From assembly GCA_965205905.1 (NCBI GenBank), contig CBDBHZ010000012.1, forward strand, positions 79,528-143,527: 64,000 nt of DNA, in the 5' to 3' direction. This DNA comes from Alphaproteobacteria bacterium. Its GTDB lineage: Bacteria > Pseudomonadota > Alphaproteobacteria > JABAAW01 > JAHZMA01. Under the pieces are notes generated by a model. It did no database searches. It saw only the letters and a list, made by a program, of their open reading frames with translations, and had not been told where the DNA came from. The position numbers were made by a program, and so were the translations under genes. This document shows positions 1 through 64,000 of this stretch, in pieces. How positions within the stretch are numbered: position 1 is the first letter of the stretch; each line of letters opens with the position of its first letter.

Positions 1-322
1 TGATGATATGCTGATTTTGCGGGGCGTGAATTTATTCCCAACCCAAATTGAAGAACAAATTCTGCAAATTCCAACATTAACACCGCATTATCAAATTCAT
101 TTGACAAAGCAGGGGAGAATGGATAATTTAACGGTTAAGGTTGAGGCATCACCCGATGCTAGCTCTGACGAGATGCGCGATAAAAGCAAAAATCTATTGG
201 CAGAGGCAATCAAAAATATGATTGGGGTGAGTGCTGATATTGATGTGTTACCGCCACAGAGCATCGAACGCTCGCAAGGCAAAGCAGTAAGAGTGATTGA
301 TGATAGAAACACCCAAAAATAA
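1..322 (+). CDS. paaK: Phenylacetate-CoA ligase, C-terminal ~105 aa (5' end lies outside the window)
   Basis: The translation ...LILRGVNLFPTQIEEQILQIP...HYQIHL...DNLTVKVE... is colinear with the conserved C-terminus of PaaK (IIRGVNVFPTQIEE motif). The ORF runs to the window edge with no start codon. Confidence 0.85.
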   Translation, partial: DDMLILRGVNLFPTQIEEQILQIPTLTPHYQIHLTKQGRMDNLTVKVEASPDASSDEMRDKSKNLLAEAIKNMIGVSADIDVLPPQSIERSQGKAVRVIDDRNTQK

Positions 323-1247
323 AGCTTTTAGTGATAAAGCTAGCGATAAAACCAGCGAGGCGATTTTAGATAATATTATTGCAAAACTCCATCAAGAAAG
401 TCATCATATGAGGGTATGGTCGATTGTGATGAGCATCTATGGCGATGCGGTTATGCCGTATGGTGGGGCAATTTCTCTCAAAGGCTTGTCGCTGATTTTA
501 ACGCGAATGAATATTGGCACTGGCGCGTTACGCACGGCGATGTCACGGCTTGCCCGCGATGGCTGGATGGAAAGATTTCGTAAAGATAGTAACAGTTTTT
601 ATCGCATTAGCAAGCCGATGCAGCAAGATATTCAACAAGCCAGTTTGCAAATTTATGCAAGCCCTGATGATGATTATATCTGGCAAGGTCATTGGCAAGT
701 GGCAATCCCGCAACGGCAGGCATTAACGCCAAAAATTTTGGAAGATATGCAAATGATGGGCTTTATCCCACTCAATGCGTTACTCTATATCCGCTTTGTT
801 AAGGCTGATGAATTGCTTCCTAATCATGCGGATATTATCTTCATGCAAGCCCAAGCGAGTGATCGTAACAAGGGGGATTGTAAGGGTAATGATTACAATC
901 CGCAACTGATAGAGATTGTTGAAGAAAATCATAAAGGTTCTAAACTTTATCAAATCTTAAGCGTAGAATTTCGTGCGCTTGCTGATAATCTTGATGGCGG
1001 TGGTAGGCTAGCGGGGTTAGATGCGGTGGTTGCCCGTATTTTGTTGATTCATTATTGGCGGCGTGCGGTGCTAGCCGATAATAGCGCACATATTGCCAAT
1101 CCGTTTCGGCATAACGCCCATTTGCTGACCAAGAAAATCTATCAGCATCTGCAAACTGAAAGCGAGAGATGGCTGCAAGATTCTGGCTGTATCGACCAAA
1201 CATTGCCACAAACAAACATCATCACCAACAGGTTTAATGAGGGATAA
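297..1247 (+). CDS. paaX: Phenylacetic acid degradation operon negative regulator PaaX
   Basis: 316 aa with PaaX-family features (N-terminal wHTH, ...SIYGDAVMPYGGAISLKGLSLIL...TGALRTAMSRLARDGW). It overlaps the paaK 3' end, as in paa clusters. Confidence 0.8.
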   Translation: MMIETPKNKAFSDKASDKTSEAILDNIIAKLHQESHHMRVWSIVMSIYGDAVMPYGGAISLKGLSLILTRMNIGTGALRTAMSRLARDGWMERFRKDSNSFYRISKPMQQDIQQASLQIYASPDDDYIWQGHWQVAIPQRQALTPKILEDMQMMGFIPLNALLYIRFVKADELLPNHADIIFMQAQASDRNKGDCKGNDYNPQLIEIVEENHKGSKLYQILSVEFRALADNLDGGGRLAGLDAVVARILLIHYWRRAVLADNSAHIANPFRHNAHLLTKKIYQHLQTESERWLQDSGCIDQTLPQTNIITNRFNEG

Positions 1248-1250
1248 CAG

Positions 1251-1676
1251 ATGGCTTTAGAAAAATTTGATATGGTGCAAATGAAAAATTTGCTTGGCAA
1301 AATTTACGCGCCATGGGTGCAACAATTAAACATCACGCCGCTGGCAAGCACGCATGATGGCTATCAATTTTTATTACCGAAAAATGCTGATATTACCCGC
1401 GATGGCGATATTATTTGCGGGCAAGCCATTGCATCGGTTGCTGATAGTGTGGGGGTGCTAAGCCTGTGCCACCATCATGGGGGGTATCGCGCCATGACAA
1501 CGGTGGAATTGGCAAGTTATTTTATGAGGCCGTTATTTTTAGGTGATATTGTGATTGATGTTACCAATCTTTCTAATGGCAAACGTTTGGCAACCACACG
1601 GATTGATTTTAGGGCAGAAAATTCTGATAAAATCGCCGCCACTGCCAACTGTATCTATGCCTATTTAGATGGATAA
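1251..1676 (+). CDS. paaI: PaaI/hotdog-fold acyl-CoA thioesterase
   Basis: 141 aa, size and GQAIASVADSVG.. hotdog-like core. It lies immediately downstream of paaX. The family call comes from motif recollection and is moderately supported. Confidence 0.55.
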   Translation: MALEKFDMVQMKNLLGKIYAPWVQQLNITPLASTHDGYQFLLPKNADITRDGDIICGQAIASVADSVGVLSLCHHHGGYRAMTTVELASYFMRPLFLGDIVIDVTNLSNGKRLATTRIDFRAENSDKIAATANCIYAYLDG

Positions 1677-1699
1677 TGATTATCCCCGATAATCATTAT
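1673..1699. terminator. Perfect 12-bp inverted repeat (ATAATGATTATC-ccc-GATAATCATTAT) between the convergent paaI and maiA genes; both stop codons lie inside its arms
   Basis: Read directly: arms at 1673-1684 and 1688-1699 with loop ccc. The TAA of paaI (1674-1676) and the TAA of maiA (complement of 1696-1698) sit symmetrically in the two arms. The stem is AT-rich and has no U-tract, so this may be a bidirectional terminator or a protein operator. Confidence 0.4.
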
Positions 1700-2373
1700 T
1701 GGGGTTGATATTTATTGGGGTGGGCGGCAATAAAAGCCGGAAGTTTTTCTGCCCGTTCGGCAATCAATGAAATATTGTGCCAGTCTGAATAATCAATGCC
1801 CCATCTTTTGGCATTGTAAATTTGCGGTATCAGGCAACATTCTACCAAAGAAACCTCATCACCGCAGGCGAATTTTCCTTTATGTTGATTATCTGCAATC
1901 AGCATATTTTCAATATTTTCTAAGCCTTTGCCGATAAAATACTGCCGCCATTGTGCTTTGATTTTTGTTTGCTCGGCACCATCATCAGATATAAGTGGTG
2001 CCAGATGGTTGACGACCGAAAGATTACAAACAGGGTGAATTTCCATCGCAATCGCATGGGAAAGCGCTTGCACCCATGCTTTTTGTTGGGGGAAAACACG
2101 TCGCATAAGGTCGTGTGAATCAGAGGGGTAAACCGAATCCAGATAATCAATAATTGCCAATGATTGCGTCAGCACAATATCGCCTATCACCAATGTTGGG
2201 ATTAATCCTTGCGGGTTATATTGTATATAATCATCTTGTTGCCCTTCATTTTCAAGCAAATCTATCGTGCGGCTTTCAAATTCAAGCCCTTTCATGTGGA
2301 GCGCAATCCGCACCCGATAGCAGGCTGAAGACTGCCAATAATCATAAAGAATAATTTTACTCATGGTTTTCAC
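1696..2373 (-). CDS. maiA: Maleylacetoacetate isomerase (zeta-class glutathione S-transferase)
   Basis: 225 aa. Its N-terminus KIILYDYWQSSACYRVRIALHMKGLEFESRTIDL...GLIPTLV matches the MaiA/GSTZ thioredoxin-fold signature. It is the last gene of the hmgA-fah operon. Confidence 0.85.
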   Translation of the reverse strand: MKTMSKIILYDYWQSSACYRVRIALHMKGLEFESRTIDLLENEGQQDDYIQYNPQGLIPTLVIGDIVLTQSLAIIDYLDSVYPSDSHDLMRRVFPQQKAWVQALSHAIAMEIHPVCNLSVVNHLAPLISDDGAEQTKIKAQWRQYFIGKGLENIENMLIADNQHKGKFACGDEVSLVECCLIPQIYNAKRWGIDYSDWHNISLIAERAEKLPAFIAAHPNKYQPQ

Positions 2374-2572
2374 TTTCCTTAATTGTTGCCTTATTTATGG
2401 CTTGTTTTAAGATTTCTTTATCGCCAATATGGTTCATCAAAATAAGCACCAGCCTCGCATTTAAGGCATGGCTTTGTTCGTTACTCAAACCCTGATGCGC
2501 TTCTAATAATTGTTGATAAATATCATCGCCCTCAAAATTATCGCCAAAATTAGTGTCAGTTATTAATGTCAT
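2357..2572 (-). CDS. Small conserved hypothetical protein (DUF2783-like), 71 aa, next to the hydroxylase gene
   Basis: Short acidic ORF in operon position between the FAD monooxygenase and maiA, overlapping the maiA start by 17 nt. Small DUF2783 proteins commonly accompany MhpA-type hydroxylases. The family assignment is from memory. Confidence 0.35.
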   Translation of the reverse strand: MTLITDTNFGDNFEGDDIYQQLLEAHQGLSNEQSHALNARLVLILMNHIGDKEILKQAINKATIKESENHE

Positions 2573-2587
2573 ATCTCACCTCTTATT

Positions 2588-4195
2588 CTATCCATTGCCG
2601 ATTATTTTGTCAAGCGCGGTTTTGATGCTATCATACGTTGGTATTGTGTGCCAAATGGCAGCAATATGTTGGTCGGGGCGGATAAGATAACAGCCTGCGC
2701 CATAACGCGCCGCAATCAAATTTTCGCTATCATCATAATTGGCAAGATGCAAGATGGTGATTTTTGCATCACATTTATCGCGCCATTCAGCGGACAGCTT
2801 TGCTTCTTTATCGGCAATCAACAGCGTAAATTCCGCGCCCAAGCAATTCAGCAACCAACATGATTTGCTGTTTTTATCGGTGAGTGGCGCATCAGGGCAG
2901 ACCATGCCCGATTGTAAGGAAATGCTCTCTGGCGATAGGGTTTGCAATGATTTTCCCTCAAGCGAGCATGGCACTGATAGTCTGCCTGCGTTGATTAATT
3001 TACGCGCAAACGGCATTGTGCCTGCCAGCTGTAACAAAGAATTGCGAAACAACATTTCAATATCGCTATTGGGCGACATAAATTTGGTGGTGCGGGCAGA
3101 ATTTTTAATATTTTCATCCGCGCCATGAATGCGCTCCTCATCATAAGAGAGTAAGAGATTTGTCTCTGCTTTGCCTTGCAGTATCAGCGCCAATTTCCAG
3201 CATAAATTATCAACATCTTGAATGCCGCCATTGCCCCCACGCGCACCAAAAGGCGAGACAATATGCGCGCTATCGCCTGCAAAAATAATCCGCTGATGGA
3301 TAAATTTTTCAATGCGGCGGCAATGGAATTGATAAATACTCACCCATTCTAATTCAAAGTCGCGGTTTTTCAGCATTTTGTGAATACGTTTTTTAACATT
3401 TTCAGGTTCGGTTTCAAGCGCATTATCAGCATCGGGCGGTAGTTGAAAATCGATGCGGTAAATATTATCGGGTTGCTTATGCAATAATGCCGATTGCCCT
3501 TGATGGAAACTTGGCTCAAACCAAAACCATCTCTCTTTAGGGAAGGGTGCTTCCATTTTTACATCGGCAATCAGGAATTTTTCTGTAAAATGCTGTCCCT
3601 TAAAATCCAAATCTAATAAATGGCGCATTGTGCTATGTGCGCCATCACATGCCAATAAATAATCCGCCTCAATCTGATAATCCCCATATTCGGAGCTGAC
3701 ATGAGCCGTTACTTTGCCTTCATTTTGTGAGACCGCATCAATCTGTGTGCCAAAGCGTAAATCAATATGGTTCGGAAAATCTTGGCATCTTTGCACCAAA
3801 TAATCTTCAACATAATATTGCTGTAAATTGACAAAAGCAGGATTTTTATGCCCTGTTTCTGGTAGCAAATCAAAATGATAAATTTCTTCATCACCCCAAT
3901 AAGTGCGCCCCACCTGCCATGTAACGCCTTTCGCCACCATTGTTTCGCCAACGCCTAGCCTATCAAAAATTTCCAATGTGCGCTTTGCCCAGCAAATTGC
4001 GCGGCTGCCATCTGAAACGCCATTATCCTTATCAATCAGCACCACTTTAATATTCTTCATTGCCAAATCTATGGCGGCGGCAAGCCCGATAGGGCCTGCA
4101 CCCACAATCATTATCTGCGTATCGCAAACCTTATTATCAGAGATTTCAGGTGCAATCTGTGTCTTAAATATGGCGGGGTTGAGTGATTGATTCAT
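2588..4195 (-). CDS. FAD-dependent aromatic-ring monooxygenase (MhpA/PheA-TfdB family) with a C-terminal extension; candidate hydroxyphenylacetate hydroxylase producing homogentisate
   Basis: 535 aa. Contains a GxGxxG motif (IMIVGAGPIGLAAAIDLA), a DG motif (LLACDGAHSTMR) and a GD motif (IIFAGDSAHIVSPFGARGGNGGIQD), followed by a ~170 aa C-terminal domain typical of this family. It sits within the hmgA operon. Confidence 0.75.
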   Translation of the reverse strand: MNQSLNPAIFKTQIAPEISDNKVCDTQIMIVGAGPIGLAAAIDLAMKNIKVVLIDKDNGVSDGSRAICWAKRTLEIFDRLGVGETMVAKGVTWQVGRTYWGDEEIYHFDLLPETGHKNPAFVNLQQYYVEDYLVQRCQDFPNHIDLRFGTQIDAVSQNEGKVTAHVSSEYGDYQIEADYLLACDGAHSTMRHLLDLDFKGQHFTEKFLIADVKMEAPFPKERWFWFEPSFHQGQSALLHKQPDNIYRIDFQLPPDADNALETEPENVKKRIHKMLKNRDFELEWVSIYQFHCRRIEKFIHQRIIFAGDSAHIVSPFGARGGNGGIQDVDNLCWKLALILQGKAETNLLLSYDEERIHGADENIKNSARTTKFMSPNSDIEMLFRNSLLQLAGTMPFARKLINAGRLSVPCSLEGKSLQTLSPESISLQSGMVCPDAPLTDKNSKSCWLLNCLGAEFTLLIADKEAKLSAEWRDKCDAKITILHLANYDDSENLIAARYGAGCYLIRPDQHIAAIWHTIPTYDSIKTALDKIIGNG

Positions 4196-4222
4196 TGCGT
4201 TACGACACTATAATTCTGCCTA

Positions 4223-5176
4223 TCAACTCTGTAAAGCCTGCCACATTTGGGCATCGCGCTCCTCAGTCCAGATGCGCGGTGTATCCATGCCCAACGCCTC
4301 ATCATAAGCGCGCGCCACATTAAATGGCAAGCAATGTTCATAGATGGCATAATCCTTAAATTTCTTATCACATGAAGCCCGCACTGCCGCAAAAGCTTCT
4401 TGCAAATTACCGCCACCTGCCGCGATTTGTGCCGCGGGTTGGTAGGTGCTGATTAAAAAATCATCAGTGCTAGCAATGGCTTCTTGCACTTTTGCCTCGC
4501 CTTTTAAAGCATCACCGCGCCCTGGCACTAATGATAATGGCGAAAATTCAGCAATCGCTTTCAATGTGTTACGCCAATCATGGAAATGACCATCACCACA
4601 ATAACATGCCGAACGATATTCCACAATATCACCGCTTAACATTACGCGCTCATCTGGCACCCATGCCACAATATCGCCTGCGGTATGGGCGCGCCCTAAA
4701 TGAAGTAAATCCACACGGCGTTTGCCAAGATAGAGAGTCATTTTCTTATCAAAAGTGAGGGTCGGGAATGTGAGGCTTGGGATTGTCTCATGCCCCCGAA
4801 ATAATCTGGGGAAGCGCGTAAATTCGCTTTGCCAATCTTCGGCACCACGTTCGTGAATCATTGCGTTACATAATGATGATGAGATAATCTCGCTGGCCTC
4901 GATATAGGCAGAAGCCCCTAACACCCTCACCGCATGGTAATGCGATAACACCACATATTTTATCGGCTTATCAGTTACCGAACGGATTTTTTCAATCACC
5001 TTATCTGCCATTAAAGGCGTTGCTTGCGTATCCACAATCAGCACGCTATCATCGCCAATCACCACGCCTGTATTGGGGTCGCCTTCGGCAGTGAATGCCC
5101 AAATATCGCGCCCAACTTCCGAGAAGCTGATTTTCTTTTCTGTCATATCACCTTGTGATGCAAATTTTTTTGCCAT
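4223..5176 (-). CDS. MBL-fold metallo-hydrolase
   Basis: 317 aa with metallo-beta-lactamase-fold motifs (VVLSHYHAVRV..., HLGRAHTAGDIVAWVPDERVMLSGD). Confidence 0.65.
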   Translation of the reverse strand: MAKKFASQGDMTEKKISFSEVGRDIWAFTAEGDPNTGVVIGDDSVLIVDTQATPLMADKVIEKIRSVTDKPIKYVVLSHYHAVRVLGASAYIEASEIISSSLCNAMIHERGAEDWQSEFTRFPRLFRGHETIPSLTFPTLTFDKKMTLYLGKRRVDLLHLGRAHTAGDIVAWVPDERVMLSGDIVEYRSACYCGDGHFHDWRNTLKAIAEFSPLSLVPGRGDALKGEAKVQEAIASTDDFLISTYQPAAQIAAGGGNLQEAFAAVRASCDKKFKDYAIYEHCLPFNVARAYDEALGMDTPRIWTEERDAQMWQALQS

Positions 5177-5191
5177 TTGTTTTTCCTTAAT

Positions 5192-6211
5192 TTAAGTTTT
5201 ATAGGGCATTACCGTTTGATTGATCGTGCCGAAAATTGAGTTGCCTTCCTCATTGTGCATATCAATGCTGACATGATCACCAAAGCGCATAAAAGGAGTG
5301 ATAGGCTTGCCAGTCAAAATGGTTTCTATCGTGCGTAATTCTGCCAAACAGCTATAGCCAACACCGTCCTCGCTGATGGGTTTGCCCGCACCGCCATCTT
5401 CTGACTTATTAGAAATTGTGCCCGTGCCAATGATAGTGCCAGCGCATAAATTCCGTGTTTTGGCAGCATGCATGATGAGGGTGGGAATATCAAAAACCAT
5501 ATCAACACCCGTTTGCACACGCCCTAATGGCTGTCCGTTTAAGTCTATCCGCATGGCAAGATGTAGCTTACCGCCATCCCATGCCTTGCCTAGCATATCG
5601 GGCGTTACGGCAACAGGTGAAAACGCGCTAGATGGTTTGGATTGAAAGAAGCCAAATCCTTTGGCAAGTTCAGCAGGGATTAAGCCACGTAACGATACAT
5701 CATTCACCAACATGATCAGCAATATTGAAGCTTTTGCGGTTTCATAATCAGCACCCATCGGCACATCATTGGTAATCACCGCAATCTCGGCTTCCATATC
5801 AATGCCCCAAGCCTCGTCCGCCATCATGATAGGTGCGTGTGGCGCTAAAAAACTATCCGAGCCACCCTGATACATTAATGGTTCTTCCCAAAAACTGGCA
5901 GGCATTTCAGCACCGCGCGCTTTACGCACCAATTCCACATGATTAACATAGGCACTGCCATCTGCCCAAGCATAGGCACGGGGCAAGGGTGAGAGCGCGA
6001 TTTTTTGGTCAAACGCCTTGCCACTTGCAGGATTATCGGCTAGCTTTTGCGCTAATGTTTCAAGCAAGGGTGCGACTATCTGCCAATTTTCTACGGCATA
6101 TTGTAAATTTGGTGCAATCATATCAGCATCTAAATAATATTGTAAATCATCAGATACCACAATCAAGCGCCCATCTCGGTTATCAGATGGTAAAGTTGCT
6201 AATTTCATCAT
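5192..6211 (-). CDS. Fumarylacetoacetate hydrolase (FAH) family protein, putative fumarylacetoacetase of the homogentisate pathway
   Basis: 339 aa FAH-fold sequence ([13 protein letters not shown]..., metal-binding acidic residues). It is translationally coupled to hmgA by a 4-nt overlap. Confidence 0.75.
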
Positions 6212-7587
6212 GTTTCCTTATCCCAATTTCCTTGTTTTGTGCCATCAAAATGTAATTCTAGCCCTTGCCAACATGCTGCGTAATCCTTGTGCAATATTGC
6301 TTCATGGGGTGCTTCATTGGCGGCAAATTCGGTGATATGTTGCGGCAGGAATGTTTCAAACATAAATGCCAGAGTATCGGTTAATTTTGTTGGTGTCAAT
6401 GCTGTAATACTGGCTTTTTCAAACGCATCAGCATCAGGGCCATGTGGCAACATGCAATTATGCAAACTTGCGCCACCGCGTTCGAACCCTTCTTCTTTGG
6501 CATCATATTTTCCATAAATCAGCCCCATAAATTCAGACATAATATTGCGATGATACCAAGGCGGGCGAAACGTATTTTCTGCCACCATCCAACGTTCAGG
6601 AAAAATAACAAAATCAATATTCGCAGTGCCCTCAGTGCCAGAAGGCGCGGTTAATACAGTGAAAATAGAGGGGTCGGGGTGGTCAGATAGCAGCGCACCA
6701 ATCGGCGAGAACAGGCGCAAATCATATTTATAAGGTGCATAATTGCCATGCCATGCCACCACATCTAACGGTGAATGATTCAGCTTGCACTGATATAAAT
6801 TACCGCACCATTTTGCTTTTAAGATACCATCAATATCTTTATGCTCAAAAGCAGCATGAGGGGTTAAAAAATCGCGGGAATTTGCCAAGCAATTTGCACC
6901 AATCGGGCCGCGATAGGGCAGGGTAAACGGCGCACCATAATTTTCGCACACATAGCCGCGTGCTTCATTCTGCAATAAATTCACCTGAAAAACCACACCG
7001 CGTGGGATAATAGCAATCTCGGCAGGGGTAACATCAATCACCCCAAATTCGGTGCGGATTTGCAAATCACCCATTTCAGGAACTATCAGCAACTCACCAT
7101 CAGCATTGAAGAAATATTCATCTTGCCCATCGTCATCTCTCATCGAGAGATTCGCCACATAAATATGACACCCCATGCCCGAACGCGCCTGTGCATCGCC
7201 CGCAAGGCTGATAGTATGCAAGCCTTGAATAAAATTCATTTTTTCGTTTGGTATCGGCAATGCCCCCCATCGTAATGCGCCAATGGGTAAGTTGCTTGCA
7301 AAAGGCGCGGGTGCGGTGCGTAAATAACCCGCATCACTCTGCTGATATTGCCCATGATGCTTCACTGATGGGCGGATTCTATAGAGCCACGAGCGTTGAT
7401 TGCTGGCGTTCGGGGCGGTAAATGCCGAACCAGAAAGCTGTTCGGCATAGAGTCCATAAGGGCATTTTTGCGGTGAGTTCATGCCTTGTGGCAGGGCATC
7501 TTCTAATGCTTCGGTGGCAAAATGATTGCCAAAACCAGACATATAACCAGCTGTATAATCAGATATATCAGTTTTATCGTCAGTCAT
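6208..7587 (-). CDS. hmgA: Homogentisate 1,2-dioxygenase
   Basis: 459 aa colinear with HmgA (N-terminal [14 protein letters not shown]...[27 protein letters not shown]-terminal ..FMFETF.. motifs). Confidence 0.9.
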
Positions 7588-7708
7588 ATTATCACCCTTT
7601 TTGTTGTGTCAAAAAAACATATAATGAATATGTTTGTAACAAAACCATTTTATTTTGTCAAGATGGATAAATTGATTTGGAACTAACGGTATTTTATAAT
7701 TAAAGTGA

Positions 7709-7737
7709 TTGACAGTCCATATATAATTTGGTTACAT
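7709..7737 (+). promoter_or_regulatory. Candidate sigma70 promoter for giant lipoprotein gene 1 (TTGACA at 7709-7714; TATAAT at 7722-7727 or TTACAT at 7732-7737)
   Basis: Hexamers read in the 219-bp hmgA/giant-gene divergent intergenic region. No single -35/-10 pair has both good hexamers and ideal spacing. Confidence 0.25.
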
Positions 7738-7806
7738 AGAATATGTGAGACTATGTTTTTAGGGTTTTTTAGGGAGAATGTCTTTTGTTAGGCATTAAGA
7801 GTTACA

Positions 7807-10800
7807 ATGATTAGATTATTTACTTTGCTATTATTAGCACTATTTTTAACGGCTTGCAGTAGCGATACTGTTGGCACAAATTCGGACGGTGATGTCAACA
7901 ATAGCGGCGATGGTAATAATGGCGGTGGCGGTGATGTTTTCACGCCAAGCAACACGGCACTTCTTAATCTGTTTGAAACAAAAGTGGCTGCAAATCCGAA
8001 AGACACCAAGATTGGCGAACATACATCGCTTGCTGCGATTGCGGATGAGATAATTATATTGCAAGGTCTAACAGTCGGGTTATATGATAGCACTGATTAT
8101 ACGCGTGGGGCAACAAGCACAGCATGGACTGATACTGCTAATCTGCAAATTGCCAGAGAAATCACCCCCTTGCGAATCACAGAATCAGCAGTTTCTCTTG
8201 CATTTGGTGGTGCGGGCGTGATGACAAGCGCAACCGCTTATGCCGATTCTGATATTGCGAATGTGGCTGCTGATAGAAACTCTGTTTTCGGCTTTAATTC
8301 TGATAATATGGTGTATATCAGCTGGGGCGTAAACCAAACGACTGAAAATTTAGCGAGTGGTGAAACAACAGGCACACTCACCAATATTGACGGCATGATG
8401 ATTGCAGGCATTGAAACTGCTAGCATTATCGGTGCAGGTAGAGTTGATTTTACAGGCAAGGGTGCAGGCGTTTATGGTACGAAAACTGGTAATATTGCCT
8501 CAAGCCAAAATGTAACATTTGGTGTAACAGCCGCAGTTGATTTCACTGATAGAGATGTTATTATCAGCACTGATAATGATGATGATTCGCTTGATAGCAC
8601 ACTTAATTTTACCACAGCCGCTATCAATTATGGCGGTAGCAATCTTATCAATTATAGCTTTGATGGTTCTACGGAACAGCCGGCTGTCAATGGCATGTTA
8701 GGTCAGCTTGATGCGCGTTTTTATGGTGGTGGCACTGAAGAATTTGGTGGCACATTCATATTAACGCAAGCTGATACAGGCTATTATTATGGTGCTTTTG
8801 GTGCATCACGCAAAGGGGTTACGCCTTTTGTGGCGGGTACAGTGCCACTTGCTCTTAACAGGCTTGGCATGGTAGCTTCAAAAAATCCGCAAACGACTGA
8901 TGTTAAAGGCAATGATTCGCTTGGCACTGTTGCTGGTGAAGCTGTTATCTTGCAAGGTTTAACTGTGGGGCTGAATGATAGCACTGAATATCGGCGTGAG
9001 AAAACGAATGCTTTATGGACTACTGAAGCGAATCTACAAATTACACAAGGGCTGACTGCGACGCACATCACATCATCAGCGGCATCTCTTACATTTGGTG
9101 CAGCTGGTACGATTACAAGCGCAATCGCTTATGCCGATGAAGATTATGCGAATTTGACTGCTGATAGAAGTGCGGTTTTTGGCTTTACTTCTGAATATAT
9201 GGCTTATATTACGTGGGATACAGATGAATCGTTGAATATAGATGATAATACCGCGCTGACGCAAACCGTTACCGATAGTAACGGCATGATGATTGCAGGC
9301 ATTGAAAATAATGTTATCAATATCTTTACTGCGGGTAGGGTTGACTTTAAAGGCAAGGGTGCGGGTGTTTATGGCACGAAAACGGATAAGCATAAAACTG
9401 AATTTAATGTAACCATTGCTGCTGATTTTGATGAAAGTATGTTGAATATCACCACCTCTGAAACCGCTTGCACAGATAATTGCACGCAATTTAACGCGCC
9501 ACCTTATCTTAATTTTAGCACTGGTTTGTTCAGCTATACGGACAATAATATCAGCACGAATTTAACACTTGATGGCACTCTAACAGGCACGCTTGATGCA
9601 AAATTCTATGGCAGTAACGCGCAAGCAACTGGCGGTGGCGCGCAAGAATTTGGTGGTGCATTTGCGTTAGCCCAAGAAGATACCCGCTATTATTATGGCG
9701 TATTTGGTGCAAGTCGCAATGGGGTCGTACCGTTCGTTCCTAGCGATACAACCACTTTTAACGCGCTTGGCACAGTAACAAACGCGAATACGCAAAACAC
9801 TAATATTGGCACACATACCTCACTTGCCACTGTTGCGACTGATACTGTTATCTTGCAAGGTTTAGCGGTTGGGCTGCAAGATGCAACGATTCATACGCGC
9901 TATAAAGATGATGCATGGACTGATAGCGCGAGCGAGTTTCAAAGTGTAAGAACAATTAACGCATCACGCATTACGTCATCAGCTGCTTCTCTCACATTTG
10001 GCGCAACGGCTGGCACGATTACAAGCGCGACCGCTTATGCTGATGCTGATTATGCCACTGCGACTGCCAATAGAAGCATCGGTAATTTTACCGCCAATCA
10101 TCTGGTGCTTGTTGAATGGGGGCAAGATGAATCCTTTAGTTCAAATGCGTCAGGGGAAACCCAAACTATCACCGATATTGACGGCATGATGATAGCGGGT
10201 ATTGAAACCACGTCGGTGCCTACAGGTGCAGGTAATGGCAAAGCTACTTTTATGGGGCGCGGTAAGGGTGTTTATGGTAATATTACTTTAAGTGATGCTG
10301 TAACATTTGATGTGGAAGCGGAAGTTGTTTTCACGAATAACACGATAAGTTTTAAGGCTGAAAATACGGCTTGTGATGTTGGTACAACCTGTGCAACAGG
10401 CGTAACAGCATCTGACCTTAATTTCGCTATAAGTTCGCTCATCTATACTGGCAATAATATCACGACTTCCCTTACCAATATTGATGGTATGAATGGTCAG
10501 CTTGATGCACGTTTTTATGGTAACAGTCAAGCTTTTGAATCCGATGGTAGCGTTACGGGTGCGAATGAATTAGGTGGCACATTTTTAGTCGGCAATGCAG
10601 ACAACTATTATTATGGTGCATTCGCCTCTGCACGTGGTGCGATTGATTTCACTTTCAATAGCGGAGACACAAAAGCTATTAATACGAATGTTGGCGATAT
10701 TACTGTCGCCTCAACTCCGCCTAATAGTGTTGCAACAACTGGTATTATAGATAGCACAAACAGCACTTTGCAAGGTTTGGCTGTTAGCTTGGATGATAGC

Positions 10801-13800
10801 ACTAAATACTTGCGTCCGAATGCCCAGACAAATAGTAATTGGAATCTTAATGATACAAATAATCTGAATATCAATAGGGTGTTTGCTGTATCACAGACGG
10901 CATCAACTGGAACGATGCCTGCGGTCTCTCTCACATTTACTGCTGGTGCTATCACGGGCTTCACTGCTTATGCTGATGCCGAATATACAGGCACGACTGT
11001 GGATAGAAAAGACATTTTTGGTTTCGCCAATAATTCTTCTTACATGGCGTATGTTACATGGACGCAAAATGAAACCTTTAATGCAAGCGTAACAGGGGTT
11101 GAACAGAATGTTACCAATATTGATGGCATGATGATTGCGGGTATTGAAACTGGCGCCATGCTTAGTGATGGTAAAGTTGACTTTACGGGTAAAGGTAAGG
11201 GTGCATATGGCACAAATGACGGCACTAGCATTACAGATTATGATGTATCATTTAATGTAACCGCCGCCGTTGATTTTAAGCAAGGCAATGTTAATATCAT
11301 CACCGATAGCACAAGCTGCACAGCCAATTGTAACTCTGTTACTCTTGCGCCAGACTATCTTAATTTCACCACTGGCGCATTCAGCTATGGCAGTAATGAC
11401 GGCACAACGGATTTAACACTCAACAATCCTCAGGTTAATACAAATCTAGTAGGTGATATTGATGTCCGTTTCTATGGTAATGATGCTGATGATGAGGGGC
11501 TGATTGGTAGCAATGAATTTGGCGGCACCTTCGCACTCGCAAATGCCACTAACTACTATTATGGTGCATTTGGTGCGAATCGTGGCGATGTTTTCGTGAG
11601 TTCTAGCACCTCTGCAATTAATGCGGTTGGCGTTATCTCAATGGATGCAGATAATCCCGTAACCACCATTCCATCAGCGACGACTCTTACAGGCAATCTT
11701 ACTCTGAAAGGTTTGGCATTATCGCTTGATGATGAGGCAACTTACACACGCTATAAAAAGACAAGCGCATGGATGGATGCGACTGAAACGCAGATTGCGC
11801 GTGCTATCACACTGAATCGGGTTACCAAATCAGGTGCTTTGATTGATTTTGCAACTGGCACGGCAACAACAATCTATGCCGATGCAGATTATACTGTGAG
11901 CGATGCGAATGTAACCGCCACGATTGATAGAGACACAATCTTCGGATTTGCTACTGACTCAAATTATATGGCGTATGTTGAATGGGCGCAAACCGAAACT
12001 GTGGCGAACCTTGATAGTGGCAATACATTATCAGAAGATAGCTTCACTAATATTGATGGCATGATGATAGCGGGTCTTGAAACTGGCAGCATTATCGGCG
12101 ATGGCAAGGTTGACTTTTCGGGTAAAGGCAAGGGTGTCTATGGCACAACAGCCGGTGGTGCGGTTACAGTCTATGATGTGGCATTCGGTGTTGCAGTTGC
12201 GGCTAATTTCACAGCAGGCAATGTTACTGTTGTTACTGATACCACAACTTGCATAGCTAATTGTAACGGTAATACTGCGCCAAACTATCTGAATTTCAAC
12301 ACTGGCGCATTTAGCTATGGCAGTAATAATGGCACAACGAATCTAGCGCTTAACAATCCATTGACTGGTAATAACATAGCAGGCACGCTTGATGTGCGCT
12401 TCTATGGTGGTGGCACAGAAGAATTTGGTGGCGCATTCGCGTTATCAAGTGCGAATAACTACTATTATGGCGCGTTTGGTGCAAGCCGTGCAGGGCATGA
12501 TTTATTTCAGGGTTCAGACATAACCACTCTTAATGCGCTTGGCACAGTAGTGGCAACAAGCACTGTAAATCCTAGCACAGCCACCACGCTTACGGGCAGT
12601 CTTACTTTGCAAGGTTTAGCGGTATCGCTTAACAGTGCTGATGAATATACGCGCTACAAAGATGATGCTTGGAATGTTACTTTGGCTGAATTGCAGATTG
12701 ATAGGCAAGTTACGCCAAATCGCGTTACTGATTCAGGCGTTGCGATTGATTTTACGGGTGATACGGTAACAACAATCCATGCGGATACAAATTATACTGT
12801 GAGTGATGCGAATGTAACCGCTACGGTTGATAGAGACACAATCTTTGGTTTTGCATCTGACTCCAATTATATGGCGTATATCAGCTGGAGCAAAGATGAA
12901 TCCTTTAATTCGAGTGCGTCAGGGGAAATGCAAACCGTTACCGATATTGACGGCATGATGATTGCGGGCATTGAAACCGCTAGCATTATTGGTGCGGGCA
13001 GGGTTGATTTTATAGGCAAGGGCAAGGGTGTTTATGGTACGAAAACCGAAAGCTTTGATACGGTATTTTCTGTAACCGCTAAAGTTGATTTTGATGAGCG
13101 GGATATGTTGCTCAGCACCACAACGGAAGCCTGCACGAATTGCAACAATTTTGATGTATCAAGACTTGATTTTACGAATTTATCGTTAGGTTTTGAAAGT
13201 GCTGGCGCTTCAGTCAATAGCATCAGTCAAGCTGTAACGCTTGATACCACACTAACAGGCACGCTTGATGCGCGTTTTTATGGTGGTGGCACGGAAGAAT
13301 TTGGTGGCACATTTGCATTGGCACAAGCCGACATAGGCACAATTGATGGGCGCTATTATTATGGTGCTTTTGGTGCATCACGCAATGGGGTTACGCCGTT
13401 CGAGCCGAGCGATACAACCACCATTGATGCGCTTAACACAACCTCAAACGCAAATCCGCAAAGCACTGATATTGGCACACATACGAGGCTTTCCGCTGTT
13501 GCAGCTGATACCGTAACTGTGCAAGGTTTAGCGGTTGGGCTGAAAGATGCAACAATACATACGCGCTATAAAGATGATTTATGGACTGTTGATGCCAGCG
13601 AGTTTCAGACTGGAAGAACACTCACCGCATCGCGCATTACAGGTGCGTCTGCCTCTCTCACATTTGGTTCTGCAGGCACGGTTACAAGTGCAATCGCGTA
13701 TGTTGATGCAGATTATGCCACTGCCACTGCCAATAGAAATATCGGTGGCTCTAACTATAACTATCTGACTCTTGTAGAATGGGGACAAGATGAATCTTTT

Positions 13801-16800
13801 GGCACAGCTAATATGGCACTAACCCAAACTGTTACCGATATTGATGGCATGATGATAGTGGGTATTGAAACTGCCGATTTAACAATATTCTCTGGCAGCA
13901 CCACATTTACGGGCAAGGGTAAAGGCGTTTATGGCACGAAAACTGGCAATGTTGCCTCAAGCTATGAAACATCATTTACTGCAAGAGCCATTGTTAATTT
14001 TGATACAGACAGGGTAAATATCACCACCACTAGCACATCCTGCACAGATAATTGTAGCGGTGTTACCGTGCCTAGCTATCTCAATTTCACCATAGATTAC
14101 TTCGATTATGATGGCAACAGCAAGGCGGTAACGCTTGATAACACGCTAACAGGCACGCTTGATACGCGTTTTTATGGTGATGTGGTGCAAGAATTTGGTG
14201 GTGCATTCGCGTTTGCCGAAGCTGATACGCGCTATTATTATGGTGCATTCGGCGCAAAACGTCCGTCTTATGTCTATTCTCTTGATGCCCCACAAACATT
14301 TAATGATAATGATTTAGTAAGCTTTGATGATTTGCGTCGCAAGAGCACAGTTGGCAATGCGTTGAAAATCGCTTCTGCTGTTGAGCTTAAAAGAAGTAGT
14401 GGGTCTAATCAAACTCTTAGTATCGCAGACGCGATCGCTGAATTTAACTATAATGCGGATGATGAGTTTAGTTCATTGATTCTCTATTTAGATGGTCAAA
14501 GATATAGCACAACCAATCTTGATGCTAGTGATATAACTGAAGATGCTGTTTCTGATTTGTCACCCGATTCTTATTCTGGCAGCAATACGCCTAATAGGCT
14601 TCAGTTAAGTAAAAGCACTTACTATTTTGCTGATGTGCCAGAATATATGGCGTTGATTAATTGGACATCGGAATCATCCCAGAATATTAATAATCGGAGT
14701 TATGGCTATGCGATGGTTGGTTATGAAACAGATGGTGATGATATTCCTAGCGCGGGTGATATTACATTTACTGGCGAAGGACATGGGATTTATTATACTG
14801 GCAGTGACTTTGAAGATATACGTTTTACGGCGACTGCCATTGTTAATTTTGCGACCCCAAGCATCGCTTTCAGCACCACAGATACATGCCTTGCCTTTAC
14901 TTCTTGTAGCGACACACGGAGTTTCCTCAATATTGACACTACTTTAAGCTACACAGCTGGCACAAAAGATATCAGTGGCGCGGTTACAGCCGTGGGCGAT
15001 GGCGGTCAATTAACAGGCACGGTAAGTGCCAGATTTTACGGTGATTCAGCGCAGGAATTTGGTGGCACATTTAGCCTATTAAATAGTGGTGCAGACACAG
15101 ATTATGTGGGTTTTTTCGGGGCTAATCGTGTCTTTGTTCCAGAATTTGATAAGCCAACAGATTTTAATCATAATGGTTTAACCAGCTTTACGGATGATGC
15201 CCGCAATGGCACAAGCAATAATGCTTTCAAAATTGCAGGGCTTGTGGCGATGAAAGATACTGCTTCTGAGGCAAGAAGTATTAGCACCAGCACTGATGCT
15301 GTGCTTGAGCTTAGCTATGAGCTTGATGGTGATTTTGCCGCTACGAATGGCATGGCATTATATTGGGGTGATGACCGTTATCGCGCACTTAGGGCTAATA
15401 CTAGTAATTCCACTGCGGATGTACTTCGACCTTACTCTACAGATAAAACAGCGGGTGGCAATATTGGGGTGATGAAAATCGATAAAAGTAGCATTCTTTT
15501 TGACTTTGATTCAGAAAATATGGCAGTGTTTGGATTATCTTTGACAGATAGTGGTGATAGCTATAATATTTATGGTATGACTGGTTTTGAAACAGCTGAT
15601 GATAATATCCCGACATTGGATAATGGCTTCTTCTTTACGGGCAACGGAGAAGGGAAATATGGCAGATATGTAAGTGGTTTGGGATATTCAGACTCAATAC
15701 CTACATATTTTGAAGTTACTGCCCATGTTGATTTTATCAGCCGTAACATCACCGTAACAGGCGAAAATACCTGCGCCTCTGGCAATTATTACAGCAGTTA
15801 CGATGATTGTGTGGCTAGCGCTAATTTGTTTAGTCAGCTTGATTTTACGGCTACCTTAAGCTATAACGCAGGCGATAATGATATTACTGGCGCGATTCAA
15901 ACGTCAGGTAGCAATAGCACATTCGACCGCGTAAGTGGCACGGCAACGGCACGTTTTTATGGCATAGGCACTGATGCAGCAACAGAATTAGGTGGCACAT
16001 TTAGCATGGTTAGCACAACTGGTAGTGTTGCTGAGCAGGATACCTATATTGGTTGGTTCGGTGTAGATGCAGGCACGTTCCCTCTGCTTGTTGATATTGA
16101 TGCGAATACTATCGGCACCAGCGCTGGTGGCACACATGCGATTAGCACGAATTATGGCTCGGTTGCAACGGCATCAGCAGGTGCAAATACAATGAATGTA
16201 CCAGCCTATAAGCTAAAAGCCCTTACGGTGCAAACAGTCAAGAGCAACACATATACCCGCCCTGATACTGCTACAGCATGGGATGTAACAAGCCATAAAA
16301 CCGGTGAACATGTTCAGCTTTCAAAAGTGAGTGGCTCAGTTCTTGAAATAAAATATGGACAACATCAGTGGGACGCTGACAAGGTTGCTATTAGTCAAAT
16401 AAAAACTTATGTAGGCACGACAACCAATGTAAGTTTTTTTGCTTCTACCAGTAATACTCCCTATGACCTTACAGGTCAAATTCAGTCTGCACAAAGTGAT
16501 GGCAGAAGCAGTCGCTTAACCCTGATACATGATGTTGACCCTGACTATTCTGACACTCTCCAAACCGAATATGTGGCATTGGTGGCATGGAATGAAGATT
16601 TAGCACTGCCTGCTTTATCAACAACCGCGCTTACTGATAGCCGTGCCTATGAAGATAGAGGCTATATGGTTGCAGGTGTTGAAACTGCTGGCACAGCCAT
16701 CCCCGGTAGTGGCACAGCAGTTGGTTTTACAGGTGGCGGTGTTGGCACTTATGAAGCATCAGATAGCCCGCTACTGAAAAGCACCCACGTATTTAAAACG

Positions 16801-17109
16801 CGGGTTGTGTTTGACCTTGATGTGGAAGTTAATTTTGTAGGTAAAAAAGTGGATATAACATTCGAAAATACAAGGCAAGACCTTGGTAGCCCAGCGATTG
16901 GCGCGATACCCCATCTTGATTTCACCAGTGAATTAAGCTACACGGCAAACATGAATAACGCCAGTAGCACTGTTACAGTTGATGGTATGGTTGGCGAAGT
17001 GAATGCAAGATTTTACGGTCCTACGGCGCAAGAATTGGGCGGAACATTCCATATGTCAAAAAGCAAATATGATTATTATATGGGTCATTTCGGCGCGAAG
17101 AAAGATTAA
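7807..17109 (+). CDS. Giant surface lipoprotein 1 (3100 aa): signal peptide + lipobox, Gly/Asp tether, ~7 type-1 then ~3 type-2 tandem ~300 aa TbpB-like lobe modules
   Basis: Start MIRLFTLLLLALFLTAC|SSD (lipobox LTAC) with an upstream AAGAG RBS. One uninterrupted 9.3 kb ORF. The 'tattattatggtgc' (YYYGAFGA) end-of-module marker recurs at 8776, 9685, 10606, 11553, 12460, 13354 and 14232, a ~900 bp period. Module signature: LQGL.VGL.D.T.YTR ... FGF.S.YMAYISW ... IDGMMIAGIET ... G.V.F.GKG.GVYG ... VTA.VDF ... LDARFYG...EFGGTFAL...YYYGAFGA.R. The C-terminal third uses the second module type (…ARFYG...ELGGTFS...Y(V/I)G.FG…). Confidence 0.85.
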   Translation: MIRLFTLLLLALFLTACSSDTVGTNSDGDVNNSGDGNNGGGGDVFTPSNTALLNLFETKVAANPKDTKIGEHTSLAAIADEIIILQGLTVGLYDSTDYTRGATSTAWTDTANLQIAREITPLRITESAVSLAFGGAGVMTSATAYADSDIANVAADRNSVFGFNSDNMVYISWGVNQTTENLASGETTGTLTNIDGMMIAGIETASIIGAGRVDFTGKGAGVYGTKTGNIASSQNVTFGVTAAVDFTDRDVIISTDNDDDSLDSTLNFTTAAINYGGSNLINYSFDGSTEQPAVNGMLGQLDARFYGGGTEEFGGTFILTQADTGYYYGAFGASRKGVTPFVAGTVPLALNRLGMVASKNPQTTDVKGNDSLGTVAGEAVILQGLTVGLNDSTEYRREKTNALWTTEANLQITQGLTATHITSSAASLTFGAAGTITSAIAYADEDYANLTADRSAVFGFTSEYMAYITWDTDESLNIDDNTALTQTVTDSNGMMIAGIENNVINIFTAGRVDFKGKGAGVYGTKTDKHKTEFNVTIAADFDESMLNITTSETACTDNCTQFNAPPYLNFSTGLFSYTDNNISTNLTLDGTLTGTLDAKFYGSNAQATGGGAQEFGGAFALAQEDTRYYYGVFGASRNGVVPFVPSDTTTFNALGTVTNANTQNTNIGTHTSLATVATDTVILQGLAVGLQDATIHTRYKDDAWTDSASEFQSVRTINASRITSSAASLTFGATAGTITSATAYADADYATATANRSIGNFTANHLVLVEWGQDESFSSNASGETQTITDIDGMMIAGIETTSVPTGAGNGKATFMGRGKGVYGNITLSDAVTFDVEAEVVFTNNTISFKAENTACDVGTTCATGVTASDLNFAISSLIYTGNNITTSLTNIDGMNGQLDARFYGNSQAFESDGSVTGANELGGTFLVGNADNYYYGAFASARGAIDFTFNSGDTKAINTNVGDITVASTPPNSVATTGIIDSTNSTLQGLAVSLDDSTKYLRPNAQTNSNWNLNDTNNLNINRVFAVSQTASTGTMPAVSLTFTAGAITGFTAYADAEYTGTTVDRKDIFGFANNSSYMAYVTWTQNETFNASVTGVEQNVTNIDGMMIAGIETGAMLSDGKVDFTGKGKGAYGTNDGTSITDYDVSFNVTAAVDFKQGNVNIITDSTSCTANCNSVTLAPDYLNFTTGAFSYGSNDGTTDLTLNNPQVNTNLVGDIDVRFYGNDADDEGLIGSNEFGGTFALANATNYYYGAFGANRGDVFVSSSTSAINAVGVISMDADNPVTTIPSATTLTGNLTLKGLALSLDDEATYTRYKKTSAWMDATETQIARAITLNRVTKSGALIDFATGTATTIYADADYTVSDANVTATIDRDTIFGFATDSNYMAYVEWAQTETVANLDSGNTLSEDSFTNIDGMMIAGLETGSIIGDGKVDFSGKGKGVYGTTAGGAVTVYDVAFGVAVAANFTAGNVTVVTDTTTCIANCNGNTAPNYLNFNTGAFSYGSNNGTTNLALNNPLTGNNIAGTLDVRFYGGGTEEFGGAFALSSANNYYYGAFGASRAGHDLFQGSDITTLNALGTVVATSTVNPSTATTLTGSLTLQGLAVSLNSADEYTRYKDDAWNVTLAELQIDRQVTPNRVTDSGVAIDFTGDTVTTIHADTNYTVSDANVTATVDRDTIFGFASDSNYMAYISWSKDESFNSSASGEMQTVTDIDGMMIAGIETASIIGAGRVDFIGKGKGVYGTKTESFDTVFSVTAKVDFDERDMLLSTTTEACTNCNNFDVSRLDFTNLSLGFESAGASVNSISQAVTLDTTLTGTLDARFYGGGTEEFGGTFALAQADIGTIDGRYYYGAFGASRNGVTPFEPSDTTTIDALNTTSNANPQSTDIGTHTRLSAVAADTVTVQGLAVGLKDATIHTRYKDDLWTVDASEFQTGRTLTASRITGASASLTFGSAGTVTSAIAYVDADYATATANRNIGGSNYNYLTLVEWGQDESFGTANMALTQTVTDIDGMMIVGIETADLTIFSGSTTFTGKGKGVYGTKTGNVASSYETSFTARAIVNFDTDRVNITTTSTSCTDNCSGVTVPSYLNFTIDYFDYDGNSKAVTLDNTLTGTLDTRFYGDVVQEFGGAFAFAEADTRYYYGAFGAKRPSYVYSLDAPQTFNDNDLVSFDDLRRKSTVGNALKIASAVELKRSSGSNQTLSIADAIAEFNYNADDEFSSLILYLDGQRYSTTNLDASDITEDAVSDLSPDSYSGSNTPNRLQLSKSTYYFADVPEYMALINWTSESSQNINNRSYGYAMVGYETDGDDIPSAGDITFTGEGHGIYYTGSDFEDIRFTATAIVNFATPSIAFSTTDTCLAFTSCSDTRSFLNIDTTLSYTAGTKDISGAVTAVGDGGQLTGTVSARFYGDSAQEFGGTFSLLNSGADTDYVGFFGANRVFVPEFDKPTDFNHNGLTSFTDDARNGTSNNAFKIAGLVAMKDTASEARSISTSTDAVLELSYELDGDFAATNGMALYWGDDRYRALRANTSNSTADVLRPYSTDKTAGGNIGVMKIDKSSILFDFDSENMAVFGLSLTDSGDSYNIYGMTGFETADDNIPTLDNGFFFTGNGEGKYGRYVSGLGYSDSIPTYFEVTAHVDFISRNITVTGENTCASGNYYSSYDDCVASANLFSQLDFTATLSYNAGDNDITGAIQTSGSNSTFDRVSGTATARFYGIGTDAATELGGTFSMVSTTGSVAEQDTYIGWFGVDAGTFPLLVDIDANTIGTSAGGTHAISTNYGSVATASAGANTMNVPAYKLKALTVQTVKSNTYTRPDTATAWDVTSHKTGEHVQLSKVSGSVLEIKYGQHQWDADKVAISQIKTYVGTTTNVSFFASTSNTPYDLTGQIQSAQSDGRSSRLTLIHDVDPDYSDTLQTEYVALVAWNEDLALPALSTTALTDSRAYEDRGYMVAGVETAGTAIPGSGTAVGFTGGGVGTYEASDSPLLKSTHVFKTRVVFDLDVEVNFVGKKVDITFENTRQDLGSPAIGAIPHLDFTSELSYTANMNNASSTVTVDGMVGEVNARFYGPTAQELGGTFHMSKSKYDYYMGHFGAKKD
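7975..14270 (+). repeat. Intragenic tandem array of ~7 type-1 lobe modules (period ~880-950 bp) in giant gene 1; type-2 modules follow to 17109
   Basis: Periodic protein motif recurrence read from the translation and the DNA marker 'tattattatgg'. Boundaries are approximate. Confidence 0.7.
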
Positions 17110-17155
17110 TATATGCGGCTTGCCCCTACTTTCGTGGGGTCGGTTTATGTATCAA

Positions 17156-17175
17156 GGGGTAAGAAACCTTACCCC
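17156..17175. terminator. Intergenic 8-bp GC-rich hairpin (GGGGTAAG-aaac-CTTACCCC) between the convergent giant gene 1 and glcF
   Basis: Read directly. It has no flanking U-tract, so an intrinsic-terminator role is uncertain. It shares the motif 'tatcaagggg' with the intergenic repeat elements at 25.0 and 25.8 kb. Confidence 0.3.
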
Positions 17176-17190
17176 GTCTTCACCACAATT

Positions 17191-18411
17191 CTAGCGACTA
17201 ATACTAATGTCTAACAATTCCACCCAATGGCTGATAGGGGTGCTGGTGTTGCTTTGCAGATGCATTTGGCAACCAATATTAGCGGTAACAATCTGTGCAG
17301 GATTGGCGATAGTCAGCGCTTTTAATTTATTATCACGCAAGGCTTTGGCAGTCTTGGGTTGCAAAATAGAATATGTGCCAGCCGAACCACAGCATAAATG
17401 CCCATCTTTGGTGGGGGCGAGTGCAATGCCCGCTTTGGCAAATATCTGTTCAATCACGCCATCTAATTTCTGCCCATGTTGCAATGTGCAAGGGCAATGC
17501 AATACAATAGACTGCTGATGAGCATTCACCTTAATCGCCTGCCAATCTTCGGCAATAATCACTTCGCTAATATCCTTACTGAGTGCGCTGATTTTTTGTG
17601 CCTTATCACGATAGGCAGGGTCATCTTTCAGCAATTTATCATAATCTTTCAGCATCACCCCGCAACCTGATGCGGTGCTGATAATCGCCTCTGCGCCTTG
17701 CTCCACATCGTGCCACCATATATCAATATTGCGCCTGATGGTCGCCAAAGTGCGTTCGTGAAAATCCAGATGATGGGTCACCGCCCCGCAACATTGCACT
17801 TGCTGATGTTCACGCACCGCAATATTGAAGCGGTTTAACAAACGGGTTGCGGCTTGATTGGTTTCAGGTTTTGCCACCGATTGCACACAGCCTGATAATA
17901 ATATCATTTTGCGCTTACAATCGGGCTGATTGATGATGGTGCGTGTTTGTTTTTCAGGGATTTTGCGCTTCAATTCACCCCATAATAACGGCTTGCATAA
18001 CTGCCCTAATCGCAATAATAACCCAAATCTTTTTGGAAACGGCACAATCAATATCAGCAATTTTCTGCTGAATCGTGCCCCTAATGGGCGCGTAGTTTTC
18101 TCATCAATTAACTGCCGTCCAATATCAATCAACTGCCCATATTGCACATTAGAAGGGCAGGTCGTTTCGCAATTACGGCATGTCAAACATTGGTCAAAAT
18201 GGATTTGCGTTTTATCGGTGGCATTGCCTGTTTCCAGCATTTGCTTTATCAGCGAAATCCTGCCACGTGGTCCATCGCGCTCATCACTAAAATGCTGATA
18301 GGTAGGGCAGGTGGCGTTACAAAAACCGCAATGCACACATGCGCTAATAATCTGTTTTGCCTGCTTCGCTTGCGGCGTATCACGATAAGATTCATGCAAT
18401 TTTACATCCAT
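17191..18411 (-). CDS. glcF: Glycolate oxidase iron-sulfur subunit
   Basis: 406 aa with two 4Fe-4S ferredoxin motifs (CVHCGFCNATCPTYQ; CLTCRNCETTCPS) and a C-terminal CCG-type Cys-rich domain. It lies downstream of glcD and glcE. Confidence 0.85.
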   Translation of the reverse strand: MDVKLHESYRDTPQAKQAKQIISACVHCGFCNATCPTYQHFSDERDGPRGRISLIKQMLETGNATDKTQIHFDQCLTCRNCETTCPSNVQYGQLIDIGRQLIDEKTTRPLGARFSRKLLILIVPFPKRFGLLLRLGQLCKPLLWGELKRKIPEKQTRTIINQPDCKRKMILLSGCVQSVAKPETNQAATRLLNRFNIAVREHQQVQCCGAVTHHLDFHERTLATIRRNIDIWWHDVEQGAEAIISTASGCGVMLKDYDKLLKDDPAYRDKAQKISALSKDISEVIIAEDWQAIKVNAHQQSIVLHCPCTLQHGQKLDGVIEQIFAKAGIALAPTKDGHLCCGSAGTYSILQPKTAKALRDNKLKALTIANPAQIVTANIGCQMHLQSNTSTPISHWVELLDISISR

Positions 18412-18413
18412 AA

Positions 18414-19514
18414 TCAGCCTATCCTATGATGCGGGTTAAAAATATGCGAAGGGTCAAACGCAGTTTTCAGATTGTTGTATATTCGTTGCAAAGGCGGTGA
18501 GAATAGCGGAGGCGTCACATTTTCGCCTGTGGCAGATATTGCGCCAGATATTAGGATTGCCTCGCCATGATATTTTTGCGCCCATTCTTGCACCGATTGC
18601 GCGGAAACCGCATCAGCCTTTAGCCATCTTCTGGCGCCACCCCAATCAATCAGCCAATCACTTTCGGCTTTGGTGTTGATATTGCTGATATGACACGGCG
18701 CAGTGGCTGGCACTGAAAACCGCCACAAACTCTGCCGATTATCAGCAAAATAAGGCAGTTGCAACTCACGCAAATTTTGCCAAAAATCGCCATCATTATC
18801 AGGGGCATCATCATCGCAAATCTCGCCTTGCCATTGGTCGCAAGCCGCATTCACCGATTGCGTTTCGCCAGAAAACCGCAGATAGACTTGCCCATCTGCC
18901 CATGCAGCACCATCAAGCGGATATTTATCACAGCCATATTGTTGCAGTAATACCAGCCCTTCTGGTAAATCGGTGGCTTTGGTAACAGTTTTGCTTAAAC
19001 GCGGTAGGGGAGATATTTTGAGACTGATTTCGGTGATAATGCCAAACGCCCCCATCGCGCCTGTTTGCAACCGTGCAACATCGTAGCCCGCAACATTTTT
19101 CATTACCTTGCCACCAAATTTGAGATGCTCACCTTTGCCATTGATGAGCCTGATGCCTAGCAGATGGTCGCTGATAGAGCCACGCCATGGGCGCGCAGGC
19201 CCTGATTGATTGCTGGCAAGCGTGCCGCCTATCGTGGCTTTGCCATCAAACCAACGTGGGTCAGATGCTAAATATTGCTGGTTTTTACCTAAAATATCGG
19301 CAATCTCTGCCAATGATGTGCCTGCTTTAACGGTGATGGATAATTCATCAGGTTGATATTCCACTAGCCCCGAATAATCTTTCATCGCCACAATATTATC
19401 GGCTGAGTGCTGATTAGGGTTAAGAAAATTTTTGCTATTTGCCCCTTGAATCGCAAGCGTTGTTTTATCATTAGCGGCTTTTTTCACCTGCTCAATAATA
19501 TCGGTTGCAATCAT
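18414..19514 (-). CDS. glcE: Glycolate oxidase FAD-binding subunit
   Basis: FAD-binding PCMH-type domain. The start at 19514 (MIATDI..) gives an ATGA overlap with the glcD stop. An alternative upstream ATG at 19541 is the track start. Confidence 0.75.
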   Translation of the reverse strand: MIATDIIEQVKKAANDKTTLAIQGANSKNFLNPNQHSADNIVAMKDYSGLVEYQPDELSITVKAGTSLAEIADILGKNQQYLASDPRWFDGKATIGGTLASNQSGPARPWRGSISDHLLGIRLINGKGEHLKFGGKVMKNVAGYDVARLQTGAMGAFGIITEISLKISPLPRLSKTVTKATDLPEGLVLLQQYGCDKYPLDGAAWADGQVYLRFSGETQSVNAACDQWQGEICDDDAPDNDGDFWQNLRELQLPYFADNRQSLWRFSVPATAPCHISNINTKAESDWLIDWGGARRWLKADAVSAQSVQEWAQKYHGEAILISGAISATGENVTPPLFSPPLQRIYNNLKTAFDPSHIFNPHHRIG

Positions 19515-20956
19515 CGCGGTAATGCCCGATATTCTTGGCATCTTTTTAAGGTGGGGATGGCTTTGTTGGGATTCAGCAAATTCTTATCATCAAACGCATA
19601 TTTCACCGCATGGAATTGCTTGATTTCTTCATCGTTAAATTGATACGCCATTTGATTGATTTTTTCCAAACCAACACCATGCTCACCCGTGATTGTGCCG
19701 CCCACCTCAACACATAATTCTAATATTTTAGCACCAAACATTTCCGCGCGCTCAAATTCGCCATCATTGGCACTATCATATAAAATCAGCGGGTGCAAAT
19801 TGCCATCGCCCGCATGAAAAACATTTGCCACTTGCAGCTGATAATGTTGCGAAAAGGCCTGAATTTGCTGTAAAACATAAGCCAATTCTCCGCGCGGAAT
19901 TGTGCCATCCATGCAATAATAATCGGGCGATATTCTGCCGACTGCTGGGAATGCCGCTTTGCGCCCCTTCCAAAATAGCAACCGTTCTGCTTCATTTTGC
20001 GATATTTTGATGGAGGTTGCGCCAATTTTTTCTAATATTGCCGAGATAATATCAATATGCTGACTGACTTCTTCTTTCATGCCATCTAATTCGCATAATA
20101 ATAATGCTTCCACCTCACGCGGATAGCCTGCATTGGCATAATCATCTGCCGCTTGAATCGCAAGCCTATCCATCATCTCCAATCCCGCAGGAATAATGCC
20201 ATTGGCGATGATTTTTGCCACCGCATCGGCTGCTTTGCCAACATCATCGAAACCTGCCAAAATCATTTTGCGATAGTCGGGCGAGGGCAATAATTTCACC
20301 GTTATTTCAGTGATAATGCCAAGCAACCCTTCCGAGCCATGTATCAATGCCAAAAAATTAGCACCATTGCTCTCAAAGCCATGATTGCCAATGCTGATGC
20401 ACTCACCTTGCACGGTTACCATTTTGAGGGCAAGCACATTATGCACCGTTAGACCATATTTGAGACAATGCACCCCGCCAGCATTTTCAGCCACATTGCC
20501 ACCAATAGAACAAGCGATTTGCGACGATGGGTCGGGCGCGTAATACAGACCATGCGCGTGGGCAGCCTCGCTAATGCTGAGATTTCTGACGCCCGGCTGC
20601 ACAATGGCAAGCCTTGCCAGCCTATCAATTGACGTGATTTTATTGAAACGCGCTAACGATAGCAACACGCCATTCGGGTGCGGGGTTGCGCCTGCCGAAA
20701 GCCCTGTGCCTGCGCCCCTGCCAACAATCGGCACATTATATTCATAGCAAATTTCCATGATTTTTTGAACTTGACTGGTGGTTTCAGGCAAAACGGTCAG
20801 CATCGGTTGCTGGCGAAATGCGGTGAGCCCATCACAATCATAGACATGTTGCGTTTCAGCATCTTGTATCACATAATCAGCATCAACAAATTTGCTGAAT
20901 TTTTGTGCAAGCTGGGTGGCAGAAATCATCGGCTCTGTGTGCGTTGTCTCACCCAT
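19511..20956 (-). CDS. glcD: Glycolate oxidase subunit GlcD (FAD-linked oxidase)
   Basis: 481 aa FAD-linked oxidase (…GRGAGTGLSAGA…, C-terminal ..GEHGVGLEK.. region) in glcDEF order. An alternative start at 20929 would remove the 8-nt overlap with dctM. Confidence 0.8.
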   Translation of the reverse strand: MGETTHTEPMISATQLAQKFSKFVDADYVIQDAETQHVYDCDGLTAFRQQPMLTVLPETTSQVQKIMEICYEYNVPIVGRGAGTGLSAGATPHPNGVLLSLARFNKITSIDRLARLAIVQPGVRNLSISEAAHAHGLYYAPDPSSQIACSIGGNVAENAGGVHCLKYGLTVHNVLALKMVTVQGECISIGNHGFESNGANFLALIHGSEGLLGIITEITVKLLPSPDYRKMILAGFDDVGKAADAVAKIIANGIIPAGLEMMDRLAIQAADDYANAGYPREVEALLLCELDGMKEEVSQHIDIISAILEKIGATSIKISQNEAERLLFWKGRKAAFPAVGRISPDYYCMDGTIPRGELAYVLQQIQAFSQHYQLQVANVFHAGDGNLHPLILYDSANDGEFERAEMFGAKILELCVEVGGTITGEHGVGLEKINQMAYQFNDEEIKQFHAVKYAFDDKNLLNPNKAIPTLKRCQEYRALPR

Positions 20957-22304
20957 ATACTTGCGAAGGCAACCATGTAATCAGCGGAGGAAAGAGCATA
21001 CACAAAGTGAGCCCAAATAATTGTATCCCCAAAAATGGTAATGACGCCTTAAAAATATCAGACATTGGAATATCATCTGGCGCAACCCCACGCAGATAAA
21101 ATAGCGCATAGCCAAATGGCGGGCTTAAAAAGCTCATTTGCATATTCACCAAATACATCACGCCAAACCATAGGATTAAATCATTGGGGTCAGAAAGTCC
21201 GAAGGCGGCTGCCCCTAATGTTTTGATAATTGGCACAAAAATCGGCACACATAAAAGCAAGATACCCACCCAATCTAAAAACATTCCTAACACGACCAAT
21301 AATATTTGCATGAATATCAAAATCCCCCACGGACCTAAACCTGTGCCGATTAAGGCATCGGTTACAAATTGTTGCCCGCCTTGAATAACATATAGCCCCA
21401 CAAAAATCGTTGCGCCAAACATAATCCAAATCACCATCGAGCTTGCTTTTAAGGTTGTGGTGCAAGCCTCTCGGATGGTTACCCAATCTAATCTACGGTG
21501 CAAGGCTGCCACAATAATCGCCCCGAAAGTGCCAATGCCCGCAGCTTCCACAGGGGTGGCAGCACCTGAAAATAAAACGCCAAACACAACTAAAATTAAG
21601 ATGATTGGGGCTGCCATATTTTTTGTGATACGTAATTTTTCGGCAACATCTATGCGCTCTTCTTCTGCAATCGGTGGCCCTAATGTTGGGTCAATATAAC
21701 AGCGGATACTGATATATAAAATATATAATCCAGACAGCATCAGACCCGGTATCACCGCGCCGATAAATAATTCACCCACTGATTGTTCGGCAACAACAGC
21801 GTAAATAATCGCTAAAATCGATGGCGGAATCAATATCCCTAATGTGCCACCTGCCATGATTGCGCCCATCGCGATTTTGGTATCGTACTGACGCTTCAGC
21901 ATTGCGGGCAAGGCGATAATCCCCATCGTTACAACGGCAGCGCCAATCACGCCAACCATCGCCGCCAATATTGTAGAGGCAATCACAGTTGCTGATGCAA
22001 GCCCACCACGTAAACCGCCCAGCAATTTATAAATCACATCAAACATATTTTTGATGATGCCCGCGCGTTCTAACATCGCCGCCATAAAGATAAATAAAGG
22101 GATTGCCGATAATTGGTAATCGGTCATAATCGGGAAAATGCGGCTTGGCACAATATTTAATGTTTGGGCATCGCCTAGAATGAATAAAAACACACATGCC
22201 AGCCCACCAGTTACAAATGCCAAAGGCAAGCCTGCCAATAATAGCACCAATAGGCTACCAAACATGATTAATGTCAGCCACCCTATGCCTATTTCAATGC
22301 CCAT
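20949..22304 (-). CDS. dctM: TRAP transporter large permease
   Basis: 451 aa polytopic membrane protein with DctM-family conserved segments. It sits between the dctQ-like and glcD genes. Confidence 0.85.
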   Translation of the reverse strand: MGIEIGIGWLTLIMFGSLLVLLLAGLPLAFVTGGLACVFLFILGDAQTLNIVPSRIFPIMTDYQLSAIPLFIFMAAMLERAGIIKNMFDVIYKLLGGLRGGLASATVIASTILAAMVGVIGAAVVTMGIIALPAMLKRQYDTKIAMGAIMAGGTLGILIPPSILAIIYAVVAEQSVGELFIGAVIPGLMLSGLYILYISIRCYIDPTLGPPIAEEERIDVAEKLRITKNMAAPIILILVVFGVLFSGAATPVEAAGIGTFGAIIVAALHRRLDWVTIREACTTTLKASSMVIWIMFGATIFVGLYVIQGGQQFVTDALIGTGLGPWGILIFMQILLVVLGMFLDWVGILLLCVPIFVPIIKTLGAAAFGLSDPNDLILWFGVMYLVNMQMSFLSPPFGYALFYLRGVAPDDIPMSDIFKASLPFLGIQLFGLTLCMLFPPLITWLPSQVYG

Positions 22305-22351
22305 TATTTATCTCCTCAATTCTTGCGATATTATGATATTCATGCCCATAT

Positions 22352-23581
22352 TCATACATTGCTTTGCCTGATGACATCAATATCTTTTAATAATTTTGAA
22401 ATTCCTTGCAACAATAATAATATCGCCCCTACCACCATTCCAAATTTAATCGGCCAATATTGTATCGCCCATTCGGTGAACGAAACTTCCATCTGCCCTA
22501 ATGAATCAAACGCGAAAATCAATCCTGTTACCAATAATGTGCCAACAAAAATGAAGAAGAACACAGATGTTACGATATCAACGATGGCTTTTTTGCGGGC
22601 AGAAAATTTTGCATAAAAAATATCAACCCTCACATGGCTATTGGTGAGATAGGCGTAGGCGCCAGCCATTAAATATTGCATACCAAACATGAGAAACATC
22701 GATTCATGCGCCCAATTTGTAGGTGAATTAAACACGTAACGCACTGTTACTTCGTAATAATAAACAAACACCGCAATCACCGACCAATAGGCAACATATT
22801 CGCCTGAAAAAAGTGATATTTGGTCAATTTTTCTGATAAGTCCCAGTTTTTTATAAACGAAATCTGAGTCATTTTCCAACTCAGCTTGCAATTCAGGTGC
22901 TTCTGTATCGTCAGCCTCCGCCTGTTGCATTGCCAGTTTTTGATTGGCTTTTGCCACCATTTTAGGAAGCAAAATAGCATCAGCAATCATTAAAATAATC
23001 ACCGCAATAAAGGCGATAAGCGCGTAACTTCCCCATTTTTCTTTTTGCCCCGATGTTTGCCCCGCCACAGCTTGTAAGATGGTTAATTCATCGCGACCAT
23101 CACTCATGCGTGTTGCTATATCTTGTTTTTGCGCGGTTAATTTATCCAATTTACGTTGATGACGCTGATAATCGTTTGACTCGGCATCTTTATCAGCTTC
23201 GGCTTCCGCCATCAGCTGCTTGGTCTCCACCATATCTTCATCAATGTTGAGGCTCTTTTTTGCGTTCCGCGCCATCGATGATTCTAGCGCCGTAACATTT
23301 GCCACACTATCAGAATGCGTTACCCTTGCCTTATTTGCCGATGATGAGGCAAATAGAATGGTGGCGAATAACGCGCAAAACACAATTCCTAACAGGTTTT
23401 TGAGGTAAAAGCGATGCAGACCTAAAAATCCGCCCACCAGCCAAATGAAATAGGCAATATTATTTTGATAAGTCGTCGTTCTATTCAGCGTTTTGCGTGC
23501 CAAATACATCGCAATTAGCGGGAAAGCAAGTATCCCCACCCAATAAAACCAATGAGGCAATGTAAAATTAACGTCAGGCAT
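22352..23581 (-). CDS. TRAP small permease (DctQ) domain fused to an N-terminal TM2-domain plus a coiled-coil/charged linker (409 aa)
   Basis: The C-terminal ~170 aa are DctQ-like (4 TM helices). The N-terminus has ..FIWLVGGFLGLHRFYLKNLLG.., a TM2-domain (G.HRFY.G) hallmark, followed by an ~150 aa Ala/Glu/Lys/Gln-rich segment. The reading frame is continuous. Confidence 0.7.
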   Translation of the reverse strand: MPDVNFTLPHWFYWVGILAFPLIAMYLARKTLNRTTTYQNNIAYFIWLVGGFLGLHRFYLKNLLGIVFCALFATILFASSSANKARVTHSDSVANVTALESSMARNAKKSLNIDEDMVETKQLMAEAEADKDAESNDYQRHQRKLDKLTAQKQDIATRMSDGRDELTILQAVAGQTSGQKEKWGSYALIAFIAVIILMIADAILLPKMVAKANQKLAMQQAEADDTEAPELQAELENDSDFVYKKLGLIRKIDQISLFSGEYVAYWSVIAVFVYYYEVTVRYVFNSPTNWAHESMFLMFGMQYLMAGAYAYLTNSHVRVDIFYAKFSARKKAIVDIVTSVFFFIFVGTLLVTGLIFAFDSLGQMEVSFTEWAIQYWPIKFGMVVGAILLLLQGISKLLKDIDVIRQSNV

Positions 23582-23673
23582 AGGCGCGTTTCCAATTTCA
23601 TAAAAACAGCTTGCGCCACCTTAAATGCACTTTAAAATGCAGATGGCACAGGCTGATGATAAACAGGTGATGC

Positions 23674-24801
23674 TTAAACTTTTAAGCTATAACCTTTAAT
23701 TTGGTCTGGCGTTACATAACCCAGCGACCCTGATAACATATAATCAAGCTGAATTTTGAACACCCGTGCGGCATATTTATCTTTATTTGCCCACGCAAAC
23801 CATCTTTCCACCGCAATTTCAGTAACCGCTTCCACATCATCTTGGCTCAAGCGGGTGATTTTTGTGCCATCTGCTTCAAACTTTTTCCATGCTTCTTGGT
23901 CAGCCACTTGGATTTTTGCATGATGCTCAATCGAATATGACCGCACTTCGTTATGCACAAAGGTTTTCAAGTTTTTCGGCAATTTCTGCCAAGTTTTCAT
24001 GCCAACGGTTAAATCCATGACATCAACGGGTTGATAAATTGACATAAATCCGGGAGGCCCCATCGAGATATAGTCAGTTACCTGCCCAAAGCCGAGCGCG
24101 TAATTGACTGCTGGCCCAACATAATCGGCAACATCAATCGTTCCTTTTTCCAATGCGGGGAAAATTTCTGAACCCGGTAGTAATGTGGTTTTCGCACCTA
24201 ATTTTTGGAACACTTCGGCAACCATACCACCCGGTAGACGCATTTTACGCCCGCGGAAATCATCAATCGAGCGAATAGGAACTTTAGAATGAATGATATT
24301 CGGGCCATGATGAATCGGGCCAACATAATACATGCCCTGCTTGGCGAATAATTCACGGGCGATTTCTAAGCCACCCAAGCCATAATAAAACACATCCCAT
24401 TCATGCGGGTTACGCATACTAAGCGGGTAAGATGATAAGAAAACCGATGCTGGAATACGCCCCGCCCAATAGAGTGTAAAGGGGTTCATGCCTTGAATCA
24501 CGCCATTTTTAACGGCATCAAATAGTTGAAAATCGCCAACCACGTCTTTTGCGCCAAAGGGGATAAATTCAAGCTCGCCACCGGTTTTTTCTTTGATTGA
24601 GTTACACCAATCTTTGAAGATTTGCAAGCCAACACCGCCGGGCCATGATGTTTGAATTTTCCATTTGATTGTTTTACCAGCGGCTGTGGCAATAGCGGGT
24701 GCGGCTAATGCGCCCACGCCTGCGATACTTGCGACTGCTGCGGTCTGAGTTAAGAATTTGCGCCGCGATTTAATATCGCTATTATCTGCACTATTTGTCA
24801 T
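23674..24801 (-). CDS. dctP: TRAP transporter substrate-binding protein (DctP family) with a twin-arginine-like signal peptide
   Basis: 375 aa. N-terminus ..KSRRKFLTQTAAVASIAGVGALAAPAIATAAG (S-R-R-x-F-L Tat motif followed by AxA), then a DctP-fold body. Confidence 0.85.
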   Translation of the reverse strand: MTNSADNSDIKSRRKFLTQTAAVASIAGVGALAAPAIATAAGKTIKWKIQTSWPGGVGLQIFKDWCNSIKEKTGGELEFIPFGAKDVVGDFQLFDAVKNGVIQGMNPFTLYWAGRIPASVFLSSYPLSMRNPHEWDVFYYGLGGLEIARELFAKQGMYYVGPIHHGPNIIHSKVPIRSIDDFRGRKMRLPGGMVAEVFQKLGAKTTLLPGSEIFPALEKGTIDVADYVGPAVNYALGFGQVTDYISMGPPGFMSIYQPVDVMDLTVGMKTWQKLPKNLKTFVHNEVRSYSIEHHAKIQVADQEAWKKFEADGTKITRLSQDDVEAVTEIAVERWFAWANKDKYAARVFKIQLDYMLSGSLGYVTPDQIKGYSLKV

Positions 24802-24920
24802 TATAAATCTCCCTTTTAAATATCAAACTTACCAACAATCTCACTTATGAAATTCTTGATAATTGCATTTTACAGATATGATTTGTTAATGTCAACTCAT
24901 TATTTTGATAATAAGATTAA

Positions 24921-25090
24921 AGGGGGGCAAACACGGTAGGAGTATTGAGTACGGCGGTGGGGGGTTGTTGAGGCAAGCACGGGAGGAGTATTGAAATACA
25001 GCGGGGGGATTATCAAGGGGGGTACGCGCAAGGGAGCGGACGTAAGTCTCGCGACCGAGAAGTTGCGCCGCACCCCCCTTGATACAATAA
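24921..25090. repeat. Intergenic repeat element copy A (~170 bp; poly-G tracts, ~40-bp internal sub-repeats, terminal 12-bp inverted repeat tatcaagggggg / ccccccttgata around a ~50 nt loop)
   Basis: Read directly. Sub-repeats ggagtattgagtacggcggtgggggg / ggagtattgaaatacagcgggggg. Inverted-repeat arms at 25011-25022 and 25074-25085, ending ..cttgatacaataa. A homologous copy lies at 25690-25878. Confidence 0.7.
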
Positions 25091-25092
25091 TG

Positions 25093-25299
25093 CTATTTTT
25101 CTGTGGGCTCTAATGCGCGGGTGGGGTCTCCAACGATGATGGCGCGTTGCAACATATCCAGACGTTCAGGTGTCATAATGCTTTGTGGCACATAATCATC
25201 TCGGTTGATATATTCCTCGATGCCTTCGATAAGTTCTCTTTCTTCTTCATCGCAATAGCCATCAATGAATGGTTCAAATGATTCCATTTCTTTTTTCAT
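25093..25299 (-). CDS. Hypothetical small acidic protein (68 aa)
   Basis: ORF with a 4-nt overlap (translational coupling) to the upstream 122-aa ORF. No family recognised. Confidence 0.4.
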   Translation of the reverse strand: MKKEMESFEPFIDGYCDEEERELIEGIEEYINRDDYVPQSIMTPERLDMLQRAIIVGDPTRALEPTEK

Positions 25300-25664
25300 T
25301 GGCTAGAGGCTATTTTTTCAGTTGATTCAGTATTACTCGCGTTATTTGAAGATTTATTTAAGATAGCAACATCAACGGCAATATTCCGTAAGGTTTCATT
25401 AACCTCGTCAAATTTTGCATCTATTTTATCAAACCCTTTCGTTACATCAGCACGTAGATTTTTGACATCGTCATCTATGTTATTTACTTTTGCATCTAAT
25501 GCTATGACGTTTGAGTATAAGCCAGATATGAAAAAACTACCTGATAAAAGAGCGGTTCCCACTGCCAACACCACGCCAGCAATAACGCCAGTTACTGACG
25601 CAACCATCCACCATTTCTTTAAGTTTACCATACCAGAATTTATCATTATATTTTCTCCTTTCAT
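25296..25664 (-). CDS. Hypothetical membrane-anchored coiled-coil protein (122 aa)
   Basis: N-terminal hydrophobic helix (WWMVASVTGVIAGVVLAVGTALL) followed by heptad-like DAKVNNIDDDVKNLRADVTKGFDKIDAKFDEV. It is the first gene of a two-gene cassette bracketed by repeat copies A and B. Confidence 0.45.
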   Translation of the reverse strand: MKGENIMINSGMVNLKKWWMVASVTGVIAGVVLAVGTALLSGSFFISGLYSNVIALDAKVNNIDDDVKNLRADVTKGFDKIDAKFDEVNETLRNIAVDVAILNKSSNNASNTESTEKIASSQ

Positions 25665-25689
25665 ATATTTGTTTTATTTTATATGAGAT

Positions 25690-25878
25690 GGGGGTGGGTG
25701 TCAAGAAGTTCTCGATGGGAGTGTTAGGTACAGCGGTGGGGGGGGTGGTGAGGGGTGAGGCAAGCTAGATATGAGTATGAGGTATGGCGGGGGGATTATC
25801 AAGGGGGGCATCACGAGCTGATTGGCGCACCGCCAGAATCAGCGAAGTGTATGTCGCACCCCCCTTGATACAATAACG
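25690..25878. repeat. Intergenic repeat element copy B (~190 bp), homolog of copy A with the same terminal inverted repeat and G-tracts (G8 at 25738-25745)
   Basis: Read directly. gcggtggggggggtggtgaggggtgaggcaagc...ggcggggggattatcaaggggggca...gtcgcaccccccttgatacaataa. The ends are conserved and the central loop is divergent relative to copy A. Confidence 0.7.
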
Positions 25879-25880
25879 AC

Positions 25881-25915
25881 AACAAAAAAGGCGCGGTGCT
25901 TGAGAGCATCGCGCC
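25881..25915 (-). terminator. Rho-independent terminator of the minus-strand giant lipoprotein gene
   Basis: Stem GGCGCGGTGC (25890-25899) / GCATCGCGCC (25906-25915) with a 6-nt loop. On the minus strand it is followed by TTTTTTGTT (complement of 25881-25889). It lies 22 nt downstream of the stop at 25938. Confidence 0.75.
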
Positions 25916-25937
25916 TTTGGTATTTAGTCTCTATCGG

Positions 25938-28900
25938 TTAATTATTCGGGTTATCCGCGCCGAAGAAGCCTACGAAGCTTGAGGTTTCACCGCTTACCGA
26001 GAATGTGCCGCCTAATTCTTCTGATGCTGGTCCGTAAAATCTGGCATTGGCTGTGCCTGATAATTCCGTGCCGTCAGCATCAACCGTGTCAAAATCTAAA
26101 TCAGTGCCTGCGGTTTTAACCGTGCCATTGATTTCGTTTGTGCTATAATTTAATGTGCCAGTCATATTCAAGTGTTTGTTAGCGCTGTCTCCACAAGGAT
26201 TAACGTTACTGCTAGAGCATGTTTCGGTTGTGTTGAAAGTGATACCCTTCGCTGGTTGGCTAAAATCAACTGTTGCTGTTACCTTAAAGTAACGTTCATG
26301 ATGAGTGCTAGCAGTCGTATTATATCTGCCACGACCTTTTCCTGTAAATGTTACTTCGCCTGCATCGGTTGGAATAGCAGCAGTTTCAAAACCAGTAATG
26401 ACATAACCTTTATCATACGTGTCAATCCCCCAAAAAAGTGTTGCCATATATTGTGCGGTAAAGCCATAATTAATGGAGGGTGTTCTGTTGAAATTAAACT
26501 CTATCGGATCCACACCATCGCTACTGAAGAAATTTGTGCCACTACCTTGAAAGTAAGTGTCATCAGCATTAGTTGCTGTAACAGTATGTTTTCTATCACC
26601 GATATAGGTTGAAACGCTTGTGATATTACCAAGACTACTATAGGTGATTTCAGCGACGCCACTTGTATAATGATAATTGTTGATTGTTTCAGCAGTGGTA
26701 TCTTTGTTTGTTCGCACTGCATTGCTCGTGCGGAGGGTGAGAGGGTTATTGGCAATATTATTCTTACGCTCCTCATCAGCAAAACCATCTGTGTAATCAG
26801 CAATATCAGCAAATGTAGTTGGCACATTATACGTCATGCCATCGCCTACATCGTCATAAGTTGCCTGCGTTGCTTTCACCTGCGTTGTTACCAACCAACC
26901 ATCGCGTTGCGCGCCGAAATAGCCTGTATAGCCTATACCTCCGTTGGCGAAGCTGAATGTGCCACCTAATTCGACGGCACCTGTTCCGTAAAATTTAGCA
27001 TTGGCATCGCCCGTAAGGCTTGTGGTGCTACCAGCATCATAGCTAAAGTCAGTACCCGTGCCATCTGTATCCGTATATGCGGCGTAGGCACCGCCTTTGG
27101 TGGTGAGTGCTTCGCCACCAGTATTATTGGTGCTTAAATCATTATCGCCATCGGCGTATGTTAATGTGCCAGTGAAGTCGAGGTCAGGGCGGGATGTAGC
27201 AGTGCAATGATTCTCTCTTAAACATGTTTTGGTGCTTGATAATGTTACTGTGCGCGCACTAAAATCAACATTGGCATTAATATCAAAATAATATAGAACA
27301 ACACCAGTATTACTAGCATCAAGGCTACCAGCACTATAACGTCCTTTCCCTGCGCCTGTGAAACTGATATTTTGATAGCCTTTCAGGATATCATCGCCAT
27401 CAGTGGTAAAGCCAAAAATGCCATAGCCAATTTCATAGGTTTTATTACCCATACCATCAGCAACACTTGCCACACTCCATTCAATCAGTGCCAGATAGTT
27501 TGGCACAACACCGAAACTTGATGTATCTCTGCTGAAAATAAATGTATACGGGCTATCAATCTGATTACTATTTGTAGTATAAGCCAAAGAAACTTCACCA
27601 CCAACTGAAGCTCCACCTACACCTGCATTATATAATCCACTCGCTGCCTTATATTTTGTCTCATCAAAATATGCTGTTAGGCTGGTTGGATCAATCGGAG
27701 CATTAGTAGTATTATTATATTTATATTTAACCACGCCACCGCTGATAATATCACTGGTAACAGTTTTATTAATACCATCATGGGTGATGCTCACCAGATT
27801 GTCGATTTCAAAAGTGGCTGTTTTATTTTTGCGGACATCATCATTAAAACTTGTGAATGGTAAGGTGAAATCTGTTGGCAGATTATCGCCTGCAACCATG
27901 CCATCATTATCTGAATCGGTTGTGGTAGTGGTTTCATTAACAATATAACCAATCTCGCCCCCAAAGAAGCCCACATAGGCTGCATTGTCGCTTGTGAGGT
28001 TGAATGTGCCGCCGAATTCGTTGGATTCTGGTCCGTAGAATTTAGCAGTTGCATCGCCTGTTAAACCGCTTGTGGTTTCAACATTATCGAATGCAAGGTC
28101 GTTACCTGTGAATTTCGCCATATCGGTTGTGCCGTAATCTACACTTGCTGTGAAATTAAGGTCAGCGCGCGCTGTGCCACAACTTACGCCAGTGCATGTG
28201 CCTGTGCTTGCCAATGAAACCGTGCGGTTGCCAAAATCAACATTGGCATTGATATTAAAGTTAGTGCTTATATTGCCAAAGCTATCAGAATAGCGACCAA
28301 CGCCCGCACCTGTAAATATAGTTGTGCCAGCAGCTAATGGCGCGACGGTTGCAAAACCTGTGATGCCATAGCCTACTGTTACTTTGGTTGAATCATCTGT
28401 ACTATCCGTAATGTCGGTATCATCTGTTAATACCCATCTCACCCTTGCCATATAATTTGCGGCGGTATCACCAAATGAATTTCTGCTTAAACTAAGATAA
28501 GCAGGGGCAATATTATCACTACTGCCCAGCGTGTAAGCTGTCTTATTAGCATTAAGCTCCTCATCAGTGGTTACCGCACCTTCTGTCCAATATTTTCTAT
28601 CACCAAGATAGATTGAGAGCGGTTTGCCTGAGCCTGCAAAATTGCCACCTGCATAATCAAACACAACCACGCCATTGGTGAAAATATCGTTATTTATCGA
28701 CTTATCCACAGAATTTCTGGTTATCTGCACGAAATTGGCAGATAAAGCATTGTCTAGCGTGCCGGTTTTAGCCGAATCGGTAAAGTTTGCGAGTGTATTC
28801 GAGTTTAATGTTGTCGGCACTGTTTCGGTTACGAGGTTTTCGGGGTCTGTATTATCCGTTACAATCTCAGCCAATGTTGCGGTGGTGATGGTTGCGGTGG

Positions 28901-31771
28901 TAACATAGCCACGCTCTGTGCCGAACCAACCGACATAACCGCCATTTAGGCTTGATAGGCTGAATGTTCCGCCCAATTCGTTGGTTAAACCGCCATAGAA
29001 ACGGGCAGAAGCCGTGCCTGTAAGTTCACTATCACCTATAATGGTAAAAGAATTATCAGAGCCTTGAGTGATAACATCAGCGAAATTGAGCGCGTTTGTG
29101 CCTGCGGTGTAAGTTGCATCACCCTTGAAATTAAGGTGATTGCGTTTTTCGGCACTTGCGTTACAACCTGCAGAAGAGGTGCAAGTGCCACTGCTTTCTA
29201 GCATAACCACGCGTGTGCCAAAATTAACATCTGCTTCAATGTTAAAGGAAATGGGGGTGCTTACCATGCCACCGCCATTGGTATTATAGCTATAAGCGCC
29301 TGCGCCCTTGCCAGTGAATGTGGTTGAACCAGTGCTGAAAAGCGGATTATCGCCATCGGTAGCGGTTTCAAACCCGCCAATGCCGTAGCCGATAGTATCG
29401 CCGACAACCCAATCAATCCGTGCCATATAGGTGGCATCAAAGCCGAACGGAGTTCTATCTAGGTTGAGAGACGCGCCCGAATCAGCCGTGCCATCTTTAT
29501 CAATATCAACAGCCGTGCCAGAAATGGATTTTAAATCAGATGAGGTGCCTAACGTTACCTGATAGATGCTACCGCCAATATAGAGTGTGGGCGCCTTTGA
29601 CGTTTCATTGAACTTATATCAAACGAACCACCACCATAGCGATAGCTAACCGCGCCACCCGTGAAGGTTTCGTTGGTAACAATATTGGCAGTGTTATCGG
29701 TGGTGATTTGCGCCATAGAGGCAACAGGTAGCGCGATAATACGTTGGACGCCGCCATCTACGACAAAGCTTGTTGCGCTATCAAGGCTTTGCACTGGCAC
29801 GTTATCGCTATCAGTTGCCACAGCATCTTTGGCATCAATCACATAGCCACGTTCTGTGCCGAATAAGCCAACATAGCCTATGGTGCTATCTGTTGTGCCG
29901 AAATTGAAAGTGCCGCCGAATTCTTCGGCGTTTGCTCCGTAAAATTTGGCTTGGGCTGTGCCAGAAAGGGAGGCGATATTGTTTGCGGGTGTTTGCGTAT
30001 CAACAAGCCCTGCGGTGGTTACCGCGCCCGTGATGGCGTTTGTGCCTGTATTGTAGCTTAAATTGCCCGTGAAGTTGAGGTCATCACGTTCCGTGTTTAT
30101 GCATTCACCAGAGCATGTGTCAGTGGTTGCGAGTGCAACATTGCGCGCGCCGAAATCAACTGTGGCGGTAATATCAAAGCTAGTGCCAAAAGTTCCAATG
30201 CTATCAGAATAGCGACCCCAACCCTCGCCCTTGAAGATGGTAACGCCAGAGGGGATAAGTGCCGTGCTGGCGGTTTCAAAGCCAGTAACGCCAAAGCCGT
30301 AATTATCGTAATCATAGTCAATATCAGTTGTGCTGGCGGCATTATCGTTATCTAGCACTTTCCATCTTAAACCGAGCATGTAATCAGCCTGAAAGCCGAA
30401 CAGAACGCGTCTATCAAGGCGGGCAGTATTAGGGGCAATGCCATCAGTGCTGGTTACGCTGCCAGCACTGGACGCAGATTGAATGTAATCAGCATCAGTT
30501 TCGGCATTTTTCGTGATTATCTGATAGGTGGTATCAGTAAGATAGAATTTGATGCTAGTAGAAAGAAAGTTTAAGCCATTATAAGCAAATTCTAACGTGC
30601 CAGTGATGTTTTCAGCATTGATATTCATGCCATCAGCAGGACGGGTGATGCCCACCAGTGAATCAATATCAAAGATAACAGTTTTATTAGCACGATTGGC
30701 ATCGTTAAGACTGGTTAATGCCATAAGGTCTTCAGATGGGCGCAATATGCCACGTTGACCGCCATAAAACGCGCCATAATAGTAGTTTGTTGCGCTTGAG
30801 ACGGCGAATGTGCCGCCAAATTCATTGGCACCACCGCCAGCCGCATTGCCATAGAAACGGGCATCAAGACTGCCTGCCATGCCATCTAAATCAGTGAAAC
30901 TGTGGTTGATATTGTTTATAGTGGCATAGTTGATGTTGGTTACGGCGAAATCAAGTTGCGTCAACTGTTCTGTTCCCGCTTTTGTGTTGTTGGCGGTGAT
31001 GTTTACATTGGTATTTGTAAAATCAGCGACGGTGGTAACATCAAATGTAACATCTTTGCCGCCATCAACAGTGCCATAAACACCCGCGCCCGCACCCGTA
31101 AATGTGGTTGTGTTAGAGAGAGGGATATTGCCATCTTCGGTGAGAACACCCGCGATCGCCATGCCGTGAATATTGTTAGATGAGCCTGTTGTTGCGCTAT
31201 CCGTAAATTCGGTTTCGTTAATGTTCCAGTTGATATAGGCGACATAATCAGAGGCAAGCCCGAAAAGAGTGTTTCTAGTAACCGTGCCAGTTAGCGATTC
31301 GCCAGCATCGCCATAATTTATGGTTGCCGAATCAGCGGTAGCGTTAAATGTGATGTTAGCAGTCGCGCCAGTGATTCGCGTTGGGGTGATTTGCTGATCG
31401 ATTTGTAATTTTGATTTATCGTTAATATCCCAAGCCGTGTTGGCAGCCGAATCGGCACGTGTGTAGTCGCCGTTATCGTTCAGGGTAACCGCCAAAGCCG
31501 ATAATGTTATGAGGGTATCGTCAGTAACATCAGCAAGTGTAGGGTATGTGGCGCTATCAAAAACGGTATCGTTCGGGGTTGTGGTTGATACCATATCAAG
31601 CGGGTTGATGGTTGCTGATTCGCTTCCCACGAAGACTGGGTCAGTAGGGGCAGGGGCAGGGTCAGGGTCAGTATTGCTAGCGCCTCCGCCTCCGCCAGAA
31701 CTGCCACCGTTACAAGCGGTGAGGGTGATCAGTGATAAAACTGAGATGGTTGAGATAAGTAAATGACGCAT
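25938..31771 (-). pseudogene. Giant surface lipoprotein 2 (~1940 aa if intact), interrupted by a -1 frameshift near 29555-29620; 1 type-1 + ~5 type-2 lobe modules. It is either a true pseudogene/phase-off allele or an assembly error in repetitive DNA
   Basis: True start ATG at 31771 (MRHLLISTISVLSLITLTAC|NGGSSGGGGGASNTDPDPAPAPTDP, RBS AAGGA), 39 codons inside track ORF 29555..31888. Frame A ends ...VSYRYGGGSFDISSMKRQRRPHSILAVASIR* at 29555. The conserved sequence continues in the -1 frame (YKFNETSKAPTLYIGGSIYQVTLGT...RTPFGFDATYMARIDW), running into track ORF 25938..29426, whose listed 'M' is an internal Met of the conserved FGF...YMA.I.W motif. Confidence 0.6.
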
Positions 31772-31807
31772 GATTTCTATCCTTTTAACATAGCGATAGA
31801 TAAAATT

Positions 31808-31836
31808 ACTATAATGTTTTTTTGGTTGGGGTGCAA
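31808..31836 (-). promoter_or_regulatory. Candidate sigma70 promoter of giant gene 2: -35 TTGCAC (31836-31831), 17-nt spacer containing an A7/T7 homopolymer (31817-31823), -10 TATAGT (31813-31808)
   Basis: Read on the minus strand: TTGCACcccaaccaaaaaaacatTATAGT, ~37 nt upstream of the ATG at 31771. Confidence 0.4.
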
Positions 31837-31877
31837 TAGTGGTTATGGAAATTTTGATAATATCAGCGAGATATAAC

Positions 31878-31905
31878 TTGACTATCATTTGATATTGCTT
31901 ATGAT
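31878..31905 (+). promoter_or_regulatory. Candidate sigma70 promoter of giant gene 3: -35 TTGACT (31878-31883), 16-nt spacer, -10 TATGAT (31900-31905)
   Basis: Read directly in the 166-bp divergent intergenic region; the ATG is at 31938. Confidence 0.4.
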
Positions 31906-31937
31906 ACAGGGTGGTTTTGTTATTTGAGGATTAAGTT

Positions 31938-34900
31938 ATGAACAAATATTTTTATATCATCACTTTATTAATGGTTTCTGTTTTTTTGAATGGTTGTAGC
32001 ACAGAACGTGGTGGCAGTGGCATTGTGAGCTCTGGCGTTGTGAGCGATGATGTGTTTATCGCTGATAGCATTAAGAAAGATGAGACTGATGAAGTTTTTG
32101 CAACCGTTACTCCCTATGGTTCGTTGACGGCAGCATCGGCTGATATCGAGAATACGGACGATAAAATATTCACCTTGCAAGGGTTGGCGGTGCAAGGTGG
32201 TGAGGTTACCAATTACACTGCCGGTGGCGATTTTGGGTGGTCGCAAGATGGTGAGACAAGCATCACTGTTGCCACCATCACAGCGCCTGCTGTGAGCCTC
32301 ACTTTTGATGGTAATGGCAAGATGTCGGCAGTAAAAGCTTATTTCGCTGATAAAACCTATGAAGTTTCCGCTAATGGTAATGATTCCGCCATGCAGATTA
32401 GCGCAACAAATATCACCAGTGGTGCACAAACAGATGCCACTATCGCCACACTTACTGTGGATAGAGACGAGGTTTTTGGCTTTGATTCTAACTATATGGC
32501 ATATATTGGCTGGAATCTTGAAAGAACGCAAGGTGATGCTAATCGTTTAGACTCGCTTGGTAGTGGTAAGGATAGGGCTTATAGTATCAATGGTAATATG
32601 ATTGTAGGAATTGAAACCGATGATGTGAGTATTCCTAGAAATGGTGAGGTTAGTTTTATCGGCAAAGGGCGCGGCTATTACAGCCATGTTGATAAAGGAA
32701 TCAGTAGCCATGCCACGATATTTGATGTTACGACTGATGTTGATTTTTCTACTCAAACTATCAATGTTAATAGTGCGAATACAATGCAATGTGGCAATAG
32801 CATTGATGTTAGCAGTTGCAAAACTGCTGTAGGTGCGCTTGAATTTAGCACGCAAGAAACATTTGTTTACATCACTAATAATAAGATTGGTTTTCGTGGC
32901 GATGTTTCGCTGAAATCCGATAGTAGTTTTACAGGCACCATTGATGCGCGTTTTTATGGCAGTCGCGCACAGGAATTAGGCAGCATATTTGCGATGCGTG
33001 ATGAAACAGGTGGCTATTATTATGGCGCATTTGGCGGTGAGCGCGAGGGGGTGGAAGCGCCCAGCGTATTTAATACAGCAATAGGTGATGAGGCATTAAT
33101 TGTTGCCGAAGAAATAAAGATAGATAATAAGATTACAAACAACCTTCCTGTTAATTCGCTGACCGCTGTGGCTGATGCGGGCGATGGCAATGCGTTTACG
33201 ATGCGCGCTTTAACTGTTTATAAAGATGATACCACCGATTACATACGTGCGCCAAATCGGGATTGGGCTAGGGCGGATACAGCGCGTATGGTTGGACTCA
33301 CACAATTAAGTGGCGCTGCGGCGTCTCTCACTTTTGATGCTGCTGGTAAGATATCAGGTGTAACTGCCTATTTGAATAGTAAAACCTATACAGTCAATGT
33401 GATTGATGACACACTTACACCCACTGCCACGATGTTTAGTGCCAGTATTAACGGTGCGGATAAAGATGCACGCACGACTAACATTACTGTTGATAGAGGC
33501 GATAAATTTTTTGGCTTTGATTCTAATTATATGGCGCATATCAGTTGGAATTTGGAAAAAACAGACGATAAGCTTACGACCGATATGTTGGATGTATATG
33601 ATGACATTTATCATATCAGCGGTGCGATGTTGGCAGGGATTGAGACTGATGATGCGGATATTCACTTGTTCGGCAATCAAGTTTCCTTTAATGGTAAAGG
33701 GCGTGGCACTTATGGTGATTTAGATGGAAGCTATGATACTATATTTGATATAACAGCGATTGTTAATTTTAGCGCGCGCAATCTACTGCTTGCTAGCTCT
33801 AATACTTGCAAAGCGACTGACTGCGAGAATGAGGCGATGCGTGACCTTGATTTCAGTATTTCATCAGCGCCGATATTCTATAATAGTAATAATATCAGTG
33901 CTAATATAAATGATGCAGATTTCGGCTCAGTTGCGCTTGATGCGCGTTTTTATGGCGGTGATGCGTGGGAGTTTGGTGGCACATTCGCGATAACATACGC
34001 GACTAATAATAGCTATTATTATGGCGCATTCGGTGCGTTACGTAAAGGTATCACTGCGCCATCGATATTTGATGCCACAATAGACAGTGAGACGGTAAAG
34101 CTACCAGATAATGTTACGGCGCCGTTTATTCCTATTGATATTGCTACCAACAACCCTTATGAATCTCTCACTGCCATTGCAGGCACTGATAAACGCGTGG
34201 TGCTGAATGCTCTATCAGTTTATAAAGATGATACCACTATTTACACACGGGCGCCAAAGCGAGATTGGGCAACAGATGCGGATAAGGTAACAACAACCAG
34301 TATTCTCAGGCTTACTGACTCTGTTGCATCGCTTGTTTTTACTGGCGATAATAAAGGTGAAACGCTTTACGTGAATGATGTTTATACCAATGATAATGCC
34401 ACAATTACTGTTGATAGAAGTAAGGTTTTTGTTTTTGGTTCTAGCTATATGGCTTATATCAGTTGGGGCATAGATAATGAATTTGATAATGATAACACGG
34501 GCTTAACGGGTGAAGTTGTTGATATTAGTGGTAAGATGCTTGCTGGTATTGAGACCAATGATATGAATATCGCCTTAACTGGCGAGGTTTCCTTTAACGG
34601 CAAAGGGCGTGGCACTTATGGTAATGCAGACGAAGAAATCTACGATACTGTGTTTGATGTTAGGGCGGGAGTTGATTTTGTCGCCAAGAATGTTACGATT
34701 TGGAGTGAGAACACATGCAAAGCAGGTGATGATGCAAAATGTGATGTTGGTGGTGCAGATAGGCGTGATTTTCTTGATTTTACATCAGCGATATTAAGTT
34801 ACGCTGATGGGGAAAGCAATGCGGTCAATCATATCAGCGGTGCTGTTCATGCAGATGGCTTGGCGGGCACAATTGATGCGCGTTTTTATGGTGGTGCAAC

Positions 34901-37900
34901 CGAAGAATTTGGTGGCACATTCGCGCTTACCAACCTATCAAACTATTATTATGGGGTGTTTGGTGCGTTGCGTGGTGGCATTGCTGCATCGACAATATTT
35001 GATAACAACATCGTTGATGAGACGGTAACGCTTCCAGCTGATGTTACCATCAGCACCACTCATAACTCCCTTACCGCTGTGGCTAAAGCAAGCGGCACGA
35101 ATAGTCTCACAATGAAAAGTTTAGCGTTTTATCAAAAAGATACCACCGATTACACGCGGGCGGAAGGTCGCGAATGGAGCACAGCAGATGAGCAAAAAAC
35201 AAGCAGCATGGTCAGGTTGCTGGATTCTGCCGCATCACTTAGTTTTGATGGTGGCGATGTTTCAGCTGTAACGGTTTATTTGAGTGGCACGAATCATACT
35301 GCTGACGCAAGCAAAGTGAAGCGCGCGGCTGATTTTTTTGGCTTTGATTCAAACTATATGGCCTATATCAGTTGGGACATAGATAATCATTTTGATGATG
35401 ATAGCGAGGGTTTAGAGGCGAGTGTTGTTGATTCTAACGGTGTGATGCTGGCGGGTATAGAGACTGCTAGCTTGCTAGATATAACCGCTGGCACAGTTGA
35501 CTTTATCGGCAAAGGGCAGGGTTCTTATGGAGATGCGGACACAAGCTATGACACCATCTTTAATGTGATTGCATCAGTTGATTTTGCTGCAAATAATGTA
35601 ACGATTCGCAGTGAAAACACATGCAAGGCAGTTGAAAATGCTGATTGTGGCGAGAGTGGCACTGATAGGGTGAATGGTCTTAATGTCAACACAGTCGCAA
35701 TCGGCTATGCTGCTAATAGTATCAGCATAAGAAACTTAAATGTAAAAGATATGGATGGTGCGCTTGATGCCCGTTTTTATGGTGATGCAACGCGAGAATT
35801 TGGTGGCACATTCGCGTTTGCCAGTAATATAAGCTATTATTATGGCGCGTTCGGTGCGGAACGTGATGGTGTTGCTGCGCCGATTATATTGAATGTTGCG
35901 AATAATGTGTCGGTAACGTTGCCAAATGATGTTAACATCAGCACCACCTATAACTCTCTTGCCGATGTGGCTGATAGCATCTCTCTTGCCGATATTTATT
36001 ATGGCATAGTCACGAAAAGCATCACGATGAACGCGCTATCTGCCTATCACGATGATACCACCCTTTACACGCGTGCAAGCACGGATAAAGTTTGGACTAC
36101 TAAAGCCGATAAAGCGCAAACCATTGATATTAAAAGTTTTCGTGGCGCGGCGGCATCTCTCATTTTTGATAGTGATGGCAATATATCAGGCGTAACGGCC
36201 TATTTGAACGGGCGCACCTATATTTCCGATGTGATTGATGGCACACTTACTGCCACATCATTTGAAGCAAGCATTACTGGTGCAGATAGTGATGCCAGCA
36301 CGGCAACCATCACTGTTGATAGAAGCGCGCTTTTCGGCTTTGCCTCTAACGATATGGTTTATATCAGTTGGAATCTGGAGAAAACTGAAAGCGCACTTGA
36401 TAACACAATAGAAGATAGCATTTCTAGCAATACTGGCGCGATGATAGCTGGCATTAAAACGTATGAGCTCAATAGTGTCAAATTTCTCAAGGATATAACA
36501 TTTTCAGGTAAGGGGCGTGGCACTTATGGCACGGTGGAAAATAATGAGCTCAAGGGTTATAATACCGTTTTTGATGTTATCGTTGATGTTAATTTGGCTA
36601 ATGCTAGAAAAGCAACGATTCGCAGTGAAAAAACATGTGAGGCGGTTGATAATCCCGATTGCGCGGATGGTGGTGCGAATCGGAAGGATTTTCTTAATTT
36701 CAGCACGGGCGAAATCGCTTACACAGGCAACAGCATCAGCGGTGATGTTGCGCTTGGCAGTAGTAATCTATTTAAAGGCACGCTTGATGCCAGATTTTAC
36801 GGCTATGTTAGGCATGAAATTGGTGGCACATTCTCGCTTGCCAATAGTAACAGCTATTATTATGGTGCGTTTGGTTCAAAGCGCGATGCAGTTTATCAAT
36901 TTGATTTGAATGCTAGTCAGGTTGAATTGCCTGTGGGTGTTGTTGCGAAGCAGAATGTCGCTATACCTGATGCTTCTATTTATCATGCGATTAGTGATAA
37001 AAGTGGCACAGAAGATAGGCTGTTTACCATGAAGGCACTCTCTGTTGGTGTATTTGCTTACACTAATTATGCGCGCTCGCCCAACTATGAGGCATGGGAA
37101 ATATCTGATAGAGATAAATATGTACAATTGGCAAGGTTTGAAAATTCTTTTGCATCGCTTACCATTGATGGAAGCGGAAATTTATCGAATATAGAGGCTT
37201 ACACAAAGGCTGGCTTCGCTAATCTTTCTTACACAGGCAGTTCCTCTAGCCTCAATCAAACCACATTAAGCAGTGATATCAATAATTTTAGAGGAAGCTT
37301 TGCATGGTATGAGACTGATAGCACAACAATCAACGTATCGCGTGATACCAGTCTGTTTGGCTTTGAAGCGACTGATATGGTCTATATCAGTTGGAATATC
37401 GTTGAAAAATTAGGTAATTATGAAAAGCGGGATAGGCAACAAAAACGGCATGGCATGATGATTGCGGGCATTGAAAGTGAGCTTGCACAGATTCCCACCA
37501 TAGAATCAGTAACATTTTCAGGCAAAGGGCGCGGTTATTATGCAAATCTTAAAACTGAAACTGGCTTCCATACAATCTTTAATGTAACGGCGCAAGTTAA
37601 TTTTGCTAATAAGAGCCTATTCATTAGCAGTGATGCGCCTCAAAGATGCACGGATGTGGAAGATGCCAGCACTTGCACTGGTTCGGGGCTTAATGGCTTC
37701 AACGCAATTAATATTCAGTTTTTGGCTAATAATATCAGTGGTGATATTGCTATGGCTAGTAGTGGTACTATACCTCGCTTATCAGGCAAGTTTGATGCGC
37801 GGTTCTATGGTGATGCGGCGCATAAATTGGGTGGCACATTTGCCCTAAGTGATAATGATGGTGATAGTGATAATACGCGCTATTATTATGGGGCGTTTGG

Positions 37901-40900
37901 TGCGCAACGGCTAGATGCTATCACGCAATTTAAGTTTGATGAGACATTGGCTGAAGAATCAGGGCCAAAATCAACATTAGCCTATCTTACCGACAATCAA
38001 ACAGAGTATGATTCGCTTCATGCGGTGGCAGTTACTGATGGCAGTAATAGCTTTACCACCAATGGCAGCGCTGTCTATCAAAGCAATCATATTGATTATG
38101 CCAGAATTGCCAATAAGCAATGGGGTGATGCCAGCACTGATACCGACCATAACATTAATCTCGGCAGGCTTAGTGATGTGGGTGCATCGATTAATTTTGA
38201 TGCTAATGGCAATATTTCAGGCTTTGCCACCTATCTATCAATTAATCCCTATATTGCCACCAATATCTATACAATTACGGTGGATAATCCAGTCTCTAAT
38301 ACTGATGTGGTCTCGCAAAATATCACTGCTACTGATACTCCTGATGATGCCATTACGGGCGTGATGAATCTCTATCGCGGGCAAAGCTTTTTCGGCTTTA
38401 ACTCATATTATATGGCTTATATTGATTGGCAGGTTACCAGAGACTTTACCGATTTAGGCACTGGCACCACTGATAAAAGCTATGATTATAGCGGCGCCAT
38501 GCTCACGGGTATAGAAACAGAGGATGTTAGAATTTTCAATTTGACGGAAGGCATATTTGACTTTAAGGGCAAAGGGCGCGGTGTCTATCACAATACGGAT
38601 ACGGGCAAAGGCGGGCAGACAATCTTTGATGTAACCGCCAATGTTGATTTTGCCACTAAAAAACTCACCATCAATAGTTCAAATAGCATTGTCTGTTTAG
38701 ATATTAACAATATCGGCACTTGCACATCTAACCATAATATCGGTGAATTTTCTAACGGAAGCACCCCTATATCTTATATTGGTAATAATATTAACGGAGC
38801 TGTTACTGCCACTATCGGTAATGCTAGCCTATCAGGCACACTTGATGCCCGCTTCTATGGTGTTAGCCCGTATGGTAGTGGCGCGTATGAATTAGGTGGC
38901 ACATTCGCCATGACTGGAGGCGATTATTACTATTATGGCGCATTCGGTGCTGAACGAATCTATACCAGTGTTGAAAATGTTGCTACCACCCATTCTGAAA
39001 CTCCCTCATCCTCTGATTTTAATAAGCATACTCTAACAGGCTTTAATGCTAACAATCTTGCAGGTAAAACAGGTAATGCCCTACCTGCCAATGCGGTGCA
39101 AATAACAGAATATGACAGTGATCAAAAAATCCTCACTGAAAACATCATGGGTGCAGTGGTAGAATTTGATTATGATGGCGATAGTGAATTTAGCAAATTA
39201 ACATTATATTTTGATGATAAAAAATACATAACAGACGGTTATCCAAACACTGATTCTTTATACATTAAGGATGATTCACCCAGTGGTGGTGCCTATTCAA
39301 TATTCTTTAGAAGAGATTATATTTTCGGTTCTACGAAGAATTATATGGCGGGTGTTGCATGGTCTGTTTCAGTAGATGATTATCCTGAATATTATACTGC
39401 AAGTTATGCCGTTACGGGTTTTGAAACTGTTACAATTCCGGGTAGTGATATGATTGTGTTTACAGGCGAAGGGCGCGGATATTATTCAACGAGTCAGGGG
39501 TTGGGTGAGACTAGTAGTTATGTTTTCTTTGATGTAACTGCCAATATTGATTTCAGCAACCGAAAAGTATATCTATTTGCCAGTGATACTTATCATTTTC
39601 CTCAACTTGATTTTACGGGTCAATTAAGCTATCAAGCAGGCACTAATAACATTAGCGGTGCTATTGAAACAATCGGTGATGGTTATACCAACCTAACAGG
39701 CACAGCCGATGCCAAATTTTATGGCACAGGTGCTGATAGTGCCACAGAATTTGGAGGCACATTCAGCCTGTATAACGAGCAATCAGCCTATGTTGGTTAT
39801 TTCGGTGCAAGCAAATTTATTGATAATATCATAACGACAACCATTACCACTCCTGCACTTAATCAACATAATTTAACAGGCTTTTATGATGGCAACCGCA
39901 CAAGTAAAACCAATAATGCCCTTAAAGCAAGCACTGTGCAGATAACCAAACAGAAAAGCGGTGATGAAGAAATCACCAACGATAGAATCACGGGTGCTGT
40001 GTTTGAATTTGATTATGATGCTGATGGTGATTTTGTGGGTATTCACCATTATTTAGCTGATAAAAAATATAGCAGGACTTCTTCTAATGGCGGTGAAACT
40101 CGTCTTGAATGGGGAACGGTTACGACAAGTAATGGTGACAAACTTAATAATTTTGCGTTCAACACAGAAGGGAGATATATGGCAAGGGTTAAATGGAGAT
40201 TGCTTGAAGAGGAATATACCTATAGAACTTATGCTTATGGTTTCACTGGTTATGAAACCAACTCTATCCCTACCACTGGTGCTGTTAGATTTGCTGGCGA
40301 AGGGCAAGGACAGTATTATTCTACTGACGATTATCCTGATGAGATTTACTTTGATGTAATCGCCAATGTTGATTTTAGCAACCATAATATAACTTTATTA
40401 GTCGGCGAGCTATTATTCGGCAATGAAATTGATCAGAGTCACCATCTTGATTTTACCGCTAATTTAAGCTATCAAGCAGGCACAAATCTTATTAAAGGTG
40501 CGGGTGTAACCATTGGTGATGAGTACGGTAACAACAAACTAATAGGCACGGTTGAAGCAAAATTTTACGGGCCCAATGCCGTAGAATTTGGCGGCACCTT
40601 TAGCTTAAGCAATGATGATACAGCATATATAGGTTACTTTGGTCTTTCACAAAAATATACTCTCTCTCATCAAACATTGGCAACCACATTTCCCAATGTG
40701 CCAACAGCGCCAGCTACCAGCATAACAGGTTTTGATGATACAAACCGCAACAACACAAGTAACCATACCTTAAACAGCACTGTGGTGCAGATGATAAGCA
40801 ACCCTGCTGATAAAATCACCACTCAAAGTAACATTACTGGTGCGGTGATACAGTTTGACTATGATTCTAATGCTAATTTTAACGGCGTAAGGTTCTATTT

Positions 40901-42380
40901 TGATAATAAAAAATATAGCACGACTGCAACTGGAGATAATAATAAATTGAACGATAGTTGGACTGTTGATGCAGGCATTCATAATAGTCCCGATGATTTT
41001 AAATTCACCCAGAAGGCTGTGCCTGATGACTACAATAGCTTCGACTTTGCCCCTAGCTATATGGCATGGCTTAATTGGCACTCCTATGAATATGGCTATG
41101 TTGACGATGGTTATGCTGTTACTGGTTTTGAAACGGCTGATATTCCTACCGTTACGGGCATAACCAGTTTTACAGGCAAAGGGCAAGGGGAGTTGAATGA
41201 TGATACTTATTTACTTATAGCTGCTGATGTTAATTTTAACAGCCTTCAAGTAAAACTATCAGCCACACATGAAGGTTATCTTAGCGAGCTTGATTTCACA
41301 GGTATATTAAGCTATGTAGCAGATAAAAATCTGTTTGCAGGTGATATTACAACCACAGGTGGCATTTATTTCTCAAAAATGTTTGGCACAGCCGAAGCCA
41401 GACTTTACGGACCCAATGCTGAAGAATTTGGTGGCACATTTGCTTTACAAAATGATGATTTTGCCTATATTGGTTGGTTTGGGGCGATACGACCTGCGGG
41501 AACTCTTACCAATCAAGCACCAGTGGCTGACTTTGAACAAGATAAAACAACCTCCACTCCCACCACTGCGCCTGCGGTTTTCAACCAAAACAATCTCACT
41601 AGCTTGAGTGATGATGCCCGTATCGGCACAAAAGGTAATAAATTACTTGGCATGGTAACCACGCTCACCAAAGCAAGCGATAATACAGTTACCAATGGCG
41701 GTATCACCTCTGCCGCAGCTGAACTTTCTTATGCTGATGATGCTAAATTTAATGGTTTAACTCTCTATCTGCCTGATAGAAAATATAGCACAACCGATGA
41801 AATTGATACGGATAATTATATTTATGATAATACGCCCAGTGCTGATGACGGGCATGATACACCGAACACCTTTGGGTTAAGCAAATCTGCCTCGCCTTTC
41901 TCGTTTGCCGCAGATTATATGGCACGCATTTACTGGCGATTAGATAAAGCGAGTCATGGTTATGATGGCTATGGTTACGCCATCACTGGTTTTGAAACTG
42001 ATAGCAATAATATCCCCACCACTGGCGGAGCTACATTCACAGGCAAAGGCGAAGGGCAATATTATAGTAATAATAGCAGTAAGAAATATTTTACTGTAAC
42101 CGCCACTGCTAATTTTGCCACCCGCAATATCAACCTAGCAACCACGCATACTGATACGAACTATAGTTATCTTAACCTAACAGGCACTTTAAACTATGCG
42201 GAAGATACAAACGCCATCACTGGCGCGGTTGAAACCGTTGGCACTGGCACGGAAGCATCAAAACTGAAAGGCACGGCAGAAGCCAGATTTTACGGGCCAG
42301 CGGCAGAAGAATTAGGCGGGGTATTCAGCGTTAGCAATGAAAATGCAGGCTATATCGGCTATTTCGGAGCGAGGAAATAA
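31938..42380 (+). CDS. Giant surface lipoprotein 3 (3480 aa): lipobox FLNGC|ST, ~7 type-1 + 4 type-2 TbpB-like lobe modules
   Basis: Start MNKYFYIITLLMVSVFLNGCSTERGGSG... The YYYGAFG marker recurs at ~33010, 34011, 34944, 35834, 36854, 37880 and 38925. Type-2 module ends (AYVGYFGASK, AYIGYFGLSQK, AYIGWFGAIRP, GYIGYFGARK) fall at ~39790, 40630, 41470 and 42350. Each module carries a conserved Cys pair (e.g. NTCKAGDDAKCD). Confidence 0.85.
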   Translation: MNKYFYIITLLMVSVFLNGCSTERGGSGIVSSGVVSDDVFIADSIKKDETDEVFATVTPYGSLTAASADIENTDDKIFTLQGLAVQGGEVTNYTAGGDFGWSQDGETSITVATITAPAVSLTFDGNGKMSAVKAYFADKTYEVSANGNDSAMQISATNITSGAQTDATIATLTVDRDEVFGFDSNYMAYIGWNLERTQGDANRLDSLGSGKDRAYSINGNMIVGIETDDVSIPRNGEVSFIGKGRGYYSHVDKGISSHATIFDVTTDVDFSTQTINVNSANTMQCGNSIDVSSCKTAVGALEFSTQETFVYITNNKIGFRGDVSLKSDSSFTGTIDARFYGSRAQELGSIFAMRDETGGYYYGAFGGEREGVEAPSVFNTAIGDEALIVAEEIKIDNKITNNLPVNSLTAVADAGDGNAFTMRALTVYKDDTTDYIRAPNRDWARADTARMVGLTQLSGAAASLTFDAAGKISGVTAYLNSKTYTVNVIDDTLTPTATMFSASINGADKDARTTNITVDRGDKFFGFDSNYMAHISWNLEKTDDKLTTDMLDVYDDIYHISGAMLAGIETDDADIHLFGNQVSFNGKGRGTYGDLDGSYDTIFDITAIVNFSARNLLLASSNTCKATDCENEAMRDLDFSISSAPIFYNSNNISANINDADFGSVALDARFYGGDAWEFGGTFAITYATNNSYYYGAFGALRKGITAPSIFDATIDSETVKLPDNVTAPFIPIDIATNNPYESLTAIAGTDKRVVLNALSVYKDDTTIYTRAPKRDWATDADKVTTTSILRLTDSVASLVFTGDNKGETLYVNDVYTNDNATITVDRSKVFVFGSSYMAYISWGIDNEFDNDNTGLTGEVVDISGKMLAGIETNDMNIALTGEVSFNGKGRGTYGNADEEIYDTVFDVRAGVDFVAKNVTIWSENTCKAGDDAKCDVGGADRRDFLDFTSAILSYADGESNAVNHISGAVHADGLAGTIDARFYGGATEEFGGTFALTNLSNYYYGVFGALRGGIAASTIFDNNIVDETVTLPADVTISTTHNSLTAVAKASGTNSLTMKSLAFYQKDTTDYTRAEGREWSTADEQKTSSMVRLLDSAASLSFDGGDVSAVTVYLSGTNHTADASKVKRAADFFGFDSNYMAYISWDIDNHFDDDSEGLEASVVDSNGVMLAGIETASLLDITAGTVDFIGKGQGSYGDADTSYDTIFNVIASVDFAANNVTIRSENTCKAVENADCGESGTDRVNGLNVNTVAIGYAANSISIRNLNVKDMDGALDARFYGDATREFGGTFAFASNISYYYGAFGAERDGVAAPIILNVANNVSVTLPNDVNISTTYNSLADVADSISLADIYYGIVTKSITMNALSAYHDDTTLYTRASTDKVWTTKADKAQTIDIKSFRGAAASLIFDSDGNISGVTAYLNGRTYISDVIDGTLTATSFEASITGADSDASTATITVDRSALFGFASNDMVYISWNLEKTESALDNTIEDSISSNTGAMIAGIKTYELNSVKFLKDITFSGKGRGTYGTVENNELKGYNTVFDVIVDVNLANARKATIRSEKTCEAVDNPDCADGGANRKDFLNFSTGEIAYTGNSISGDVALGSSNLFKGTLDARFYGYVRHEIGGTFSLANSNSYYYGAFGSKRDAVYQFDLNASQVELPVGVVAKQNVAIPDASIYHAISDKSGTEDRLFTMKALSVGVFAYTNYARSPNYEAWEISDRDKYVQLARFENSFASLTIDGSGNLSNIEAYTKAGFANLSYTGSSSSLNQTTLSSDINNFRGSFAWYETDSTTINVSRDTSLFGFEATDMVYISWNIVEKLGNYEKRDRQQKRHGMMIAGIESELAQIPTIESVTFSGKGRGYYANLKTETGFHTIFNVTAQVNFANKSLFISSDAPQRCTDVEDASTCTGSGLNGFNAINIQFLANNISGDIAMASSGTIPRLSGKFDARFYGDAAHKLGGTFALSDNDGDSDNTRYYYGAFGAQRLDAITQFKFDETLAEESGPKSTLAYLTDNQTEYDSLHAVAVTDGSNSFTTNGSAVYQSNHIDYARIANKQWGDASTDTDHNINLGRLSDVGASINFDANGNISGFATYLSINPYIATNIYTITVDNPVSNTDVVSQNITATDTPDDAITGVMNLYRGQSFFGFNSYYMAYIDWQVTRDFTDLGTGTTDKSYDYSGAMLTGIETEDVRIFNLTEGIFDFKGKGRGVYHNTDTGKGGQTIFDVTANVDFATKKLTINSSNSIVCLDINNIGTCTSNHNIGEFSNGSTPISYIGNNINGAVTATIGNASLSGTLDARFYGVSPYGSGAYELGGTFAMTGGDYYYYGAFGAERIYTSVENVATTHSETPSSSDFNKHTLTGFNANNLAGKTGNALPANAVQITEYDSDQKILTENIMGAVVEFDYDGDSEFSKLTLYFDDKKYITDGYPNTDSLYIKDDSPSGGAYSIFFRRDYIFGSTKNYMAGVAWSVSVDDYPEYYTASYAVTGFETVTIPGSDMIVFTGEGRGYYSTSQGLGETSSYVFFDVTANIDFSNRKVYLFASDTYHFPQLDFTGQLSYQAGTNNISGAIETIGDGYTNLTGTADAKFYGTGADSATEFGGTFSLYNEQSAYVGYFGASKFIDNIITTTITTPALNQHNLTGFYDGNRTSKTNNALKASTVQITKQKSGDEEITNDRITGAVFEFDYDADGDFVGIHHYLADKKYSRTSSNGGETRLEWGTVTTSNGDKLNNFAFNTEGRYMARVKWRLLEEEYTYRTYAYGFTGYETNSIPTTGAVRFAGEGQGQYYSTDDYPDEIYFDVIANVDFSNHNITLLVGELLFGNEIDQSHHLDFTANLSYQAGTNLIKGAGVTIGDEYGNNKLIGTVEAKFYGPNAVEFGGTFSLSNDDTAYIGYFGLSQKYTLSHQTLATTFPNVPTAPATSITGFDDTNRNNTSNHTLNSTVVQMISNPADKITTQSNITGAVIQFDYDSNANFNGVRFYFDNKKYSTTATGDNNKLNDSWTVDAGIHNSPDDFKFTQKAVPDDYNSFDFAPSYMAWLNWHSYEYGYVDDGYAVTGFETADIPTVTGITSFTGKGQGELNDDTYLLIAADVNFNSLQVKLSATHEGYLSELDFTGILSYVADKNLFAGDITTTGGIYFSKMFGTAEARLYGPNAEEFGGTFALQNDDFAYIGWFGAIRPAGTLTNQAPVADFEQDKTTSTPTTAPAVFNQNNLTSLSDDARIGTKGNKLLGMVTTLTKASDNTVTNGGITSAAAELSYADDAKFNGLTLYLPDRKYSTTDEIDTDNYIYDNTPSADDGHDTPNTFGLSKSASPFSFAADYMARIYWRLDKASHGYDGYGYAITGFETDSNNIPTTGGATFTGKGEGQYYSNNSSKKYFTVTATANFATRNINLATTHTDTNYSYLNLTGTLNYAEDTNAITGAVETVGTGTEASKLKGTAEARFYGPAAEELGGVFSVSNENAGYIGYFGARK
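32100..38960 (+). repeat. Intragenic tandem array of ~7 type-1 lobe modules in giant gene 3 (period ~900-1050 bp), followed by 4 type-2 modules to 42380
   Basis: Motif periodicity read from the translation. Boundaries are approximate. Confidence 0.65.
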
Positions 42381-42384
42381 CATC

Positions 42385-45300
42385 ATGAACAAATATTTTT
42401 CTATCATCACATTATTAATGGTTTCTATTTTTTTGAATGGCTGTAGCACAGAACGCGGTGGCAGTGGCATTGTGAGCTCTGGCGTTGTGAGCGATGATGT
42501 GTTTATCGCTGATAGCATTAAGAAAATCGATACTGATGGGACTTATACAACTGCTGCCCCCTATGCTTCTTTAACGGCAGCATCGGCTGATATTGATAAT
42601 CAAAACGATAAGATATTCACCTTGCAAGGGTTGGCGGTACAAGGTAGTCAGGTTACCAATTACACTGCCAGTGGTTCTTTGGGGTGGAATCAAGAGGGTG
42701 AGACAAGCATCACTGTTGCCACCATCACAGCGCCTGCTGTATCTCTTACTTTTGATGAAGATGGCATGATGTCGGAAGTAACCGCTTATTTTGCTGATAA
42801 AACCTATAAGTATGATATTGCGCTTGATGAGAGCGTGTCTGCATCTGCTACGCTTATAGATACAAAAGATATTACCAGTGGTGCACAAACCGATGCCACT
42901 ATCGCCACGCTTACTGTAGATAGAACCGAGATTTTCGGCTTTGCTGACAATCAAGGTAACGCACTTGAGTCGAATTATATGGCGTATATTGGCTGGAATT
43001 TTGAAAGAACGCAAGGCGACCCCAACCGATTAAGTTCGCTTAGCAGTGATAAAGATACGGCTTATAGTATTAATGGCAGTATGATTGCGGGCATTGAAAC
43101 AGCGAGTGCGAATATTCCTAGCAATGGTAAGGTGGAATTTATCGGCAAGGGACGTGGGTTTTACAGCCATGTTGATAAAGGCACAGCAAGCCATGCCACC
43201 ATATTTGATGTTACCACTGATGTTGATTTTGTTGCAAAAACAGTGGATGTTAATAGCAAGAATACCATGCGATGTAGTGATAAGAATAAAGCCAGTAGTT
43301 GCACAACTGCCCTAAATGGACTTAATTTTGGCACGACAGAAACATTCATTTACATTATCGGTGATGCGGTTGGTTTTCGTGGTGATGTTTCATTGAAAGC
43401 GAATAAAACTTTTACGGGTACAATTGATGCGCGTTTTTATGGTGGCAGAGCGCAAGAGCTAGGCAGTACATTTGCGATGCGTGATGAAACAGGTGGCTAT
43501 TATTATGGCGCATTTGGTGGTGAGCGAGAGGGGGTTGAAGCATCGCCTTTATTGGATGCCACAATAGCTGATGAGACGATAACGCTTCCAAATGATGTTA
43601 TCGCGCCATTGATTCCCATTGATATTACGACCGCCAACCCTTATGAAAATCTGACTGCTATTGCAGGCACTGATAAACGTGTGGTGCTGAATGCGTTATC
43701 GGTTTATCAAGATAATACCACGCAATATATACGGACACTGAATCGGGATTGGGCAACAGATGCTGATAAGGTAACAACAACCAGTATCGTCAGGCTTGCT
43801 GGCTCTGCGGCATCGCTTGTTTTTGCTGGCGATAATCAGGGTGCAACGCTTTACGCGAAAGAGATTTATACCAATGATGATGCGACTATTATTGTTGATA
43901 GAAGCACGATTTTTGGTTTTGGTTCTAGTTATATGGCCTATATCAGCTGGGATGATATAGATAATGAATTTGATAATGATAACACGGGCTTAACGGGTGA
44001 AGTTGTTGATATTAGTGGTAAGATGCTTGCTGGTATTGAGACCAATGATATGAATATCCCCTTAACTGGCGAGGTTTCCTTTAACGGCAAAGGGCGTGGC
44101 ACTTATGGCAATGTAACGACAAGCGAGGATACTGTGTTTGATATAACAGCAGAGGTTGATTTTGTTGGCAAGAATGTTACAACAATTAGTAGCAAGAACA
44201 CATGCAAAGCGTTTGATGGTGCTAAATGTGGCGTTGGTGGTTCTGATAGGCTTGATTTTCTCAATTTCACATCAGCGATATTAAGTTACGCTGATACAGA
44301 TAATGCGACAGTCAATCATATCAGCGGTGCTGTTCATGCAGATGGTTTGGCGGGCACGGTTGATGCACGTTTTTATGGTGGCGCAACCGAAGAATTTGGC
44401 GGTACATTCGCGCTTAACGATAGTTCAAATTATTATTATGGGGTGTTTGGTGCGTTGCGTGGTGGCATTGCTGCATCAACAATATTTGATAATAACATAG
44501 TTGACGAGACGGTAATGCTTCCAGCTGATGTTACCATCAGCACTGGCAATAATTTGCTTAATAATACGAATGATGGTGATATTGTAACGTTGAAAGTGCT
44601 ATCATTTTATCAAAATGATAGCACCGATTATACGCGGGCGGAAAATCGGGATTGGGGCACAGCGGATGAGCGAAAAACAACCAGCGTGGTCAGGATGCTA
44701 GGTTCTGCGGCATCGCTTAGTTTTGATGGTGGCGGTAATATATCAGGCGTAACGGCTTATTTGAAAGATTCCACGCACACGGCTGACCCAAGCAAAGTGA
44801 AGCGCGGGACTGATTTTTTCGGGTTTGATTCAAACTATATGGCTTATATCAGCTGGGATATAGATAATCATTTTGATGATGATAGCGAGGGTTTAAAGGC
44901 GCGCGTTGTTGATTCTAGCGGTGCGATGCTGGCGGGTATAGAAACGACTAATTTGCTAGATAATACAGCTGGCACGGTTGAATTTAAGGGCAGAGGGCAG
45001 GGTGCTTATGGCGATGCGGACGACGATTATGCCACCATCTTTGATGTAACCGCATCAGTTAATTTTGTTGATAATAATATAACGATTTACACTGAAAACA
45101 CGTGCCAAGCAGATGATTGCACGAAGCAGCCAGAGAATAGTCTTAATTTCAACACAGGCGCAATCGGTTTTGCTGATAATAGCATCAGCAAAAGGAACTT
45201 AAATGTAAAAGGGATGGATGGTGCGCTTGATGCCCGTTTTTATGGTGAGAAAACGCGTGAATTTGGCGGCACATTCGGGTTTGCCAGTAATTTAAGCTAT

Positions 45301-48300
45301 TATTATGGCGCGTTCGGTGCGGAACGTGATGGTGTTGTTGCGCCGATTACATTGACTACTTTTAACCCGAATGGCGCAAATGTTTCAACCATCAATACTG
45401 CTATTGCTGCCAATAATCCTTCTTTCAACTCCCTTACCGATGTGGTTGATGCAGGTGATGGCAATGCTTTCACGATGCGTGCGCTATCAGCCTATGAATA
45501 TGATAACACAACCTACACACGCGTGAGTAACAATAAAGAGTGGAGCAGCAAAGCCGATAAAGCGCAAAGCATTTATATTGTAGGGCTTTCAGGCGCGGGC
45601 GCCTCGCTCACTTTTGGTGGTGATGGCAATATATCGGGCGCAACCGCCTATTTGAACGGCATCACATATACAACCGCTGACCTTACGGTTGATAGAAGCA
45701 CGATTTTTGGCTTTGCCTCTCACAATATGGCTTATATCAGTTGGAATTTGCAGAAAGCTGAAAGCGCGCTTGATAATGAAAGCGATTATTTATACGATTT
45801 CATCTTTGACGATGCAGGTATGATGCTAGCGGGTGTTGAAACCGCTGAAACTGTTTACGATATGGATGGCGATGTTGAAACGGAAGGCAAAATTCTCACA
45901 TTCGCTGCGGCTGAATTTACGGGCAAGGGCAAAGGCACTTATGGTACGGTTACCAATAATGTTCTCACGGGCTACAATACCATCTTTGATGTGACCGCAT
46001 CAGTTGATTTTGAGGGTAGGGCGGTAACAATTCGCAGTGAAAATACTTGCGAGGCGGTTACAAACCCCGATTGCACAGATAATGGCGTGAATCGGCAAGA
46101 TTTTCTTGATTTAAGCACATCGGCTTTAAGTTTTGTCAGTGCTCCTGATATTTATGGAGATAGCGTTGCTGTCAACAGCATCAGCGGTGATGTTGCGCTT
46201 GATAGCAGTAATATATTTAAAGGCACGCTTGATGCCAGATTTTACGGCTATGCTGGGCGTGAATTTGGTGGCACATTCTCGCTTGCCAACGCCAGCAGCT
46301 ATTATTACGGTGCGTTTGGTGCCAAGCGCGAGACGGTTTACAAGTTTGCTTTGGATGATGCGAAGATTGCGGCACCTGATAGACGAGATGCTCAATTTAC
46401 GCTAGATGCTCCTGATGTTTCACTTCATCATGCGATTAACGATGCAAGCGCCACAGAAGATAGAGAGTTTACGATGAATGCATTGGTTGTCAGTGCAAAT
46501 AATTACACTGATTATGCGCGTGCGCCCGGTGAAGCATGGGAAACATCGAATAGAAATAAAAAGTTTAGTCTGGGAAGAGTTGCAGGGTCGCATATATCAC
46601 TTACCATTGATGAAGATGGCAAACTATCTTATATGGTTGCGCGCGAATTAGGCAGCGGCTCTCTCACTGATGATGGCAAAGGCGATCAAACTTTATCAGC
46701 AGTTGATAGAAATGAGACGAACACTAGTCTAGACATCATCAACATATCGCGCCGTGAAGAGATATTTGGTTTCGTGATGACTGATATGGTCTATATCGAT
46801 TGGAACAGGAGTAATAAATTGCTTGCAATCGGTGATCCCGAAACAGAAGCCTTTATAGGCGGAAATCATGGCATGATGATTGCGGGTATTGAAACTGATT
46901 ATGCACAGATGCCTACCGCAAACGCAGTTGTTACTTATTCTGATGATGATGAAGAAGATGATTATGATATAGGTAATGATCATTATGCTATTGCAGTTAA
47001 ATTTACGGGCAAAGGGCGCGGCTATTATGCAAATCTTAAAACTGAAACTGGTTTTCATACTATCTTTGATGTAACGGCGCATGTTGATTTTGTTAGTGAA
47101 TATATAACGATTGATAGCGGCGCCCCTCTTAAATGCACAGATGTGAATGATTCAAGCACATGCTCTGCTTCAGGGCTTACTGGTTTTTATGCGATTGATG
47201 ATATATATTATAATGCTAATGATATAAGCGTTGATATTGCGCTTGAAAATGATTATCAATTTCAAGGCACGCTTGATGCGCGCTTCTATGGCGATGGCGC
47301 GCATAAATTTGCTGGCACTTTTGCCATGAGTGATAGTGATAATACGCGTTATTATTATGGTGCGTTTGGCGCGCAGAGAGAAACGGCGATTGAAGAATTT
47401 AACTTTGATAAAACATTGGCTGAAGAATCAGGGCCTAAATCAACATTAGACTATCTTACAGTCAACCAAACGCCACATGAGTCGCTTCATGCAGTGGCGG
47501 TTGCTGATGGCAAGAATGGTTTCACCACGAAAGCTCTGGCAGTCTATCAAAGCAATCATAAAGATTATGCCAGAGTGCCAAATAAAGCTTGGGATGATGC
47601 CAGCACTGATAAAGACCATAATATTAATCTCGGCAAACTTAGCGGTGCTGGTGCAACCATTGTTTTTGATGAAAATGGTAATATTTCAGGCTTTGCCACC
47701 TATTTATCATCTAACCCCTATATTGCCACCAATATCTATACAATTACGGTGGAAAATCCTGTCTCTAACAGTGATGTGGTTTCGCAAAATATTACGGATA
47801 CCGATACTCCTGATGATACCTCTACGGGCGTGATGAATCTGTATCGTGGTGAAAGCTTTTTTGGCTTTAACTCAGAATATATGGCATATATTGATTGGCG
47901 GGTAACCAGAACATTTGCTGATTTGGGTGATGACACCATTGATAGAAGCTATGATTATAGCGGTGCCATGATTGCGGGCATAGAAACGACAGACACAAAG
48001 CTTTCTAATAATTCATCAGGTATAGTGAACTTTAAGGGCAGAGGGCGTGGCTCCTATTACAACACCAACACGGGCATTGGCGAGCAAACAATCTTTGATG
48101 TAACCGCTAAACTTGATTTTGGCAATAAAAATGTTACCATCAATAGTGCCAACACCATTGCCTGTGCTGATTTCAGCAATATTGGCACTTGTGGCATTTC
48201 TGATATTGGTGAGTTTTCTACGGGCATTATATCTTATAGGGACAATCTAATGTATTCTCATAGTGCTCATAATAATATCAGTGGCGCTGTTAAAGCCAAT

Positions 48301-51300
48301 ATCGGCGCTGCCACCTTAACAGGCACGCTTGATGCCCACTTTTATGGTAATAAGGGTGGAATTGGTTCAAATGAAATAGGTGGCACATTTACCATGAGTA
48401 ATGAGGCATATTATTATTATGGTGTATTTGGTGCAGAAGGACTTTATGTTAACGTGAATAACATTGATTCCACTGTTAGCACCGATGAGGAATTCACCCA
48501 AAATAGCACAACTATGACCGCGCCAATAAAAGACAATCTTAATATAAATGGTCTAACAAGCTTTAATGATGATGCCCGCAAAGGCAAAAATAATAACGCT
48601 TTTAAAGTATCAACTTTTACAACCATGAAAGCAAATGATAATCAAACTATGGATATTAATAAATTTTCTGATGCTGTGGTTAGTGTTGATTTTTTAGGTG
48701 GTGGTGGTTATGACGATGGTTATATGGGTGATTTTAGACTTTATTTTGATGATAAAAAATATGACACCACTATGCAAGACTCAAGTAAAAGATGGCGTAA
48801 CACGAACTATGTTTATGTAGCTTATCCATCAGATATTGACACTCACCAGATTATGTTAGACAGATCTGTAGGGGAACGGAATTTTGGTGCTGCTTTTCGT
48901 CCCGGCTTTACTCCCGATTATATGGCAAAAGTTGGATTTTTCACTCCGTCCGGCTATAGAGAGACTATAGGTTTTGGCATCATCGGCTTTGAAACTGCTG
49001 CTAACAATATGCCGATGGCAAGCAGTGCTGTATTTGCTGGCAGAGGGCGGGGGCACTACATGGATAATGGCGGTCAGGTGAACACATATTTTGATGTCGC
49101 CGTCAATGTTGATTTTAACATGCGTGATATTGAATTCTTTGCTATTAATACATGTAGCGATGATTCGTTTTTATTTTGCAGGCAAGGTGCTCATTCGGAA
49201 AAGCATTACTTGGATATGATAGCAAATTTAAGCTATACAGCGAGTAATAACACCATCAGCGGTGGTATTACAACTGCAGGCGGTGGGCTTAATGAAACAT
49301 TAACAGGCACCATCGATGCCAGTTTTTATGGCACAAAAGGCACAGGGTATGATAATGCGGCAAAAGAATTTGGTGGCACATTTCTTGTGAGTAATAATCG
49401 CGAAGCCTATGGCGGTTGGTTTGGCACTAGAAGAGTAGCAAGCATTGCGAACCTAGCAACCACTATTACGACGCCTACACTTAATCAACATAATCTAACA
49501 AGCTTTGATGATGCTAACGGTGCCAATACAACCGGCACCGCCCTTCCAGCAATGGCTGTGCAGATAACAAAACAGAAAATGGGTGATAAAACAATTACCA
49601 CCGACAAAATAACGACACCTGTGGTTGAAGTGAGTTTTGGTAATTATGATGAATTTTACACTTATCATGTTAATGATGAATCAGATAGTGGTTGGGGTCG
49701 GCTTAACGCTCCTGTATTCGCTGGCTTTAACATCTATTGGGCTGATAAAAAATATAGCACAACTGGCGCAAATAATAACAGCGCTAATCACATCAAACAC
49801 ATAAATTTTTATGATAATAGCATGCCTACTACCAGCGCTGGTGAGACACCTTCTGAGATTCGCCTCAGCAGATACAATGGATGGGCTGCTACCTACGACG
49901 GCAAAGGACATTATTTTGGGTTTCTTCCTAAATATATGGTAAGAATTAACTGGATGTTGGATGAGAATGCATATGAAGCTGAGGGGCATGGTATCGCTGG
50001 TTTTGAAACTGATGGTAGCAATATTCCGAGCGTGGGGCATATCGAATTTAAAGGCAGAGGGCATGGACGCTATTATTCTAACTCAAGTGCCGAGTATTTT
50101 TACTTTGATATAACCGCCAATGTTAATTTTGCCAGCCGTTATGTAACATTAGAAAGCTCAAATACATGCAATAAAGCTTACCGTTACAATGCAGCATGTT
50201 CGAATGCAAGTGCGCGGCGAGAAGATTTTGATTTTAATGGGATATTAAGTTACAAGGCAGGTGAAAATAAAATGAGTGGTGGGGTTACCAACTTTGTTGA
50301 GTCATCAAAATTATTTGGCACAGCTGAAGCAAGATTTTACGGACCAGAGTTTCAAGAATTTGGTGGCACATTTGCCATGCAAAATACCGATGCAGCCTAT
50401 GTCGGCTATTTCGCTACCGAACGAATTACCAGTGTTATCCCAACTTCGCCTACTCCCTCCAGCAACAGCAACCATAACAATCTTGTTAGCTTTACTGATG
50501 ATGCCCGTAACGATACAAGCGGTAATAAATTTATAGCCATCGCCACCAACATCACCAAACATAGCGATGGCACAATTACCAATGGCGATTTCACCACTGC
50601 CGCGGTTGAATTAGCCTATGATGCTGATGGAGATTTCAGTGATGCCAGTCTCTATTTGCCTGATAGAAAATATAGCACAACCGCTAGCAGTGTTGGCACA
50701 AGCGATGATATTACTGATAACGCGCCTGTTGTTGCTGATAACACTCATGATACACCTGCTACTTTATTGTTATCTAGAAATACCGATAAATTTACTTTTA
50801 CGCCTGAATATATGGCAAGTCTTTATTGGCGGGTAACTAAAGATGCTTACGAGACCAGTGGCTATGCGATGACTGGTTTTAAAACTGATGGCAATAATTT
50901 TTATAGCCATGGTGGTGTTAAGTTCTCAGGTGGTGGGGAAATGAGCTATTCTAGTAGCAGCAGTAACATTACGAGTTCGTTTTCTACAACTGCCAATGTT
51001 AATTTTATAGATTATAATATCAGTCTAACAACAGACCAGAATGATAACAATAATGATTTTCTCAATCTTACGGGCGATTTAAGCTATAATCCTAAAGTAA
51101 ACCGCCTTACTGGCACGGTTAAAACGGCGGGCAATGATAAAAATCATGATGCGCTTGACGGCACAGAATTATCAGGCACCGCAGATGCCAGATTTTATGG
51201 TCCCGATCTAGAAGAATTAGGTGGTATATTTAATGTCAGCAATGCTGATGCAAGCGCCGTTGGTTGGTTCGGGTTAGAAAAACTTGGTGAAACTTTTACT

Positions 51301-52140
51301 AACTATCCTGAAATACCAACAACATTTAATGAACATAATCTAACCAGTTTTACTGATAATAATCGCAAAGGCACAACGGGTAATGCGCTAAAAGTGTCTT
51401 CGGTTGTCAGTTTAATCGATGGTAATGATATATTCACGGATGTGAGAAGTGACGGTTCGGTGGTTGTTTTTGATTATGATGATGGTGGTAATTTTGATAA
51501 CTTCACATTATATATTGATGATAAAAAATATGGCACGAGTAATGTTAATGGCGACGATATTAGTATTAGTGATACATCGCCTACTATTTATGGCGAGCAT
51601 CATGCGCTTCGCGAATTCTTTCTTGACAGACAGAGTGGTGCTTTTGGGTTTACGGCCAATTATATGGCGAGAGTTTATACGCTGACAGCATATAATTATT
51701 ATTACACGAACACAACTTACGCCATGACTGGTTTTGAAACGATGGGCAATAATATCCCTATGAATGGCGCTTCTGTTAACTTTTCAGGCAGGGGCGAGCT
51801 GAAATATCATGGCACTAATTTTAACACTGGTACTGCTTTTGATGTTACTGCCACTGTTAATTTTGAAACCCGCAATATCAACCTAGAAACCGACCATAAT
51901 GATGAGGAACGACGCTATCTCGATATGACGGGAAATTTAAGCTATGAACCTAATACAAACGCACTTACGGGCACATTTACAACCGTAGGCGATAGTAGCA
52001 ATGTTGAGAAGCCGTCATTAACAGGCACAATAGAAGCCCGCTTTTACGGGCCAGCGGCAGAAGAATTTGGTGGCACATTCAGCGCAAGCATACCTGAATC
52101 AGAGATAGGCTATATCGGCACGTTCGGCGCAAAAAAGTAA
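42385..52140 (+). CDS. Giant surface lipoprotein 4 (3251 aa): colinear paralog of gene 3, ~6 type-1 + 4 type-2 lobe modules
   Basis: Real start ATG at 42385 (MNKYFSIITLLMVSIFLNGCSTERGGSG..., RBS GAGGAA), 4 nt after the gene-3 stop. The track ORF start at 42337 is read-through. The first ~140 nt are near-identical to the gene-3 start. YYYGAFG markers fall at ~43495, 44421, 45295, 46295, 47350 and 48410. It lacks the counterpart of gene-3 module 2. Confidence 0.85.
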   Translation: MNKYFSIITLLMVSIFLNGCSTERGGSGIVSSGVVSDDVFIADSIKKIDTDGTYTTAAPYASLTAASADIDNQNDKIFTLQGLAVQGSQVTNYTASGSLGWNQEGETSITVATITAPAVSLTFDEDGMMSEVTAYFADKTYKYDIALDESVSASATLIDTKDITSGAQTDATIATLTVDRTEIFGFADNQGNALESNYMAYIGWNFERTQGDPNRLSSLSSDKDTAYSINGSMIAGIETASANIPSNGKVEFIGKGRGFYSHVDKGTASHATIFDVTTDVDFVAKTVDVNSKNTMRCSDKNKASSCTTALNGLNFGTTETFIYIIGDAVGFRGDVSLKANKTFTGTIDARFYGGRAQELGSTFAMRDETGGYYYGAFGGEREGVEASPLLDATIADETITLPNDVIAPLIPIDITTANPYENLTAIAGTDKRVVLNALSVYQDNTTQYIRTLNRDWATDADKVTTTSIVRLAGSAASLVFAGDNQGATLYAKEIYTNDDATIIVDRSTIFGFGSSYMAYISWDDIDNEFDNDNTGLTGEVVDISGKMLAGIETNDMNIPLTGEVSFNGKGRGTYGNVTTSEDTVFDITAEVDFVGKNVTTISSKNTCKAFDGAKCGVGGSDRLDFLNFTSAILSYADTDNATVNHISGAVHADGLAGTVDARFYGGATEEFGGTFALNDSSNYYYGVFGALRGGIAASTIFDNNIVDETVMLPADVTISTGNNLLNNTNDGDIVTLKVLSFYQNDSTDYTRAENRDWGTADERKTTSVVRMLGSAASLSFDGGGNISGVTAYLKDSTHTADPSKVKRGTDFFGFDSNYMAYISWDIDNHFDDDSEGLKARVVDSSGAMLAGIETTNLLDNTAGTVEFKGRGQGAYGDADDDYATIFDVTASVNFVDNNITIYTENTCQADDCTKQPENSLNFNTGAIGFADNSISKRNLNVKGMDGALDARFYGEKTREFGGTFGFASNLSYYYGAFGAERDGVVAPITLTTFNPNGANVSTINTAIAANNPSFNSLTDVVDAGDGNAFTMRALSAYEYDNTTYTRVSNNKEWSSKADKAQSIYIVGLSGAGASLTFGGDGNISGATAYLNGITYTTADLTVDRSTIFGFASHNMAYISWNLQKAESALDNESDYLYDFIFDDAGMMLAGVETAETVYDMDGDVETEGKILTFAAAEFTGKGKGTYGTVTNNVLTGYNTIFDVTASVDFEGRAVTIRSENTCEAVTNPDCTDNGVNRQDFLDLSTSALSFVSAPDIYGDSVAVNSISGDVALDSSNIFKGTLDARFYGYAGREFGGTFSLANASSYYYGAFGAKRETVYKFALDDAKIAAPDRRDAQFTLDAPDVSLHHAINDASATEDREFTMNALVVSANNYTDYARAPGEAWETSNRNKKFSLGRVAGSHISLTIDEDGKLSYMVARELGSGSLTDDGKGDQTLSAVDRNETNTSLDIINISRREEIFGFVMTDMVYIDWNRSNKLLAIGDPETEAFIGGNHGMMIAGIETDYAQMPTANAVVTYSDDDEEDDYDIGNDHYAIAVKFTGKGRGYYANLKTETGFHTIFDVTAHVDFVSEYITIDSGAPLKCTDVNDSSTCSASGLTGFYAIDDIYYNANDISVDIALENDYQFQGTLDARFYGDGAHKFAGTFAMSDSDNTRYYYGAFGAQRETAIEEFNFDKTLAEESGPKSTLDYLTVNQTPHESLHAVAVADGKNGFTTKALAVYQSNHKDYARVPNKAWDDASTDKDHNINLGKLSGAGATIVFDENGNISGFATYLSSNPYIATNIYTITVENPVSNSDVVSQNITDTDTPDDTSTGVMNLYRGESFFGFNSEYMAYIDWRVTRTFADLGDDTIDRSYDYSGAMIAGIETTDTKLSNNSSGIVNFKGRGRGSYYNTNTGIGEQTIFDVTAKLDFGNKNVTINSANTIACADFSNIGTCGISDIGEFSTGIISYRDNLMYSHSAHNNISGAVKANIGAATLTGTLDAHFYGNKGGIGSNEIGGTFTMSNEAYYYYGVFGAEGLYVNVNNIDSTVSTDEEFTQNSTTMTAPIKDNLNINGLTSFNDDARKGKNNNAFKVSTFTTMKANDNQTMDINKFSDAVVSVDFLGGGGYDDGYMGDFRLYFDDKKYDTTMQDSSKRWRNTNYVYVAYPSDIDTHQIMLDRSVGERNFGAAFRPGFTPDYMAKVGFFTPSGYRETIGFGIIGFETAANNMPMASSAVFAGRGRGHYMDNGGQVNTYFDVAVNVDFNMRDIEFFAINTCSDDSFLFCRQGAHSEKHYLDMIANLSYTASNNTISGGITTAGGGLNETLTGTIDASFYGTKGTGYDNAAKEFGGTFLVSNNREAYGGWFGTRRVASIANLATTITTPTLNQHNLTSFDDANGANTTGTALPAMAVQITKQKMGDKTITTDKITTPVVEVSFGNYDEFYTYHVNDESDSGWGRLNAPVFAGFNIYWADKKYSTTGANNNSANHIKHINFYDNSMPTTSAGETPSEIRLSRYNGWAATYDGKGHYFGFLPKYMVRINWMLDENAYEAEGHGIAGFETDGSNIPSVGHIEFKGRGHGRYYSNSSAEYFYFDITANVNFASRYVTLESSNTCNKAYRYNAACSNASARREDFDFNGILSYKAGENKMSGGVTNFVESSKLFGTAEARFYGPEFQEFGGTFAMQNTDAAYVGYFATERITSVIPTSPTPSSNSNHNNLVSFTDDARNDTSGNKFIAIATNITKHSDGTITNGDFTTAAVELAYDADGDFSDASLYLPDRKYSTTASSVGTSDDITDNAPVVADNTHDTPATLLLSRNTDKFTFTPEYMASLYWRVTKDAYETSGYAMTGFKTDGNNFYSHGGVKFSGGGEMSYSSSSSNITSSFSTTANVNFIDYNISLTTDQNDNNNDFLNLTGDLSYNPKVNRLTGTVKTAGNDKNHDALDGTELSGTADARFYGPDLEELGGIFNVSNADASAVGWFGLEKLGETFTNYPEIPTTFNEHNLTSFTDNNRKGTTGNALKVSSVVSLIDGNDIFTDVRSDGSVVVFDYDDGGNFDNFTLYIDDKKYGTSNVNGDDISISDTSPTIYGEHHALREFFLDRQSGAFGFTANYMARVYTLTAYNYYYTNTTYAMTGFETMGNNIPMNGASVNFSGRGELKYHGTNFNTGTAFDVTATVNFETRNINLETDHNDEERRYLDMTGNLSYEPNTNALTGTFTTVGDSSNVEKPSLTGTIEARFYGPAAEEFGGTFSASIPESEIGYIGTFGAKK
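42540..48440 (+). repeat. Intragenic tandem array of ~6 type-1 lobe modules in giant gene 4, followed by 4 type-2 modules to 52140
   Basis: Motif periodicity read from the translation. Boundaries are approximate. Confidence 0.65.
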
Positions 52141-52145
52141 TAGCC

Positions 52146-52880
52146 GTGGATTTTAGCGATAAAGCTGTTTTAATTACGGGTGGCAGTGGCGGTATCGGCA
52201 AAGGGATTGCACAAAAATTTAAGCAAGCAGGTGCGAAAATTGCGTTGGTTGACTTAAAGTTTGAAGGTGAAACATTTGCTGATGCGTGTTTTACGGGCGA
52301 TATTACCGATGCGGATTATGTTCAAAATTTACCGCAAAAAACCATTGATGCGCTAGGCGGTTTAGATGTTATTGTCAATAATGCAGGTGTGATGCGGCGT
52401 GGTAAAATCACCGATAGCAGTGATGCTGATTTTGATGTTTCGGTTGCCGTCAATATCAAAGCGCCGTTTCAATTATGCCGTGCCGCCATTCCTTTGATGG
52501 CAAAAAATGGCGGTGGCGCGATTGTGAATATCGCCTCGTGCTGGGGGGTTCATGCGGGGGCAGACCACGCAATTTATTGTATGAGCAAAGCGGCATTGGC
52601 ATCTTTAACCCAATGTATGGGGCGCGACCATGCCCATCAAAATATTCGCATTAATGCCGTCTGCCCGAATGAGGTTGATACGCCAATGCTCCGCACGGGA
52701 TTTGAATTGCGCGGCTTTAACCCCGAAACTGCGATTGCTGAGTTGGGTAAGACTGTGCCGTTGGGGCGGGTTTCAACCCCTGACGATATTGCGGAAATTG
52801 TGCTGTTTTTGGCATCTGACCATGCGCGCTATATGTGCGGTTCATTGGTTGAAGTCAATGGTGGCAAGGCGGTAAGTTAA
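52146..52880 (+). CDS. SDR-family oxidoreductase (short-chain dehydrogenase/reductase)
   Basis: 244 aa with TGGSGGIGKGIA Rossmann motif, NNAG, and a catalytic S...Y..K (YCMSKAAL). It has a GTG start 5 nt after the giant-gene-4 stop. Confidence 0.75.
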   Translation: MDFSDKAVLITGGSGGIGKGIAQKFKQAGAKIALVDLKFEGETFADACFTGDITDADYVQNLPQKTIDALGGLDVIVNNAGVMRRGKITDSSDADFDVSVAVNIKAPFQLCRAAIPLMAKNGGGAIVNIASCWGVHAGADHAIYCMSKAALASLTQCMGRDHAHQNIRINAVCPNEVDTPMLRTGFELRGFNPETAIAELGKTVPLGRVSTPDDIAEIVLFLASDHARYMCGSLVEVNGGKAVS

Positions 52881-53671
52881 TGCAAGATTTACCGCAAGAA
52901 TTGCCGCAAGATTTAGTGGGCAAAGTGGCTTTGGTAACAGGTGGCAATAAAGGCATTGGGCTTGCGATTGCCGATGAATTGCAAGCGCAGGGCGCACAGG
53001 TTTTTACCGCGCAACGTACTGCAAATAACAGCAATGGTAGCGCAAATAACAGCAATGAGATTCAAGCTGATTTTACCGATAAAAATGCTCCGCAACAAGT
53101 CATTGATACAATCATTACGCAAACAGGCAGGCTTGATATTCTCATCAATAATGCAGGAATGATGCAAGAAGCATCGATTGAGGCAACCAGTCTTTTGATG
53201 TGGCAAAATATGCTAGATGTTAATTTAACTGCACCTTTTTTATTGATTCAAGCGGCGCTGCCTTACCTTAAAAAAAGCAAAAATGGCGGTGCGATTGTGA
53301 ATATTGGGTCGATTGAGGGGATTGGTGCGAACCCATCTCATGCTGGGTATGTGGCATCAAAAGCAGGTTTGCATGGTTTAACGCGTGCGGTGGCAGTTGA
53401 TTGTGGCGGTGATAATGTGCGTTGTAACATAGTCGCCCCCGGTTGGATTGATACTGACCTGAATAATGACTTTATTGCGGCGCAAGAAAACCCTGAAAAC
53501 TTTAAACAAAATATCGGTAAAATTCATCCGCTTGGCAGAACTGGTAACCCGCGGGAAGTGGCAAAATTGGTGGCGTTTTTAGCATCAGCGCAAAGCAGTT
53601 TTATCACGGGGCAGATTTATGTGATTGATGGTGGTAGAACCGCGAAATTGAGTTTACCAGTGCAAAGTTAA
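52880..53671 (+). CDS. SDR-family oxidoreductase
   Basis: 263 aa with TGGNKGIGLAIA, NNAG and YVASKAGL motifs. A TAATG overlap couples it to the upstream SDR. Confidence 0.75.
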   Translation: MQDLPQELPQDLVGKVALVTGGNKGIGLAIADELQAQGAQVFTAQRTANNSNGSANNSNEIQADFTDKNAPQQVIDTIITQTGRLDILINNAGMMQEASIEATSLLMWQNMLDVNLTAPFLLIQAALPYLKKSKNGGAIVNIGSIEGIGANPSHAGYVASKAGLHGLTRAVAVDCGGDNVRCNIVAPGWIDTDLNNDFIAAQENPENFKQNIGKIHPLGRTGNPREVAKLVAFLASAQSSFITGQIYVIDGGRTAKLSLPVQS

Positions 53672-53697
53672 ATGCAAAGTTAAGCGACGCTTTAAAT

Positions 53698-55251
53698 TTA
53701 ACATTCCTGATTTAGAAAATCTGATGCCGGGATTTCTTGCTCGCGTTTGGCGATATAGGCAAGCAATTCTTCATTTTTCGCCTCGTCTAATTTTGGCTCC
53801 TGATATTCATTCAGCAATTTTTGAGCATATTTACGGGCGCGTTCATTGATTTCAACCGCGCCTTCGGCTTGCCATTGTTCGATTGAAAAATTATCAAATA
53901 AGTCTGGCATAAAATAAGCCCGCTGAAAATTGGCTTGCGTATGTTCATGCCCCAAATAATGCCCGCCCGGTCCAATATCTTTAATCGCCTTCATGCCTTC
54001 AGCAAAATCATCCCAACGCACCGATTCTCCCATTCGGTAAGCCATTGCCGCTTGTTCGGCATCTACCACAAATTTCGCCATAGAACAGTGCATTCCAGCC
54101 TCGTTCCAACCTGCTGAATGCCAGATATAATTTGCCCCCGCATGTAAGGTTGCCGATAGGGTGGTGGCAGATTCATAACCTGCTTGCGCGTCAAAAGTTT
54201 TTGCCCCGCCCAAATTAGACGAGCTACGCCATGGCACATTATAATAGCGCGCCATCTGCCCAATCATAAAATTCATCAGGCTGATTTCAGGAGTGCCCGC
54301 CATAGGTGCGCCCGAACGCATGGAAACAGTTGAAAGATAATGCCCGTAAATGGCAGGCGCGCCTTTGCGGATGACTTGCGTATAGGCAAGTGCAGAAAGT
54401 GCTTCGGCATTCAGCTGGGCAACGGTAGGTGCAACTGAAGCGGGCGTATTAGCACCGCCTAACACAAAAGGCGAGCATAGCACAGGCTGATTGCGTTTGC
54501 TAAATTCACGCATCGCGCCCAGCATCACCTCGTCCCAAACAAGGGGGGAATTGCCATTACAATTTCCTGTTACCACAGCATGATTTTCCATAAAATCTTT
54601 GCCGAATAAAATCGCGCACATATCCATCACATCTTCGGCATTTTTGCCACTGGTGGTCATGCCCATAAAAGTTTTATCAGAATATTTCATCGATGAATAA
54701 GTGATGCGTAAATGGCGCTGACTAACAGGGTGGTCAAAAGGCTCTACAATATGATGGGCAGAGCTATGAATGGCAGGTAACATCTGCGATAATTTGTGAA
54801 AATTACTCAAATCCTCCATCATAGGGTTGCGCCTAACATCATCTAAATCGCGCAAATAGGGCGCGCCCGTCATGGGGACAAAAATACTATTGCGCCCACC
54901 AACAGCAACATTATTTGCGGGATTGCGGGCATGATAGGTGATATTTGCAGGGATGGATTTTATGAGTTCACGCACCAAATCACGGTCTAAATAAACCATC
55001 TCGTCACGCACTTTTGCACCTGCTTTTTTCCAATCGGCAAGGGCGATATCATCACGGAATAACACGCCGATATTTTCTAAAATATCCATTGAGGCATTAT
55101 CGATACGTGTTACCTCTTCTTCATTCATAATATTGCAAAGGGGCAGTTTATTAACCAAAGTTGGCAGCATCGCCACATCAGGTGCGTTTCTTATAACGCG
55201 CCTTGCATCTCTACCGCCTAAACGGCTTTTTCTTGGTTCAGAATCAGACAT
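53698..55251 (-). CDS. MttB-superfamily (trimethylamine methyltransferase family, non-pyrrolysine) methyltransferase; candidate quaternary-amine (betaine-type) demethylase
   Basis: 517 aa. The N-terminal ..RKSRLGGRDARRVIR.. and overall length fit the MttB/MtgB family of TIM-barrel methyltransferases. It is the last gene of the operon that also encodes the betaine ABC importer. Confidence 0.65.
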   Translation of the reverse strand: MSDSEPRKSRLGGRDARRVIRNAPDVAMLPTLVNKLPLCNIMNEEEVTRIDNASMDILENIGVLFRDDIALADWKKAGAKVRDEMVYLDRDLVRELIKSIPANITYHARNPANNVAVGGRNSIFVPMTGAPYLRDLDDVRRNPMMEDLSNFHKLSQMLPAIHSSAHHIVEPFDHPVSQRHLRITYSSMKYSDKTFMGMTTSGKNAEDVMDMCAILFGKDFMENHAVVTGNCNGNSPLVWDEVMLGAMREFSKRNQPVLCSPFVLGGANTPASVAPTVAQLNAEALSALAYTQVIRKGAPAIYGHYLSTVSMRSGAPMAGTPEISLMNFMIGQMARYYNVPWRSSSNLGGAKTFDAQAGYESATTLSATLHAGANYIWHSAGWNEAGMHCSMAKFVVDAEQAAMAYRMGESVRWDDFAEGMKAIKDIGPGGHYLGHEHTQANFQRAYFMPDLFDNFSIEQWQAEGAVEINERARKYAQKLLNEYQEPKLDEAKNEELLAYIAKREQEIPASDFLNQEC

Positions 55252-55363
55252 TTTAATATCCTAATCATCTATCTTGGTTTGCGGGATTTTCGCAAATTCT
55301 AGAATGTGTAAAGAGGGGAGGTGCGATATAATGCAACGCCCCTCTTACACGAGAATAATAAAA

Positions 55364-56359
55364 TTATTTGGCTGCGCGTGCGGCTTTTAACCAACTATTA
55401 TATTCTTTTTTATTGGCTTTAATCCATTGTGCAACATGGCGGTCAATTTCTTTAGAGCTATCTTCGCCATCAGCAATCTTTTTATTTTGCGCTGAAACAT
55501 CATTGATGTCTAATTTGGCAACTTCAAAAAGCTTTTTAGCGGCAGGGTTTGCGTTCAAGAATTTATCAGTGGCAACCACAATGATATTATCAAGTGCGAA
55601 ACCAAGTTCTTTGCCCTTAAAGTTCGTTTCACCTGAACCACCATCGGGTAGAGAGCTATAAGGCACTGCAAGCCATTCCACATTTTTACCGGGTACCAAT
55701 ACACCAGATACCCAATAAGGTGTCCATGTATAATAAAGCGTATCTTTGCCTGATTTGATTTTTGCGATTGAATCAGCCATAATCGCATCATAAGCGCCTT
55801 GATTATGGTTAATCGTATCACGCAAACCGAACTCAGTTAAATGATGTTCAATCACGCGTTCGCAACCCCAACCGGGTGCACAGCCTGCCAAATCAGCTTT
55901 GCCATCACCATCAGAATCAAAACGCTTTGCGTTTTTAGGGTCTTTTAAGTCACCTAAATTTTTGATGCCTGAATCATAGGCAGATTTGTTGATAAGATAG
56001 CCTTGCAACGCGCCTTCAATGTAGGTGCCAATTTTTTCTAATTTTGCATCGCCACCAGATTCTTCAAAAAATGCGTGATGCAACGAATTCCAATGCACAG
56101 CAGTGAAATCAGCATCGCCTGTGCCTAATGCCAGATGAATGGTCTGATATTCTACTTCTTCTGGTCGGGCAACTTTGTAACCCAAATCTTTCAGCGCCTG
56201 AAATAAAATACGATGCTGAAAAATTTCTCCAGCGTTTGGTGCCATAACAGGGCGCACAGTTACGCCTTTACCGGGCTTGCTCGCTGCAAATGCTGATACT
56301 GACATAACAGATATGGCAATAACCGCAATCGCAGATTTTAATGATTTAATGTTTAACAT
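55364..56359 (-). CDS. proX: Glycine betaine/proline betaine ABC transporter substrate-binding protein
   Basis: 331 aa with a signal peptide (MLNIKSLKSAIAVIAISVMSVSAFA) and ProX/OpuAC-fold motifs. Confidence 0.75.
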   Translation of the reverse strand: MLNIKSLKSAIAVIAISVMSVSAFAASKPGKGVTVRPVMAPNAGEIFQHRILFQALKDLGYKVARPEEVEYQTIHLALGTGDADFTAVHWNSLHHAFFEESGGDAKLEKIGTYIEGALQGYLINKSAYDSGIKNLGDLKDPKNAKRFDSDGDGKADLAGCAPGWGCERVIEHHLTEFGLRDTINHNQGAYDAIMADSIAKIKSGKDTLYYTWTPYWVSGVLVPGKNVEWLAVPYSSLPDGGSGETNFKGKELGFALDNIIVVATDKFLNANPAAKKLFEVAKLDINDVSAQNKKIADGEDSSKEIDRHVAQWIKANKKEYNSWLKAARAAK

Positions 56360-56382
56360 AAATATTACTCCTAATAATACAA

Positions 56383-57351
56383 TTATGATTTAATTTTGGT
56401 CATGATTTTATTTTTTAATGGTAAAATCAAACCGATGGGACCACCTTGCCACCAATGGCGATGCCCCCTTTCTCGTCCTGATTGCCCCATTCCTTGGGTA
56501 ATCCTGTCAAGAACTATGGCGAGGATAACAATCCCCAAACCCCCTATCAATGCCTTACCAGCATCTAGCCTGCCCATAGCACGCAAAACCTCGTTACCAA
56601 GCCCGCGCACCGAAATCATCGATGCAATCACCACCATTGATAAGGATAGCATGATGGCTTGATTAACCCCTGCTAAAATTGTTGGAATGGCTAATGGTAA
56701 TTCCACTTTGAATAAAATTTGTCTCGGGTTTGCGCCAAATGCCGATGCCGCTTCCACAACGCTAGGGCTTACCCCACGAATGCCAAGTGATGTTAATCTA
56801 ATCAGTGGTGGCACTGAAAAAACCACCGTTACAATCACGCCCGAAACATTGCCAATGCCAATCAGCATCACCACAGGCACTAAATAGACAAAGGCTGGAA
56901 TGGTTTGCATGGTATCTAGCACAGGGCGCATGGCAGCATCACATTGATTGTTTTTGCCTGCCAATATGCCCAACGGCAAACCGATGATAAAACAGACCAA
57001 TACCGATACCATCACGATTGCCAATGTCGTCATCGCCAATTCCCATGCGATTGGGCTTAAAAAACCCAACATCATCAAACAGAAAAACACAATGATTGCC
57101 ACTTTACGACTGGCAAATTGCCATGCAAATAACGACAAAAACAAGATGGTGATCATGGGTGGCACAGCCAGTAAAAAACTATCGATTGAATTGATAATAT
57201 CGGTGAAAAAAAGTTTGAAGGGTTGAATGCTCTCGCGGTTTTCAATCGCCCATTGCTTGATGCCATCAGCACTTTCTTCTAAACCAAGGTCGGTATTCAC
57301 AAATGGATTGAGTAGATTCTCTAGCATGATATATACGCTTTCATTAAACAA
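56383..57351 (-). CDS. proW: Glycine betaine/proline ABC transporter permease
   Basis: 322 aa membrane protein with an ABC TMD (EAA-like loop ..SLGIRGVSPSVVEAASAFGANPRQ..). Confidence 0.8.
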   Translation of the reverse strand: MFNESVYIMLENLLNPFVNTDLGLEESADGIKQWAIENRESIQPFKLFFTDIINSIDSFLLAVPPMITILFLSLFAWQFASRKVAIIVFFCLMMLGFLSPIAWELAMTTLAIVMVSVLVCFIIGLPLGILAGKNNQCDAAMRPVLDTMQTIPAFVYLVPVVMLIGIGNVSGVIVTVVFSVPPLIRLTSLGIRGVSPSVVEAASAFGANPRQILFKVELPLAIPTILAGVNQAIMLSLSMVVIASMISVRGLGNEVLRAMGRLDAGKALIGGLGIVILAIVLDRITQGMGQSGRERGHRHWWQGGPIGLILPLKNKIMTKIKS

Positions 57352-58408
57352 TATCCCCCTTAATTGCCAGCAACAGCCTATCTTTGCTAATCACGCCTAC
57401 AACCTTACCATCATCACTGACAATAATCGGCTTATCAGACGTTACGGAAAGATTTATCAGCGCACTTAACGGGGCATCAGGGCTGGCTTGTGGACAGCTT
57501 TTGACTGTAAGTTTCTTATGTTTCTTTTCATATTTAGAAAGTGGCTCTAAGATTTTACATGCTGATACCAATTCCAATTTAGAAATGCCTGCCACAAAAT
57601 CCGATACATAATCATCGCAAGGATTGGTAACAATATCTTCGGGGGTGCCAACTTGCACCAACACACCATCTTTCATAATGGCAATGCGGTCGCCAATCCG
57701 AATGGCTTCATCTAAATCATGGGTAATGAACAGAGTTGTCTTTTTCATCTTTGCCGAAAGCGCCATAAATCTATCTTGTAATTGCCGTCTAATCAAGGGG
57801 TCAAGCGCGGAAAATGGCTCATCCATCAATAAAATGGAAGGGTCTGCGGCAATGGCGCGCGCCAAACCAACCCTTTGTTGCATCCCGCCCGAAAGCTCAT
57901 CAGGATATTTTTGGTGCCAACCATCTAATTCTACTTCGGCAATTGCGCGCATCGCGGTTTTATGCCTATCAGCGGTAGAAAAGCCACGCACTTCTTGCGA
58001 AAACGCAACATTATCCAACACATTTTTATGGGGCATCAATGCCATGCTTTGAAACACCATGCCGATTTTTTCCGCCCTTAATGCGCGCAAATTTGATGCG
58101 GATAAATCACCGATATTCTGTCCTTCAATATGGACACTGCCAATGGTTGGCTCAATCAAGCGGTTAATATGGCGGATAAGAGTGGATTTCCCGGAGCCCG
58201 AAAGCCCCATAATGCAGAATATTTCACCGCGGGCAACATCAAAACTGGCATCTTGCACGCCCACCACACAATCATAGCGGTCGCGCACCTCAATTTTGCT
58301 CAAGCCCTCATTCTGAATGGCTTGCAATGCTTTATCAGCATTTTTACCGAAAATCTTCCATAGATTACGGCATTGGATAACATTATTTTCAGACTTATTT
58401 TCTGTCAT
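57344..58408 (-). CDS. proV: Glycine betaine/proline ABC transporter ATP-binding protein with tandem C-terminal CBS domains
   Basis: 354 aa with Walker A (GLSGSGKST), signature (LSGGMQQRV) and Walker B (LLMDEPFSALD) motifs, plus a CBS pair at the C-terminus. Confidence 0.85.
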   Translation of the reverse strand: MTENKSENNVIQCRNLWKIFGKNADKALQAIQNEGLSKIEVRDRYDCVVGVQDASFDVARGEIFCIMGLSGSGKSTLIRHINRLIEPTIGSVHIEGQNIGDLSASNLRALRAEKIGMVFQSMALMPHKNVLDNVAFSQEVRGFSTADRHKTAMRAIAEVELDGWHQKYPDELSGGMQQRVGLARAIAADPSILLMDEPFSALDPLIRRQLQDRFMALSAKMKKTTLFITHDLDEAIRIGDRIAIMKDGVLVQVGTPEDIVTNPCDDYVSDFVAGISKLELVSACKILEPLSKYEKKHKKLTVKSCPQASPDAPLSALINLSVTSDKPIIVSDDGKVVGVISKDRLLLAIKGDIV

Positions 58409-58456
58409 TTTATCCCTCTTATTATTATTCGTGTCTATTTTATAGCAGATATTCTA

Positions 58457-58485
58457 TTGACGTGTCAAATTATTTTATTTATGAT
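58457..58485 (+). promoter_or_regulatory. Candidate sigma70 promoter of the dapA-family operon: -35 TTGACG (58457-58462), 17-nt spacer, -10 TATGAT (58480-58485)
   Basis: Read directly in the proV/dapA-like divergent intergenic region; the ATG is at 58517 with a GAGGGGA RBS. Confidence 0.35.
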
Positions 58486-58516
58486 GGGTTTATATCAAAT
58501 ATTGAGGGGACATAGA

Positions 58517-59437
58517 ATGCCTATTTTTCAGTTTGAAGGAATTTACACGCCCATCATTACGCCATTCTTTGAAGATGGCAGTATCAATTACGATGCATTG
58601 GCGGATATGGTGGATTATCTGCTTGCCCATAAGGTGAATGGCATTATTGCGGGCGGTTCAACCGGCGAGAATTACGCCAAAAATACCGCCGAACGGATTG
58701 AGGCTGCCACATTTATTTGCAAGCGTATCAATAAAAAAATCCCTTTCATGGTGGGCACTGGCACAATGATGACCTCTGATTCGGTGGCACTTGCCACTGC
58801 CGCCAAGCAAATGAAAGCAGATGCCATTATGATTGCTTCCCCGCCTTATGCTGTGCCAACCGACCGCGAAAATGCTCTGAATGCCCTGCATATTGATAAA
58901 GCTGCCGATTTGCCGATTATGCTCTATAACTACCCGGGACGCACGGGCATTAATATGGGTGAAGAATTTTTAGATAAAATAGGGCGGTCGCGTAATTTTT
59001 GTGGCATTAAGGAATCTTCAGGTGATATTAACCGTTTGCATTTATTGGCGCGTGACTACCCGCATATCGGGCTTGCTTGCGGTATGGACGACCAAGCGTT
59101 AGAATTTTTCGCATGGGGTTCAAAATGTTGGGTCTGTGGCGGTTCAAATTTTCTGCCCGATGAGCATCAGGCATTATATCAAGCTTGTGTGAAGCAAAAT
59201 GACTTCACCAAAGGGCGCAAGATAATGTCGGCGATGCTGCCTTTGATGGGGATATTAGAACAAAGTGGCAAATTTATCCAAAATATCAAATATGGGGTGC
59301 AGTTAAACGGCATTGATGCAGGGGCGATGCGCCCACCATTAAAGCATCTGAACAAAGATGATAAGCGCGTGTTAGAACAGGTGTTAAAAATCTTAAAACC
59401 AACCATTGCCAAGATTCAAGCAGGGGATAAATCATGA
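58517..59437 (+). CDS. DapA/NAL-family (dihydrodipicolinate synthase-like) lyase/dehydratase
   Basis: Real start MPIFQFEGIYTPIITPF... at 58517. The track ORF 58373.. carries a 48-codon intergenic read-through. Class I aldolase-family motifs (GSTGE, Schiff-base Lys region ..YNYPGRTG..). Confidence 0.75.
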   Translation: MPIFQFEGIYTPIITPFFEDGSINYDALADMVDYLLAHKVNGIIAGGSTGENYAKNTAERIEAATFICKRINKKIPFMVGTGTMMTSDSVALATAAKQMKADAIMIASPPYAVPTDRENALNALHIDKAADLPIMLYNYPGRTGINMGEEFLDKIGRSRNFCGIKESSGDINRLHLLARDYPHIGLACGMDDQALEFFAWGSKCWVCGGSNFLPDEHQALYQACVKQNDFTKGRKIMSAMLPLMGILEQSGKFIQNIKYGVQLNGIDAGAMRPPLKHLNKDDKRVLEQVLKILKPTIAKIQAGDKS

Positions 59438-60930
59438 GCTTACTTACCACCCAAGAATATCAAACCATTGCCGATAATTTAAATTTGCCTAACACAGCCT
59501 TCATCAATGGCGGCTATCGCCCCGCAAAATCGGGTGCGGTATTTACCAGCATCAACCCCGCAACAGGCAAAAAATTAACCGATATTGCCGCATGTGATGC
59601 CCAAGATGTTGATGAGGCAGTTATCAAAGCACGCGAAGCATTCGATGATGGGCGGTGGTGCAAATTACACCCCAGTGAGCGCAAAAATATTCTCATCACA
59701 TTATGTAAATTACTCACCCGCAATGCGCGCGAATTGGCGGTGATGGAAAGCATGGATAGCGGCAAGCCGATTTATGATTGCGAGAGCGTTGATGTGCCAG
59801 AAATGATTGAGTGCATCAAATGGCATGCCGAATTGATTGATAAGATTTACGATAGTGTCGCGCCGGTATCTGATGAGCATATCGCGATGATATTGCGTGA
59901 GCCGATTGGTGTGGTGGGCTTGGTATTGCCATGGAATTTTCCGCTATTGATGATGGCATGGAAGATTGCACCTGCATTGGCGGCAGGCTGTTCGGTGATT
60001 GTAAAGCCCGCCGAAGAGACGAGCTTAACAGCGTTGCGCGTGGCGGAATTATGCCACGAGGCAGGCATTCCTAAAGGCGTTCTGAATATAGTGCCGGGCT
60101 TGGGCGCACAAGCGGGCGAGGCATTGGGGCGGCATCATGATATTGATATGATTTCGTTCACAGGTTCAACAGTAACGGGCAAGAAATTTTTAGAATATTC
60201 AGCGCAATCAAATTGCAAGGAAGTGGTGCTAGAGATGGGCGGTAAAAATCCGTGTATTGTGATGGATGATGCGGAAAACTTAGATGCGGTGGCACAGCAT
60301 ATCGTCAATGGTGCATTTTGGAATATGGGCGAAAATTGTTCGGCAATATCGCGTTTGATTGTGCATAAAAACATTAAAGAAGATTTGCTGAAACGGGTGG
60401 AACATCATATTCAGCACTGGAATATTGGCAATCCGCTAGACCCCGAAACGCGTTTGGGGGCATTGGTTTCTGATGCACATTGCAAAAAAGTATCGGGCTA
60501 TATCAACAAGGCAAAGACTATCCGCGCAGGTGGCAAGATAGAAAAAAATTATGTTGAGGCAACTTTGATTGAGCTTGCCAGCAATCAAGATATTCTGGCG
60601 CGTGAAGAAATTTTTGGACCCGTGTTAAGCATTCTAACGATTACCAGTTTTGATGAAGCGATATTGGTTGCCAATGATACCAATTACGGGCTAACCGCCG
60701 CGCTTTTCACCAGCAATATCAAAAATGCCATTCGTGGCGGACGGGCATTGCAGGCAGGCACGGTTACCATCAACAGCTATGGTGAGGGCAATATCACCAC
60801 GCCATTTGGCGGTTACAAGCAATCAGGTTTTGGTGGGCGCGATAATTCAATTCATGCCCATGACCAATATACGCAAATCAAAACTTTGTGGATTGATTTG
60901 ACCGATGATGCCGATAGCAATGTGGATTAG
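59434..60930 (+). CDS. NAD(P)+-dependent aldehyde dehydrogenase (candidate 2-oxoglutarate-semialdehyde dehydrogenase)
   Basis: 498 aa ALDH with a catalytic Cys region (..ENCSAISRLIVH..) and Glu motif (LEMGGKNP). An ATGA overlap couples it to the upstream DapA-family gene. Confidence 0.8.
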   Translation: MSLLTTQEYQTIADNLNLPNTAFINGGYRPAKSGAVFTSINPATGKKLTDIAACDAQDVDEAVIKAREAFDDGRWCKLHPSERKNILITLCKLLTRNARELAVMESMDSGKPIYDCESVDVPEMIECIKWHAELIDKIYDSVAPVSDEHIAMILREPIGVVGLVLPWNFPLLMMAWKIAPALAAGCSVIVKPAEETSLTALRVAELCHEAGIPKGVLNIVPGLGAQAGEALGRHHDIDMISFTGSTVTGKKFLEYSAQSNCKEVVLEMGGKNPCIVMDDAENLDAVAQHIVNGAFWNMGENCSAISRLIVHKNIKEDLLKRVEHHIQHWNIGNPLDPETRLGALVSDAHCKKVSGYINKAKTIRAGGKIEKNYVEATLIELASNQDILAREEIFGPVLSILTITSFDEAILVANDTNYGLTAALFTSNIKNAIRGGRALQAGTVTINSYGEGNITTPFGGYKQSGFGGRDNSIHAHDQYTQIKTLWIDLTDDADSNVD

Positions 60931-60933
60931 AAT

Positions 60934-62319
60934 GTGACGGGGCAAGACAGTAATGGGTGGGGTGATAATAGGCGCAAGATATATTCCGCGCGCCGCTTAC
61001 CAAATGAAACAGGCATTGCGGCATGGAAAGCAATCCTGCCCGCATGGGAAGAATATCCGCCACTAACCGAAAACATTACCGCTGATTTTGCGATTATAGG
61101 CGCAGGTTTTGCAGGGCTTTCTGCCGCATTGCGCTTACAACAATTACAGCCAACAGCGCGGATTGTTATTTTAGAGGCACAAAAACTTGCCGAAGGCGCG
61201 AATGGGCGCAATAGCGGTTTCATGGTTGATATCCCGCATAATTTACAATCCACCGATTATGCGAGCGATGATAATGCTGATAAAAATTTACTCAATCTGA
61301 ATCGCCATGCCATTGAATTTGCCAATCAAGCCGTGCAGAAATATGATATTAACGCCGCTTTTTTTGACCCATCAGGCAAGGTAAATGGTGCGGTTACCCA
61401 GATAGGCGACGCGCATAATCATAGTTTTGCAAAACATTTAACCGCGCTTGGCGAGCCTTGCGAAATGCTGGATAGCCAAGCCATGTATGAATTAACGGGC
61501 AGTCATTATTATCTTTCGGGGCTTTACACCAAAGGCGCGGTAACCTTGCAACCTGCGGGCTATATTCAATCGCTTGCAGCGGGTTTGATGCGCGATGCTC
61601 AGGTAACAATTTATCCGCAAAGTGCAGTGCTTGAATTTAGGCAACATCATGATGGTTGGAAACTTAAAACGCCCAAAGGCACGGTTGAAGCAGGGAAAAT
61701 TATTCTTGCCAATAACGGACATTTGGAAAGTTTTGGCTTTGCGCGTCAAAGGTTGATGCATGTTTTTTTGTATGGTTTGATGACCGAAAATTTAGATGAT
61801 GAGGCATTGAAATTACTAGGCGGTGCACCACGTTGGGGCGTTACCCCTTCTGACCCTTTGGGCACCACCATGCGGAAAATTGATACAGAGCAAGGGGGAA
61901 ACCGTATCATCACGCGTAGCTGTGTCACATTTCACCCCAACATGCAGACCAATCAGCGCAATTTGACGCGTACCGCAAAAGAGCTTCGGCGTAGATTTGA
62001 TGTGCGGTTTCCGCAATTACAGAATGTTAAAATGGAATATAGCTGGTCGGGGCATTTGTGTTTAACGCGTGATGATTTATCGATTGTGCGTGAAATTGAG
62101 GATAATGTTTTTACCGCCTGTTGCCAGAATGGTTTAGGGGTATCACGCGGCACGCTAACAGGAATTGCGGCAGCAGAAATGGCGTGTGGCGCTACCAGCC
62201 ATGTTACCGAATTTTTTGGAGATTTGCCATTGCCTAAGAAGATTCTGCCCGCGCCTATTTCTAGCATTGGGGCAAATATCTATTTGCGGTTTCAAGAATG
62301 GCGCACCAGAAACGAGTAA
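60934..62319 (+). CDS. FAD-dependent oxidoreductase (DAO family, PuuB/OrdL-like)
   Basis: 461 aa with ..DFAIIGAGFAGLSAALRL.. dinucleotide-binding motif after a ~50 aa N-terminal extension. It has a GTG start 3 nt after the ALDH stop. Confidence 0.7.
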   Translation: MTGQDSNGWGDNRRKIYSARRLPNETGIAAWKAILPAWEEYPPLTENITADFAIIGAGFAGLSAALRLQQLQPTARIVILEAQKLAEGANGRNSGFMVDIPHNLQSTDYASDDNADKNLLNLNRHAIEFANQAVQKYDINAAFFDPSGKVNGAVTQIGDAHNHSFAKHLTALGEPCEMLDSQAMYELTGSHYYLSGLYTKGAVTLQPAGYIQSLAAGLMRDAQVTIYPQSAVLEFRQHHDGWKLKTPKGTVEAGKIILANNGHLESFGFARQRLMHVFLYGLMTENLDDEALKLLGGAPRWGVTPSDPLGTTMRKIDTEQGGNRIITRSCVTFHPNMQTNQRNLTRTAKELRRRFDVRFPQLQNVKMEYSWSGHLCLTRDDLSIVREIEDNVFTACCQNGLGVSRGTLTGIAAAEMACGATSHVTEFFGDLPLPKKILPAPISSIGANIYLRFQEWRTRNE

Positions 62320-62454
62320 CATCGATTCCGCTAGTGTTAAACACAAACCGCAAAGCCCCCCCATATGTATTAATGCCAAAAATAATCGATGAGTTTCCAA
62401 CCAGTTTCTGCTATTATCCTATATTAAAATCATCAGCAATAGGTAAAATCAACA

Positions 62455-64000
62455 ATGCCCGCACCCAAAGAAATTAAAGAGCTTGTCCAACGATTTAGCG
62501 AACAATTACCGCAATATAAGCGTGGCAATTACAACGAAAGCCAAGTGCGTGCCGATTTTATAGACCCATTATTCAAAGCCTTAGGCTGGGATATGGATAA
62601 TAAAAGCGGCTATGCCGAAGCCTATCGCGATGTGATTTACGAAACCAGCATTGATGTAAAAGGCGCGAAAAAAACCCCCGATTATGGCTTTTATATCGGT
62701 GGTGTGCGTAAATTCTTCGTGGAAGCCAAAAAGCCCTCAGTCGTTGTAAAAGACGATATAAGCGCGGCATTTCAAATCCGCCGCTATGGCTGGAGCGCAA
62801 ATCTGCCGCTATCTATCCTCACCGATTTTGAAGAATTTGCCGTCTACGATACCCGCATCAAGCCCTATATGGGCGATAAGGCAGCAAAAGCGCGTATGCT
62901 TTATTATACCTATGAAGATTATGTTGAAAAATGGGACGAGATTGCCGAAATCTTTGGCAAAGAGCAAATCCAAAAAGGCAAATTTGATGCCTTCATCACC
63001 AACAAAAAAGGCAAAGGCACAGAAGCGGTTGATGAATCATTCCTGAAAGATATTGAACAATGGCGCGAATTGCTTGCCAAAAATATCAAGAAAAACCACA
63101 GCAATATCACATCGCGCGATTTAAACTATGCCGTGCAAATCACCATTGACCGCATCTTGTTTTTACGCATTTGCGAAGATAGAAAAATTGAACCCGATGA
63201 GCGCTTAAAAACATTTATCAGCCATGCGAATATCTATAAATTACTGTTACAAAATTTCTACGAAGCTGATGATAAATATAATTCGGGGCTGTTTCATTTT
63301 AAGCAAGAAAATAACAGGGCGGGCAAGGCAGATGGTATCACCCCATCATTAACCATTGATAATGCGCCGCTAAAACAGATTATCAAAGGGCTTTATCACC
63401 CTGAATCGCAATATGAATTTTCGGTAATGCCCGCCGATATTCTGGGCAGTGTCTATGAACGTTTTCTAGGCAAAACCATCATCTCAACCGATAAACAGGT
63501 GCGGATAGAAGAAAAGCCCGAAGTGAAAAAAGCCGGCGGGGTGTATTATACGCCTTATTACATCGTTGATTACATTGTGCAAAACACGGTGGGCGAATTG
63601 GTAAAGGGCAAAACCCCCGACCAGATAGCGCATCTCAAAATCCTAGACCCCTCTTGTGGCTCAGGCTCGTTTTTGATTGTCGCCTATCAATATTTGCTGG
63701 ATTATTATTTGGCTTACTACACGCAAACGCCTGAAAAATACAAGAAGAAAAAATACATCGTGCAAAGCAATATCGGCATCTGGCGGTTAGAAATCGCCAC
63801 CCGCAAACAGATTTTATTACGCCATATTTACGGCGTGGATATTGATAGCCAAGCGGTGGAAGTCAGCAAATTATCACTGCTACTGAAAGTGCTAGAAGGG
63901 CAGTCCGAAGCCAGCATCAAGCAAAATGCCACCCTATTTAACGAACGCGCTTTGCCGAATTTAGCCGATAACATCAAATGCGGCAATAGCCTGATAGGCT
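62455..64000 (+). CDS. Type IIG/IIL restriction-modification fusion enzyme (N-terminal PD-(D/E)xK endonuclease + Eco57I/MmeI-family N6-adenine methyltransferase), 5' partial; continues beyond the window
   Basis: ATG at 62455 with an AGGTAA RBS; no stop by 64000 (the ORF is absent from the track). N-terminal ..PDYGFYIGGVRKFFVEAKKP.. is a candidate PD...EAK nuclease motif. Later ..ILDPSCGSGSFL.. is SAM-binding motif I and ..NIKCGNSLIG matches the Eco57I-family motif preceding NPPY/W. Confidence 0.7.
   Translation, partial: MPAPKEIKELVQRFSEQLPQYKRGNYNESQVRADFIDPLFKALGWDMDNKSGYAEAYRDVIYETSIDVKGAKKTPDYGFYIGGVRKFFVEAKKPSVVVKDDISAAFQIRRYGWSANLPLSILTDFEEFAVYDTRIKPYMGDKAAKARMLYYTYEDYVEKWDEIAEIFGKEQIQKGKFDAFITNKKGKGTEAVDESFLKDIEQWRELLAKNIKKNHSNITSRDLNYAVQITIDRILFLRICEDRKIEPDERLKTFISHANIYKLLLQNFYEADDKYNSGLFHFKQENNRAGKADGITPSLTIDNAPLKQIIKGLYHPESQYEFSVMPADILGSVYERFLGKTIISTDKQVRIEEKPEVKKAGGVYYTPYYIVDYIVQNTVGELVKGKTPDQIAHLKILDPSCGSGSFLIVAYQYLLDYYLAYYTQTPEKYKKKKYIVQSNIGIWRLEIATRKQILLRHIYGVDIDSQAVEVSKLSLLLKVLEGQSEASIKQNATLFNERALPNLADNIKCGNSLIG

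Follow-up and report, generated by a model that had tools for sequence, protein, structure and literature searches.

The TbpB/fHbp lobe is familiar as a host-ligand binder of vertebrate pathogens, occurring in one or two copies, and as a vaccine antigen. In TbpB, HpuA and hemophilin it is the handle that binds the ligand. The Slam/T11SS model of export involves a C-terminal signal and the threading of an unfolded, Skp-held chain. In its published form the model likewise has a C-terminal specificity motif and cargo threaded unfolded (PMC9090332, PMC12282271). Grossman et al. 2025 described surface proteins of Sphingomonas and Psychrobacter with 2-3 handle-barrel pairs (PMC12282271), and the supplement of that paper holds a Psychrobacter TbpB_B_D gene of ~2,040 aa (OLF40724.1) that adjoins a T11SS OMP gene. 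The statement in the preliminary description of this locus that one or two lobes are known is thus slightly outdated; the published work that we found describes only 1-3 lobes per protein.

We analysed a 64-kb stretch of DNA (the window) that carries four lobe genes, g1 to g4. What is new here is the number of lobes, 6-11 per protein and 14 in a relative as against 1-3 published, while the fold and the family are already known. We consider it rather probable that the four genes encode giant lipoproteins of the outer membrane, cargo of the Slam/T11SS type, in each of which 6-11 successive copies of the TbpB/fHbp lobe make up a long multivalent binding filament.

Organisation of the locus

Three of the four genes are intact lipoprotein genes on the forward strand, namely g1 (7807-17109; 3100 aa, 326 kDa, pI 4.2, 10 lobes), g3 (31938-42380; 3480 aa, 375 kDa, pI 4.4, 11 lobes) and g4 (42385-52140; 3251 aa, 351 kDa, 10 lobes). 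The fourth, initially given as one ORF at 31771-25938 on the reverse strand, is not continuous and consists of two frames. A count of the modules gave 37 (10 in g1, 6 in g2, 11 in g3 and 10 in g4) of 279-377 aa each, rather than the ~38 of ~280-330 aa first estimated. Modules of two types follow one another in a fixed order, with modules 1-7 of g1 belonging to type 1 and modules 8-9 to type 2, modules 1-7 and 8-11 of g3 to types 1 and 2, and modules 1-6 and 7-10 of g4 likewise. Module 10 of g1 stands apart: it is divergent, groups loosely with type 1 and holds the strongest Pfam barrel match of that gene. g4 is collinear with g3, of which it is a paralogue without a counterpart of module 2, and as it begins 4 nt past the g3 stop the two are probably co-transcribed. 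The earliest ATG of the g4 ORF lies at 42337; the start at 42385 was accepted on the basis of an AGGAA Shine-Dalgarno sequence, an MNKYF N-terminus common to g3, and a public gene call of 3251 aa. g2 and g3 are divergent, and the 166 bp between them (31772-31937) presumably contain both promoters.

The 5' part of g2 (29555-31771, reverse strand; 738 aa; public gene call P0016) has an AAGGA Shine-Dalgarno sequence ahead of its ATG at 31771 and encodes the signal peptide and tether, a lobe of each type and the initial third of lobe 3 before a premature stop. The 3' part (25938-29426, reverse strand; 1162 aa) lies in a different frame and encodes the remainder of lobe 3 and three more type-2 lobes, with the C-terminal end ..SFVGFFGADNPNN. 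A single-base frameshift at ~29590-29625 (reverse strand), within module 3, accounts for the break, and the longest homopolymer at the site is of no more than 3 nucleotides. An intact relative, P0020, has an uninterrupted frame across the equivalent stretch. The frameshift may be a genuine mutation that turned g2 into a pseudogene, or else an error of sequencing; phase variation was rejected, since the site has no repeat tract.

The GC content of the lobe genes (0.40-0.45) is like that of their flanks (0.41-0.47), and recent horizontal acquisition was rejected on this ground. Scans of the window for tRNAs and Rfam families gave no match. A tandem-repeat scan found no DNA tandem repeats inside the four lobe genes; the one tandem array in the window, of 34 bp, lies outside them at 52882-52915.

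Lipoprotein signals

Inspection of the N-termini bore out the signal peptides and lipobox cysteines that had been proposed, with LFLTAC|SS, LITLTAC|NG and FLNGC|ST all present and all four genes provided for, and likewise the Gly/Ser/Asp/Pro tether after each lipobox. The signal peptide of g1 (7807-7857, forward strand) is MIRLFTLLLLALFLTAC, with the lipobox L-T-A-C at Cys17, and is followed directly by the tether SSDTVGTNSDGDVNNSGDGNNGGGGD. That of g2 is MRHLLISTISVLSLITLTAC (Cys20), followed by a GGSSGGGGG/DPDPAPAP tether, and that of g3 is MNKYFYIITLLMVSVFLNGC (Cys20). By pattern, a basic n-region and a hydrophobic core precede a lipobox that reads L-T-A-C in g1 and g2 and L-N-G-C in g3 and g4, as in the signal peptidase II signals of Slam/T11SS lipoproteins. 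The Asn at position -2 of g3 and g4 is atypical, which counts against the favoured reading, yet it is kept in relatives, and a lipobox is near-universal among complete family members.

Family assignment and predicted fold

Assignment of the locus to the TbpB family was confirmed by profile search, the match to PF01298 being significant in every gene (E 1e-6 to 2e-57). All gene products scored above the gathering score of 26 bits (g1 109.1, g3 193.8, g4 148.4, and the two parts of g2, g2a 29.2 and g2b 72.4). When single modules were excised, 31 of 36 matched TbpB_B_D at E<=0.01 (best 1.9e-11), although lone modules may score below 26 bits at such E values. Pfam found only TbpB_B_D, besides a faint FHBP_C, in agreement with the earlier claim that no autotransporter, RTX, Big or cadherin domain is present. 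The best Pfam stretch of each gene lies in its C-terminal lobe, which in all four genes runs to within 0-5 aa of the stop and thus places an 8-strand barrel at the extreme C-terminus, as in Slam cargo. In contrast, the equivalog NF041636 (slam_lipo), for which g1, g2a and g2b were scanned, gave 23.7, 18.9 and 26.5 bits against a cutoff of 80.

One module of each type was modelled with AF2, namely g1 module 2 (8800-9717, forward strand; type 1) and the C-terminal g3 module 11 (41493-42377, forward strand; type 2), in which TbpB_B_D is matched over positions 1-126 of 126. Both were predicted to form a beta-rich handle followed by an 8-stranded antiparallel barrel (pLDDT 86.8 and 87.0, pTM 0.86 and 0.85 for types 1 and 2), the handle spanning ~aa 23-141 and the barrel ~aa 154-305 of g1 module 2. 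The best PDB fold matches of both models were exclusively TbpB, fHbp, NHBA, HpuA, LbpB and hemophilin, and Foldseek gave the TbpB/fHbp family at a probability of 1.00. A sequence-only search of the PDB gave no more than weak TbpB matches (E 5e-4 to 0.05), so that the comparison of folds was needed. Whole-module TM-scores to solved structures were modest (0.3-0.48); they count against the favoured reading, and they indicate handles unlike the known ones and give no pointer to the ligand.

As described at the outset, each module closes with a shared pattern, ..(A/K)RFYG..E(F/L)GG(T/V)F..Y.G.FGA.(R/K). Identity between modules of the locus is 30-50%, and together with the absence of DNA tandem repeats this excludes a collapsed-repeat assembly artefact. 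Handles are more diverged between lobes (27-32% identity) than barrels (40-41%). The invariant and near-invariant columns of the lobes include no His in the handles, the invariant residues being W, Y, R, G and F. The number of Cys is exactly two in most lobes, a candidate disulfide loop, which agrees with folding outside the cytoplasm. In DNA of 43% GC, open frames of 3,100-3,480 codons rule out a chance origin, and a dN/dS of 0.32-0.50 between collinear lobes of g3 and g4 indicates that the genes are under purifying selection. The refuting conditions named in the preliminary description were checked through profile similarity, predicted structure, lipoboxes and selection on the genes, and its reading was upheld on all four counts.

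Relatives and their origin

An exhaustive profile search of Alphaproteobacteria MAGs and metagenomes found relatives that reach 4,491 aa, with as many as 14 lobes (the number in P0029), and a locus search with the family alignments gave no more than three genome loci, all from one MAG, and seven short metagenome loci. All traceable relatives come from the sponge Haliclona xena (metagenome and MAG). Common to all are the lipobox, the lobe order [type 1]n[type 2]m and a C-terminus that closes with ...GYFGAKK, and in complete family members ...G[YF]FGAKK stands 0-3 aa from the end. Intact relatives of 2,400-4,500 aa occur in independent assemblies; abnormal ends were seen in some relatives from low-coverage assemblies. 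A type-2 lobe found no match by tblastn in a plasmid collection, and profile comparison with the Ruegeria T11SS-adjacent lipoprotein SPO1272 was not significant (probability 2.8%).

Relatives of 2,000-4,500 aa are already deposited in public databases as 'transferrin-binding protein-like solute binding protein', and we found no paper that describes them.

Proposed export and surface display

Export of the g1-g4 products may be envisaged as follows. Sec export and lipidation at the lipobox Cys, suggested by a sequence pattern conserved across the family, would be followed by transfer to the outer membrane by Lol. A Slam/T11SS-type protein encoded elsewhere in the genome would then move the unfolded chain to the surface, recognising it through the C-terminal barrel, the most canonical TbpB_B_D barrel of every gene. 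That the last barrel is the best Pfam stretch of g1-g4 agrees with the published model, in which the specificity motif is C-terminal. On this account the products would be surface-exposed and Slam-dependent.

A cognate translocon gene was sought in the window and beside relatives. The flanking genes are those of homogentisate catabolism, a glcDEF-like oxidase, a TRAP transporter, SDRs, MttB and a betaine ABC transporter. A scan of all ORFs of at least 150 aa outside the lobe genes, leaving aside two overlapping ones (31968-32531, reverse strand, and 58373-59437, forward strand), upheld the earlier observation that the 64 kb contain no Slam (SlipAM/DUF560) or TonB-dependent receptor gene. Neither kind of gene was found beside seven relatives (L001-L006 and L014). 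A profile built from six Rhodobacteraceae T11SS OMP sequences, taken from a paper supplement, matched only Rhodobacteraceae proteins in a large database and had no match in the window or in L001-L006. At three other loci (L007, L011 and L012), the gene that comes directly after a one- or two-lobe relative encodes a signal peptide and gives sub-threshold Slam-related Pfam matches (the SlipAM/DUF560 barrel in L007 and L012, TPR also in L012, and TPR_Slam only in L011). A profile of these three divergent Slam-like neighbour proteins retrieved only its own members. The absence of Slam from the window and the seven related loci counts against the favoured reading; so does the size of the proteins, as we know of no experimentally verified T11SS cargo near 350 kDa, the ~2,040-aa Psychrobacter gene beside a T11SS OMP gene being counted as a precedent for large cargo.

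The lipoproteins might instead not be flipped by Slam at all, but face the periplasm from the outer membrane, reach the surface by another route or be shed, in a lineage without T11SS. Slam absence from all eight loci examined and the failure to reach the slam_lipo cutoff speak for such a view, as does the report that T11SS and TbpB_B_D genes seldom co-occur in marine Alphaproteobacteria (PMC12282271). However, adjacency is not required, since only ~52% of known Slam genes adjoin a lipoprotein gene (PMC5449769), so that Slam and cargo are often unlinked, and small relatives do adjoin Slam-like genes. Moreover, 10-14 lobes of ~30 kDa would be hard to fit in the periplasm, and the strictly C-terminal canonical barrel with its ...FGAKK end is as in known Slam cargo. 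We regard export independent of Slam as unlikely.

Proposed function

In the favoured reading, that of giant Slam/T11SS-type cargo, the chain would fold sequentially outside the cell, giving a beads-on-a-string filament of modelled lobes, in a putative linear arrangement, on its Gly/Ser/Asp-rich tether. Such a filament could act as a multivalent, multi-specific binding array with the barrels as conserved scaffold and the handles as the variable part. Since sponge microbiomes are the source of the relatives that could be traced, host or particle macromolecules may be the likeliest ligands, by analogy, as expected of adhesin or host-factor binding. Habitat and taxon of the window's own genome are drawn from homologues only, and this counts against the favoured reading.

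The same fold and anchor could also serve nutrient capture rather than adhesion, each lobe binding a metal-carrying protein or haem/corrinoid and passing it to a TonB-dependent receptor encoded elsewhere, with many lobes allowing more capture in dilute seawater or host fluid. All characterised nutritional members (TbpB, LbpB, HpuA and hemophilins) are among the top structural matches, and the T11SS literature mentions marine iron limitation. Yet no TonB-dependent receptor, TonB, haem oxygenase or iron-regulated gene was found in the window or the seven related loci, the handles have no invariant His whereas hemophilin ligates haem through His, and receptor-coupled members are known with 1-2 lobes; a nutritional role thus appears doubtful.

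That the genes are decaying relics or repeat assembly artefacts without a functional protein is highly improbable and, for g1, g3 and g4, largely refuted: the g2 frameshift and the abnormal ends of some low-coverage relatives point that way, but three unbroken long frames, the dN/dS values, Shine-Dalgarno sites before genes, lobes without near-identical DNA repeats and the intact relatives in independent assemblies all argue against it.

A bolder proposal can be made tentatively. The genes would represent an undescribed class of giant surface lipoproteins with many TbpB-like lobes (10-14 lobes, 330-480 kDa). As long, multi-specific filaments they would attach uncultured marine Alphaproteobacteria that are associated with invertebrates, as symbionts to a host or else to particles. 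Their export would occur either by a T11SS that threads more than 3,000 residues or, DUF560 lacking, by a new surface-lipoprotein route.

The locus has a lobe of vertebrate pathogens used as a repeat unit in marine symbiont-like bacteria, like the Ig domain in giant adhesins, and so widens the architectural and ecological range of the TbpB/fHbp family, ~five-fold in size. Cargo of 350-480 kDa would put the Slam/T11SS model to a severe test, as it implies either such export or another route. Variable handles on conserved barrels amount to a natural library of binding modules, and proteins of this type are, by analogy, candidates for host recognition by sponge-associated Alphaproteobacteria.

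Comparison with known systems

The closest known proteins, the multi-TbpBBD proteins of Psychrobacter and Sphingomonas (PMC12282271), share with g1-g4 their lipoprotein nature, a number of handle-barrel pairs above two and a TbpB_B_D barrel at the terminus. On their published descriptions, g1-g4 stand apart from them. They have 2-3 pairs against the 6-11 here and 14 in P0029, and neither their N-terminal repeats (Pro-Thr, or ~12 of PTD) nor their long disordered loops occur here; g2 has DPDPAPAPTDP alone in its tether, and no PT or PTD repeat array occurs in g1-g4. Their genes lie no more than six genes from a T11SS OMP gene, in contrast to g1-g4, which have no T11SS neighbour, and their hosts are Gammaproteobacteria and Sphingomonadaceae rather than an uncultured marine alphaproteobacterial group. 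The combination of 2-3 pairs behind a PT or (PTD)~12 repeat near a T11SS OMP gene is thus not that of g1-g4.

TbpB and LbpB of Neisseriaceae, Pasteurellaceae and Moraxellaceae have two lobes against 6-11, and are iron-regulated and paired with the TonB-dependent receptors TbpA and LbpA, of which the window has no gene. Their Pfam handle models, TbpB_A and TbpB_C, were undetected in the g1-g4 products, and identity to them is only 16-21%, so that neither the bilobed TbpB_A/TbpB_C architecture nor a tbpA-type operon partner places g1-g4 with TbpB proper. fHbp, NHBA, HpuA, PmSLP/fIbp and hemophilins are Slam/T11SS cargo of a single lobe, with ligands specific to vertebrate hosts (factor H, heparin, haemoglobin, factor I and haem). 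Hemophilins further differ in being non-lipidated, with an SPI signal in place of the lipobox-type signal of g1-g4, and the single lobe and haem-ligating handle His of these hemophores are likewise not those of g1-g4.

Giant repeat adhesins (RTX/BapA-type, Big- or cadherin-repeat proteins and trimeric autotransporters) resemble the g1-g4 products in their 300-400 kDa size, beads-on-a-string build, acidic Thr/Asn/Asp/Gly-rich composition and likely location at the cell surface. They differ in the repeat unit, an Ig-like domain of ~100 aa as against a handle plus barrel of ~300 aa, and in the anchor, which is a T1SS retention module or an autotransporter barrel in the adhesins and an N-terminal lipid in g1-g4.

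Organisation of the giant genes

The preliminary description held that the window carries four giant ORFs. ORF scanning and translation found three of these intact, g1 (7807-17109, + strand, 3100 aa), g3 (31938-42380, +, 3480 aa) and g4 (from 42385, +, 3251 aa), while g2 proved not to be a single ORF. Translation of g2 on the - strand yielded a 5' part of 738 aa (31771-29555), which carries the signal peptide, and a 3' part of 1162 aa (29426-25938) in a different frame. A frameshift of one base within the third module accounts for the switch; homopolymers there do not exceed 3 bases, and a relative, P0020, is uninterrupted across the equivalent stretch. Thus, g2 is either a recent pseudogene or contains a sequencing error. 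The mechanical ORF of g2 has 39 extra upstream codons, to an ATG at 31888 (31772-31888, -); the public gene call starts at 31771, and this start was adopted because a Shine-Dalgarno site and the signal peptide fit it as well. Similarly, the g4 start at 42385 was chosen over the ATG at 42337 because of an AGGAA ribosome-binding site just upstream, an N-terminus (MNKYF) common to g3 and a public gene call of equal length. The g3 stop and g4 start are separated by 4 nt, and the two genes are therefore probably co-transcribed. Directly downstream of g2 lies a 122-aa ORF (25296-25664, -) with, by eye, one apparent hydrophobic, transmembrane-like segment, and an acidic ORF of 68 aa is found nearby (25093-25299).

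As originally described, each of the four translations opens with a signal peptide, a lipobox cysteine and a tether: a basic start and hydrophobic core lead to the lipobox (LTAC followed by SS in g1, LTAC followed by NG in g2, and LNGC followed by ST in both g3 and g4) and then to a low-complexity tether.

Number and divergence of the modules

The motif ..RFYG.. occurs 10 times in g1, 2 + 4 times in the two parts of g2, 11 times in g3 and 10 times in g4. Cutting after every ..FGA.(R/K) gave 37 modules of 279-377 aa, which bears out the tandem lobes and corrects the earlier count of about 38. The modules fall into two clusters, type 1, ending in ..YYYGAFGA, and type 2, starting with ..FN.HNLTSF.D..R..T..NAL and ending in ..AYVGYFGA. 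In all four genes type 1 is N-terminal and type 2 C-terminal, with 7 type 1, 2 type 2 and 1 outlier in g1, 1 and 5 in g2, 7 and 4 in g3, and 6 and 4 in g4.

Lobes of one gene are just 30-50% identical to each other, and no DNA tandem repeats or near-identical repeats were found in the lobe arrays; the arrays are old and did not arise through misassembly. Genes g3 and g4 are collinear paralogues with 75-84% DNA identity across their N-terminal two-thirds, and they differ by one entire module, indicating that lobe number changes through whole-module duplication or loss. Matched g3 and g4 lobes gave dN/dS values of 0.32-0.50, and are under purifying selection, relaxed to the extent usual in surface proteins. 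With a pI of 4.2-4.4 the proteins are acidic, and Thr, Ala, Gly, Ser, Asp and Asn are abundant in them. In most lobes there are exactly two Cys, a pattern suggestive of a loop closed by a disulfide bridge and of folding that takes place outside the cytoplasm.

Family and predicted fold of a module

TbpB_B_D (PF01298) was the sole Pfam domain detected in the giant proteins, scoring above the cutoff of 26 bits in every gene (g1, 109; g2 parts, 29 and 72; g3, 194; g4, 148); of 36 modules scanned singly, 31 gave a match. This established TbpB-like family membership at the domain level and agrees with the proposed TbpB/fHbp-type identity of the modules. Sequence-only comparison with the PDB gave weak matches (E 5e-4 to 0.05), which were always TbpB, LbpB or hemophilin. 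Structures were then predicted from an alignment of the window's own paralogues for g1 module 2 (type 1; pLDDT 86.8, pTM 0.86) and g3 module 11 (type 2; pLDDT 87.0, pTM 0.85). In both confident models a beta-rich domain at the N-terminus precedes eight strands of a barrel, the handle and barrel anticipated for either type. Foldseek assigned the models to the TbpB-like family with a probability of 1.00, with modest TM-scores of 0.3-0.48 for the whole module and 0.70 against the isolated NHBA barrel; the modelled barrel is thus canonical, and the handle is divergent. On these models, each module is one TbpB-like lobe, and the domain matches and predicted folds together support the reading of g1-g4 as giant lipoproteins built from such lobes. 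Identity between lobes is 27-32% in the handle and 40-41% in the barrel, in agreement with the division of labour in the TbpB/fHbp family between a variable ligand-binding handle and a conserved scaffold.

Relatives in public databases

When the first 638 aa of g1 were used in a word-indexed search, 24 proteins in all were returned, the best 45% identical; those that are named all come from Alphaproteobacteria MAGs and are annotated as 'transferrin-binding protein-like solute binding protein'. An exhaustive profile search with a 36-module alignment against 1.84 billion representative proteins gave 1405 matches at E<=1e-3, 758 at <=1e-10 and 160 at <=1e-30. The top matches were multi-lobe proteins, P0029 (4491 aa, 14 matched stretches), P0032 (3331 aa, 10), P0030 (3221 aa, 10) and P0031 (3152 aa, 9), and about 30 representatives have at least six lobes. 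Members of this giant-protein family carry a lipobox inside the first ~30 residues, follow the lobe order [type 1]n[type 2]m (9 + 5 in P0029) and end in ...G[YF]FGAKK at most 3 residues from the C-terminus.

The window's own proteins also occur in the public collection, as entries without a name on a 579,725-bp contig. P0029 comes from a Haliclona xena sponge metagenome (JAHZIR01), and another relative, P0038, from an ENA reassembly (DHAR22-1). Three relative-bearing loci, L001-L003, all lie in MAG X_S6_bin.7 (JAHZMA01), also from H. xena, which has at least five lobe genes (707, 1012, 1079, 1841 and at least 1803 aa). JAHZMA01 stands for a placeholder lineage of Alphaproteobacteria that is treated alongside nudibranch and coral symbionts (PMC13393909).

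At L001 (15-2138 and 2273-3605, both +), the 707-aa lobe gene is followed by genes for an EF-hand protein and for a sigma factor of the ECF type, a placement that may reflect a regulatory link. Further downstream come an opposite-strand HupE/UreJ gene (4401-5048) and then two tandem giant lobe genes of 1841 and at least 1803 aa. At L004, a gene for an 890-aa Peptidase_S8 (subtilisin) protein (14557-17229, -) adjoins the 14-lobe, 4491-aa relative. Neisseria sheds LbpB and NHBA from its surface by means of an S8 protease, NalP, and by analogy the L004 peptidase might be a shedding protease. On a further sponge-metagenome contig (L005, 5258-15949), a 2384-aa lobe gene sits between an atpI-like gene and ATP synthase F0 genes. 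The giant genes are dispersed through housekeeping regions and not clustered in an island.

Gene surroundings and proposed export route

All other window ORFs of at least 150 aa were scanned except for two, 31968-32531 (-) and 58373-59437 (+), which overlap other genes. The scanned ORFs specify enzymes of the homogentisate pathway, a glcDEF-like oxidase accompanied by a TRAP transporter, two short-chain dehydrogenases, a methyltransferase of the MttB family together with a betaine-type ABC transporter, an aldehyde dehydrogenase and others. In GC content (0.40-0.45) the giant genes match their flanks, and window scans returned no tRNA or Rfam elements. The TRAP small subunit (DctQ; 22352-23581, -) is unusually long at 409 aa, its N-terminal extension giving a weak TM2-domain match. 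The MttB-family gene adjoins those for an OpuAC-type binding protein, a permease and an ATPase (53698-58408, -), in what resembles a block for taking up and demethylating compounds of the glycine-betaine type, as is typical of marine heterotrophs.

Known T11SS cargo have a C-terminal 8-strand barrel, are recognised via a C-terminal motif and pass unfolded through a DUF560 outer-membrane protein (PMC5449769, PMC9090332, PMC8406197). In each of g1-g4 the last barrel is the top-scoring Pfam stretch, with a full-length match in g3. Assignment to the 'Slam-dependent surface lipoprotein' class is thus supported only in part, by the lipobox and C-terminal barrel in the sequence; g1 and the g2 parts, when scanned, did not match the NCBIfam slam_lipo model. 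Neither a SlipAM/DUF560 (Slam/T11SS) gene nor a TonB-dependent receptor gene was present among the scanned window ORFs, as first noted, and a DUF560 neighbour was found at none of eight giant-gene loci examined. Such separation is frequent: roughly one in two of the Slam genes described so far has no lipoprotein gene next to it (PMC5449769). In Psychrobacter, a TbpB_B_D gene of about 2,040 aa adjoins a T11SS gene (PMC12282271). Small relatives of one or two lobes were retrieved from metagenomes using the type-2 C-terminal motif. At three of their loci a signal-peptide gene lies directly 3' of the relative: L007 (~1132-2364, +; SlipAM 19.9 bits, below the cutoff of 22), L012 (~1177-2517, +; SlipAM 19.1 bits, below the same cutoff, plus a sub-threshold TPR match) and L011 (~1720-2925, +; a sub-threshold TPR_Slam match only). 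These divergent outer-membrane protein genes may form a branch of the T11SS family that has so far escaped recognition.

Proposed role and comparison with known systems

The giant proteins are best read as lipid-anchored surface filaments, in which variable binding handles would be borne on conserved barrels. Such filaments would serve for multivalent attachment or capture by a bacterium whose marine, host-associated habitat, like its taxon, is inferred from the relatives. Surface display via a T11SS-like route is somewhat favoured, and far less confidence attaches to any particular ligand.

A literature search found no paper describing proteins of more than three lobes, or any sponge-associated lobe genes. 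Grossman et al. 2021 reported one or two TbpBBD domains per T11SS cargo protein, and Grossman et al. 2025 (PMC12282271) reported Psychrobacter and Sphingomonas surface proteins in which 2-3 handle-barrel pairs follow N-terminal Pro-Thr or about 12 PTD repeats. In contrast to the cargo in the literature, the window proteins have 6-11 lobes, are without PT/PTD arrays and lie in metabolic gene neighbourhoods. Giant lobe proteins already sit unremarked in public databases, as an extreme extension of a known family architecture.

Follow-up and report, generated by a model that had tools for sequence, protein, structure and literature searches.

Two G-rich, hairpin-bearing elements in a 64,000-nucleotide stretch of alphaproteobacterial DNA (hereafter the window) belong to a previously undescribed family of mosaic repeats. 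The family is non-coding, present in many copies, and specific to its lineage, and it ranks with the REP/BIME, MITE, and RPE repeats. We consider it likely that these elements, copy A (24921-25090) and copy B (25690-25878), joined this dispersed family independently of each other and that they play a role in rearrangement. The repeats mark genome rearrangement sites, which is an ordinary kind of feature, and they are not a mobile cassette. The way in which they bracket two small genes fits recombination at a decaying toxin-antitoxin locus, or insertion of dispersed repeats on either side of it, better than it fits a mobilised cassette. With this work the REP/MITE/RPE class gains an undescribed repeat family, from a marine alphaproteobacterial lineage that is uncultured and has been reported from invertebrate hosts; neither the family nor the locus changes any major concept.

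The features of the locus, in order along the window, are as follows.

24867-24895, minus strand: sigma-70-like dctP promoter, TTGACA-17-TAAAAT (11/12 matches), just beyond the sub-repeat end of copy A and conserved in locus L089 of a relative
24921-25010, plus strand: G-rich sub-repeat module of copy A, with ~31-nt units at 24934-24964 and 24980-25010 and G6 runs
25011-25084, plus strand: hairpin core of copy A, with stem P1 TATCAAGGGGGG/CCCCCCTTGATA, stem P2 GCGCAA/TTGCGC, internal loop GAGAAG, bulge GCA, and a "type b" tip
25085-25090, plus strand: conserved tail of copy A, CAATAA, where homology to L089 stops, a synteny breakpoint
25093-25299, minus strand: ORF68, an acidic 68-aa protein that corresponds to the N-terminal half of a CopG-type (BrnA-like) antitoxin without the ribbon-helix-helix (RHH) domain
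25296-25664, minus strand: ORF122, with a hydrophobic N-terminus and a coiled coil, overlapping ORF68 by 4 nt
25676-25704, minus strand: sigma-70-like promoter of the two-gene unit, TTGACA-17-TAAAAT, overlapping the inner end of copy B
25690-25796, plus strand: G-rich sub-repeat module of copy B, with units at 25713-25743 and 25767-25797 and G5, G8, and G6 runs
25797-25870, plus strand: hairpin core of copy B, with P1 as in copy A and the interior CTGATTGGCGCACCGCCAGAATCAG, which is of the other subfamily and has no GAGAAG loop
25871-25876, plus strand: conserved tail of copy B, CAATAA
25887-25918, no strand assigned: intrinsic-terminator-type hairpin of 14 pairs with T/A runs on both sides, after the giant TbpB-like gene

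Anatomy of copies A and B

Copies A and B are direct repeats with 79% column identity overall, and the conserved ends, 12-bp inverted repeats, sub-repeats, and G6-G8 runs that an initial annotation of this DNA had described in them are all present. Their ends are identical over 22 nt: the block CGCACCCCCCTTGATACAATAA occupies 25069-25090 in A and 25855-25876 in B with no mismatch, where 0.00 identical pairs of 22 nt would be expected by chance, and the block GCGGGGGGATTATCAAGGGGGG is likewise free of any difference between the copies. The 12-bp arms TATCAAGGGGGG/CCCCCCTTGATA lie at 25011-25022/25073-25084 in copy A and at 25797-25808/25859-25870 in copy B, enclosing 50 nt in each, and exact matches to the arms number four in the 64-kb window against 0.18 expected. 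Each copy holds two 31-nt sub-repeats, which begin at 24934 and 24980 in A (a spacing of 46 nt) and at 25713 and 25767 in B (54 nt). Nine of the window's 14 G/C runs of at least 6 nt fall inside the two copies, and the length of the G run differs among copies of the family, from G5 to G10 in low-coverage assemblies.

The sub-repeat module of copy A is unstructured (fold z scores of -0.7 and +0.9), has a GC skew of +0.59, and is C-rich and G-poor on the sense (minus) strand; that of copy B has a GC skew of +0.73. The earlier suggestions that these tracts could be hypermutable or form G-quadruplexes are weak. Neither copy contains a canonical quadruplex motif of four G3+ tracts separated by loops of 1 to 7 nt. 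The loops between G6 runs measure 8-38 nt, the predicted quadruplexes have two tetrads only, and the G4Hunter score peaks at just 1.9-2.4 (1.88 in A and a maximum of 2.4 in B).

The hairpin is 74 nt long in both A and B and 74-78 nt long across the family, and it consists of three stems. The ~50-nt stretch once taken for a variable loop in fact forms two more stems, P2 and P3, which a conserved internal loop separates. The hairpin core of copy A scores 80.1 bits against our covariance model, and its DNA fold of -25 to -26 kcal/mol (z about -6) bears out the stem-loop proposed for it; the core of copy B, whose interior is unlike that of A, scores 69.2 bits. The hairpin stems are kept by double changes. 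In the alignment of hairpins, 93.8% of cells are paired, as against 82.8% in shuffles and 47-54% in slid controls, and changes on both sides occur at 11 pairs, a number that none of 500 shuffles reached.

Unpaired positions are also retained. The asymmetric internal loop and the bulge are conserved among copies, and the conserved unpaired bases are one-sided, with GAGAAG facing AA together with a TCGCA bulge. The base stem is conserved, with a P1 variant, TTAAGG/CCTTAA, in the CBDETR copies, and the tip is hypervariable yet always paired. That an asymmetric loop and a bulge are conserved suggests some specific function, as a repeat that is purely passive would have no need of either. Cells that depart from Watson-Crick pairing comprise 7 G.T and 10 A.C, so neither strand is favoured, and on the same counts we rejected the assignment of an RNA strand from wobble pairs. 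The family probably acts at the DNA level, and its hairpin pairs equally well on either strand.

A dispersed repeat family in sponge-associated relatives

We identified copies of the family with an exact-pattern genome scan and with the covariance model. The scan returned 28 matches on 26 stretches of MAG JAHZMA01 and 2 more in CBDETR01, all with the same flank GCGGGGGGAT and the same internal motifs. The covariance model found about 58 copies, often clustered, in 201,847 bases of relatives' DNA, and in the 64-kb window it found A and B and no other copy. The relatives are a MAG lineage of Alphaproteobacteria reported from sponges (PMC13393909). Clusters occur at loci L015, L005, and L034, among others, and copies are also found singly. 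The elements are mostly intergenic, among unrelated housekeeping genes, and lie in either orientation relative to the flanking genes with no bias across the family. The four kinds of gene configuration around them are about equally common (12, 11, 9, and 8 cases), and on this count a tie between orientation and transcription was rejected. The suspicion that A and B are REP- or MITE-type repeats was well founded, as the family is many-copy and dispersed. Searching the full text of the literature with the arm sequences returned unrelated primer matches only, a scan of viral contigs for the hairpin pattern gave 0 matches, and Rfam gave chance-level matches only, both over the whole window at gathering thresholds and over 24700-26000 at an E-value threshold.

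A minority setting for the family is the inside of genes. Three Mu-like transposase genes contain in-frame copies, which always read IKGG...PLD. The MuA-like ORF of L005 (742 aa) reads through two copies and that of L066 reads through one; relative to the L005 protein the L066 Mu transposase has a 27-aa insert, and the phage homologues have a 29-aa gap, with flanks too diverged for a duplication to be read. These in-ORF copies were seen solely in prophage transposases, and the Mu-like transposases near elements contain copies and are not bounded by them. After the Rickettsia elements, this is a second case of proteins that tolerate palindromic repeats in frame. For annotation, the covariance model can be used to mask these repeats and to flag spurious ORFs that encode IKGG...PLD peptides.

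The family combines traits of several known repeat classes. The RAYT-associated REP is an imperfect palindrome of 20-40 nt with a conserved 5' GTAG. As in the REP/BIME sequences of enterobacteria and pseudomonads, the palindromes described here are extragenic, present in many copies, and arranged in mosaics with other short motifs; they stand alone or clustered, point either way, serve as substrates for recombination, and may form structures at mRNA 3' ends. The copy number characteristic of REP/BIMEs (tens to hundreds, often clustered) is found in the relatives, with 2 copies in the window. In contrast to REP/BIMEs, the hairpin here spans three stems with conserved unpaired bases, its flank is GCGGGGGGAT with no GTAG, and copies also lie in frame inside genes. 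No RAYT/Y1_Tnp gene was found among the ORFs of the window or in the 25 most frequent families of 148 element-adjacent ORFs. Bacterial MITEs (Correia/CREE of Neisseria, ERIC/IRU, RUP, and BOX) resemble the family in their size (~170-190 bp), their non-coding nature, their dozens of copies at gene boundaries, and a modular build like that of boxA-B-C. The inverted repeat here may be terminal or sub-terminal, as in MITEs, but it closes an internal hairpin and probably does not form the element termini, with conserved sequence running past the 12-bp repeat on both sides into the sub-repeats and the 3' modules. Unlike in a MITE, one side is a strand-asymmetric array of G-rich sub-repeats. The window and the ~200 kb of DNA surrounding the copies yielded no autonomous IS that shares the element's ends. 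The Rickettsia palindromic elements (RPE) are likewise alphaproteobacterial palindromes found both between genes and in frame within ORFs; the likeness drawn here is one of features, and the hosts here are relatives of sponge-associated MAGs, not Rickettsia.

Synteny breakpoints and the bracketed gene pair

Judged by their interiors, A and B do not match as a pair: they fall into different subfamilies, and each is nearer to copies in other genomes than to the other. Copy A is 87-89% identical to copies at L049 and L011, and the closest interiors to that of copy B are those of L058, L073, and L091 (82-90%). The DctP of L089 has 100% amino acid identity to that of the window; DctP is too conserved across orders for orthologs to be picked by protein identity, and just this fully identical match was usable. 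L089 aligns with window positions 25090-23590 at 92%, and the alignment ends exactly at the hairpin-side end of A. With L074 added as a third aligned sequence, the window agrees with L074 on the left side of the hairpin and with L089 on the right side, and copy A looks like the junction of two loci. The rearrangement may have run in either direction. A single metagenome assembly of low coverage (2-3x) supplied L074, L089, L090, and L091, and we infer their origin in one genome. A contiguous ~35-nt patch, made up of the tip and one arm, sets the orthologous hairpins of the window and L089 apart.

In these alignments with relatives the element ends coincide with synteny breakpoints, and the view that the elements delimit a block is borne out to this extent. 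Copies would serve as homology patches where rearrangements join unrelated loci, and they would swap stem-loop modules with each other through gene conversion. Each element consists of a 74-78-nt hairpin, one to three G-rich sub-repeats of ~45 nt, and optional further modules. The locus offers a concrete case of family copies situated at synteny breakpoints and exchanging modules.

Between the two copies lie two coupled minus-strand ORFs, bracketed as exactly as the initial annotation had reported, with the stop codon of ORF68 (25093-25095) 2 nt from the end of copy A. As also described there, the whole unit is flanked by the promoter-like site of dctP (24895->24867) on one side and by the giant gene's terminator (25887-25918) on the other; L074 and L090 have hairpins similar to this terminator beside elements. 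That description lacks a second promoter-like site, at 25704->25676. It is homologous to the promoter of a BrnT-like/antitoxin gene pair in L074 and L091 (87% identity over 55 nt).

ORF68 is indeed acidic (net charge about -11), and ORF122 has the expected hydrophobic N-terminus and weak coiled-coil-type matches; its start is more likely at 25646 than at 25664, given an AAGGAG motif ahead of the former and the fit to a 116-aa protein on record. ORF68 itself has no Pfam match. Its full-length relatives (~95 aa) match PF12441 CopG_antitoxin at 33 bits against a cut-off of 28 through residues 41-93, precisely the region that is absent from ORF68. The slot upstream of the antitoxin holds a BrnT-like gene of ~96 aa (95-99 aa) in the relatives and the unrelated ORF122 here; one such partner has a sub-threshold match to PF04365 BrnT_toxin (19.3 bits against a cut-off of 34.5, E = 0.0015). 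PHROGs, PADLOC, and NCBIfam were uninformative on both ORFs. From these homologies we read ORF122/ORF68 as a decaying type II toxin-antitoxin-like module in which a truncated antitoxin was kept and the toxin gene was replaced. The pair resembles BrnT/BrnA systems in its two small overlapping genes in toxin-then-antitoxin order, and ORF68-type modules resemble them in having several paralogous copies per genome in varied contexts. It differs from them in that ORF68 is missing the DNA-binding RHH half of BrnA/CopG antitoxins and ORF122 is a membrane/coiled-coil protein unrelated to the ~96-aa partner. So read, the locus documents toxin-gene replacement inside a conserved promoter/antitoxin frame.

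Alternative roles for the elements

The initial annotation had proposed that the A and B pair mobilised or delimits a small cassette. If mobilised, ORF122-ORF68 would have been moved into the intergenic region between dctP and the giant gene in the manner of a MITE-bracketed unit or a composite transposon. Direct repeats with identical 22-nt ends do bracket both ORFs exactly, synteny does break at the outer element ends, and in L074, too, a pair of genes that includes an ORF68 homologue is enclosed by two elements with the same relative orientation. The L074 bracket, however, shares its promoter, terminator, and ORF68-element junction with the window, so it represents the same ancestral locus and not an independent insertion; this module, the sole other one with an element on each side, is probably orthologous to the window locus. 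The interiors of A and B differ, no target duplication is visible, and the cassette has its own promoter, common to non-bracketed paralogues. The antitoxin-type module recurs in at least five other contexts, of which one is free of nearby elements and three have an element on just one side or at a distance. L071 has an ORF68-type module without an element, the modules of L073 and L090 have an element upstream only, that of L069 has its element 1 kb downstream, past another gene, and that of L091 has a weak partial match just downstream (19.9 bits). Comparison with relatives thus upheld the breaks at the element ends and went against the cassette itself, the mobilisation of which is unsupported because the module occurs elsewhere without flanking repeats. 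We regard this proposal as quite unlikely. It is a different matter whether the elements are cis-acting and terminate, insulate, or stabilise the upstream transcript, or supply or regulate a downstream promoter, which we judge to be unlikely. Both window copies lie in the same orientation relative to transcription, each between a gene end and a strong promoter-like site (TTGACA-17-TAAAAT, 11/12), an arrangement that could give them a local regulatory role. The sub-repeat tract is structureless with a GC skew of +0.59 to +0.73, as expected for a Rho-loading site. Outward promoter-like motifs occur on the sub-repeat side of 8 of the 58 copies (3, 0, and 0 in the other three directions), but the remaining 50 have no such motif, and the idea that the element carries an outward promoter was rejected. 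Intrinsic termination was rejected as well: no U-run follows the hairpins of A or B on either strand, and the sole terminator called at the gene-element boundaries is 25887-25918, which excludes the possibility that the repeats are ordinary terminators only. Across the family, moreover, orientation relative to flanking genes is unbiased, copies lie inside coding genes, and no Rfam family matches.

A plus-strand small RNA gene in each copy (~170-190 nt, antisense to its neighbours, G-rich with GGA motifs, and ending in the big hairpin) is highly improbable. Weak plus-strand promoter-like sites do lie just upstream of each copy (24883-24912 and 25624-25669) and a proper terminator lies downstream of copy B, yet the plus-strand folds of the whole elements are unexceptional (z scores of -2.9 for A and -0.7 for B), Rfam offers no match, the wobble pairs show no strand bias, and some copies sit in frame within ORFs, while the family as a whole occurs in both orientations. 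Also very unlikely, in our assessment, is that the hairpins are structure-specific recombination sites of the attC or IS200/IS605-end type through which a single-strand recombinase captured or exchanged the ORF pair. The anatomy is attC-like, with its conserved base stem, one-sided extrahelical bases, and hypervariable paired tip; a short ORF unit lies between two sites, as in an integron cassette, and the gene in the slot beside ORF68 varies between relatives. In contrast to integrons, the RYYYAAC/GTTRRRY core sites are absent, and the arms TATCAAG...CTTGATA depart from that consensus on both strands, on which ground an attC site was rejected. Neither the window nor the 148 ORFs that adjoin elements in relatives yielded an integrase or HUH gene, and the "cassette" comes with a promoter-like site of its own. 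The copies form no cassette arrays, being dispersed one by one or grouped in clusters that contain no genes, and the variable slot lies within the promoter-antitoxin frame and not between two hairpins. It is likewise unlikely that the hairpin is the recognition site of a candidate structure-specific DNA recombinase or transposase that moves the element, also in frame into genes, and swaps its tips; such a site would fit the invariant base stem, the one-sided unpaired GAGAAG and TCGCA, and the freely exchanged, always-paired tip. Repeats of Thiobacillus, Elusimicrobiota, candidate-phyla bacteria, and cyanobacteria that otherwise differ contain the same words (C-run, TTGATAA, G-run, and GGGGGGATT), which on this reading could mean that a widespread mobilising machinery is shared among them.

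Under the reading that we prefer, dispersed membership of the repeat family, spread would use a hairpin-recognising enzyme that acts on single-stranded or cruciform DNA. With the orientation found here, the hairpin together with the unstructured C-rich tract of the sense strand may also protect the 3' end of the upstream mRNA, and may load Rho and thereby insulate the next promoter. Neither a target-site duplication nor a clean empty site came to light, and among 148 element-adjacent ORFs the search for a cognate transposase turned up just Mu-like genes that contain copies, so we infer mobility and do not observe it.

A repeat pair around two coupled genes

The initial annotation placed a two-gene cassette, bracketed by G-rich repeats, between the dctP promoter region and the terminator of a giant gene, and both the repeat pair and its position are borne out. 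Copy A (24921-25090) and copy B (25690-25878) have in common an identical block, GCGGGGGGATTATCAAGGGGGG, and an identical 22-mer, CGCACCCCCCTTGATACAATAA, which occurs twice in the window and never in shuffled sequences. Four matches to the 12-bp arms TATCAAGGGGGG/CCCCCCTTGATA are present in the window (0.18 expected), and the arm pair of each copy encloses 50 nt. Each copy also has two 31-nt sub-repeats (spacing 46 and 54 nt), and 9 of the window's 14 G or C runs of at least 6 fall within the two copies. Copies A and B are 79% identical overall, with unlike hairpin interiors. All of the genes around them lie on the minus strand, in the following order.

29426-25938, minus: 1162-aa protein with TbpB_B_D domains, first in minus-strand order
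25918-25887: terminator-type hairpin, before copy B
25704-25676, minus: promoter-like site TTGACA-17-TAAAAT, after copy B
25664-25296 and 25299-25093, minus: ORF122 and ORF68, overlapping by 4 nt; copy A starts 2 nt past the ORF68 stop codon
24895-24867, minus: second TTGACA-17-TAAAAT site, after copy A
Minus: dctP, then dctQ and dctM, last in the order

The elements create spurious ORFs of 40 to 57 aa, such as MKYSGGIIKGGTRKG...RTPLDT (24900-25073, minus; 24991-25113, plus), and gene callers predicted similar ORFs spanning elements in relatives' contigs (L089:791-1144). The window's dctQ (22352-23581, minus) encodes a 409-aa DctQ of a TRAP transporter in which the DctQ domain occupies only residues 273-401, preceded by a TM2-domain match below the Pfam cutoff (residues 40-73) and a charged linker of ~200 aa; this arrangement is an unusual fusion.

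A modular hairpin with dispersed copies

What had been read as a variable loop between the arms is in fact paired when folded. The 78-nt cores reach -24 to -26 kcal/mol on either strand (DNA parameters; z of -5.7 to -6.4), and the sub-repeat arms are unstructured (z of -0.7 to +0.9) with a strong strand asymmetry (GC skew of +0.59 to +0.73). No Rfam family matches the element. Both hairpins lack a trailing U-run, and a terminator scan of gene-element boundaries returned only 25887-25918. The proposal that the G-tracts could form G-quadruplexes is weak: a canonical motif is absent from both copies, and G4Hunter peaks at 1.9 in copy A and 2.4 in copy B. Hairpins of the terminator type, AAAGGCGCG...CGCGCCTTTT, directly adjoin elements in three loci (window 25887-25918; L074:99-129 and 377-403; L090:1179-1203) and may be another mosaic module rather than gene-specific terminators.

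In an alignment of 32 copies, 93.8% of paired cells are complementary versus 82.8% in shuffles, and 47 to 54% are when partners are slid out of register. Two-sided changes affect 11 of 25 pairs (78 cells), a level reached by none of 500 shuffles. The stem formed by the 12-bp arms, P1, is invariant in these copies, and copies from the metagenome-assembled genome (MAG) CBDETR01 carry a compensated variant, TTAAGG/CCTTAA. The next stem, P2, comes in six or more complementary versions and the tip, P3, in several discrete types, the two combining freely; conservation extends to the unpaired, one-sided AA/GAGAAG internal loop and TCGCA bulge. The non-Watson-Crick cells comprise 7 G.T versus 10 A.C, so neither strand is favored as RNA. 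The structure is maintained as DNA, and much of the apparent covariation is module exchange among copies rather than stepwise compensation. Upstream of dctP, the window's copy and its ortholog in L089, a stretch from a relative, differ in one contiguous patch of ~35 nt (the tip and one arm), within flanks that are otherwise ~92% identical.

A scan for TATCAAGGGGG-N36-66-CCCCCTTGATA across one genome per species returned 68 stretches, 26 of them (28 matches) in a single MAG, JAHZMA01 ("Alphaproteobacteria bacterium X_S6_bin.7"; GC of ~0.42), and 2 in CBDETR01. The copies in these two MAGs are alike well beyond the search pattern, sharing GCGGGGGGAT ahead of it, the internal motifs CAAGG and CCGAGAAG, the bulge TCGCA, and sub-repeats with the consensus ...CACGCACCnCCGCTAATATTGAGTAnGGCGGGGGG; many contain an extra module, ...TCGCAAAGCCCCCCATATAATAATG.... 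A covariance model was built from 32 copies with our own structure. Run on the window with filters off, it matched copies A (80.1 bits) and B (69.2 bits) and nothing else; across 201,847 bases of DNA from relatives, it matched ~58 distinct copies, often clustered at several per 1 to 3 kb. This wealth of dispersed copies, including the 28 JAHZMA01 matches, upholds the earlier description of a REP/MITE-type element.

Repeats of the giant genes are also common to the window and JAHZMA01, at 70 to 90% identity. The window holds three such plus-strand genes of 3100 to 3480 aa (7807-17109, 31938-42380, and 42337-52140), with internal repeats of ~60 to 500 nt common to each other and to JAHZMA01 loci L008 and L052. 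Two large TbpB_B_D proteins of the transferrin-binding-protein beta-barrel type (25938-29426 and 29555-31888, minus) have homologues that adjoin elements in L074 and L090.

Otherwise different repeats from distant phyla have common words beyond the pattern, AATCCCCCC..CCCCCCTT(T)ATCAAGGGGG ... CCCCCTTGATAAAGGGGG..GGGGGGATT: Thiobacillus (L002, L006, L009, L050, and L063), Elusimicrobiales (L014, L059, and L065), candidate phyla (L020 and L039), cyanobacteria (L003 and L044), and L018, L019, L041, L026, and L056. These common words may reflect one mechanism or simple-sequence convergence. A near-perfect palindrome of 60 nt, CCTATCAAGGGGGAGTACCCCTCTTGATTGGTACCTATCAAGAGGGGTACTCCCCCTTGATAGG, recurs in ~20 copies in the Coriobacteriaceae MAG RUG13877 (L007, L010, L012, L013, L016, L017, L022, L028, L031, L035, L036, L038, L043, L045, L047, L051, L053, and L062).

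The locus between the copies

ORF68 has few relatives. Its homologues (63 to 73 aa) lie downstream of an overlapping gene of 95 to 99 aa in JAHZLX01, JAHZMA01, and ENA assembly ERZ25069264, and such pairs occur in at least five different contexts. Distant metagenomic relatives of ~95 aa match PF12441 (CopG_antitoxin) above threshold in their C-terminal half, the half that ORF68 lacks, and the upstream partner matches phrog_38250 and, below threshold, BrnT_toxin. On these matches, ORF68 corresponds to the N-terminal half of the proteins in a type II antitoxin family.

The toxin slot of the window is occupied by ORF122, an unrelated hydrophobic/coiled-coil protein with only two other relatives. 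Slot contents vary among relatives, with promoter and leader homologous throughout: ORF122 in the window (25296-25664), a 96- to 99-aa BrnT-like gene at L074:445-744 and L091:9531-9821, and, at L090:1640-1690, only the last ~30 nt of the toxin gene, beside an antitoxin shortened to 40 aa. In L074, the ORF122 homologue stands separately, downstream of a second element. Since L074 and L091 have BrnT-like genes whose promoter and leader are homologues of those in the window, the coding sequence was replaced within a conserved frame; the slot variation is toxin-gene replacement.

The initial annotation held that the element pair mobilized or delimits this cassette, and the evidence is against mobilization. 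The interiors of the two copies differ, copy A being 87 to 89% identical to JAHZMA01 copies and the interior of copy B nearest to L058, L073, and L091 (82 to 90%). ORF68-type modules elsewhere are unbracketed: no element accompanies that of L071, those of L073 and L090 have a single element on the upstream side, that of L069 has its element 1 kb off with another gene between, and L091 offers just a weak fragment. L074, the sole other bracketed module, matches the window in its promoter, terminator, and ORF68-element junction, and is therefore the same ancestral locus.

Delimitation, by contrast, stands, since element ends are synteny breakpoints. L089, whose DctP is identical to that of the window in amino acid sequence, aligns from dctP as far as 25090, where copy A ends, and no farther; its left flank carries a gene for an 8xMP membrane protein, along with unrelated DNA. 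Aligned together with L074 and L089, the window resembles L074 on the left, ORF68 side of the hairpin and L089 from the hairpin onward. On the other side, L090 is collinear with the window through a giant-gene homologue (65% identity), the terminator, and the sub-repeats to the ORF68 start, and then continues into lysS. A single 2-3x assembly is the source of L074, L089, L090, and L091, presumably as parts of one genome. Most simply, dispersed copies recombined with each other, in one of the lineages or the other and in either direction.

Explanations and likeness to known repeats

We consider it probable that the copies belong to a DNA-level mosaic repeat family and are independent residents, and recombination patches, flanking a decaying toxin-antitoxin-type locus. 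Copies A and B would each have settled in their own intergenic space around that locus, with a hairpin-recognizing enzyme perhaps responsible for the spread. Locally, the hairpin and the C-rich, unstructured sense-strand tract may stabilize the upstream mRNA end or may load Rho.

A cis-acting transcript element or insulator is unlikely. A promoter-like motif pointing outward from the sub-repeat side (8 of 58 copies; 3, 0, and 0 in the other directions) is a hint and no rule, and the four flanking-gene configurations are nearly equal by crude ORF calls (12, 11, 9, and 8), which argues against a role tied to transcription direction. We give still less credence to a composite mobile cassette, for which L074 offers the only other bracket, and slightly less again to an attC-like recombination site with cassette exchange, the core sites of integron attC being absent. 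A plus-strand sRNA gene is the most improbable of these readings.

Our preferred reading, a mosaic repeat family, describes an element that works like REP/BIME, MITE, and RPE elements and, in so far as they could be tested, lacks the features that define each of these families. Unlike REP/BIME, it lacks GTAG, is not a short palindrome, and has no RAYT gene seen nearby; unlike MITEs, no target duplication or parent insertion sequence was found for it.

The 148 ORFs nearest the elements are mostly unrelated housekeeping genes (including DNA polymerase A, LysRS, GlnA, and histidinol dehydrogenase), with ankyrin-repeat and TbpB-like proteins also present. The only mobile-element genes among them are Mu-like, from two related MAGs, and contain copies.

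L005:4482-6710, minus: Mu-like transposase of 742 aa (HTH_Tnp_Mu_1, rve, and Mu-transpos_C), two copies in frame
L048:1634-3920, minus: duplicate of L005, ORF split at the first copy
L066:1824-2810, minus: Mu-like transposase, one copy in frame

Palindromic repeats lying in frame inside ORFs are the behavior of Rickettsia palindromic elements, a likeness drawn here by behavior, not sequence. Three features merit keeping: unpaired bases that are conserved and confined to one side, together with tips that swap freely; the return of the same words in repeats of distant phyla; and the in-frame copies within transposase genes. All three in-ORF copies are in frame, yielding IKGG...PLD; phage homologues of the transposase have a 29-aa gap at one copy site, and L066 carries a 27-aa insert relative to L005.

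Follow-up and report, generated by a model that had tools for sequence, protein, structure and literature searches.

A giant lipoprotein gene on the minus strand of the window, i.e. the whole 64,000-nucleotide stretch analysed here, is split in two by a one-base frameshift of an ordinary kind; the protein family that the gene belongs to is unusual but recognisable. As judged from alignments with homologues, the gene lacks one base within positions 29613-29620. We consider it probable that this reflects a genuine, recent mutation and no regulated event, by which one gene out of a set of at least five paralogues has become a nascent pseudogene or a truncated allele. The host is an uncultured free-living marine alphaproteobacterium.

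Reading frames and junction of the split gene

Scanning the minus strand for stop codons delineates two frames (Table 1). Frame A is free of stops from 31771 down to the TAA at 29557-29555 and contains 52 stops beyond that point. The −1 frame, frame B, contains 78 stops upstream of the break, the last being the TGA at 29621-29619, and is then open over 1,226 codons, with its next stop at 25940-25938. If 5% of codons are stops, a stop-free run of this length has a chance of about 5e-28. The two frames overlap by 21 codons. On the minus strand the junction reads ggt ggt tcg ttt gaT/ATa ag ttc, corresponding to ...ggt ggt tcg ttt gat ata agt... in frame A and ...tat aag ttc aat gaa... in frame B, with the junction codons Asp at 29620-29618 and Tyr at 29618-29616. 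A frameshift in a minus-strand lipoprotein gene had been reported in the earlier note, and both its coordinates and its sequences were reproduced here. The same note predicted that one added base would give a single 5.8-kb ORF; the restored frame indeed amounts to 1,944 codons.

In its longest version the frame-A ORF extends from 31888 to 29555 (777 codons). Marked by the AAGGA motif, ATG 31771 is the predicted true start, and the stretch up to 31888 would be a mere open extension. The frame-A product contains the signal peptide, the whole of modules 1 and 2 and the first 75 residues of module 3, followed by 20 out-of-frame codons (ISSMKRQRRPHSILAVASIR) and the TAA. At the other end of the gene, the palindromic hairpin is likely to serve as transcription terminator of the whole gene, and the promoters of the broken gene and its divergent paralogue presumably both lie within the intergenic region. 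In public data the two halves appear as separate gene calls on one 579,725-bp contig; P0001 (738 aa) and P0012 (1,162 aa) are identical to the translations of the window.

Table 1 Features of the split gene and giant lipoprotein genes of the window (window positions)
Feature	Position	Strand	Remarks
Frame-A ORF, 738-aa prolipoprotein as the sequence stands	29555..31771	-	Identical to public protein P0001
Shine-Dalgarno-like AAGGA, 8 nt 5' of ATG 31771	31780..31784	-	
Eight-base interval GATATAAG with the apparently missing nucleotide, relative to the ancestral gene	29613..29620	-	From homologue alignments and tblastn
TGA, last frame-B stop before the break	29619..29621	-	Bounds the frame change on its 5' side
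Frame-B continuation, 1,226 sense codons and stop	25938..29618	-	Rest of module 3, modules 4-6
14-bp palindromic G+C-rich hairpin, 20 nt beyond the stop codon of the gene	25887..25918		
Divergent intergenic region, 166 bp, between the broken gene and giant paralogue (31938-42380, + strand)	31772..31937		
Giant lipoprotein gene	7807-17109		10 modules
Giant lipoprotein gene 2 (broken)	25938-31771	-	6 modules
Giant lipoprotein gene 3	31938-42380	+	11 modules
Giant lipoprotein gene 4	42385-52140		10-12 modules; own start 42385, lipobox LNGC

Homologues, modules and predicted product

The proposal of one ancestral gene split by a −1 shift, already made in the earlier note, is borne out by P0002, P0003, P0004 and P0069, four homologues encoded in other genomes whose reading frame is continuous over the break. 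Searching with the restored sequence returned P0002 (1,516 aa), P0003 (1,273 aa) and P0004 (1,333 aa), each in one frame over the break. A blastp query of 130 residues centred on the break aligned end to end with P0004 and P0003 (62% identity), P0069 (48%) and P0002 (42%). Comparison of the restored sequence with P0003 and P0004 required no gap (SFDYKFNETSKAP versus SFDTGFNTTSKAP), and the motif SYRYGGGSFD/YKFNETSKAPTLYIGGSIYQVT is likewise positioned opposite SYRYADGSFDTGFNTTSKAPRLYIGSSIYQVT without a gap. The homologues match frame-A residues SYRYGGGSF upstream of the eight-base interval and frame-B residues FNETSKAPTLYIG downstream of it. In tblastn, residues 69-141 of P0004 fell on frame -1 (29800-29585), whereas residues 133-1333 fell on frame -3 (29612-25941). 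As the frame-B stop at 29621-29619 bounds the change on one side and the conserved frame-B F-N from 29612 on the other, the lesion is placed within 29613-29620. Adding one base restores the length of the closest homologues whereas removing two loses a residue, so that a one-nucleotide deletion is the parsimonious event.

The restored product, 1,944 residues long, starts with a lipobox signal and continues with six modules of 300-350 residues each. Its N-terminus (MRHLLISTISVLSLITLTAC) was judged by eye to be a lipoprotein signal with the lipobox LTAC (Cys20), in agreement with the earlier assignment of a signal peptide to the 5' part. Modules 1 and 2 resemble modules 1 and 2 of P0002 (70% and 46% identity), and modules 3-6 are colinear with the entire mature part of P0004, i.e. 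its modules 1-4 (58, 66, 64 and 57% identity). Comparison of the sequences thus identifies the gene as an apparent mosaic of modules. Both P0003 and P0004 carry a signal peptide of their own upstream of the module that matches module 3. A recombination joint at the break itself was considered and rejected, as the homology to P0003 and P0004 continues through it and GC3 is unchanged there.

Each module is predicted to consist of a TbpB-like β-sheet handle and an 8-stranded barrel. The Pfam family TbpB_B_D (PF01298) is matched in both halves of the gene with 28.5 and 72.4 bits (cut-off 26), and the match in the upstream half covers residues 572-679 of the 777-aa version of the frame-A ORF. An AlphaFold2 (AF2) model of restored module 3, calculated from 24 aligned modules, gave a pLDDT of 86.5 and a pTM of 0.88 and depicts a nine-strand handle followed by an eight-strand barrel. 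In this model the break falls between residues 75 and 76 of the module, within the loop 71-85 that connects handle strands 63-70 and 86-89. The top 50 matches of the model in a Foldseek search of the PDB were TbpB, LbpB, fHbp, HphA (hemophilin) and NHBA. A profile search also reached TbpB in the PDB (E = 4e-4), whereas a PDB search with the single sequence gave no match. The NCBIfam equivalog model NF041636 (slam_lipo) returned 18.9, 26.5 and 74.7 bits, all below its 80-bit cut-off.

The consequences of the break for the product can be outlined from these features. The single ancestral gene would have encoded a predicted surface lipoprotein of 1,944 residues, with a Sec/lipobox signal and six TbpB-like modules. 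Loss of one nucleotide within the DNA coding for the loop between two handle strands of module 3 would cause ribosomes to read 20 wrong codons and to terminate at 29557-29555. The product would then be limited to a 738-aa prolipoprotein, i.e. 719 aa once the signal is cleaved, which refines the ~740 aa given in the earlier note for the only lipoprotein made from the sequence as written. It would comprise two complete modules and an unstructured appendix of 95 residues, and the C-terminal barrel of the native protein would be lost; for cargo of the TbpB type, this domain has been put forward as the one that targets the protein to the Slam/T11SS translocon (PMC12282271; PMC5449769). The remaining 3.7 kb would stay untranslated because they offer no Shine-Dalgarno sequence and no signal peptide, and the first ATG follows 190 nt on. 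Frame B holds no start codon before this ATG at 29426, no Shine-Dalgarno sequence ahead of it and no signal peptide. The public protein P0012 (29426..25938, 1,162 aa) begins within a handle domain (MARIDWVVGD), and it is probably an annotation artefact instead of a real product.

Three further giant lipoprotein genes accompany the broken one in the window, and a fifth paralogue, P0008, is found elsewhere on the same contig. A second frameshift was considered between genes 3 and 4, as the reading frames at 31938-42380 and 42337-52140 overlap, and was rejected: gene 3 has a normal barrel terminus and gene 4 its own start. When 1.84 billion representative proteins were searched with a profile, 146 of them emerged as relatives at E < 1e-30; the longest of these measures 4,491 aa and was matched in 16 stretches. 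The scan for DUF560/Slam genes and TonB-dependent receptors covered the ORFs of the 64 kb with 150 aa or more, apart from a single short overlapping ORF and giant gene 4, and detected neither; DUF560 was not found beside the homologue P0006 in L081 either.

Searches for the same locus in other genomes returned no orthologous DNA. Alignment of the junction module against genome contigs and metagenome contigs gave no confirmed relative, and tblastn against plasmids gave no match. Anchoring the search on DctP yielded 80 loci with 73-84% identity (Parvibaculaceae, Sneathiellales and other MAGs), and a TbpB-like gene was present at none of the 80. The proteins of the window are alone in their 90% clusters (size 1) except for HgmA, whose cluster-mates are proteins of “Alphaproteobacteria bacterium” MAGs.

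With regard to the surroundings, the genes nearby serve catabolism and transport, among them those of the homogentisate pathway, TRAP, MttB and a glycine-betaine ABC system. HgmA has counterparts with over 90% identity in “Alphaproteobacteria bacterium” MAGs, and DctP is 82-84% identical to its counterparts in Parvibaculaceae and Sneathiellales MAGs.

Origin of the break

The state of the distal part bears on the age of the event. The 1,226 codons beyond the break carry no second lesion, and modules 3-6 retain 15 of 15 invariant and 18 of 18 near-invariant module positions. The event is accordingly either very young or artefactual. Two sets of observations speak for a real mutation, which is the reading we favour. 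First, the break lies in DNA that has no second copy in the window, the best other match to the surrounding 600 bp being 38 bp at 84%, and the site is no homopolymer. Second, the other ~30 genes of the window match their Pfam models over the full length, and the three remaining members of the giant family (29.5 kb) are uninterrupted, which argues that the assembly is not prone to indels. Moreover, a real mutation is favoured by the size of the gene, 5.8 kb, which makes it a large target, and by its redundant paralogues, which would leave it under weak constraint.

The main competing explanation is an error in the consensus. Here the organism would carry an intact gene of 1,944 codons, and the base would have been dropped during assembly or polishing, e.g. 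where a mixed population is polymorphic. Such mixed-strain errors are known from the variable surface genes of MAG-type assemblies, and the present source looks like an unannotated assembly of this type, with MAGs as its nearest relatives. The lesion is the only one, the frame after it stays open for 1,226 codons with all conserved residues retained, and the restored sequence aligns to the homologues ungapped; the absence of further decay is predicted equally by a consensus error. Conversely, the site is no homopolymer, its surrounding DNA has no close counterpart in the window, and no other broken gene exists in the 64 kb, including the 29.5 kb of the same repeat family. On balance we regard a consensus error as a serious though somewhat doubtful explanation. 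The earlier note had left the choice between a recent pseudogene and a consensus indel. This remains a real alternative, whereas the specific cause suggested there, an indel in repetitive DNA that is hard to assemble, is not supported: the repeats exist at the protein level only, as is evident from the uniqueness of the break DNA and the divergence of the modules, whose repeats are only 60-80% identical at the DNA level.

It is also conceivable, albeit improbable, that the broken form is a true allele favoured by selection in the population. On this reading, lobe number and display would be tuned by module recombination and truncating mutations, e.g. under pressure from phages or grazers; the 738-aa product would be a working two-lobe lipoprotein of TbpB size and not debris; and the giant surface lipoproteins with 6-16 TbpB-like lobes would form an undescribed class. 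A literature search found nothing on giant TbpB-like lipoproteins with 6-16 modules.

Returning to the single-base mutation, its reversal by a contingency mechanism is highly improbable. Reversible phase variation would require slippage at a repeat to switch the gene off, as was suggested by the term “phase-off variant” in the earlier note. The gene does encode a surface protein, and some Neisseria genes for lipoproteins of the TbpB family, e.g. hpuA, are phase-variable via poly-G tracts. Still, the ~1.9 kb to either side of the break are free of tandem repeats, and homopolymers of six or more are absent within ~2.2 kb, which also substantiates the earlier observation that no long homopolymer lies at the change. 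TRF reported nothing near 29.6 kb. The only runs of at least six are A6 at 26432 and T7 at 31817, and the sole repeats in the gene are hexanucleotides at 31646-31696 that preserve the frame. With no repeat tract or homopolymer near the break there is no basis for reversible switching, and phase variation is effectively refuted by the sequence.

Recoding, i.e. programmed −1 ribosomal frameshifting or transcriptional slippage that would yield a full-length protein from the split gene, is less probable still. The 21-codon overlap of the frames and the perfectly preserved downstream frame are compatible with it, and the trans-frame peptide would read ...GGGSFDYKFNETSK... However, no X XXY YYZ heptamer is found at ucg uuu gau aua agu, tRNAs on GAU or AUA would not re-pair in the −1 frame, and no run of A or T is available for slippage of the polymerase. 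The frame-B TGA leaves a slot of two codons for the shift. The 116 nt downstream fold worse than shuffled sequences (MFE −17.9 versus a shuffle mean of −23.5 kcal/mol, z = +1.82). Moreover, P0002, P0003, P0004 and P0069 are each encoded in a single frame, so the two-frame layout is not conserved. Since heptamer, re-pairing, A/T run and RNA structure are all missing and the homologues are single-frame, we consider programmed frameshifting very unlikely as the mechanism.

The notion of two genes that were never joined, a two-module lipoprotein and an independent four-module protein, has a negligible probability: public calls do list two proteins, and P0003 and P0004 show that a gene with modules 3-6 only exists elsewhere, but those two have a signal peptide of their own before the module corresponding to module 3, while the break here lies 75 residues into module 3 and not at a module border, and the downstream ORF starts inside a handle domain with no Shine-Dalgarno sequence, signal peptide or lipobox.

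Comparison with known systems

The restored protein shares an N-terminal lipobox and the handle-barrel module with TbpB, LbpB, fHbp and HphA, the surface lipoproteins of PF01298 that depend on Slam (type 11 secretion). It differs in module number, as the restored gene encodes six modules and its neighbours 10-12, whereas Slam substrates have one or two barrels per protein (PMC5449769). Further differences are that no Slam or TonB receptor was found among the ORFs scanned in the 64 kb, that the slam_lipo scores stay below cut-off, and that the host is free-living and marine whereas the known proteins belong to animal-associated bacteria. The “Sphingomonas surface proteins” and “Psychrobacter surface proteins” are multi-TbpBBD proteins and predicted T11SS cargo (PMC12282271). 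They are likewise lipoproteins with repeated handle-barrel pairs from environmental Proteobacteria, but have two to three pairs and proline-threonine-rich N-termini (PMC12282271), as compared to 6-12 pairs here. If the giant lipoproteins are exported, this raises the questions of how a T11SS-type or other system would handle multi-lobe cargo of 350 kDa, and which ligands they bind in seawater.

With respect to the break, the locus agrees with ordinary frameshift pseudogenes: a single indel, contiguous homologues, a stop 20 codons on and a distal part that lacks expression signals. Nothing essential differs. The sole peculiarity is the flawless distal 3.7 kb, which again dates the event as very recent or marks it as artefactual. 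Neisseria hpuA also encodes a surface lipoprotein with the TbpB-like fold and loses its frame through a poly-G tract; here there is no repeat tract. For annotation purposes, P0001 and P0012 are best regarded as two pieces of a single gene. The frameshift adds nothing new on recoding or phase variation. The giant-lipoprotein context is more notable, as the 6 to ~12 lobes encoded by the genes of the window are far above the one to three described so far.

Module composition and size of the giant lipoproteins

Two module types, A and B, make up the arrays between 7807 and 52140 of the window. Type A modules, which end in ...YYYGAFGA.R, form the N-terminal arrays, and type B modules, with the ending ...Y[VI]G[FYW]FG, form the C-terminal arrays. 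Every giant lipoprotein gene of the window starts with a type A module and finishes with one of type B; the broken gene, split by a single missing base, comprises a single type A module followed by five of type B. Proteins of the TbpB-like fold have been described with one to three handle-plus-barrel units (PMC5449769, PMC12282271). The largest relative in public data, P0023, is 4,491 aa long and shows 16 matched stretches; within the literature collection searched, no paper dealt with such giant TbpB-like lipoproteins.

Giant lipoprotein genes and two further ORFs of the window
Feature	Position	Strand	Description
Giant lipoprotein gene	7807-17109	+	3,100 aa, 10 TbpB-like handle-plus-barrel modules
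Giant lipoprotein gene (broken)	25938-31771	-	1,944 aa restored, 6 TbpB-like handle-plus-barrel modules
Giant lipoprotein gene 3	31938-42380	+	3,480 aa, 11 TbpB-like handle-plus-barrel modules
Giant lipoprotein gene 4	42385-52140	+	3,251 aa, 10-12 TbpB-like handle-plus-barrel modules
DctQ small-permease ORF, TRAP transporter	22352-23581	-	409 aa
122-aa ORF	25296-25664	-	Between broken gene and dctP

Possible exchange among modules

Comparison of giant genes 3 and 4 revealed a 157-nt stretch of 99% identity (34470-34626 versus 43957-44113), whereas their remaining repeats are 60-80% identical. This stretch looks as if gene conversion had recently copied it from one of the tandem paralogues to the other. 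In the broken gene GC3 is uneven, at about 0.45-0.5 across the first ~1,000 codons and 0.23-0.35 in some stretches of modules 5 and 6. This unevenness, along with a head resembling P0002 and a body resembling P0004, both homologues from other genomes, suggests a mosaic that arose by module recombination.

Two window ORFs, and a split gene on another contig

The DctQ domain is confined to residues 273-401 of its ORF, which carries an unusually long N-terminal extension and a weak TM2-domain match at residues 40-73. The sole match of the 122-aa ORF, to NPV_P10, is weak and below threshold, and probably coiled-coil-like. On the ENA metagenome contig ctg6052_2x (L081), which is unrelated to the window and bears the homologue P0006, a DUF1223 gene lies in two overlapping ORFs of 83 and 177 aa (3004-3730, minus strand). 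This is probably a frameshift, perhaps introduced as a low-coverage consensus error.

Flanking genes and partners

The TbpB-like genes are flanked by catabolic and transport operons, including the homogentisate pathway, glycolate oxidase, TRAP DctPQM, MttB and a glycine-betaine ABC transporter. Among the scanned ORFs of at least 150 aa across the whole window (1-64000), neither a Slam/T11SS (DUF560) outer-membrane gene nor a TonB-dependent receptor occurs near the four TbpB-like genes, in contrast to known systems, where these partners usually adjoin the TbpB-like gene.

Follow-up and report, generated by a model that had tools for sequence, protein, structure and literature searches.

Why do the lobes of four giant lipoprotein genes, all lying within one 64-kb window (the whole stretch of DNA analyzed here), fall into two types, and why does the first type (T1) precede the second (T2) in each of them? 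In host-adapted pathogens, proteins such as TbpB, fHbp and hemophilin are known to catch ligands with one or two handle-barrel lobes; they are exported by the Slam/T11SS route and mostly coupled to a receptor for uptake. Two to three lobe pairs make up the largest architecture found in the literature that we searched (PMC12282271). In the family studied here, which is sizeable and so far uncharacterized, a protein can have as many as 14 such lobes, which fall into two ordered classes. An ordered two-class array of this kind would be a clean natural example of local tandem duplication preserving domain order, and the window together with its relatives makes order as history and order as function directly testable against each other. 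The explanation that we favor, with a probability of about 0.6, is historical: the fixed order would reflect in-place amplification of the lobes of a two-lobed ancestor.

The four genes and their lobe blocks are listed in Table 1; the earlier note on this DNA had given the coordinates of gene 3 for all four. The proteins carry the database name ‘transferrin-binding protein-like solute binding protein’. The product of gene 1 is identical to database protein P0034. The mechanical open reading frame of gene 4 begins at 42337 (42337-52140) and is identical to database protein P0033 from residue 17, the real start being at 42385. Gene 2 is split by a single frameshift into two minus-strand reading frames (29555-31888 and 25938-29426), as seen in a three-frame translation, and after repair encodes about 1,940 aa from its MRHLL start; inspection of the DNA at the site revealed no homopolymer. 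The deposited call of this frameshifted gene is P0068 (738 aa), which we rejected as a short T1-T2(-T2) protein, as it is an N-terminal fragment. Genes 3 and 4 are tandem paralogues.

Table 1. Giant lipoprotein genes of the window, their lobe blocks and associated features
Feature	Coordinates	Strand	Description	Basis or family
Giant lipoprotein gene 1	7807..17109	+	3100 aa; lipobox LFLTAC; 10 lobes	ORF
Gene 1, T1 lobes (7)	7807-14256
Gene 1, T2 lobes (2)	14257-16065
Gene 1, atypical terminal lobe (1)	16066-17106
Giant lipoprotein gene 2	25938..31771	-	start MRHLL at 31771; lipobox LTLTAC; 6 lobes
Gene 2, T1 lobe (1)	30764-31771
Gene 2, T2 lobes (5)	25941-30763
Gene 2 frameshift site	29600..29630, near 29617	-	in T2 lobe 3, between ‘...YRYGGGSFD’ and ‘KFNETSKAPTLYIGG...’	three-frame translation and DNA
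Giant lipoprotein gene 3	31938..42380	+	3480 aa; lipobox FLNGC; 11 lobes	ORF
Gene 3, T1 lobes (7)	31938-38951
Gene 3, T2 lobes (4)	38952-42377
157-nt tract	34470..34626	+	99% identical to 43957-44113 in gene 4	repeat family D5
Giant lipoprotein gene 4	42385..52140	+	3251 aa from MNKYF; lipobox FLNGC; 10 lobes
Gene 4, T1 lobes (6)	42385-48435
Gene 4, T2 lobes (4)	48436-52137

Lobe boundaries were taken from phmmer self-hits and from the Y-x-G-x-F-G ending, which recurs along the proteins; this gave 37 modules of 279-395 aa (10, 6, 11 and 10 in genes 1 to 4) and not the approximately 38 estimated before. Each module was typed by leave-one-out HMM scores, with its handle half and barrel half scored separately. 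In both halves, 36 of the 37 modules scored far higher against their own type than against the other; for the handle, T1 modules reached about 105-178 bits with their own type versus 5-70 with the other, and T2 modules 68-152 versus 7-34. A UPGMA tree built on BLAST scores gave a split in agreement with this typing, as did neighbor-joining (NJ), in which bootstrap support was 79% for T1 against the rest and 91% for T1 plus the odd terminal module of gene 1 against T2. Identity was 38% within T1, 34% within T2 and 27% between the types (maximum 33%). All T1 modules stand ahead of all T2 modules in all four genes, with the terminal lobe of gene 1 left untyped. The claim of two distinct module types in a fixed order was thus confirmed, and the motifs quoted for each type agree with the consensus lines of two alignments, A1 and A2. 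The module counts proposed for gene 2 (1+5), gene 3 (7+4) and gene 4 (6+4) were reproduced, while gene 1 has 7+2 plus the odd terminal module instead of 7+3. A cysteine pair put forward as a mark of T1 is present in 19 of 21 T1 modules, but also in nine of 15 T2 modules.

Homology between the two types extends over the barrel and the second half of the handle (33% identity); hhalign joined them with a probability of 99.96%, restricted to residues 78-306 of T1 and 65-305 of T2. They contrast mainly in the first 65-77 residues, comprising the linker and first hairpin, and carry type-specific signatures throughout. The exceptional terminal module of gene 1 (aa 2754-3100) has a handle that opens in a T1-like manner, ‘LKALTVQTVKSNTYTR..TAWD’, with T1/T2 scores of 45/35 for the handle and 78/80 for the barrel. 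We rejected it as a recognizable third class and consider it an orphan, its best matches being just 30-32% identical and of mixed type. Judged by HMM typing and trees, T1 and T2 are real, old lobe subfamilies, in line with the earlier view that they are not mere expansions of one unit.

AlphaFold models were made for lobe 3 of gene 3 (T1, 34038-34967) and lobe 11 of the same gene (T2, 41487-42377), with pTM values of 0.81 and 0.85, respectively. Both consist of a handle and an eight-stranded barrel, and the T2 handle is complete, with 6-8 strands at pLDDT of about 90 and a size similar to that of T1. In T1, the first 20 residues of the module form a confidently predicted strand, which might act as a clamp between lobes. 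The structural matches of both models in the PDB were Slam-cargo lipoproteins only, with fHbp, HpuA, NHBA, hemophilin (HphA) and PmSLP/fIbp among the top matches of either type. On these models, every lobe is predicted to combine a handle of beta-strands with an eight-stranded beta-barrel behind it, as do the lobes of TbpB, LbpB, HpuA, fHbp and hemophilin. At the level of sequence profiles, the T1 lobe had no match among PDB sequences at E<=1, and the T2 lobe had weak matches to barrels only (4qq1 at E 5.5e-4). The eight-stranded lobe barrels of Pfam family PF01298 (TbpB_B_D) were detected in the giant genes, for example at E 2.9e-31 in gene 1 and at E 1.7e-57 over nine stretches in gene 3. 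This was the sole Pfam family at E 0.01, barring two sub-threshold chance matches, and the Pfam handle families of TbpB were not matched.

A signal peptidase II lipobox is found at the N-terminus in all four genes and in all complete relatives. Since the lipobox cysteine is N-terminal, the T1 block is proximal to the anchor and the T2 block distal. At the other end, each gene stops 2-5 residues past the last barrel strand (e.g. ‘...YIGYFGARK’ followed by the stop codon), and TbpB_B_D spans residues 3359-3480 of gene 3, i.e. the C-terminal end of the protein. The NCBIfam model NF041636 (slam_lipo, ‘Slam-dependent surface lipoprotein’) scored below its 80-bit cut-off, with 30.8 bits for T2, 22.3 for the odd lobe and 20.3 for the first lobe of gene 3, and did not match the T1 lobe that was modeled. 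By analogy with other proteins of the handle-barrel fold, the protein would be anchored in the outer membrane after lipidation of its N-terminal cysteine, probably displayed on the surface, and may be exported via a Slam/T11SS-like route. The T1 lobes would then lie beside the membrane, with the T2 lobes, which diverge faster, farthest from it. The protein could serve an uncultured and probably invertebrate-associated alphaproteobacterium as a multivalent binding protein or as a coat. If surface-exposed, such proteins are candidates for structures by which animal symbionts interact with their host or capture nutrients, and would test the size of cargo that a Slam-type route can handle.

Beyond the window, an exhaustive HMMER search identified a family of 140 representatives at E<=1e-30, with about 700 lobes in total. 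Its named members are all uncultured Alphaproteobacteria; a word-indexed homologue search had returned 26 matches for T2 and five for T1, with no giant proteins among them. A reference-genome search with a 5-sequence T2 alignment found a single matching genome, that of an uncultured alphaproteobacterial sponge MAG (PMC13393909), with around twenty such genes. The largest relative, P0032, has 14 lobes (9+5) in 4,491 aa. Orthologues of genes 3 and 4 occur in a metagenome relative with 78% identity (L001) and in the genomes of P0032 and P0035. Architectures combining both types range from T1-T2 through 1+2, 2+1, 1+4, 4+2 and 7+3 up to 9+5, and single-lobe relatives also occur (L010b, P0029, P0140). 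The polarity noted in the four genes extends to the family: T1 precedes T2 in 37 of 41 mixed proteins versus 9.7 expected at random, with 36 transitions from T1 to T2 and four from T2 to T1. The four proteins that violate the order are P0048, P0060/L006, P0052 and P0139. Nine modules are chimeric, and lobes with a T1 handle and a T2 barrel sit exactly at the junctions of the two blocks, as in the ‘1X2’ arrangement of P0102 and P0104.

We propose that the ancestor was a T1-T2 lipoprotein and that local tandem duplication then multiplied each lobe type where it stood, accompanied by gene conversion between paralogues. Under this scheme, blocks would stay blocks, and rare duplication or recombination across the T1/T2 junction would give rise to interleaved or chimeric forms. 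Two extant lipoproteins with a T1-T2 architecture, P0118 (690 aa) and P0137 (563 aa), fit such an ancestry, akin to an N-lobe and a C-lobe. Reciprocal-best lobe pairs within proteins are mostly adjacent, with 30 pairs at offset 1, ten at offset 2, three at offset 3 and one at offset 4. In the NJ tree, the seven T1 lobes of gene 1 are monophyletic (81% bootstrap) and sister to the T1 lobe of gene 2 (94%), apart from the T1 lobes of genes 3 and 4. The T1 lobes of genes 3 and 4 are positional orthologues with 54-77% identity, versus 32-49% for their T2 lobes. As tandem paralogues with orthologous T1 modules, these two genes are therefore not independent evidence for the order. The lower identity of their T2 lobes needs either faster evolution of T2 or gene conversion restricted to T1. 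The 157-nt tract that is nearly identical in the two genes lies in lobes whose protein sequences otherwise share about 77% identity, and is likely a recent gene-conversion patch.

To what extent duplication can account for the order was assessed with a crude simulation of local, neutral tandem duplication over 38 mixed proteins (P0068, P0033 and P0034 were left out), which treats proteins as independent though real ones share ancestry. It yielded 29.4 +/- 2.2 ordered proteins of 38, compared with 34 observed (P ~0.03). The simulation comes near the observed order, and history therefore explains most of the polarity; the slight excess of observed order makes some selection for polarity possible.

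The strongest competing explanation, to which we give roughly one chance in four in favor, is that selection keeps the polarity and that the lobe types do different jobs. T1 would serve as an anchor-proximal spacer or stalk, or as a conserved binding array, and T2 as a distal variable effector array and/or as a C-terminal barrel recognized by a Slam/T11SS-type translocon. Besides the order being somewhat stricter than in the neutral model, this explanation draws on the far greater divergence of T2 between genes 3 and 4 and on the last lobe of most complete relatives, which is T2 or atypical and not T1. T2 is also closer than T1 to TbpB barrels, as seen in the PDB profile matches and slam_lipo scores given above, and the C-lobe barrel of TbpB is regarded as a putative T11SS targeting domain, with the N-lobe as effector (PMC12282271). 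On the other hand, each type can stand alone: L004 is a complete T2-only lipoprotein with three lobes straight after the lipobox, L010b is a complete T1-only protein with a single lobe, and P0084, P0098 and P0103 are T1-only as well, although some of these may be fragments. The inverted orders and chimeric lobes described above likewise speak against selection, an export signal does not require three to five copies of T2, and the T1 identity between genes 3 and 4 has been raised at least partly by gene conversion. The earlier suggestion that the polarity itself implies different functions does not follow from these data, in view of the single-type proteins, violations and chimeras and of a simulation that reproduces most of the order; functional specialization of T1 and T2 is possible.

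A more comprehensive picture, which combines these elements and which we offer only tentatively, is that TbpB-fold lipoproteins with many lobes form a class not described before, have functionally specialized lobe classes and are exposed on the cell surface in Alphaproteobacteria associated with sponges or invertebrates. Equally tentatively, the proximal T1 array homogenized by gene conversion might be a spacer or scaffold and the distal, fast-diverging T2 array a variable tip that binds ligand or host, the whole perhaps being displayed without an adjoining gene for Slam or a TonB-dependent receptor.

The database name, the TbpB fold and the TbpB Pfam barrel family suggest another origin of these proteins, as enlarged but otherwise ordinary TbpB/LbpB-type iron-acquisition co-receptors that serve a TonB-dependent transporter under iron limitation. 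We consider this improbable. A Pfam scan of the 20 other reading frames of at least 150 aa in the window detected no Slam/DUF560 (T11SS) gene, TonB-dependent receptor or TonB/ExbBD, and none of these was detected among ten tested neighbors of the related genes in the sponge MAG. The genes that surround the giant genes, which are scattered, have housekeeping and catabolic functions. No convincing Fur, Irr (ICE) or RirA (IRO) box was recognized in a consensus scan of three upstream regions and of the gap at 24802-25937, with mismatches at 6 of 19 positions in the best Fur match and at five of 14 specified positions in the best ICE match. The unmatched TbpB handle families also argue against such a function, and since the related reference genome is a sponge MAG, a vertebrate-type transferrin is not an a priori expected ligand. 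The giant proteins would probably not be co-receptors of an adjoining TonB-dependent transporter.

It is less probable still that the lobes form a continuum without true types, the dichotomy being an artefact of four close paralogues. The terminal module of gene 1 fits either type poorly, nine handle/barrel chimeras are known, and relatives contribute further untyped lobes (each of the five in L012, the last one in both L010a and L016, and several more in L005 and L014). Their low scores against both HMMs make these lobes look like extra handle types and not like T1-T2 intermediates. Against a continuum stand the large margins by which 36 of the 37 window lobes split in both halves, and the same two HMMs type most lobes of about 130 representatives (<=50% identity), again with large margins. 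Least credible is the arrangement put forward in the earlier note, with T1 as distal ligand-binding lobes and T2 as a membrane-proximal stalk lacking ligand-binding handle loops: the types are indeed distinct and ordered, and T1 handles are on average slightly longer (about 174-224 aa ahead of the barrel, versus 158-204 aa for T2), but the N-terminal lipidated cysteine reverses the arrangement by placing T1 at the anchor and T2 farthest from it, the T2 model has a full, high-confidence handle, T2 lobes are the more variable between paralogues, and T2-only lipoproteins exist.

Among known systems, TbpB and LbpB of Neisseriaceae, Pasteurellaceae and Moraxellaceae are surface lipoproteins of two lobes that bind transferrin or lactoferrin. 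The giant proteins share with them the N-terminal lipobox and the PF01298 barrels. In contrast, they have 6-14 lobes instead of two, are only 6-21% identical to them in sequence, possess handles that fit neither the N-lobe nor the C-lobe handle family of Pfam, and are encoded with no TbpA-type receptor or Slam gene adjoining; neither T1 nor T2 corresponds specifically to one of the two TbpB lobes. The handle-barrel lobe is also shared with fHbp, HpuA, NHBA, hemophilin and PmSLP/fIbp, which the single-lobe members of the giant-protein family resemble. Single-lobe Slam/T11SS cargo, however, comprises one lobe of 150-300 aa encoded beside a Slam/T11SS gene, whereas here the lobes are iterated, the genes scattered and the slam_lipo match far under cut-off.

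The RTX/Bap-type adhesins include tandem-domain giants whose stalk consists of Ig-like repeats and whose terminal modules bind ligands. We found no sequence or structural similarity to them, and the fold, the anchoring (by lipid here) and the secretion route are different. By analogy only, both are highly acidic proteins of several thousand residues that have grown by tandem domain duplication and combine a repeat block with a different terminal block.

Architectures with multiple TbpBBD domains have been described as the ‘Sphingomonas’ and ‘Psychrobacter surface proteins’, which are predicted to be T11SS cargo (Microb Genom 2025, PMC12282271). In these proteins, only two to three handle-barrel pairs are reported, preceded by N-terminal repeats of Pro-Thr or PTD; they are encoded near T11SS genes, and their multiple pairs were read as domain duplication with functional specialization (PMC12282271). 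No Pro-Thr or PTD repeat arrays were seen in the translated N-termini of the giant proteins, where the regions are rich in Gly, Asn, Asp and Ser. Both groups are lipoproteins in which handle-barrel pairs exceed two in number, but those described here have 6-14 of them, arranged in two ordered classes, and are not encoded near a T11SS gene.

The four giant TbpB-like lipoprotein genes of the window (genes 1 to 4) encode 10, 6, 11 and 10 modules, respectively. These 37 modules of 279-395 aa, each a lobe made of a handle and a small eight-stranded barrel, were delimited by a repeated Y-x-G-x-F-G ending and by phmmer self-comparison, and DNA repeats with a period of 0.85-1.05 kb confirm the modular build. 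We cut the modules into handle and barrel halves at the conserved barrel-opening motif F-x-G-x-G-x-G-x-Y, and scored each half against one HMM per type, made without the module under test (leave-one-out). For 36 modules both halves scored much higher with their own type, and clustering of BLAST scores gave the same two groups. Neighbor-joining bootstrap values were 79% for type 1 (T1) versus the rest and 91% for T1 plus the terminal module of gene 1 (g1_m10) versus type 2 (T2). Mean identity is 38% within T1, 34% within T2 and 27% between the types (maximum 33%). The two distinct types described in the earlier note are thus confirmed, as is their order, a T1 block followed by a T2 block in all four genes. 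The T1+T2 counts reported there also hold for genes 2 (1+5), 3 (7+4) and 4 (6+4), while gene 1 has 7+2 and the outlier g1_m10 instead of 7+3. This module has a T1-like handle start and falls between the clades, with T1/T2 scores of 45/35 for the handle and 78/80 for the barrel; its best matches anywhere reach 30-32% identity at most.

By profile-profile alignment the two types share homology (probability 99.96%, 33% identity) from T1 column 78 and T2 column 65 onward, through to the end. The N-terminal 65-77 residues, comprising the linker and first handle hairpin, gave no alignment (L.AL.V...D.T.YTR....W in T1, FN..NLTSF.DD.R.GT..NAL in T2). Divergence is greater in the handles than in the barrels, with T1-T1, T2-T2 and T1-T2 identities of 37, 33 and 27% for handles and 47, 44 and 38% for barrels. 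A barrel-loop Cys pair, previously listed as a T1 mark, does not distinguish the types, being found in 19 of 21 T1 and 9 of 15 T2 modules. Every lobe is strongly acidic (net charge -7 to -31). Within each of genes 3 and 4, G+C is lower in the T2-coding part (38001-42000, 48001-52000) than in the T1-coding part (0.40 vs 0.42-0.44). GC skew is lower there too, markedly in gene 3 (0.03 vs 0.13-0.19) and to a lesser degree in gene 4 (0.06-0.10 vs 0.13-0.17).

We searched 1.84 billion representatives exhaustively with HMMER, using a profile built from the bimodules at the four T1-T2 junctions; 971 proteins reached E<=1e-3, of which 140 reached E<=1e-30. The largest (P0032, 4,491 aa) has 14 lobes, nine T1 and five T2, and the few named members are called 'transferrin-binding protein-like solute binding protein [Alphaproteobacteria bacterium]'. 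With the HMMs derived from the window we typed all lobes of the 172 proteins retrieved. Adjacent lobes showed 159 T1>T1, 84 T2>T2, 36 T1>T2 and 4 T2>T1 transitions, and strict order was found in 37 of the 41 proteins with both types, against 9.7 expected for random order given composition. Architectures range from genuine two-lobed T1-T2 lipoproteins (P0118, 690 aa; P0137, 563 aa) through 1+2, 2+1, 1+4, 4+2 and 7+3 up to 9+5. The order is broken in four proteins, P0048 ('111121o'), P0060/L006 ('2211222'), P0052 and P0139. Handle and barrel belong to different types in nine chimeric lobes, which often lie right at the junction. Complete lipoproteins of a single type also occur, such as L004, with three T2 lobes immediately past the lipobox, and the T1-only L010b. 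Many relatives' lobes have handles of neither type; since some of these score low with both handle models (L012 5942-10522, L010 8.0-9.0 kb, L014, L005), additional handle classes exist. The L012 gene consists wholly of lobes of neither type.

The fixed polarity had been read as a sign that the two types differ in function. Lobe relationships point to another origin. The seven T1 lobes of gene 1 form their own clade (81%), sister to the lone T1 lobe of gene 2 (94%) and separate from the gene 3 and gene 4 T1 lobes, so T1 arrays grew independently of each other in different genes. In proteins with five or more lobes, 30 of 44 reciprocal-best lobe pairs are adjacent, and 10, 3 and 1 are offset by 2, 3 and 4, respectively. 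We therefore propose in-place growth, whereby lobes of each type would have multiplied locally by tandem duplication from an ancestral '12' protein. Simulating such growth by block tandem duplication, with block sizes from the observed offset distribution (offset-2 pairs can also come from single-lobe events), yielded 29.4 +/- 2.2 ordered proteins of 38, compared with 34 observed and roughly 9 for random order. Most of the polarity is thus explained by local duplication. The observed order lies slightly above the simulation (P about 0.03), a margin that so crude a model leaves room for, and the real proteins do not count as independent. Selection on lobe order may still contribute, yet is not required, and the T2-only and T1-only proteins, order violators and chimeras also speak against reading the polarity as functional.

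Genes 3 and 4 are tandem paralogs whose first 300 nt are 88% identical in a DNA repeat search. Their T1 lobes are positional orthologs (54-77% identity), except that gene 3 has lobe 2 in addition. Gene 3 lobe 3 and gene 4 lobe 2, which are ~77% identical in protein, share a 157-nt tract of 99% identity (34470-34626 and 43957-44113); shorter tracts of 93-94% occur at 35833-35895/45296-45358 and 37861-37906/47330-47375. These tracts look like recent gene-conversion patches, and together with the positional orthology of the T1 lobes they also speak for growth in place. The T2 lobes of the two genes are much more diverged (32-49% identity, without positional orthology), which would fit a variable distal end and could equally reflect conversion confined to T1.

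AlphaFold2 models built with paralog alignments for gene 3 lobe 3 (T1; pLDDT 78, pTM 0.81) and lobe 11 (T2; pLDDT 87, pTM 0.85) both show a low-confidence linker of ~25 residues, a handle of 6-8 strands and an eight-stranded barrel, which suggests lobes strung together like beads. T2 has a complete handle, predicted with confidence, contrary to the idea that T2 lacks handle loops. The T2 profile weakly matches TbpB barrels (4qq1, E 5.5e-4), the T1 profile had no PDB match at E<=1, and the NCBIfam 'Slam-dependent surface lipoprotein' match was below cut-off (30.8 vs 80 bits). Residues 1-20 of T1 modules (e.g. 34038-34097; xRxGVxxPxxF...), directly after the previous barrel, have pLDDT 83-85 and in the model form a strand at residues 10-19, followed by a disordered loop of ~25 residues; this segment may clamp neighboring lobes together.

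A lipoprotein signal peptide with a lipobox (LFLTAC, LTLTAC, and FLNGC twice) opens each of the four proteins, and repeated TbpB_B_D barrels (PF01298; E 1.7e-57, 2.9e-31, 1.8e-43) are their sole Pfam matches. The lipobox, a fold otherwise matched only in surface lipoproteins exported by Slam/T11SS, and the placement of a barrel at the extreme C-terminus suggest that the proteins are outer-membrane and probably surface-displayed. Because the anchor is N-terminal, the T1 block would be membrane-proximal and the T2 block distal, the reverse of the proposal in the earlier note.

Giant genes and neighboring genes in the window
Feature	Position	Strand	Remarks
Gene 1	7807-17109	+	intact; product = P0034 exactly
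GlcDEF-like oxidase and TRAP transporter	17191-24801		
Gene 2 (two ORFs)	29555-31888, 25938-29426	-	start 31771 (MRHLL), agrees with deposited P0068
Gene 3	31938-42380	+	intact
Gene 4	42337-52140	+	intact; real start 42385 (MNKYF), agrees with deposited P0033
Two short-chain dehydrogenase genes	52146-53671	as gene 4	start 5 nt past gene 4 stop
MttB-family methyltransferase adjoining glycine-betaine-type (OpuAC-type) ABC transporter	53698-58408		
Homogentisate pathway genes			
Aldehyde dehydrogenase and DAO-type oxidase			

Three-frame reading across the 128-nt gap showed that the two ORFs of gene 2 are one gene broken by a single frameshift near 29617, inside the third lobe (29600-29630, minus strand), where YRYGGGSFD continues as KFNETSKAPTLYIGG and no homopolymer is present. 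Either a pseudogene or an assembly error would explain it; the deposited assembly annotates just a 738-aa N-terminal fragment. The mechanical ORF of gene 4 begins 48 nt 5' of the true start, within the end of gene 3 (42337-42384). As its signal-peptide start lies 5 nt past the gene 3 stop, the two genes are probably co-transcribed, and the short-chain dehydrogenases may share this transcript because their 5-nt gap leaves no space for a terminator. An antisense ORF of 187 aa (31968-32531, minus strand), entirely within gene 3, is probably spurious.

By sequence, the neighbors belong to ordinary metabolism, and the MttB/OpuAC and TRAP/GlcDEF-like genes would point to a life on methylated amines/osmolytes and organic acids, as is typical of marine bacteria. 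No Slam/DUF560, TonB-dependent receptor or TonB system was found among the window neighbors, and no Fur-, Irr- or RirA-like boxes upstream of the giant genes. The lack of receptor or translocon genes nearby and the scattered placement of the paralogs, with housekeeping genes around them, speak against an uptake system of the classical TbpA/TbpB type.

The handle-barrel lobe itself is already known. Cargo proteins in the searchable literature carry one or two TbpB_B_D domains (PMC8406197), except for 'Sphingomonas' and 'Psychrobacter surface proteins' with two to three handle-barrel pairs (PMC12282271), compared with 6-14 lobes in the giant proteins. A literature search found no paper on transferrin-binding-protein-like lipoproteins of sponge symbionts. 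As for the lobe, its 6-14-fold iteration in two ordered lobe classes, in an uncultured alphaproteobacterial lineage and with no Slam or receptor genes linked to it, is not described in the accessible literature.

When one genome per species was scanned, relatives turned up in one genome alone, Alphaproteobacteria bacterium X_S6_bin.7 (JAHZMA01), a MAG from Vazella/Haliclona sponges (2026 paper, PMC13393909) with ~20 such genes at 15 loci. The 10 neighboring genes checked in this MAG are likewise unrelated housekeeping genes, including Cas9, GltBD, FtsK and thiolase. A low-coverage long-read metagenome contig (L001) carries frameshift-ridden copies that are 78% identical. A 505-aa ORF (L012 3942-5456, with the same product encoded at L016 10494-12008) matches no Pfam family at E<=0.001 and is divergent from the five-lobe gene with lobes of neither type. 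In the sponge MAG, a Cas9 gene (L002 10008-13865; HNH_4, RuvC_III and Cas9_a domains) lies ~100 nt 3' of an 11-lobe giant gene.
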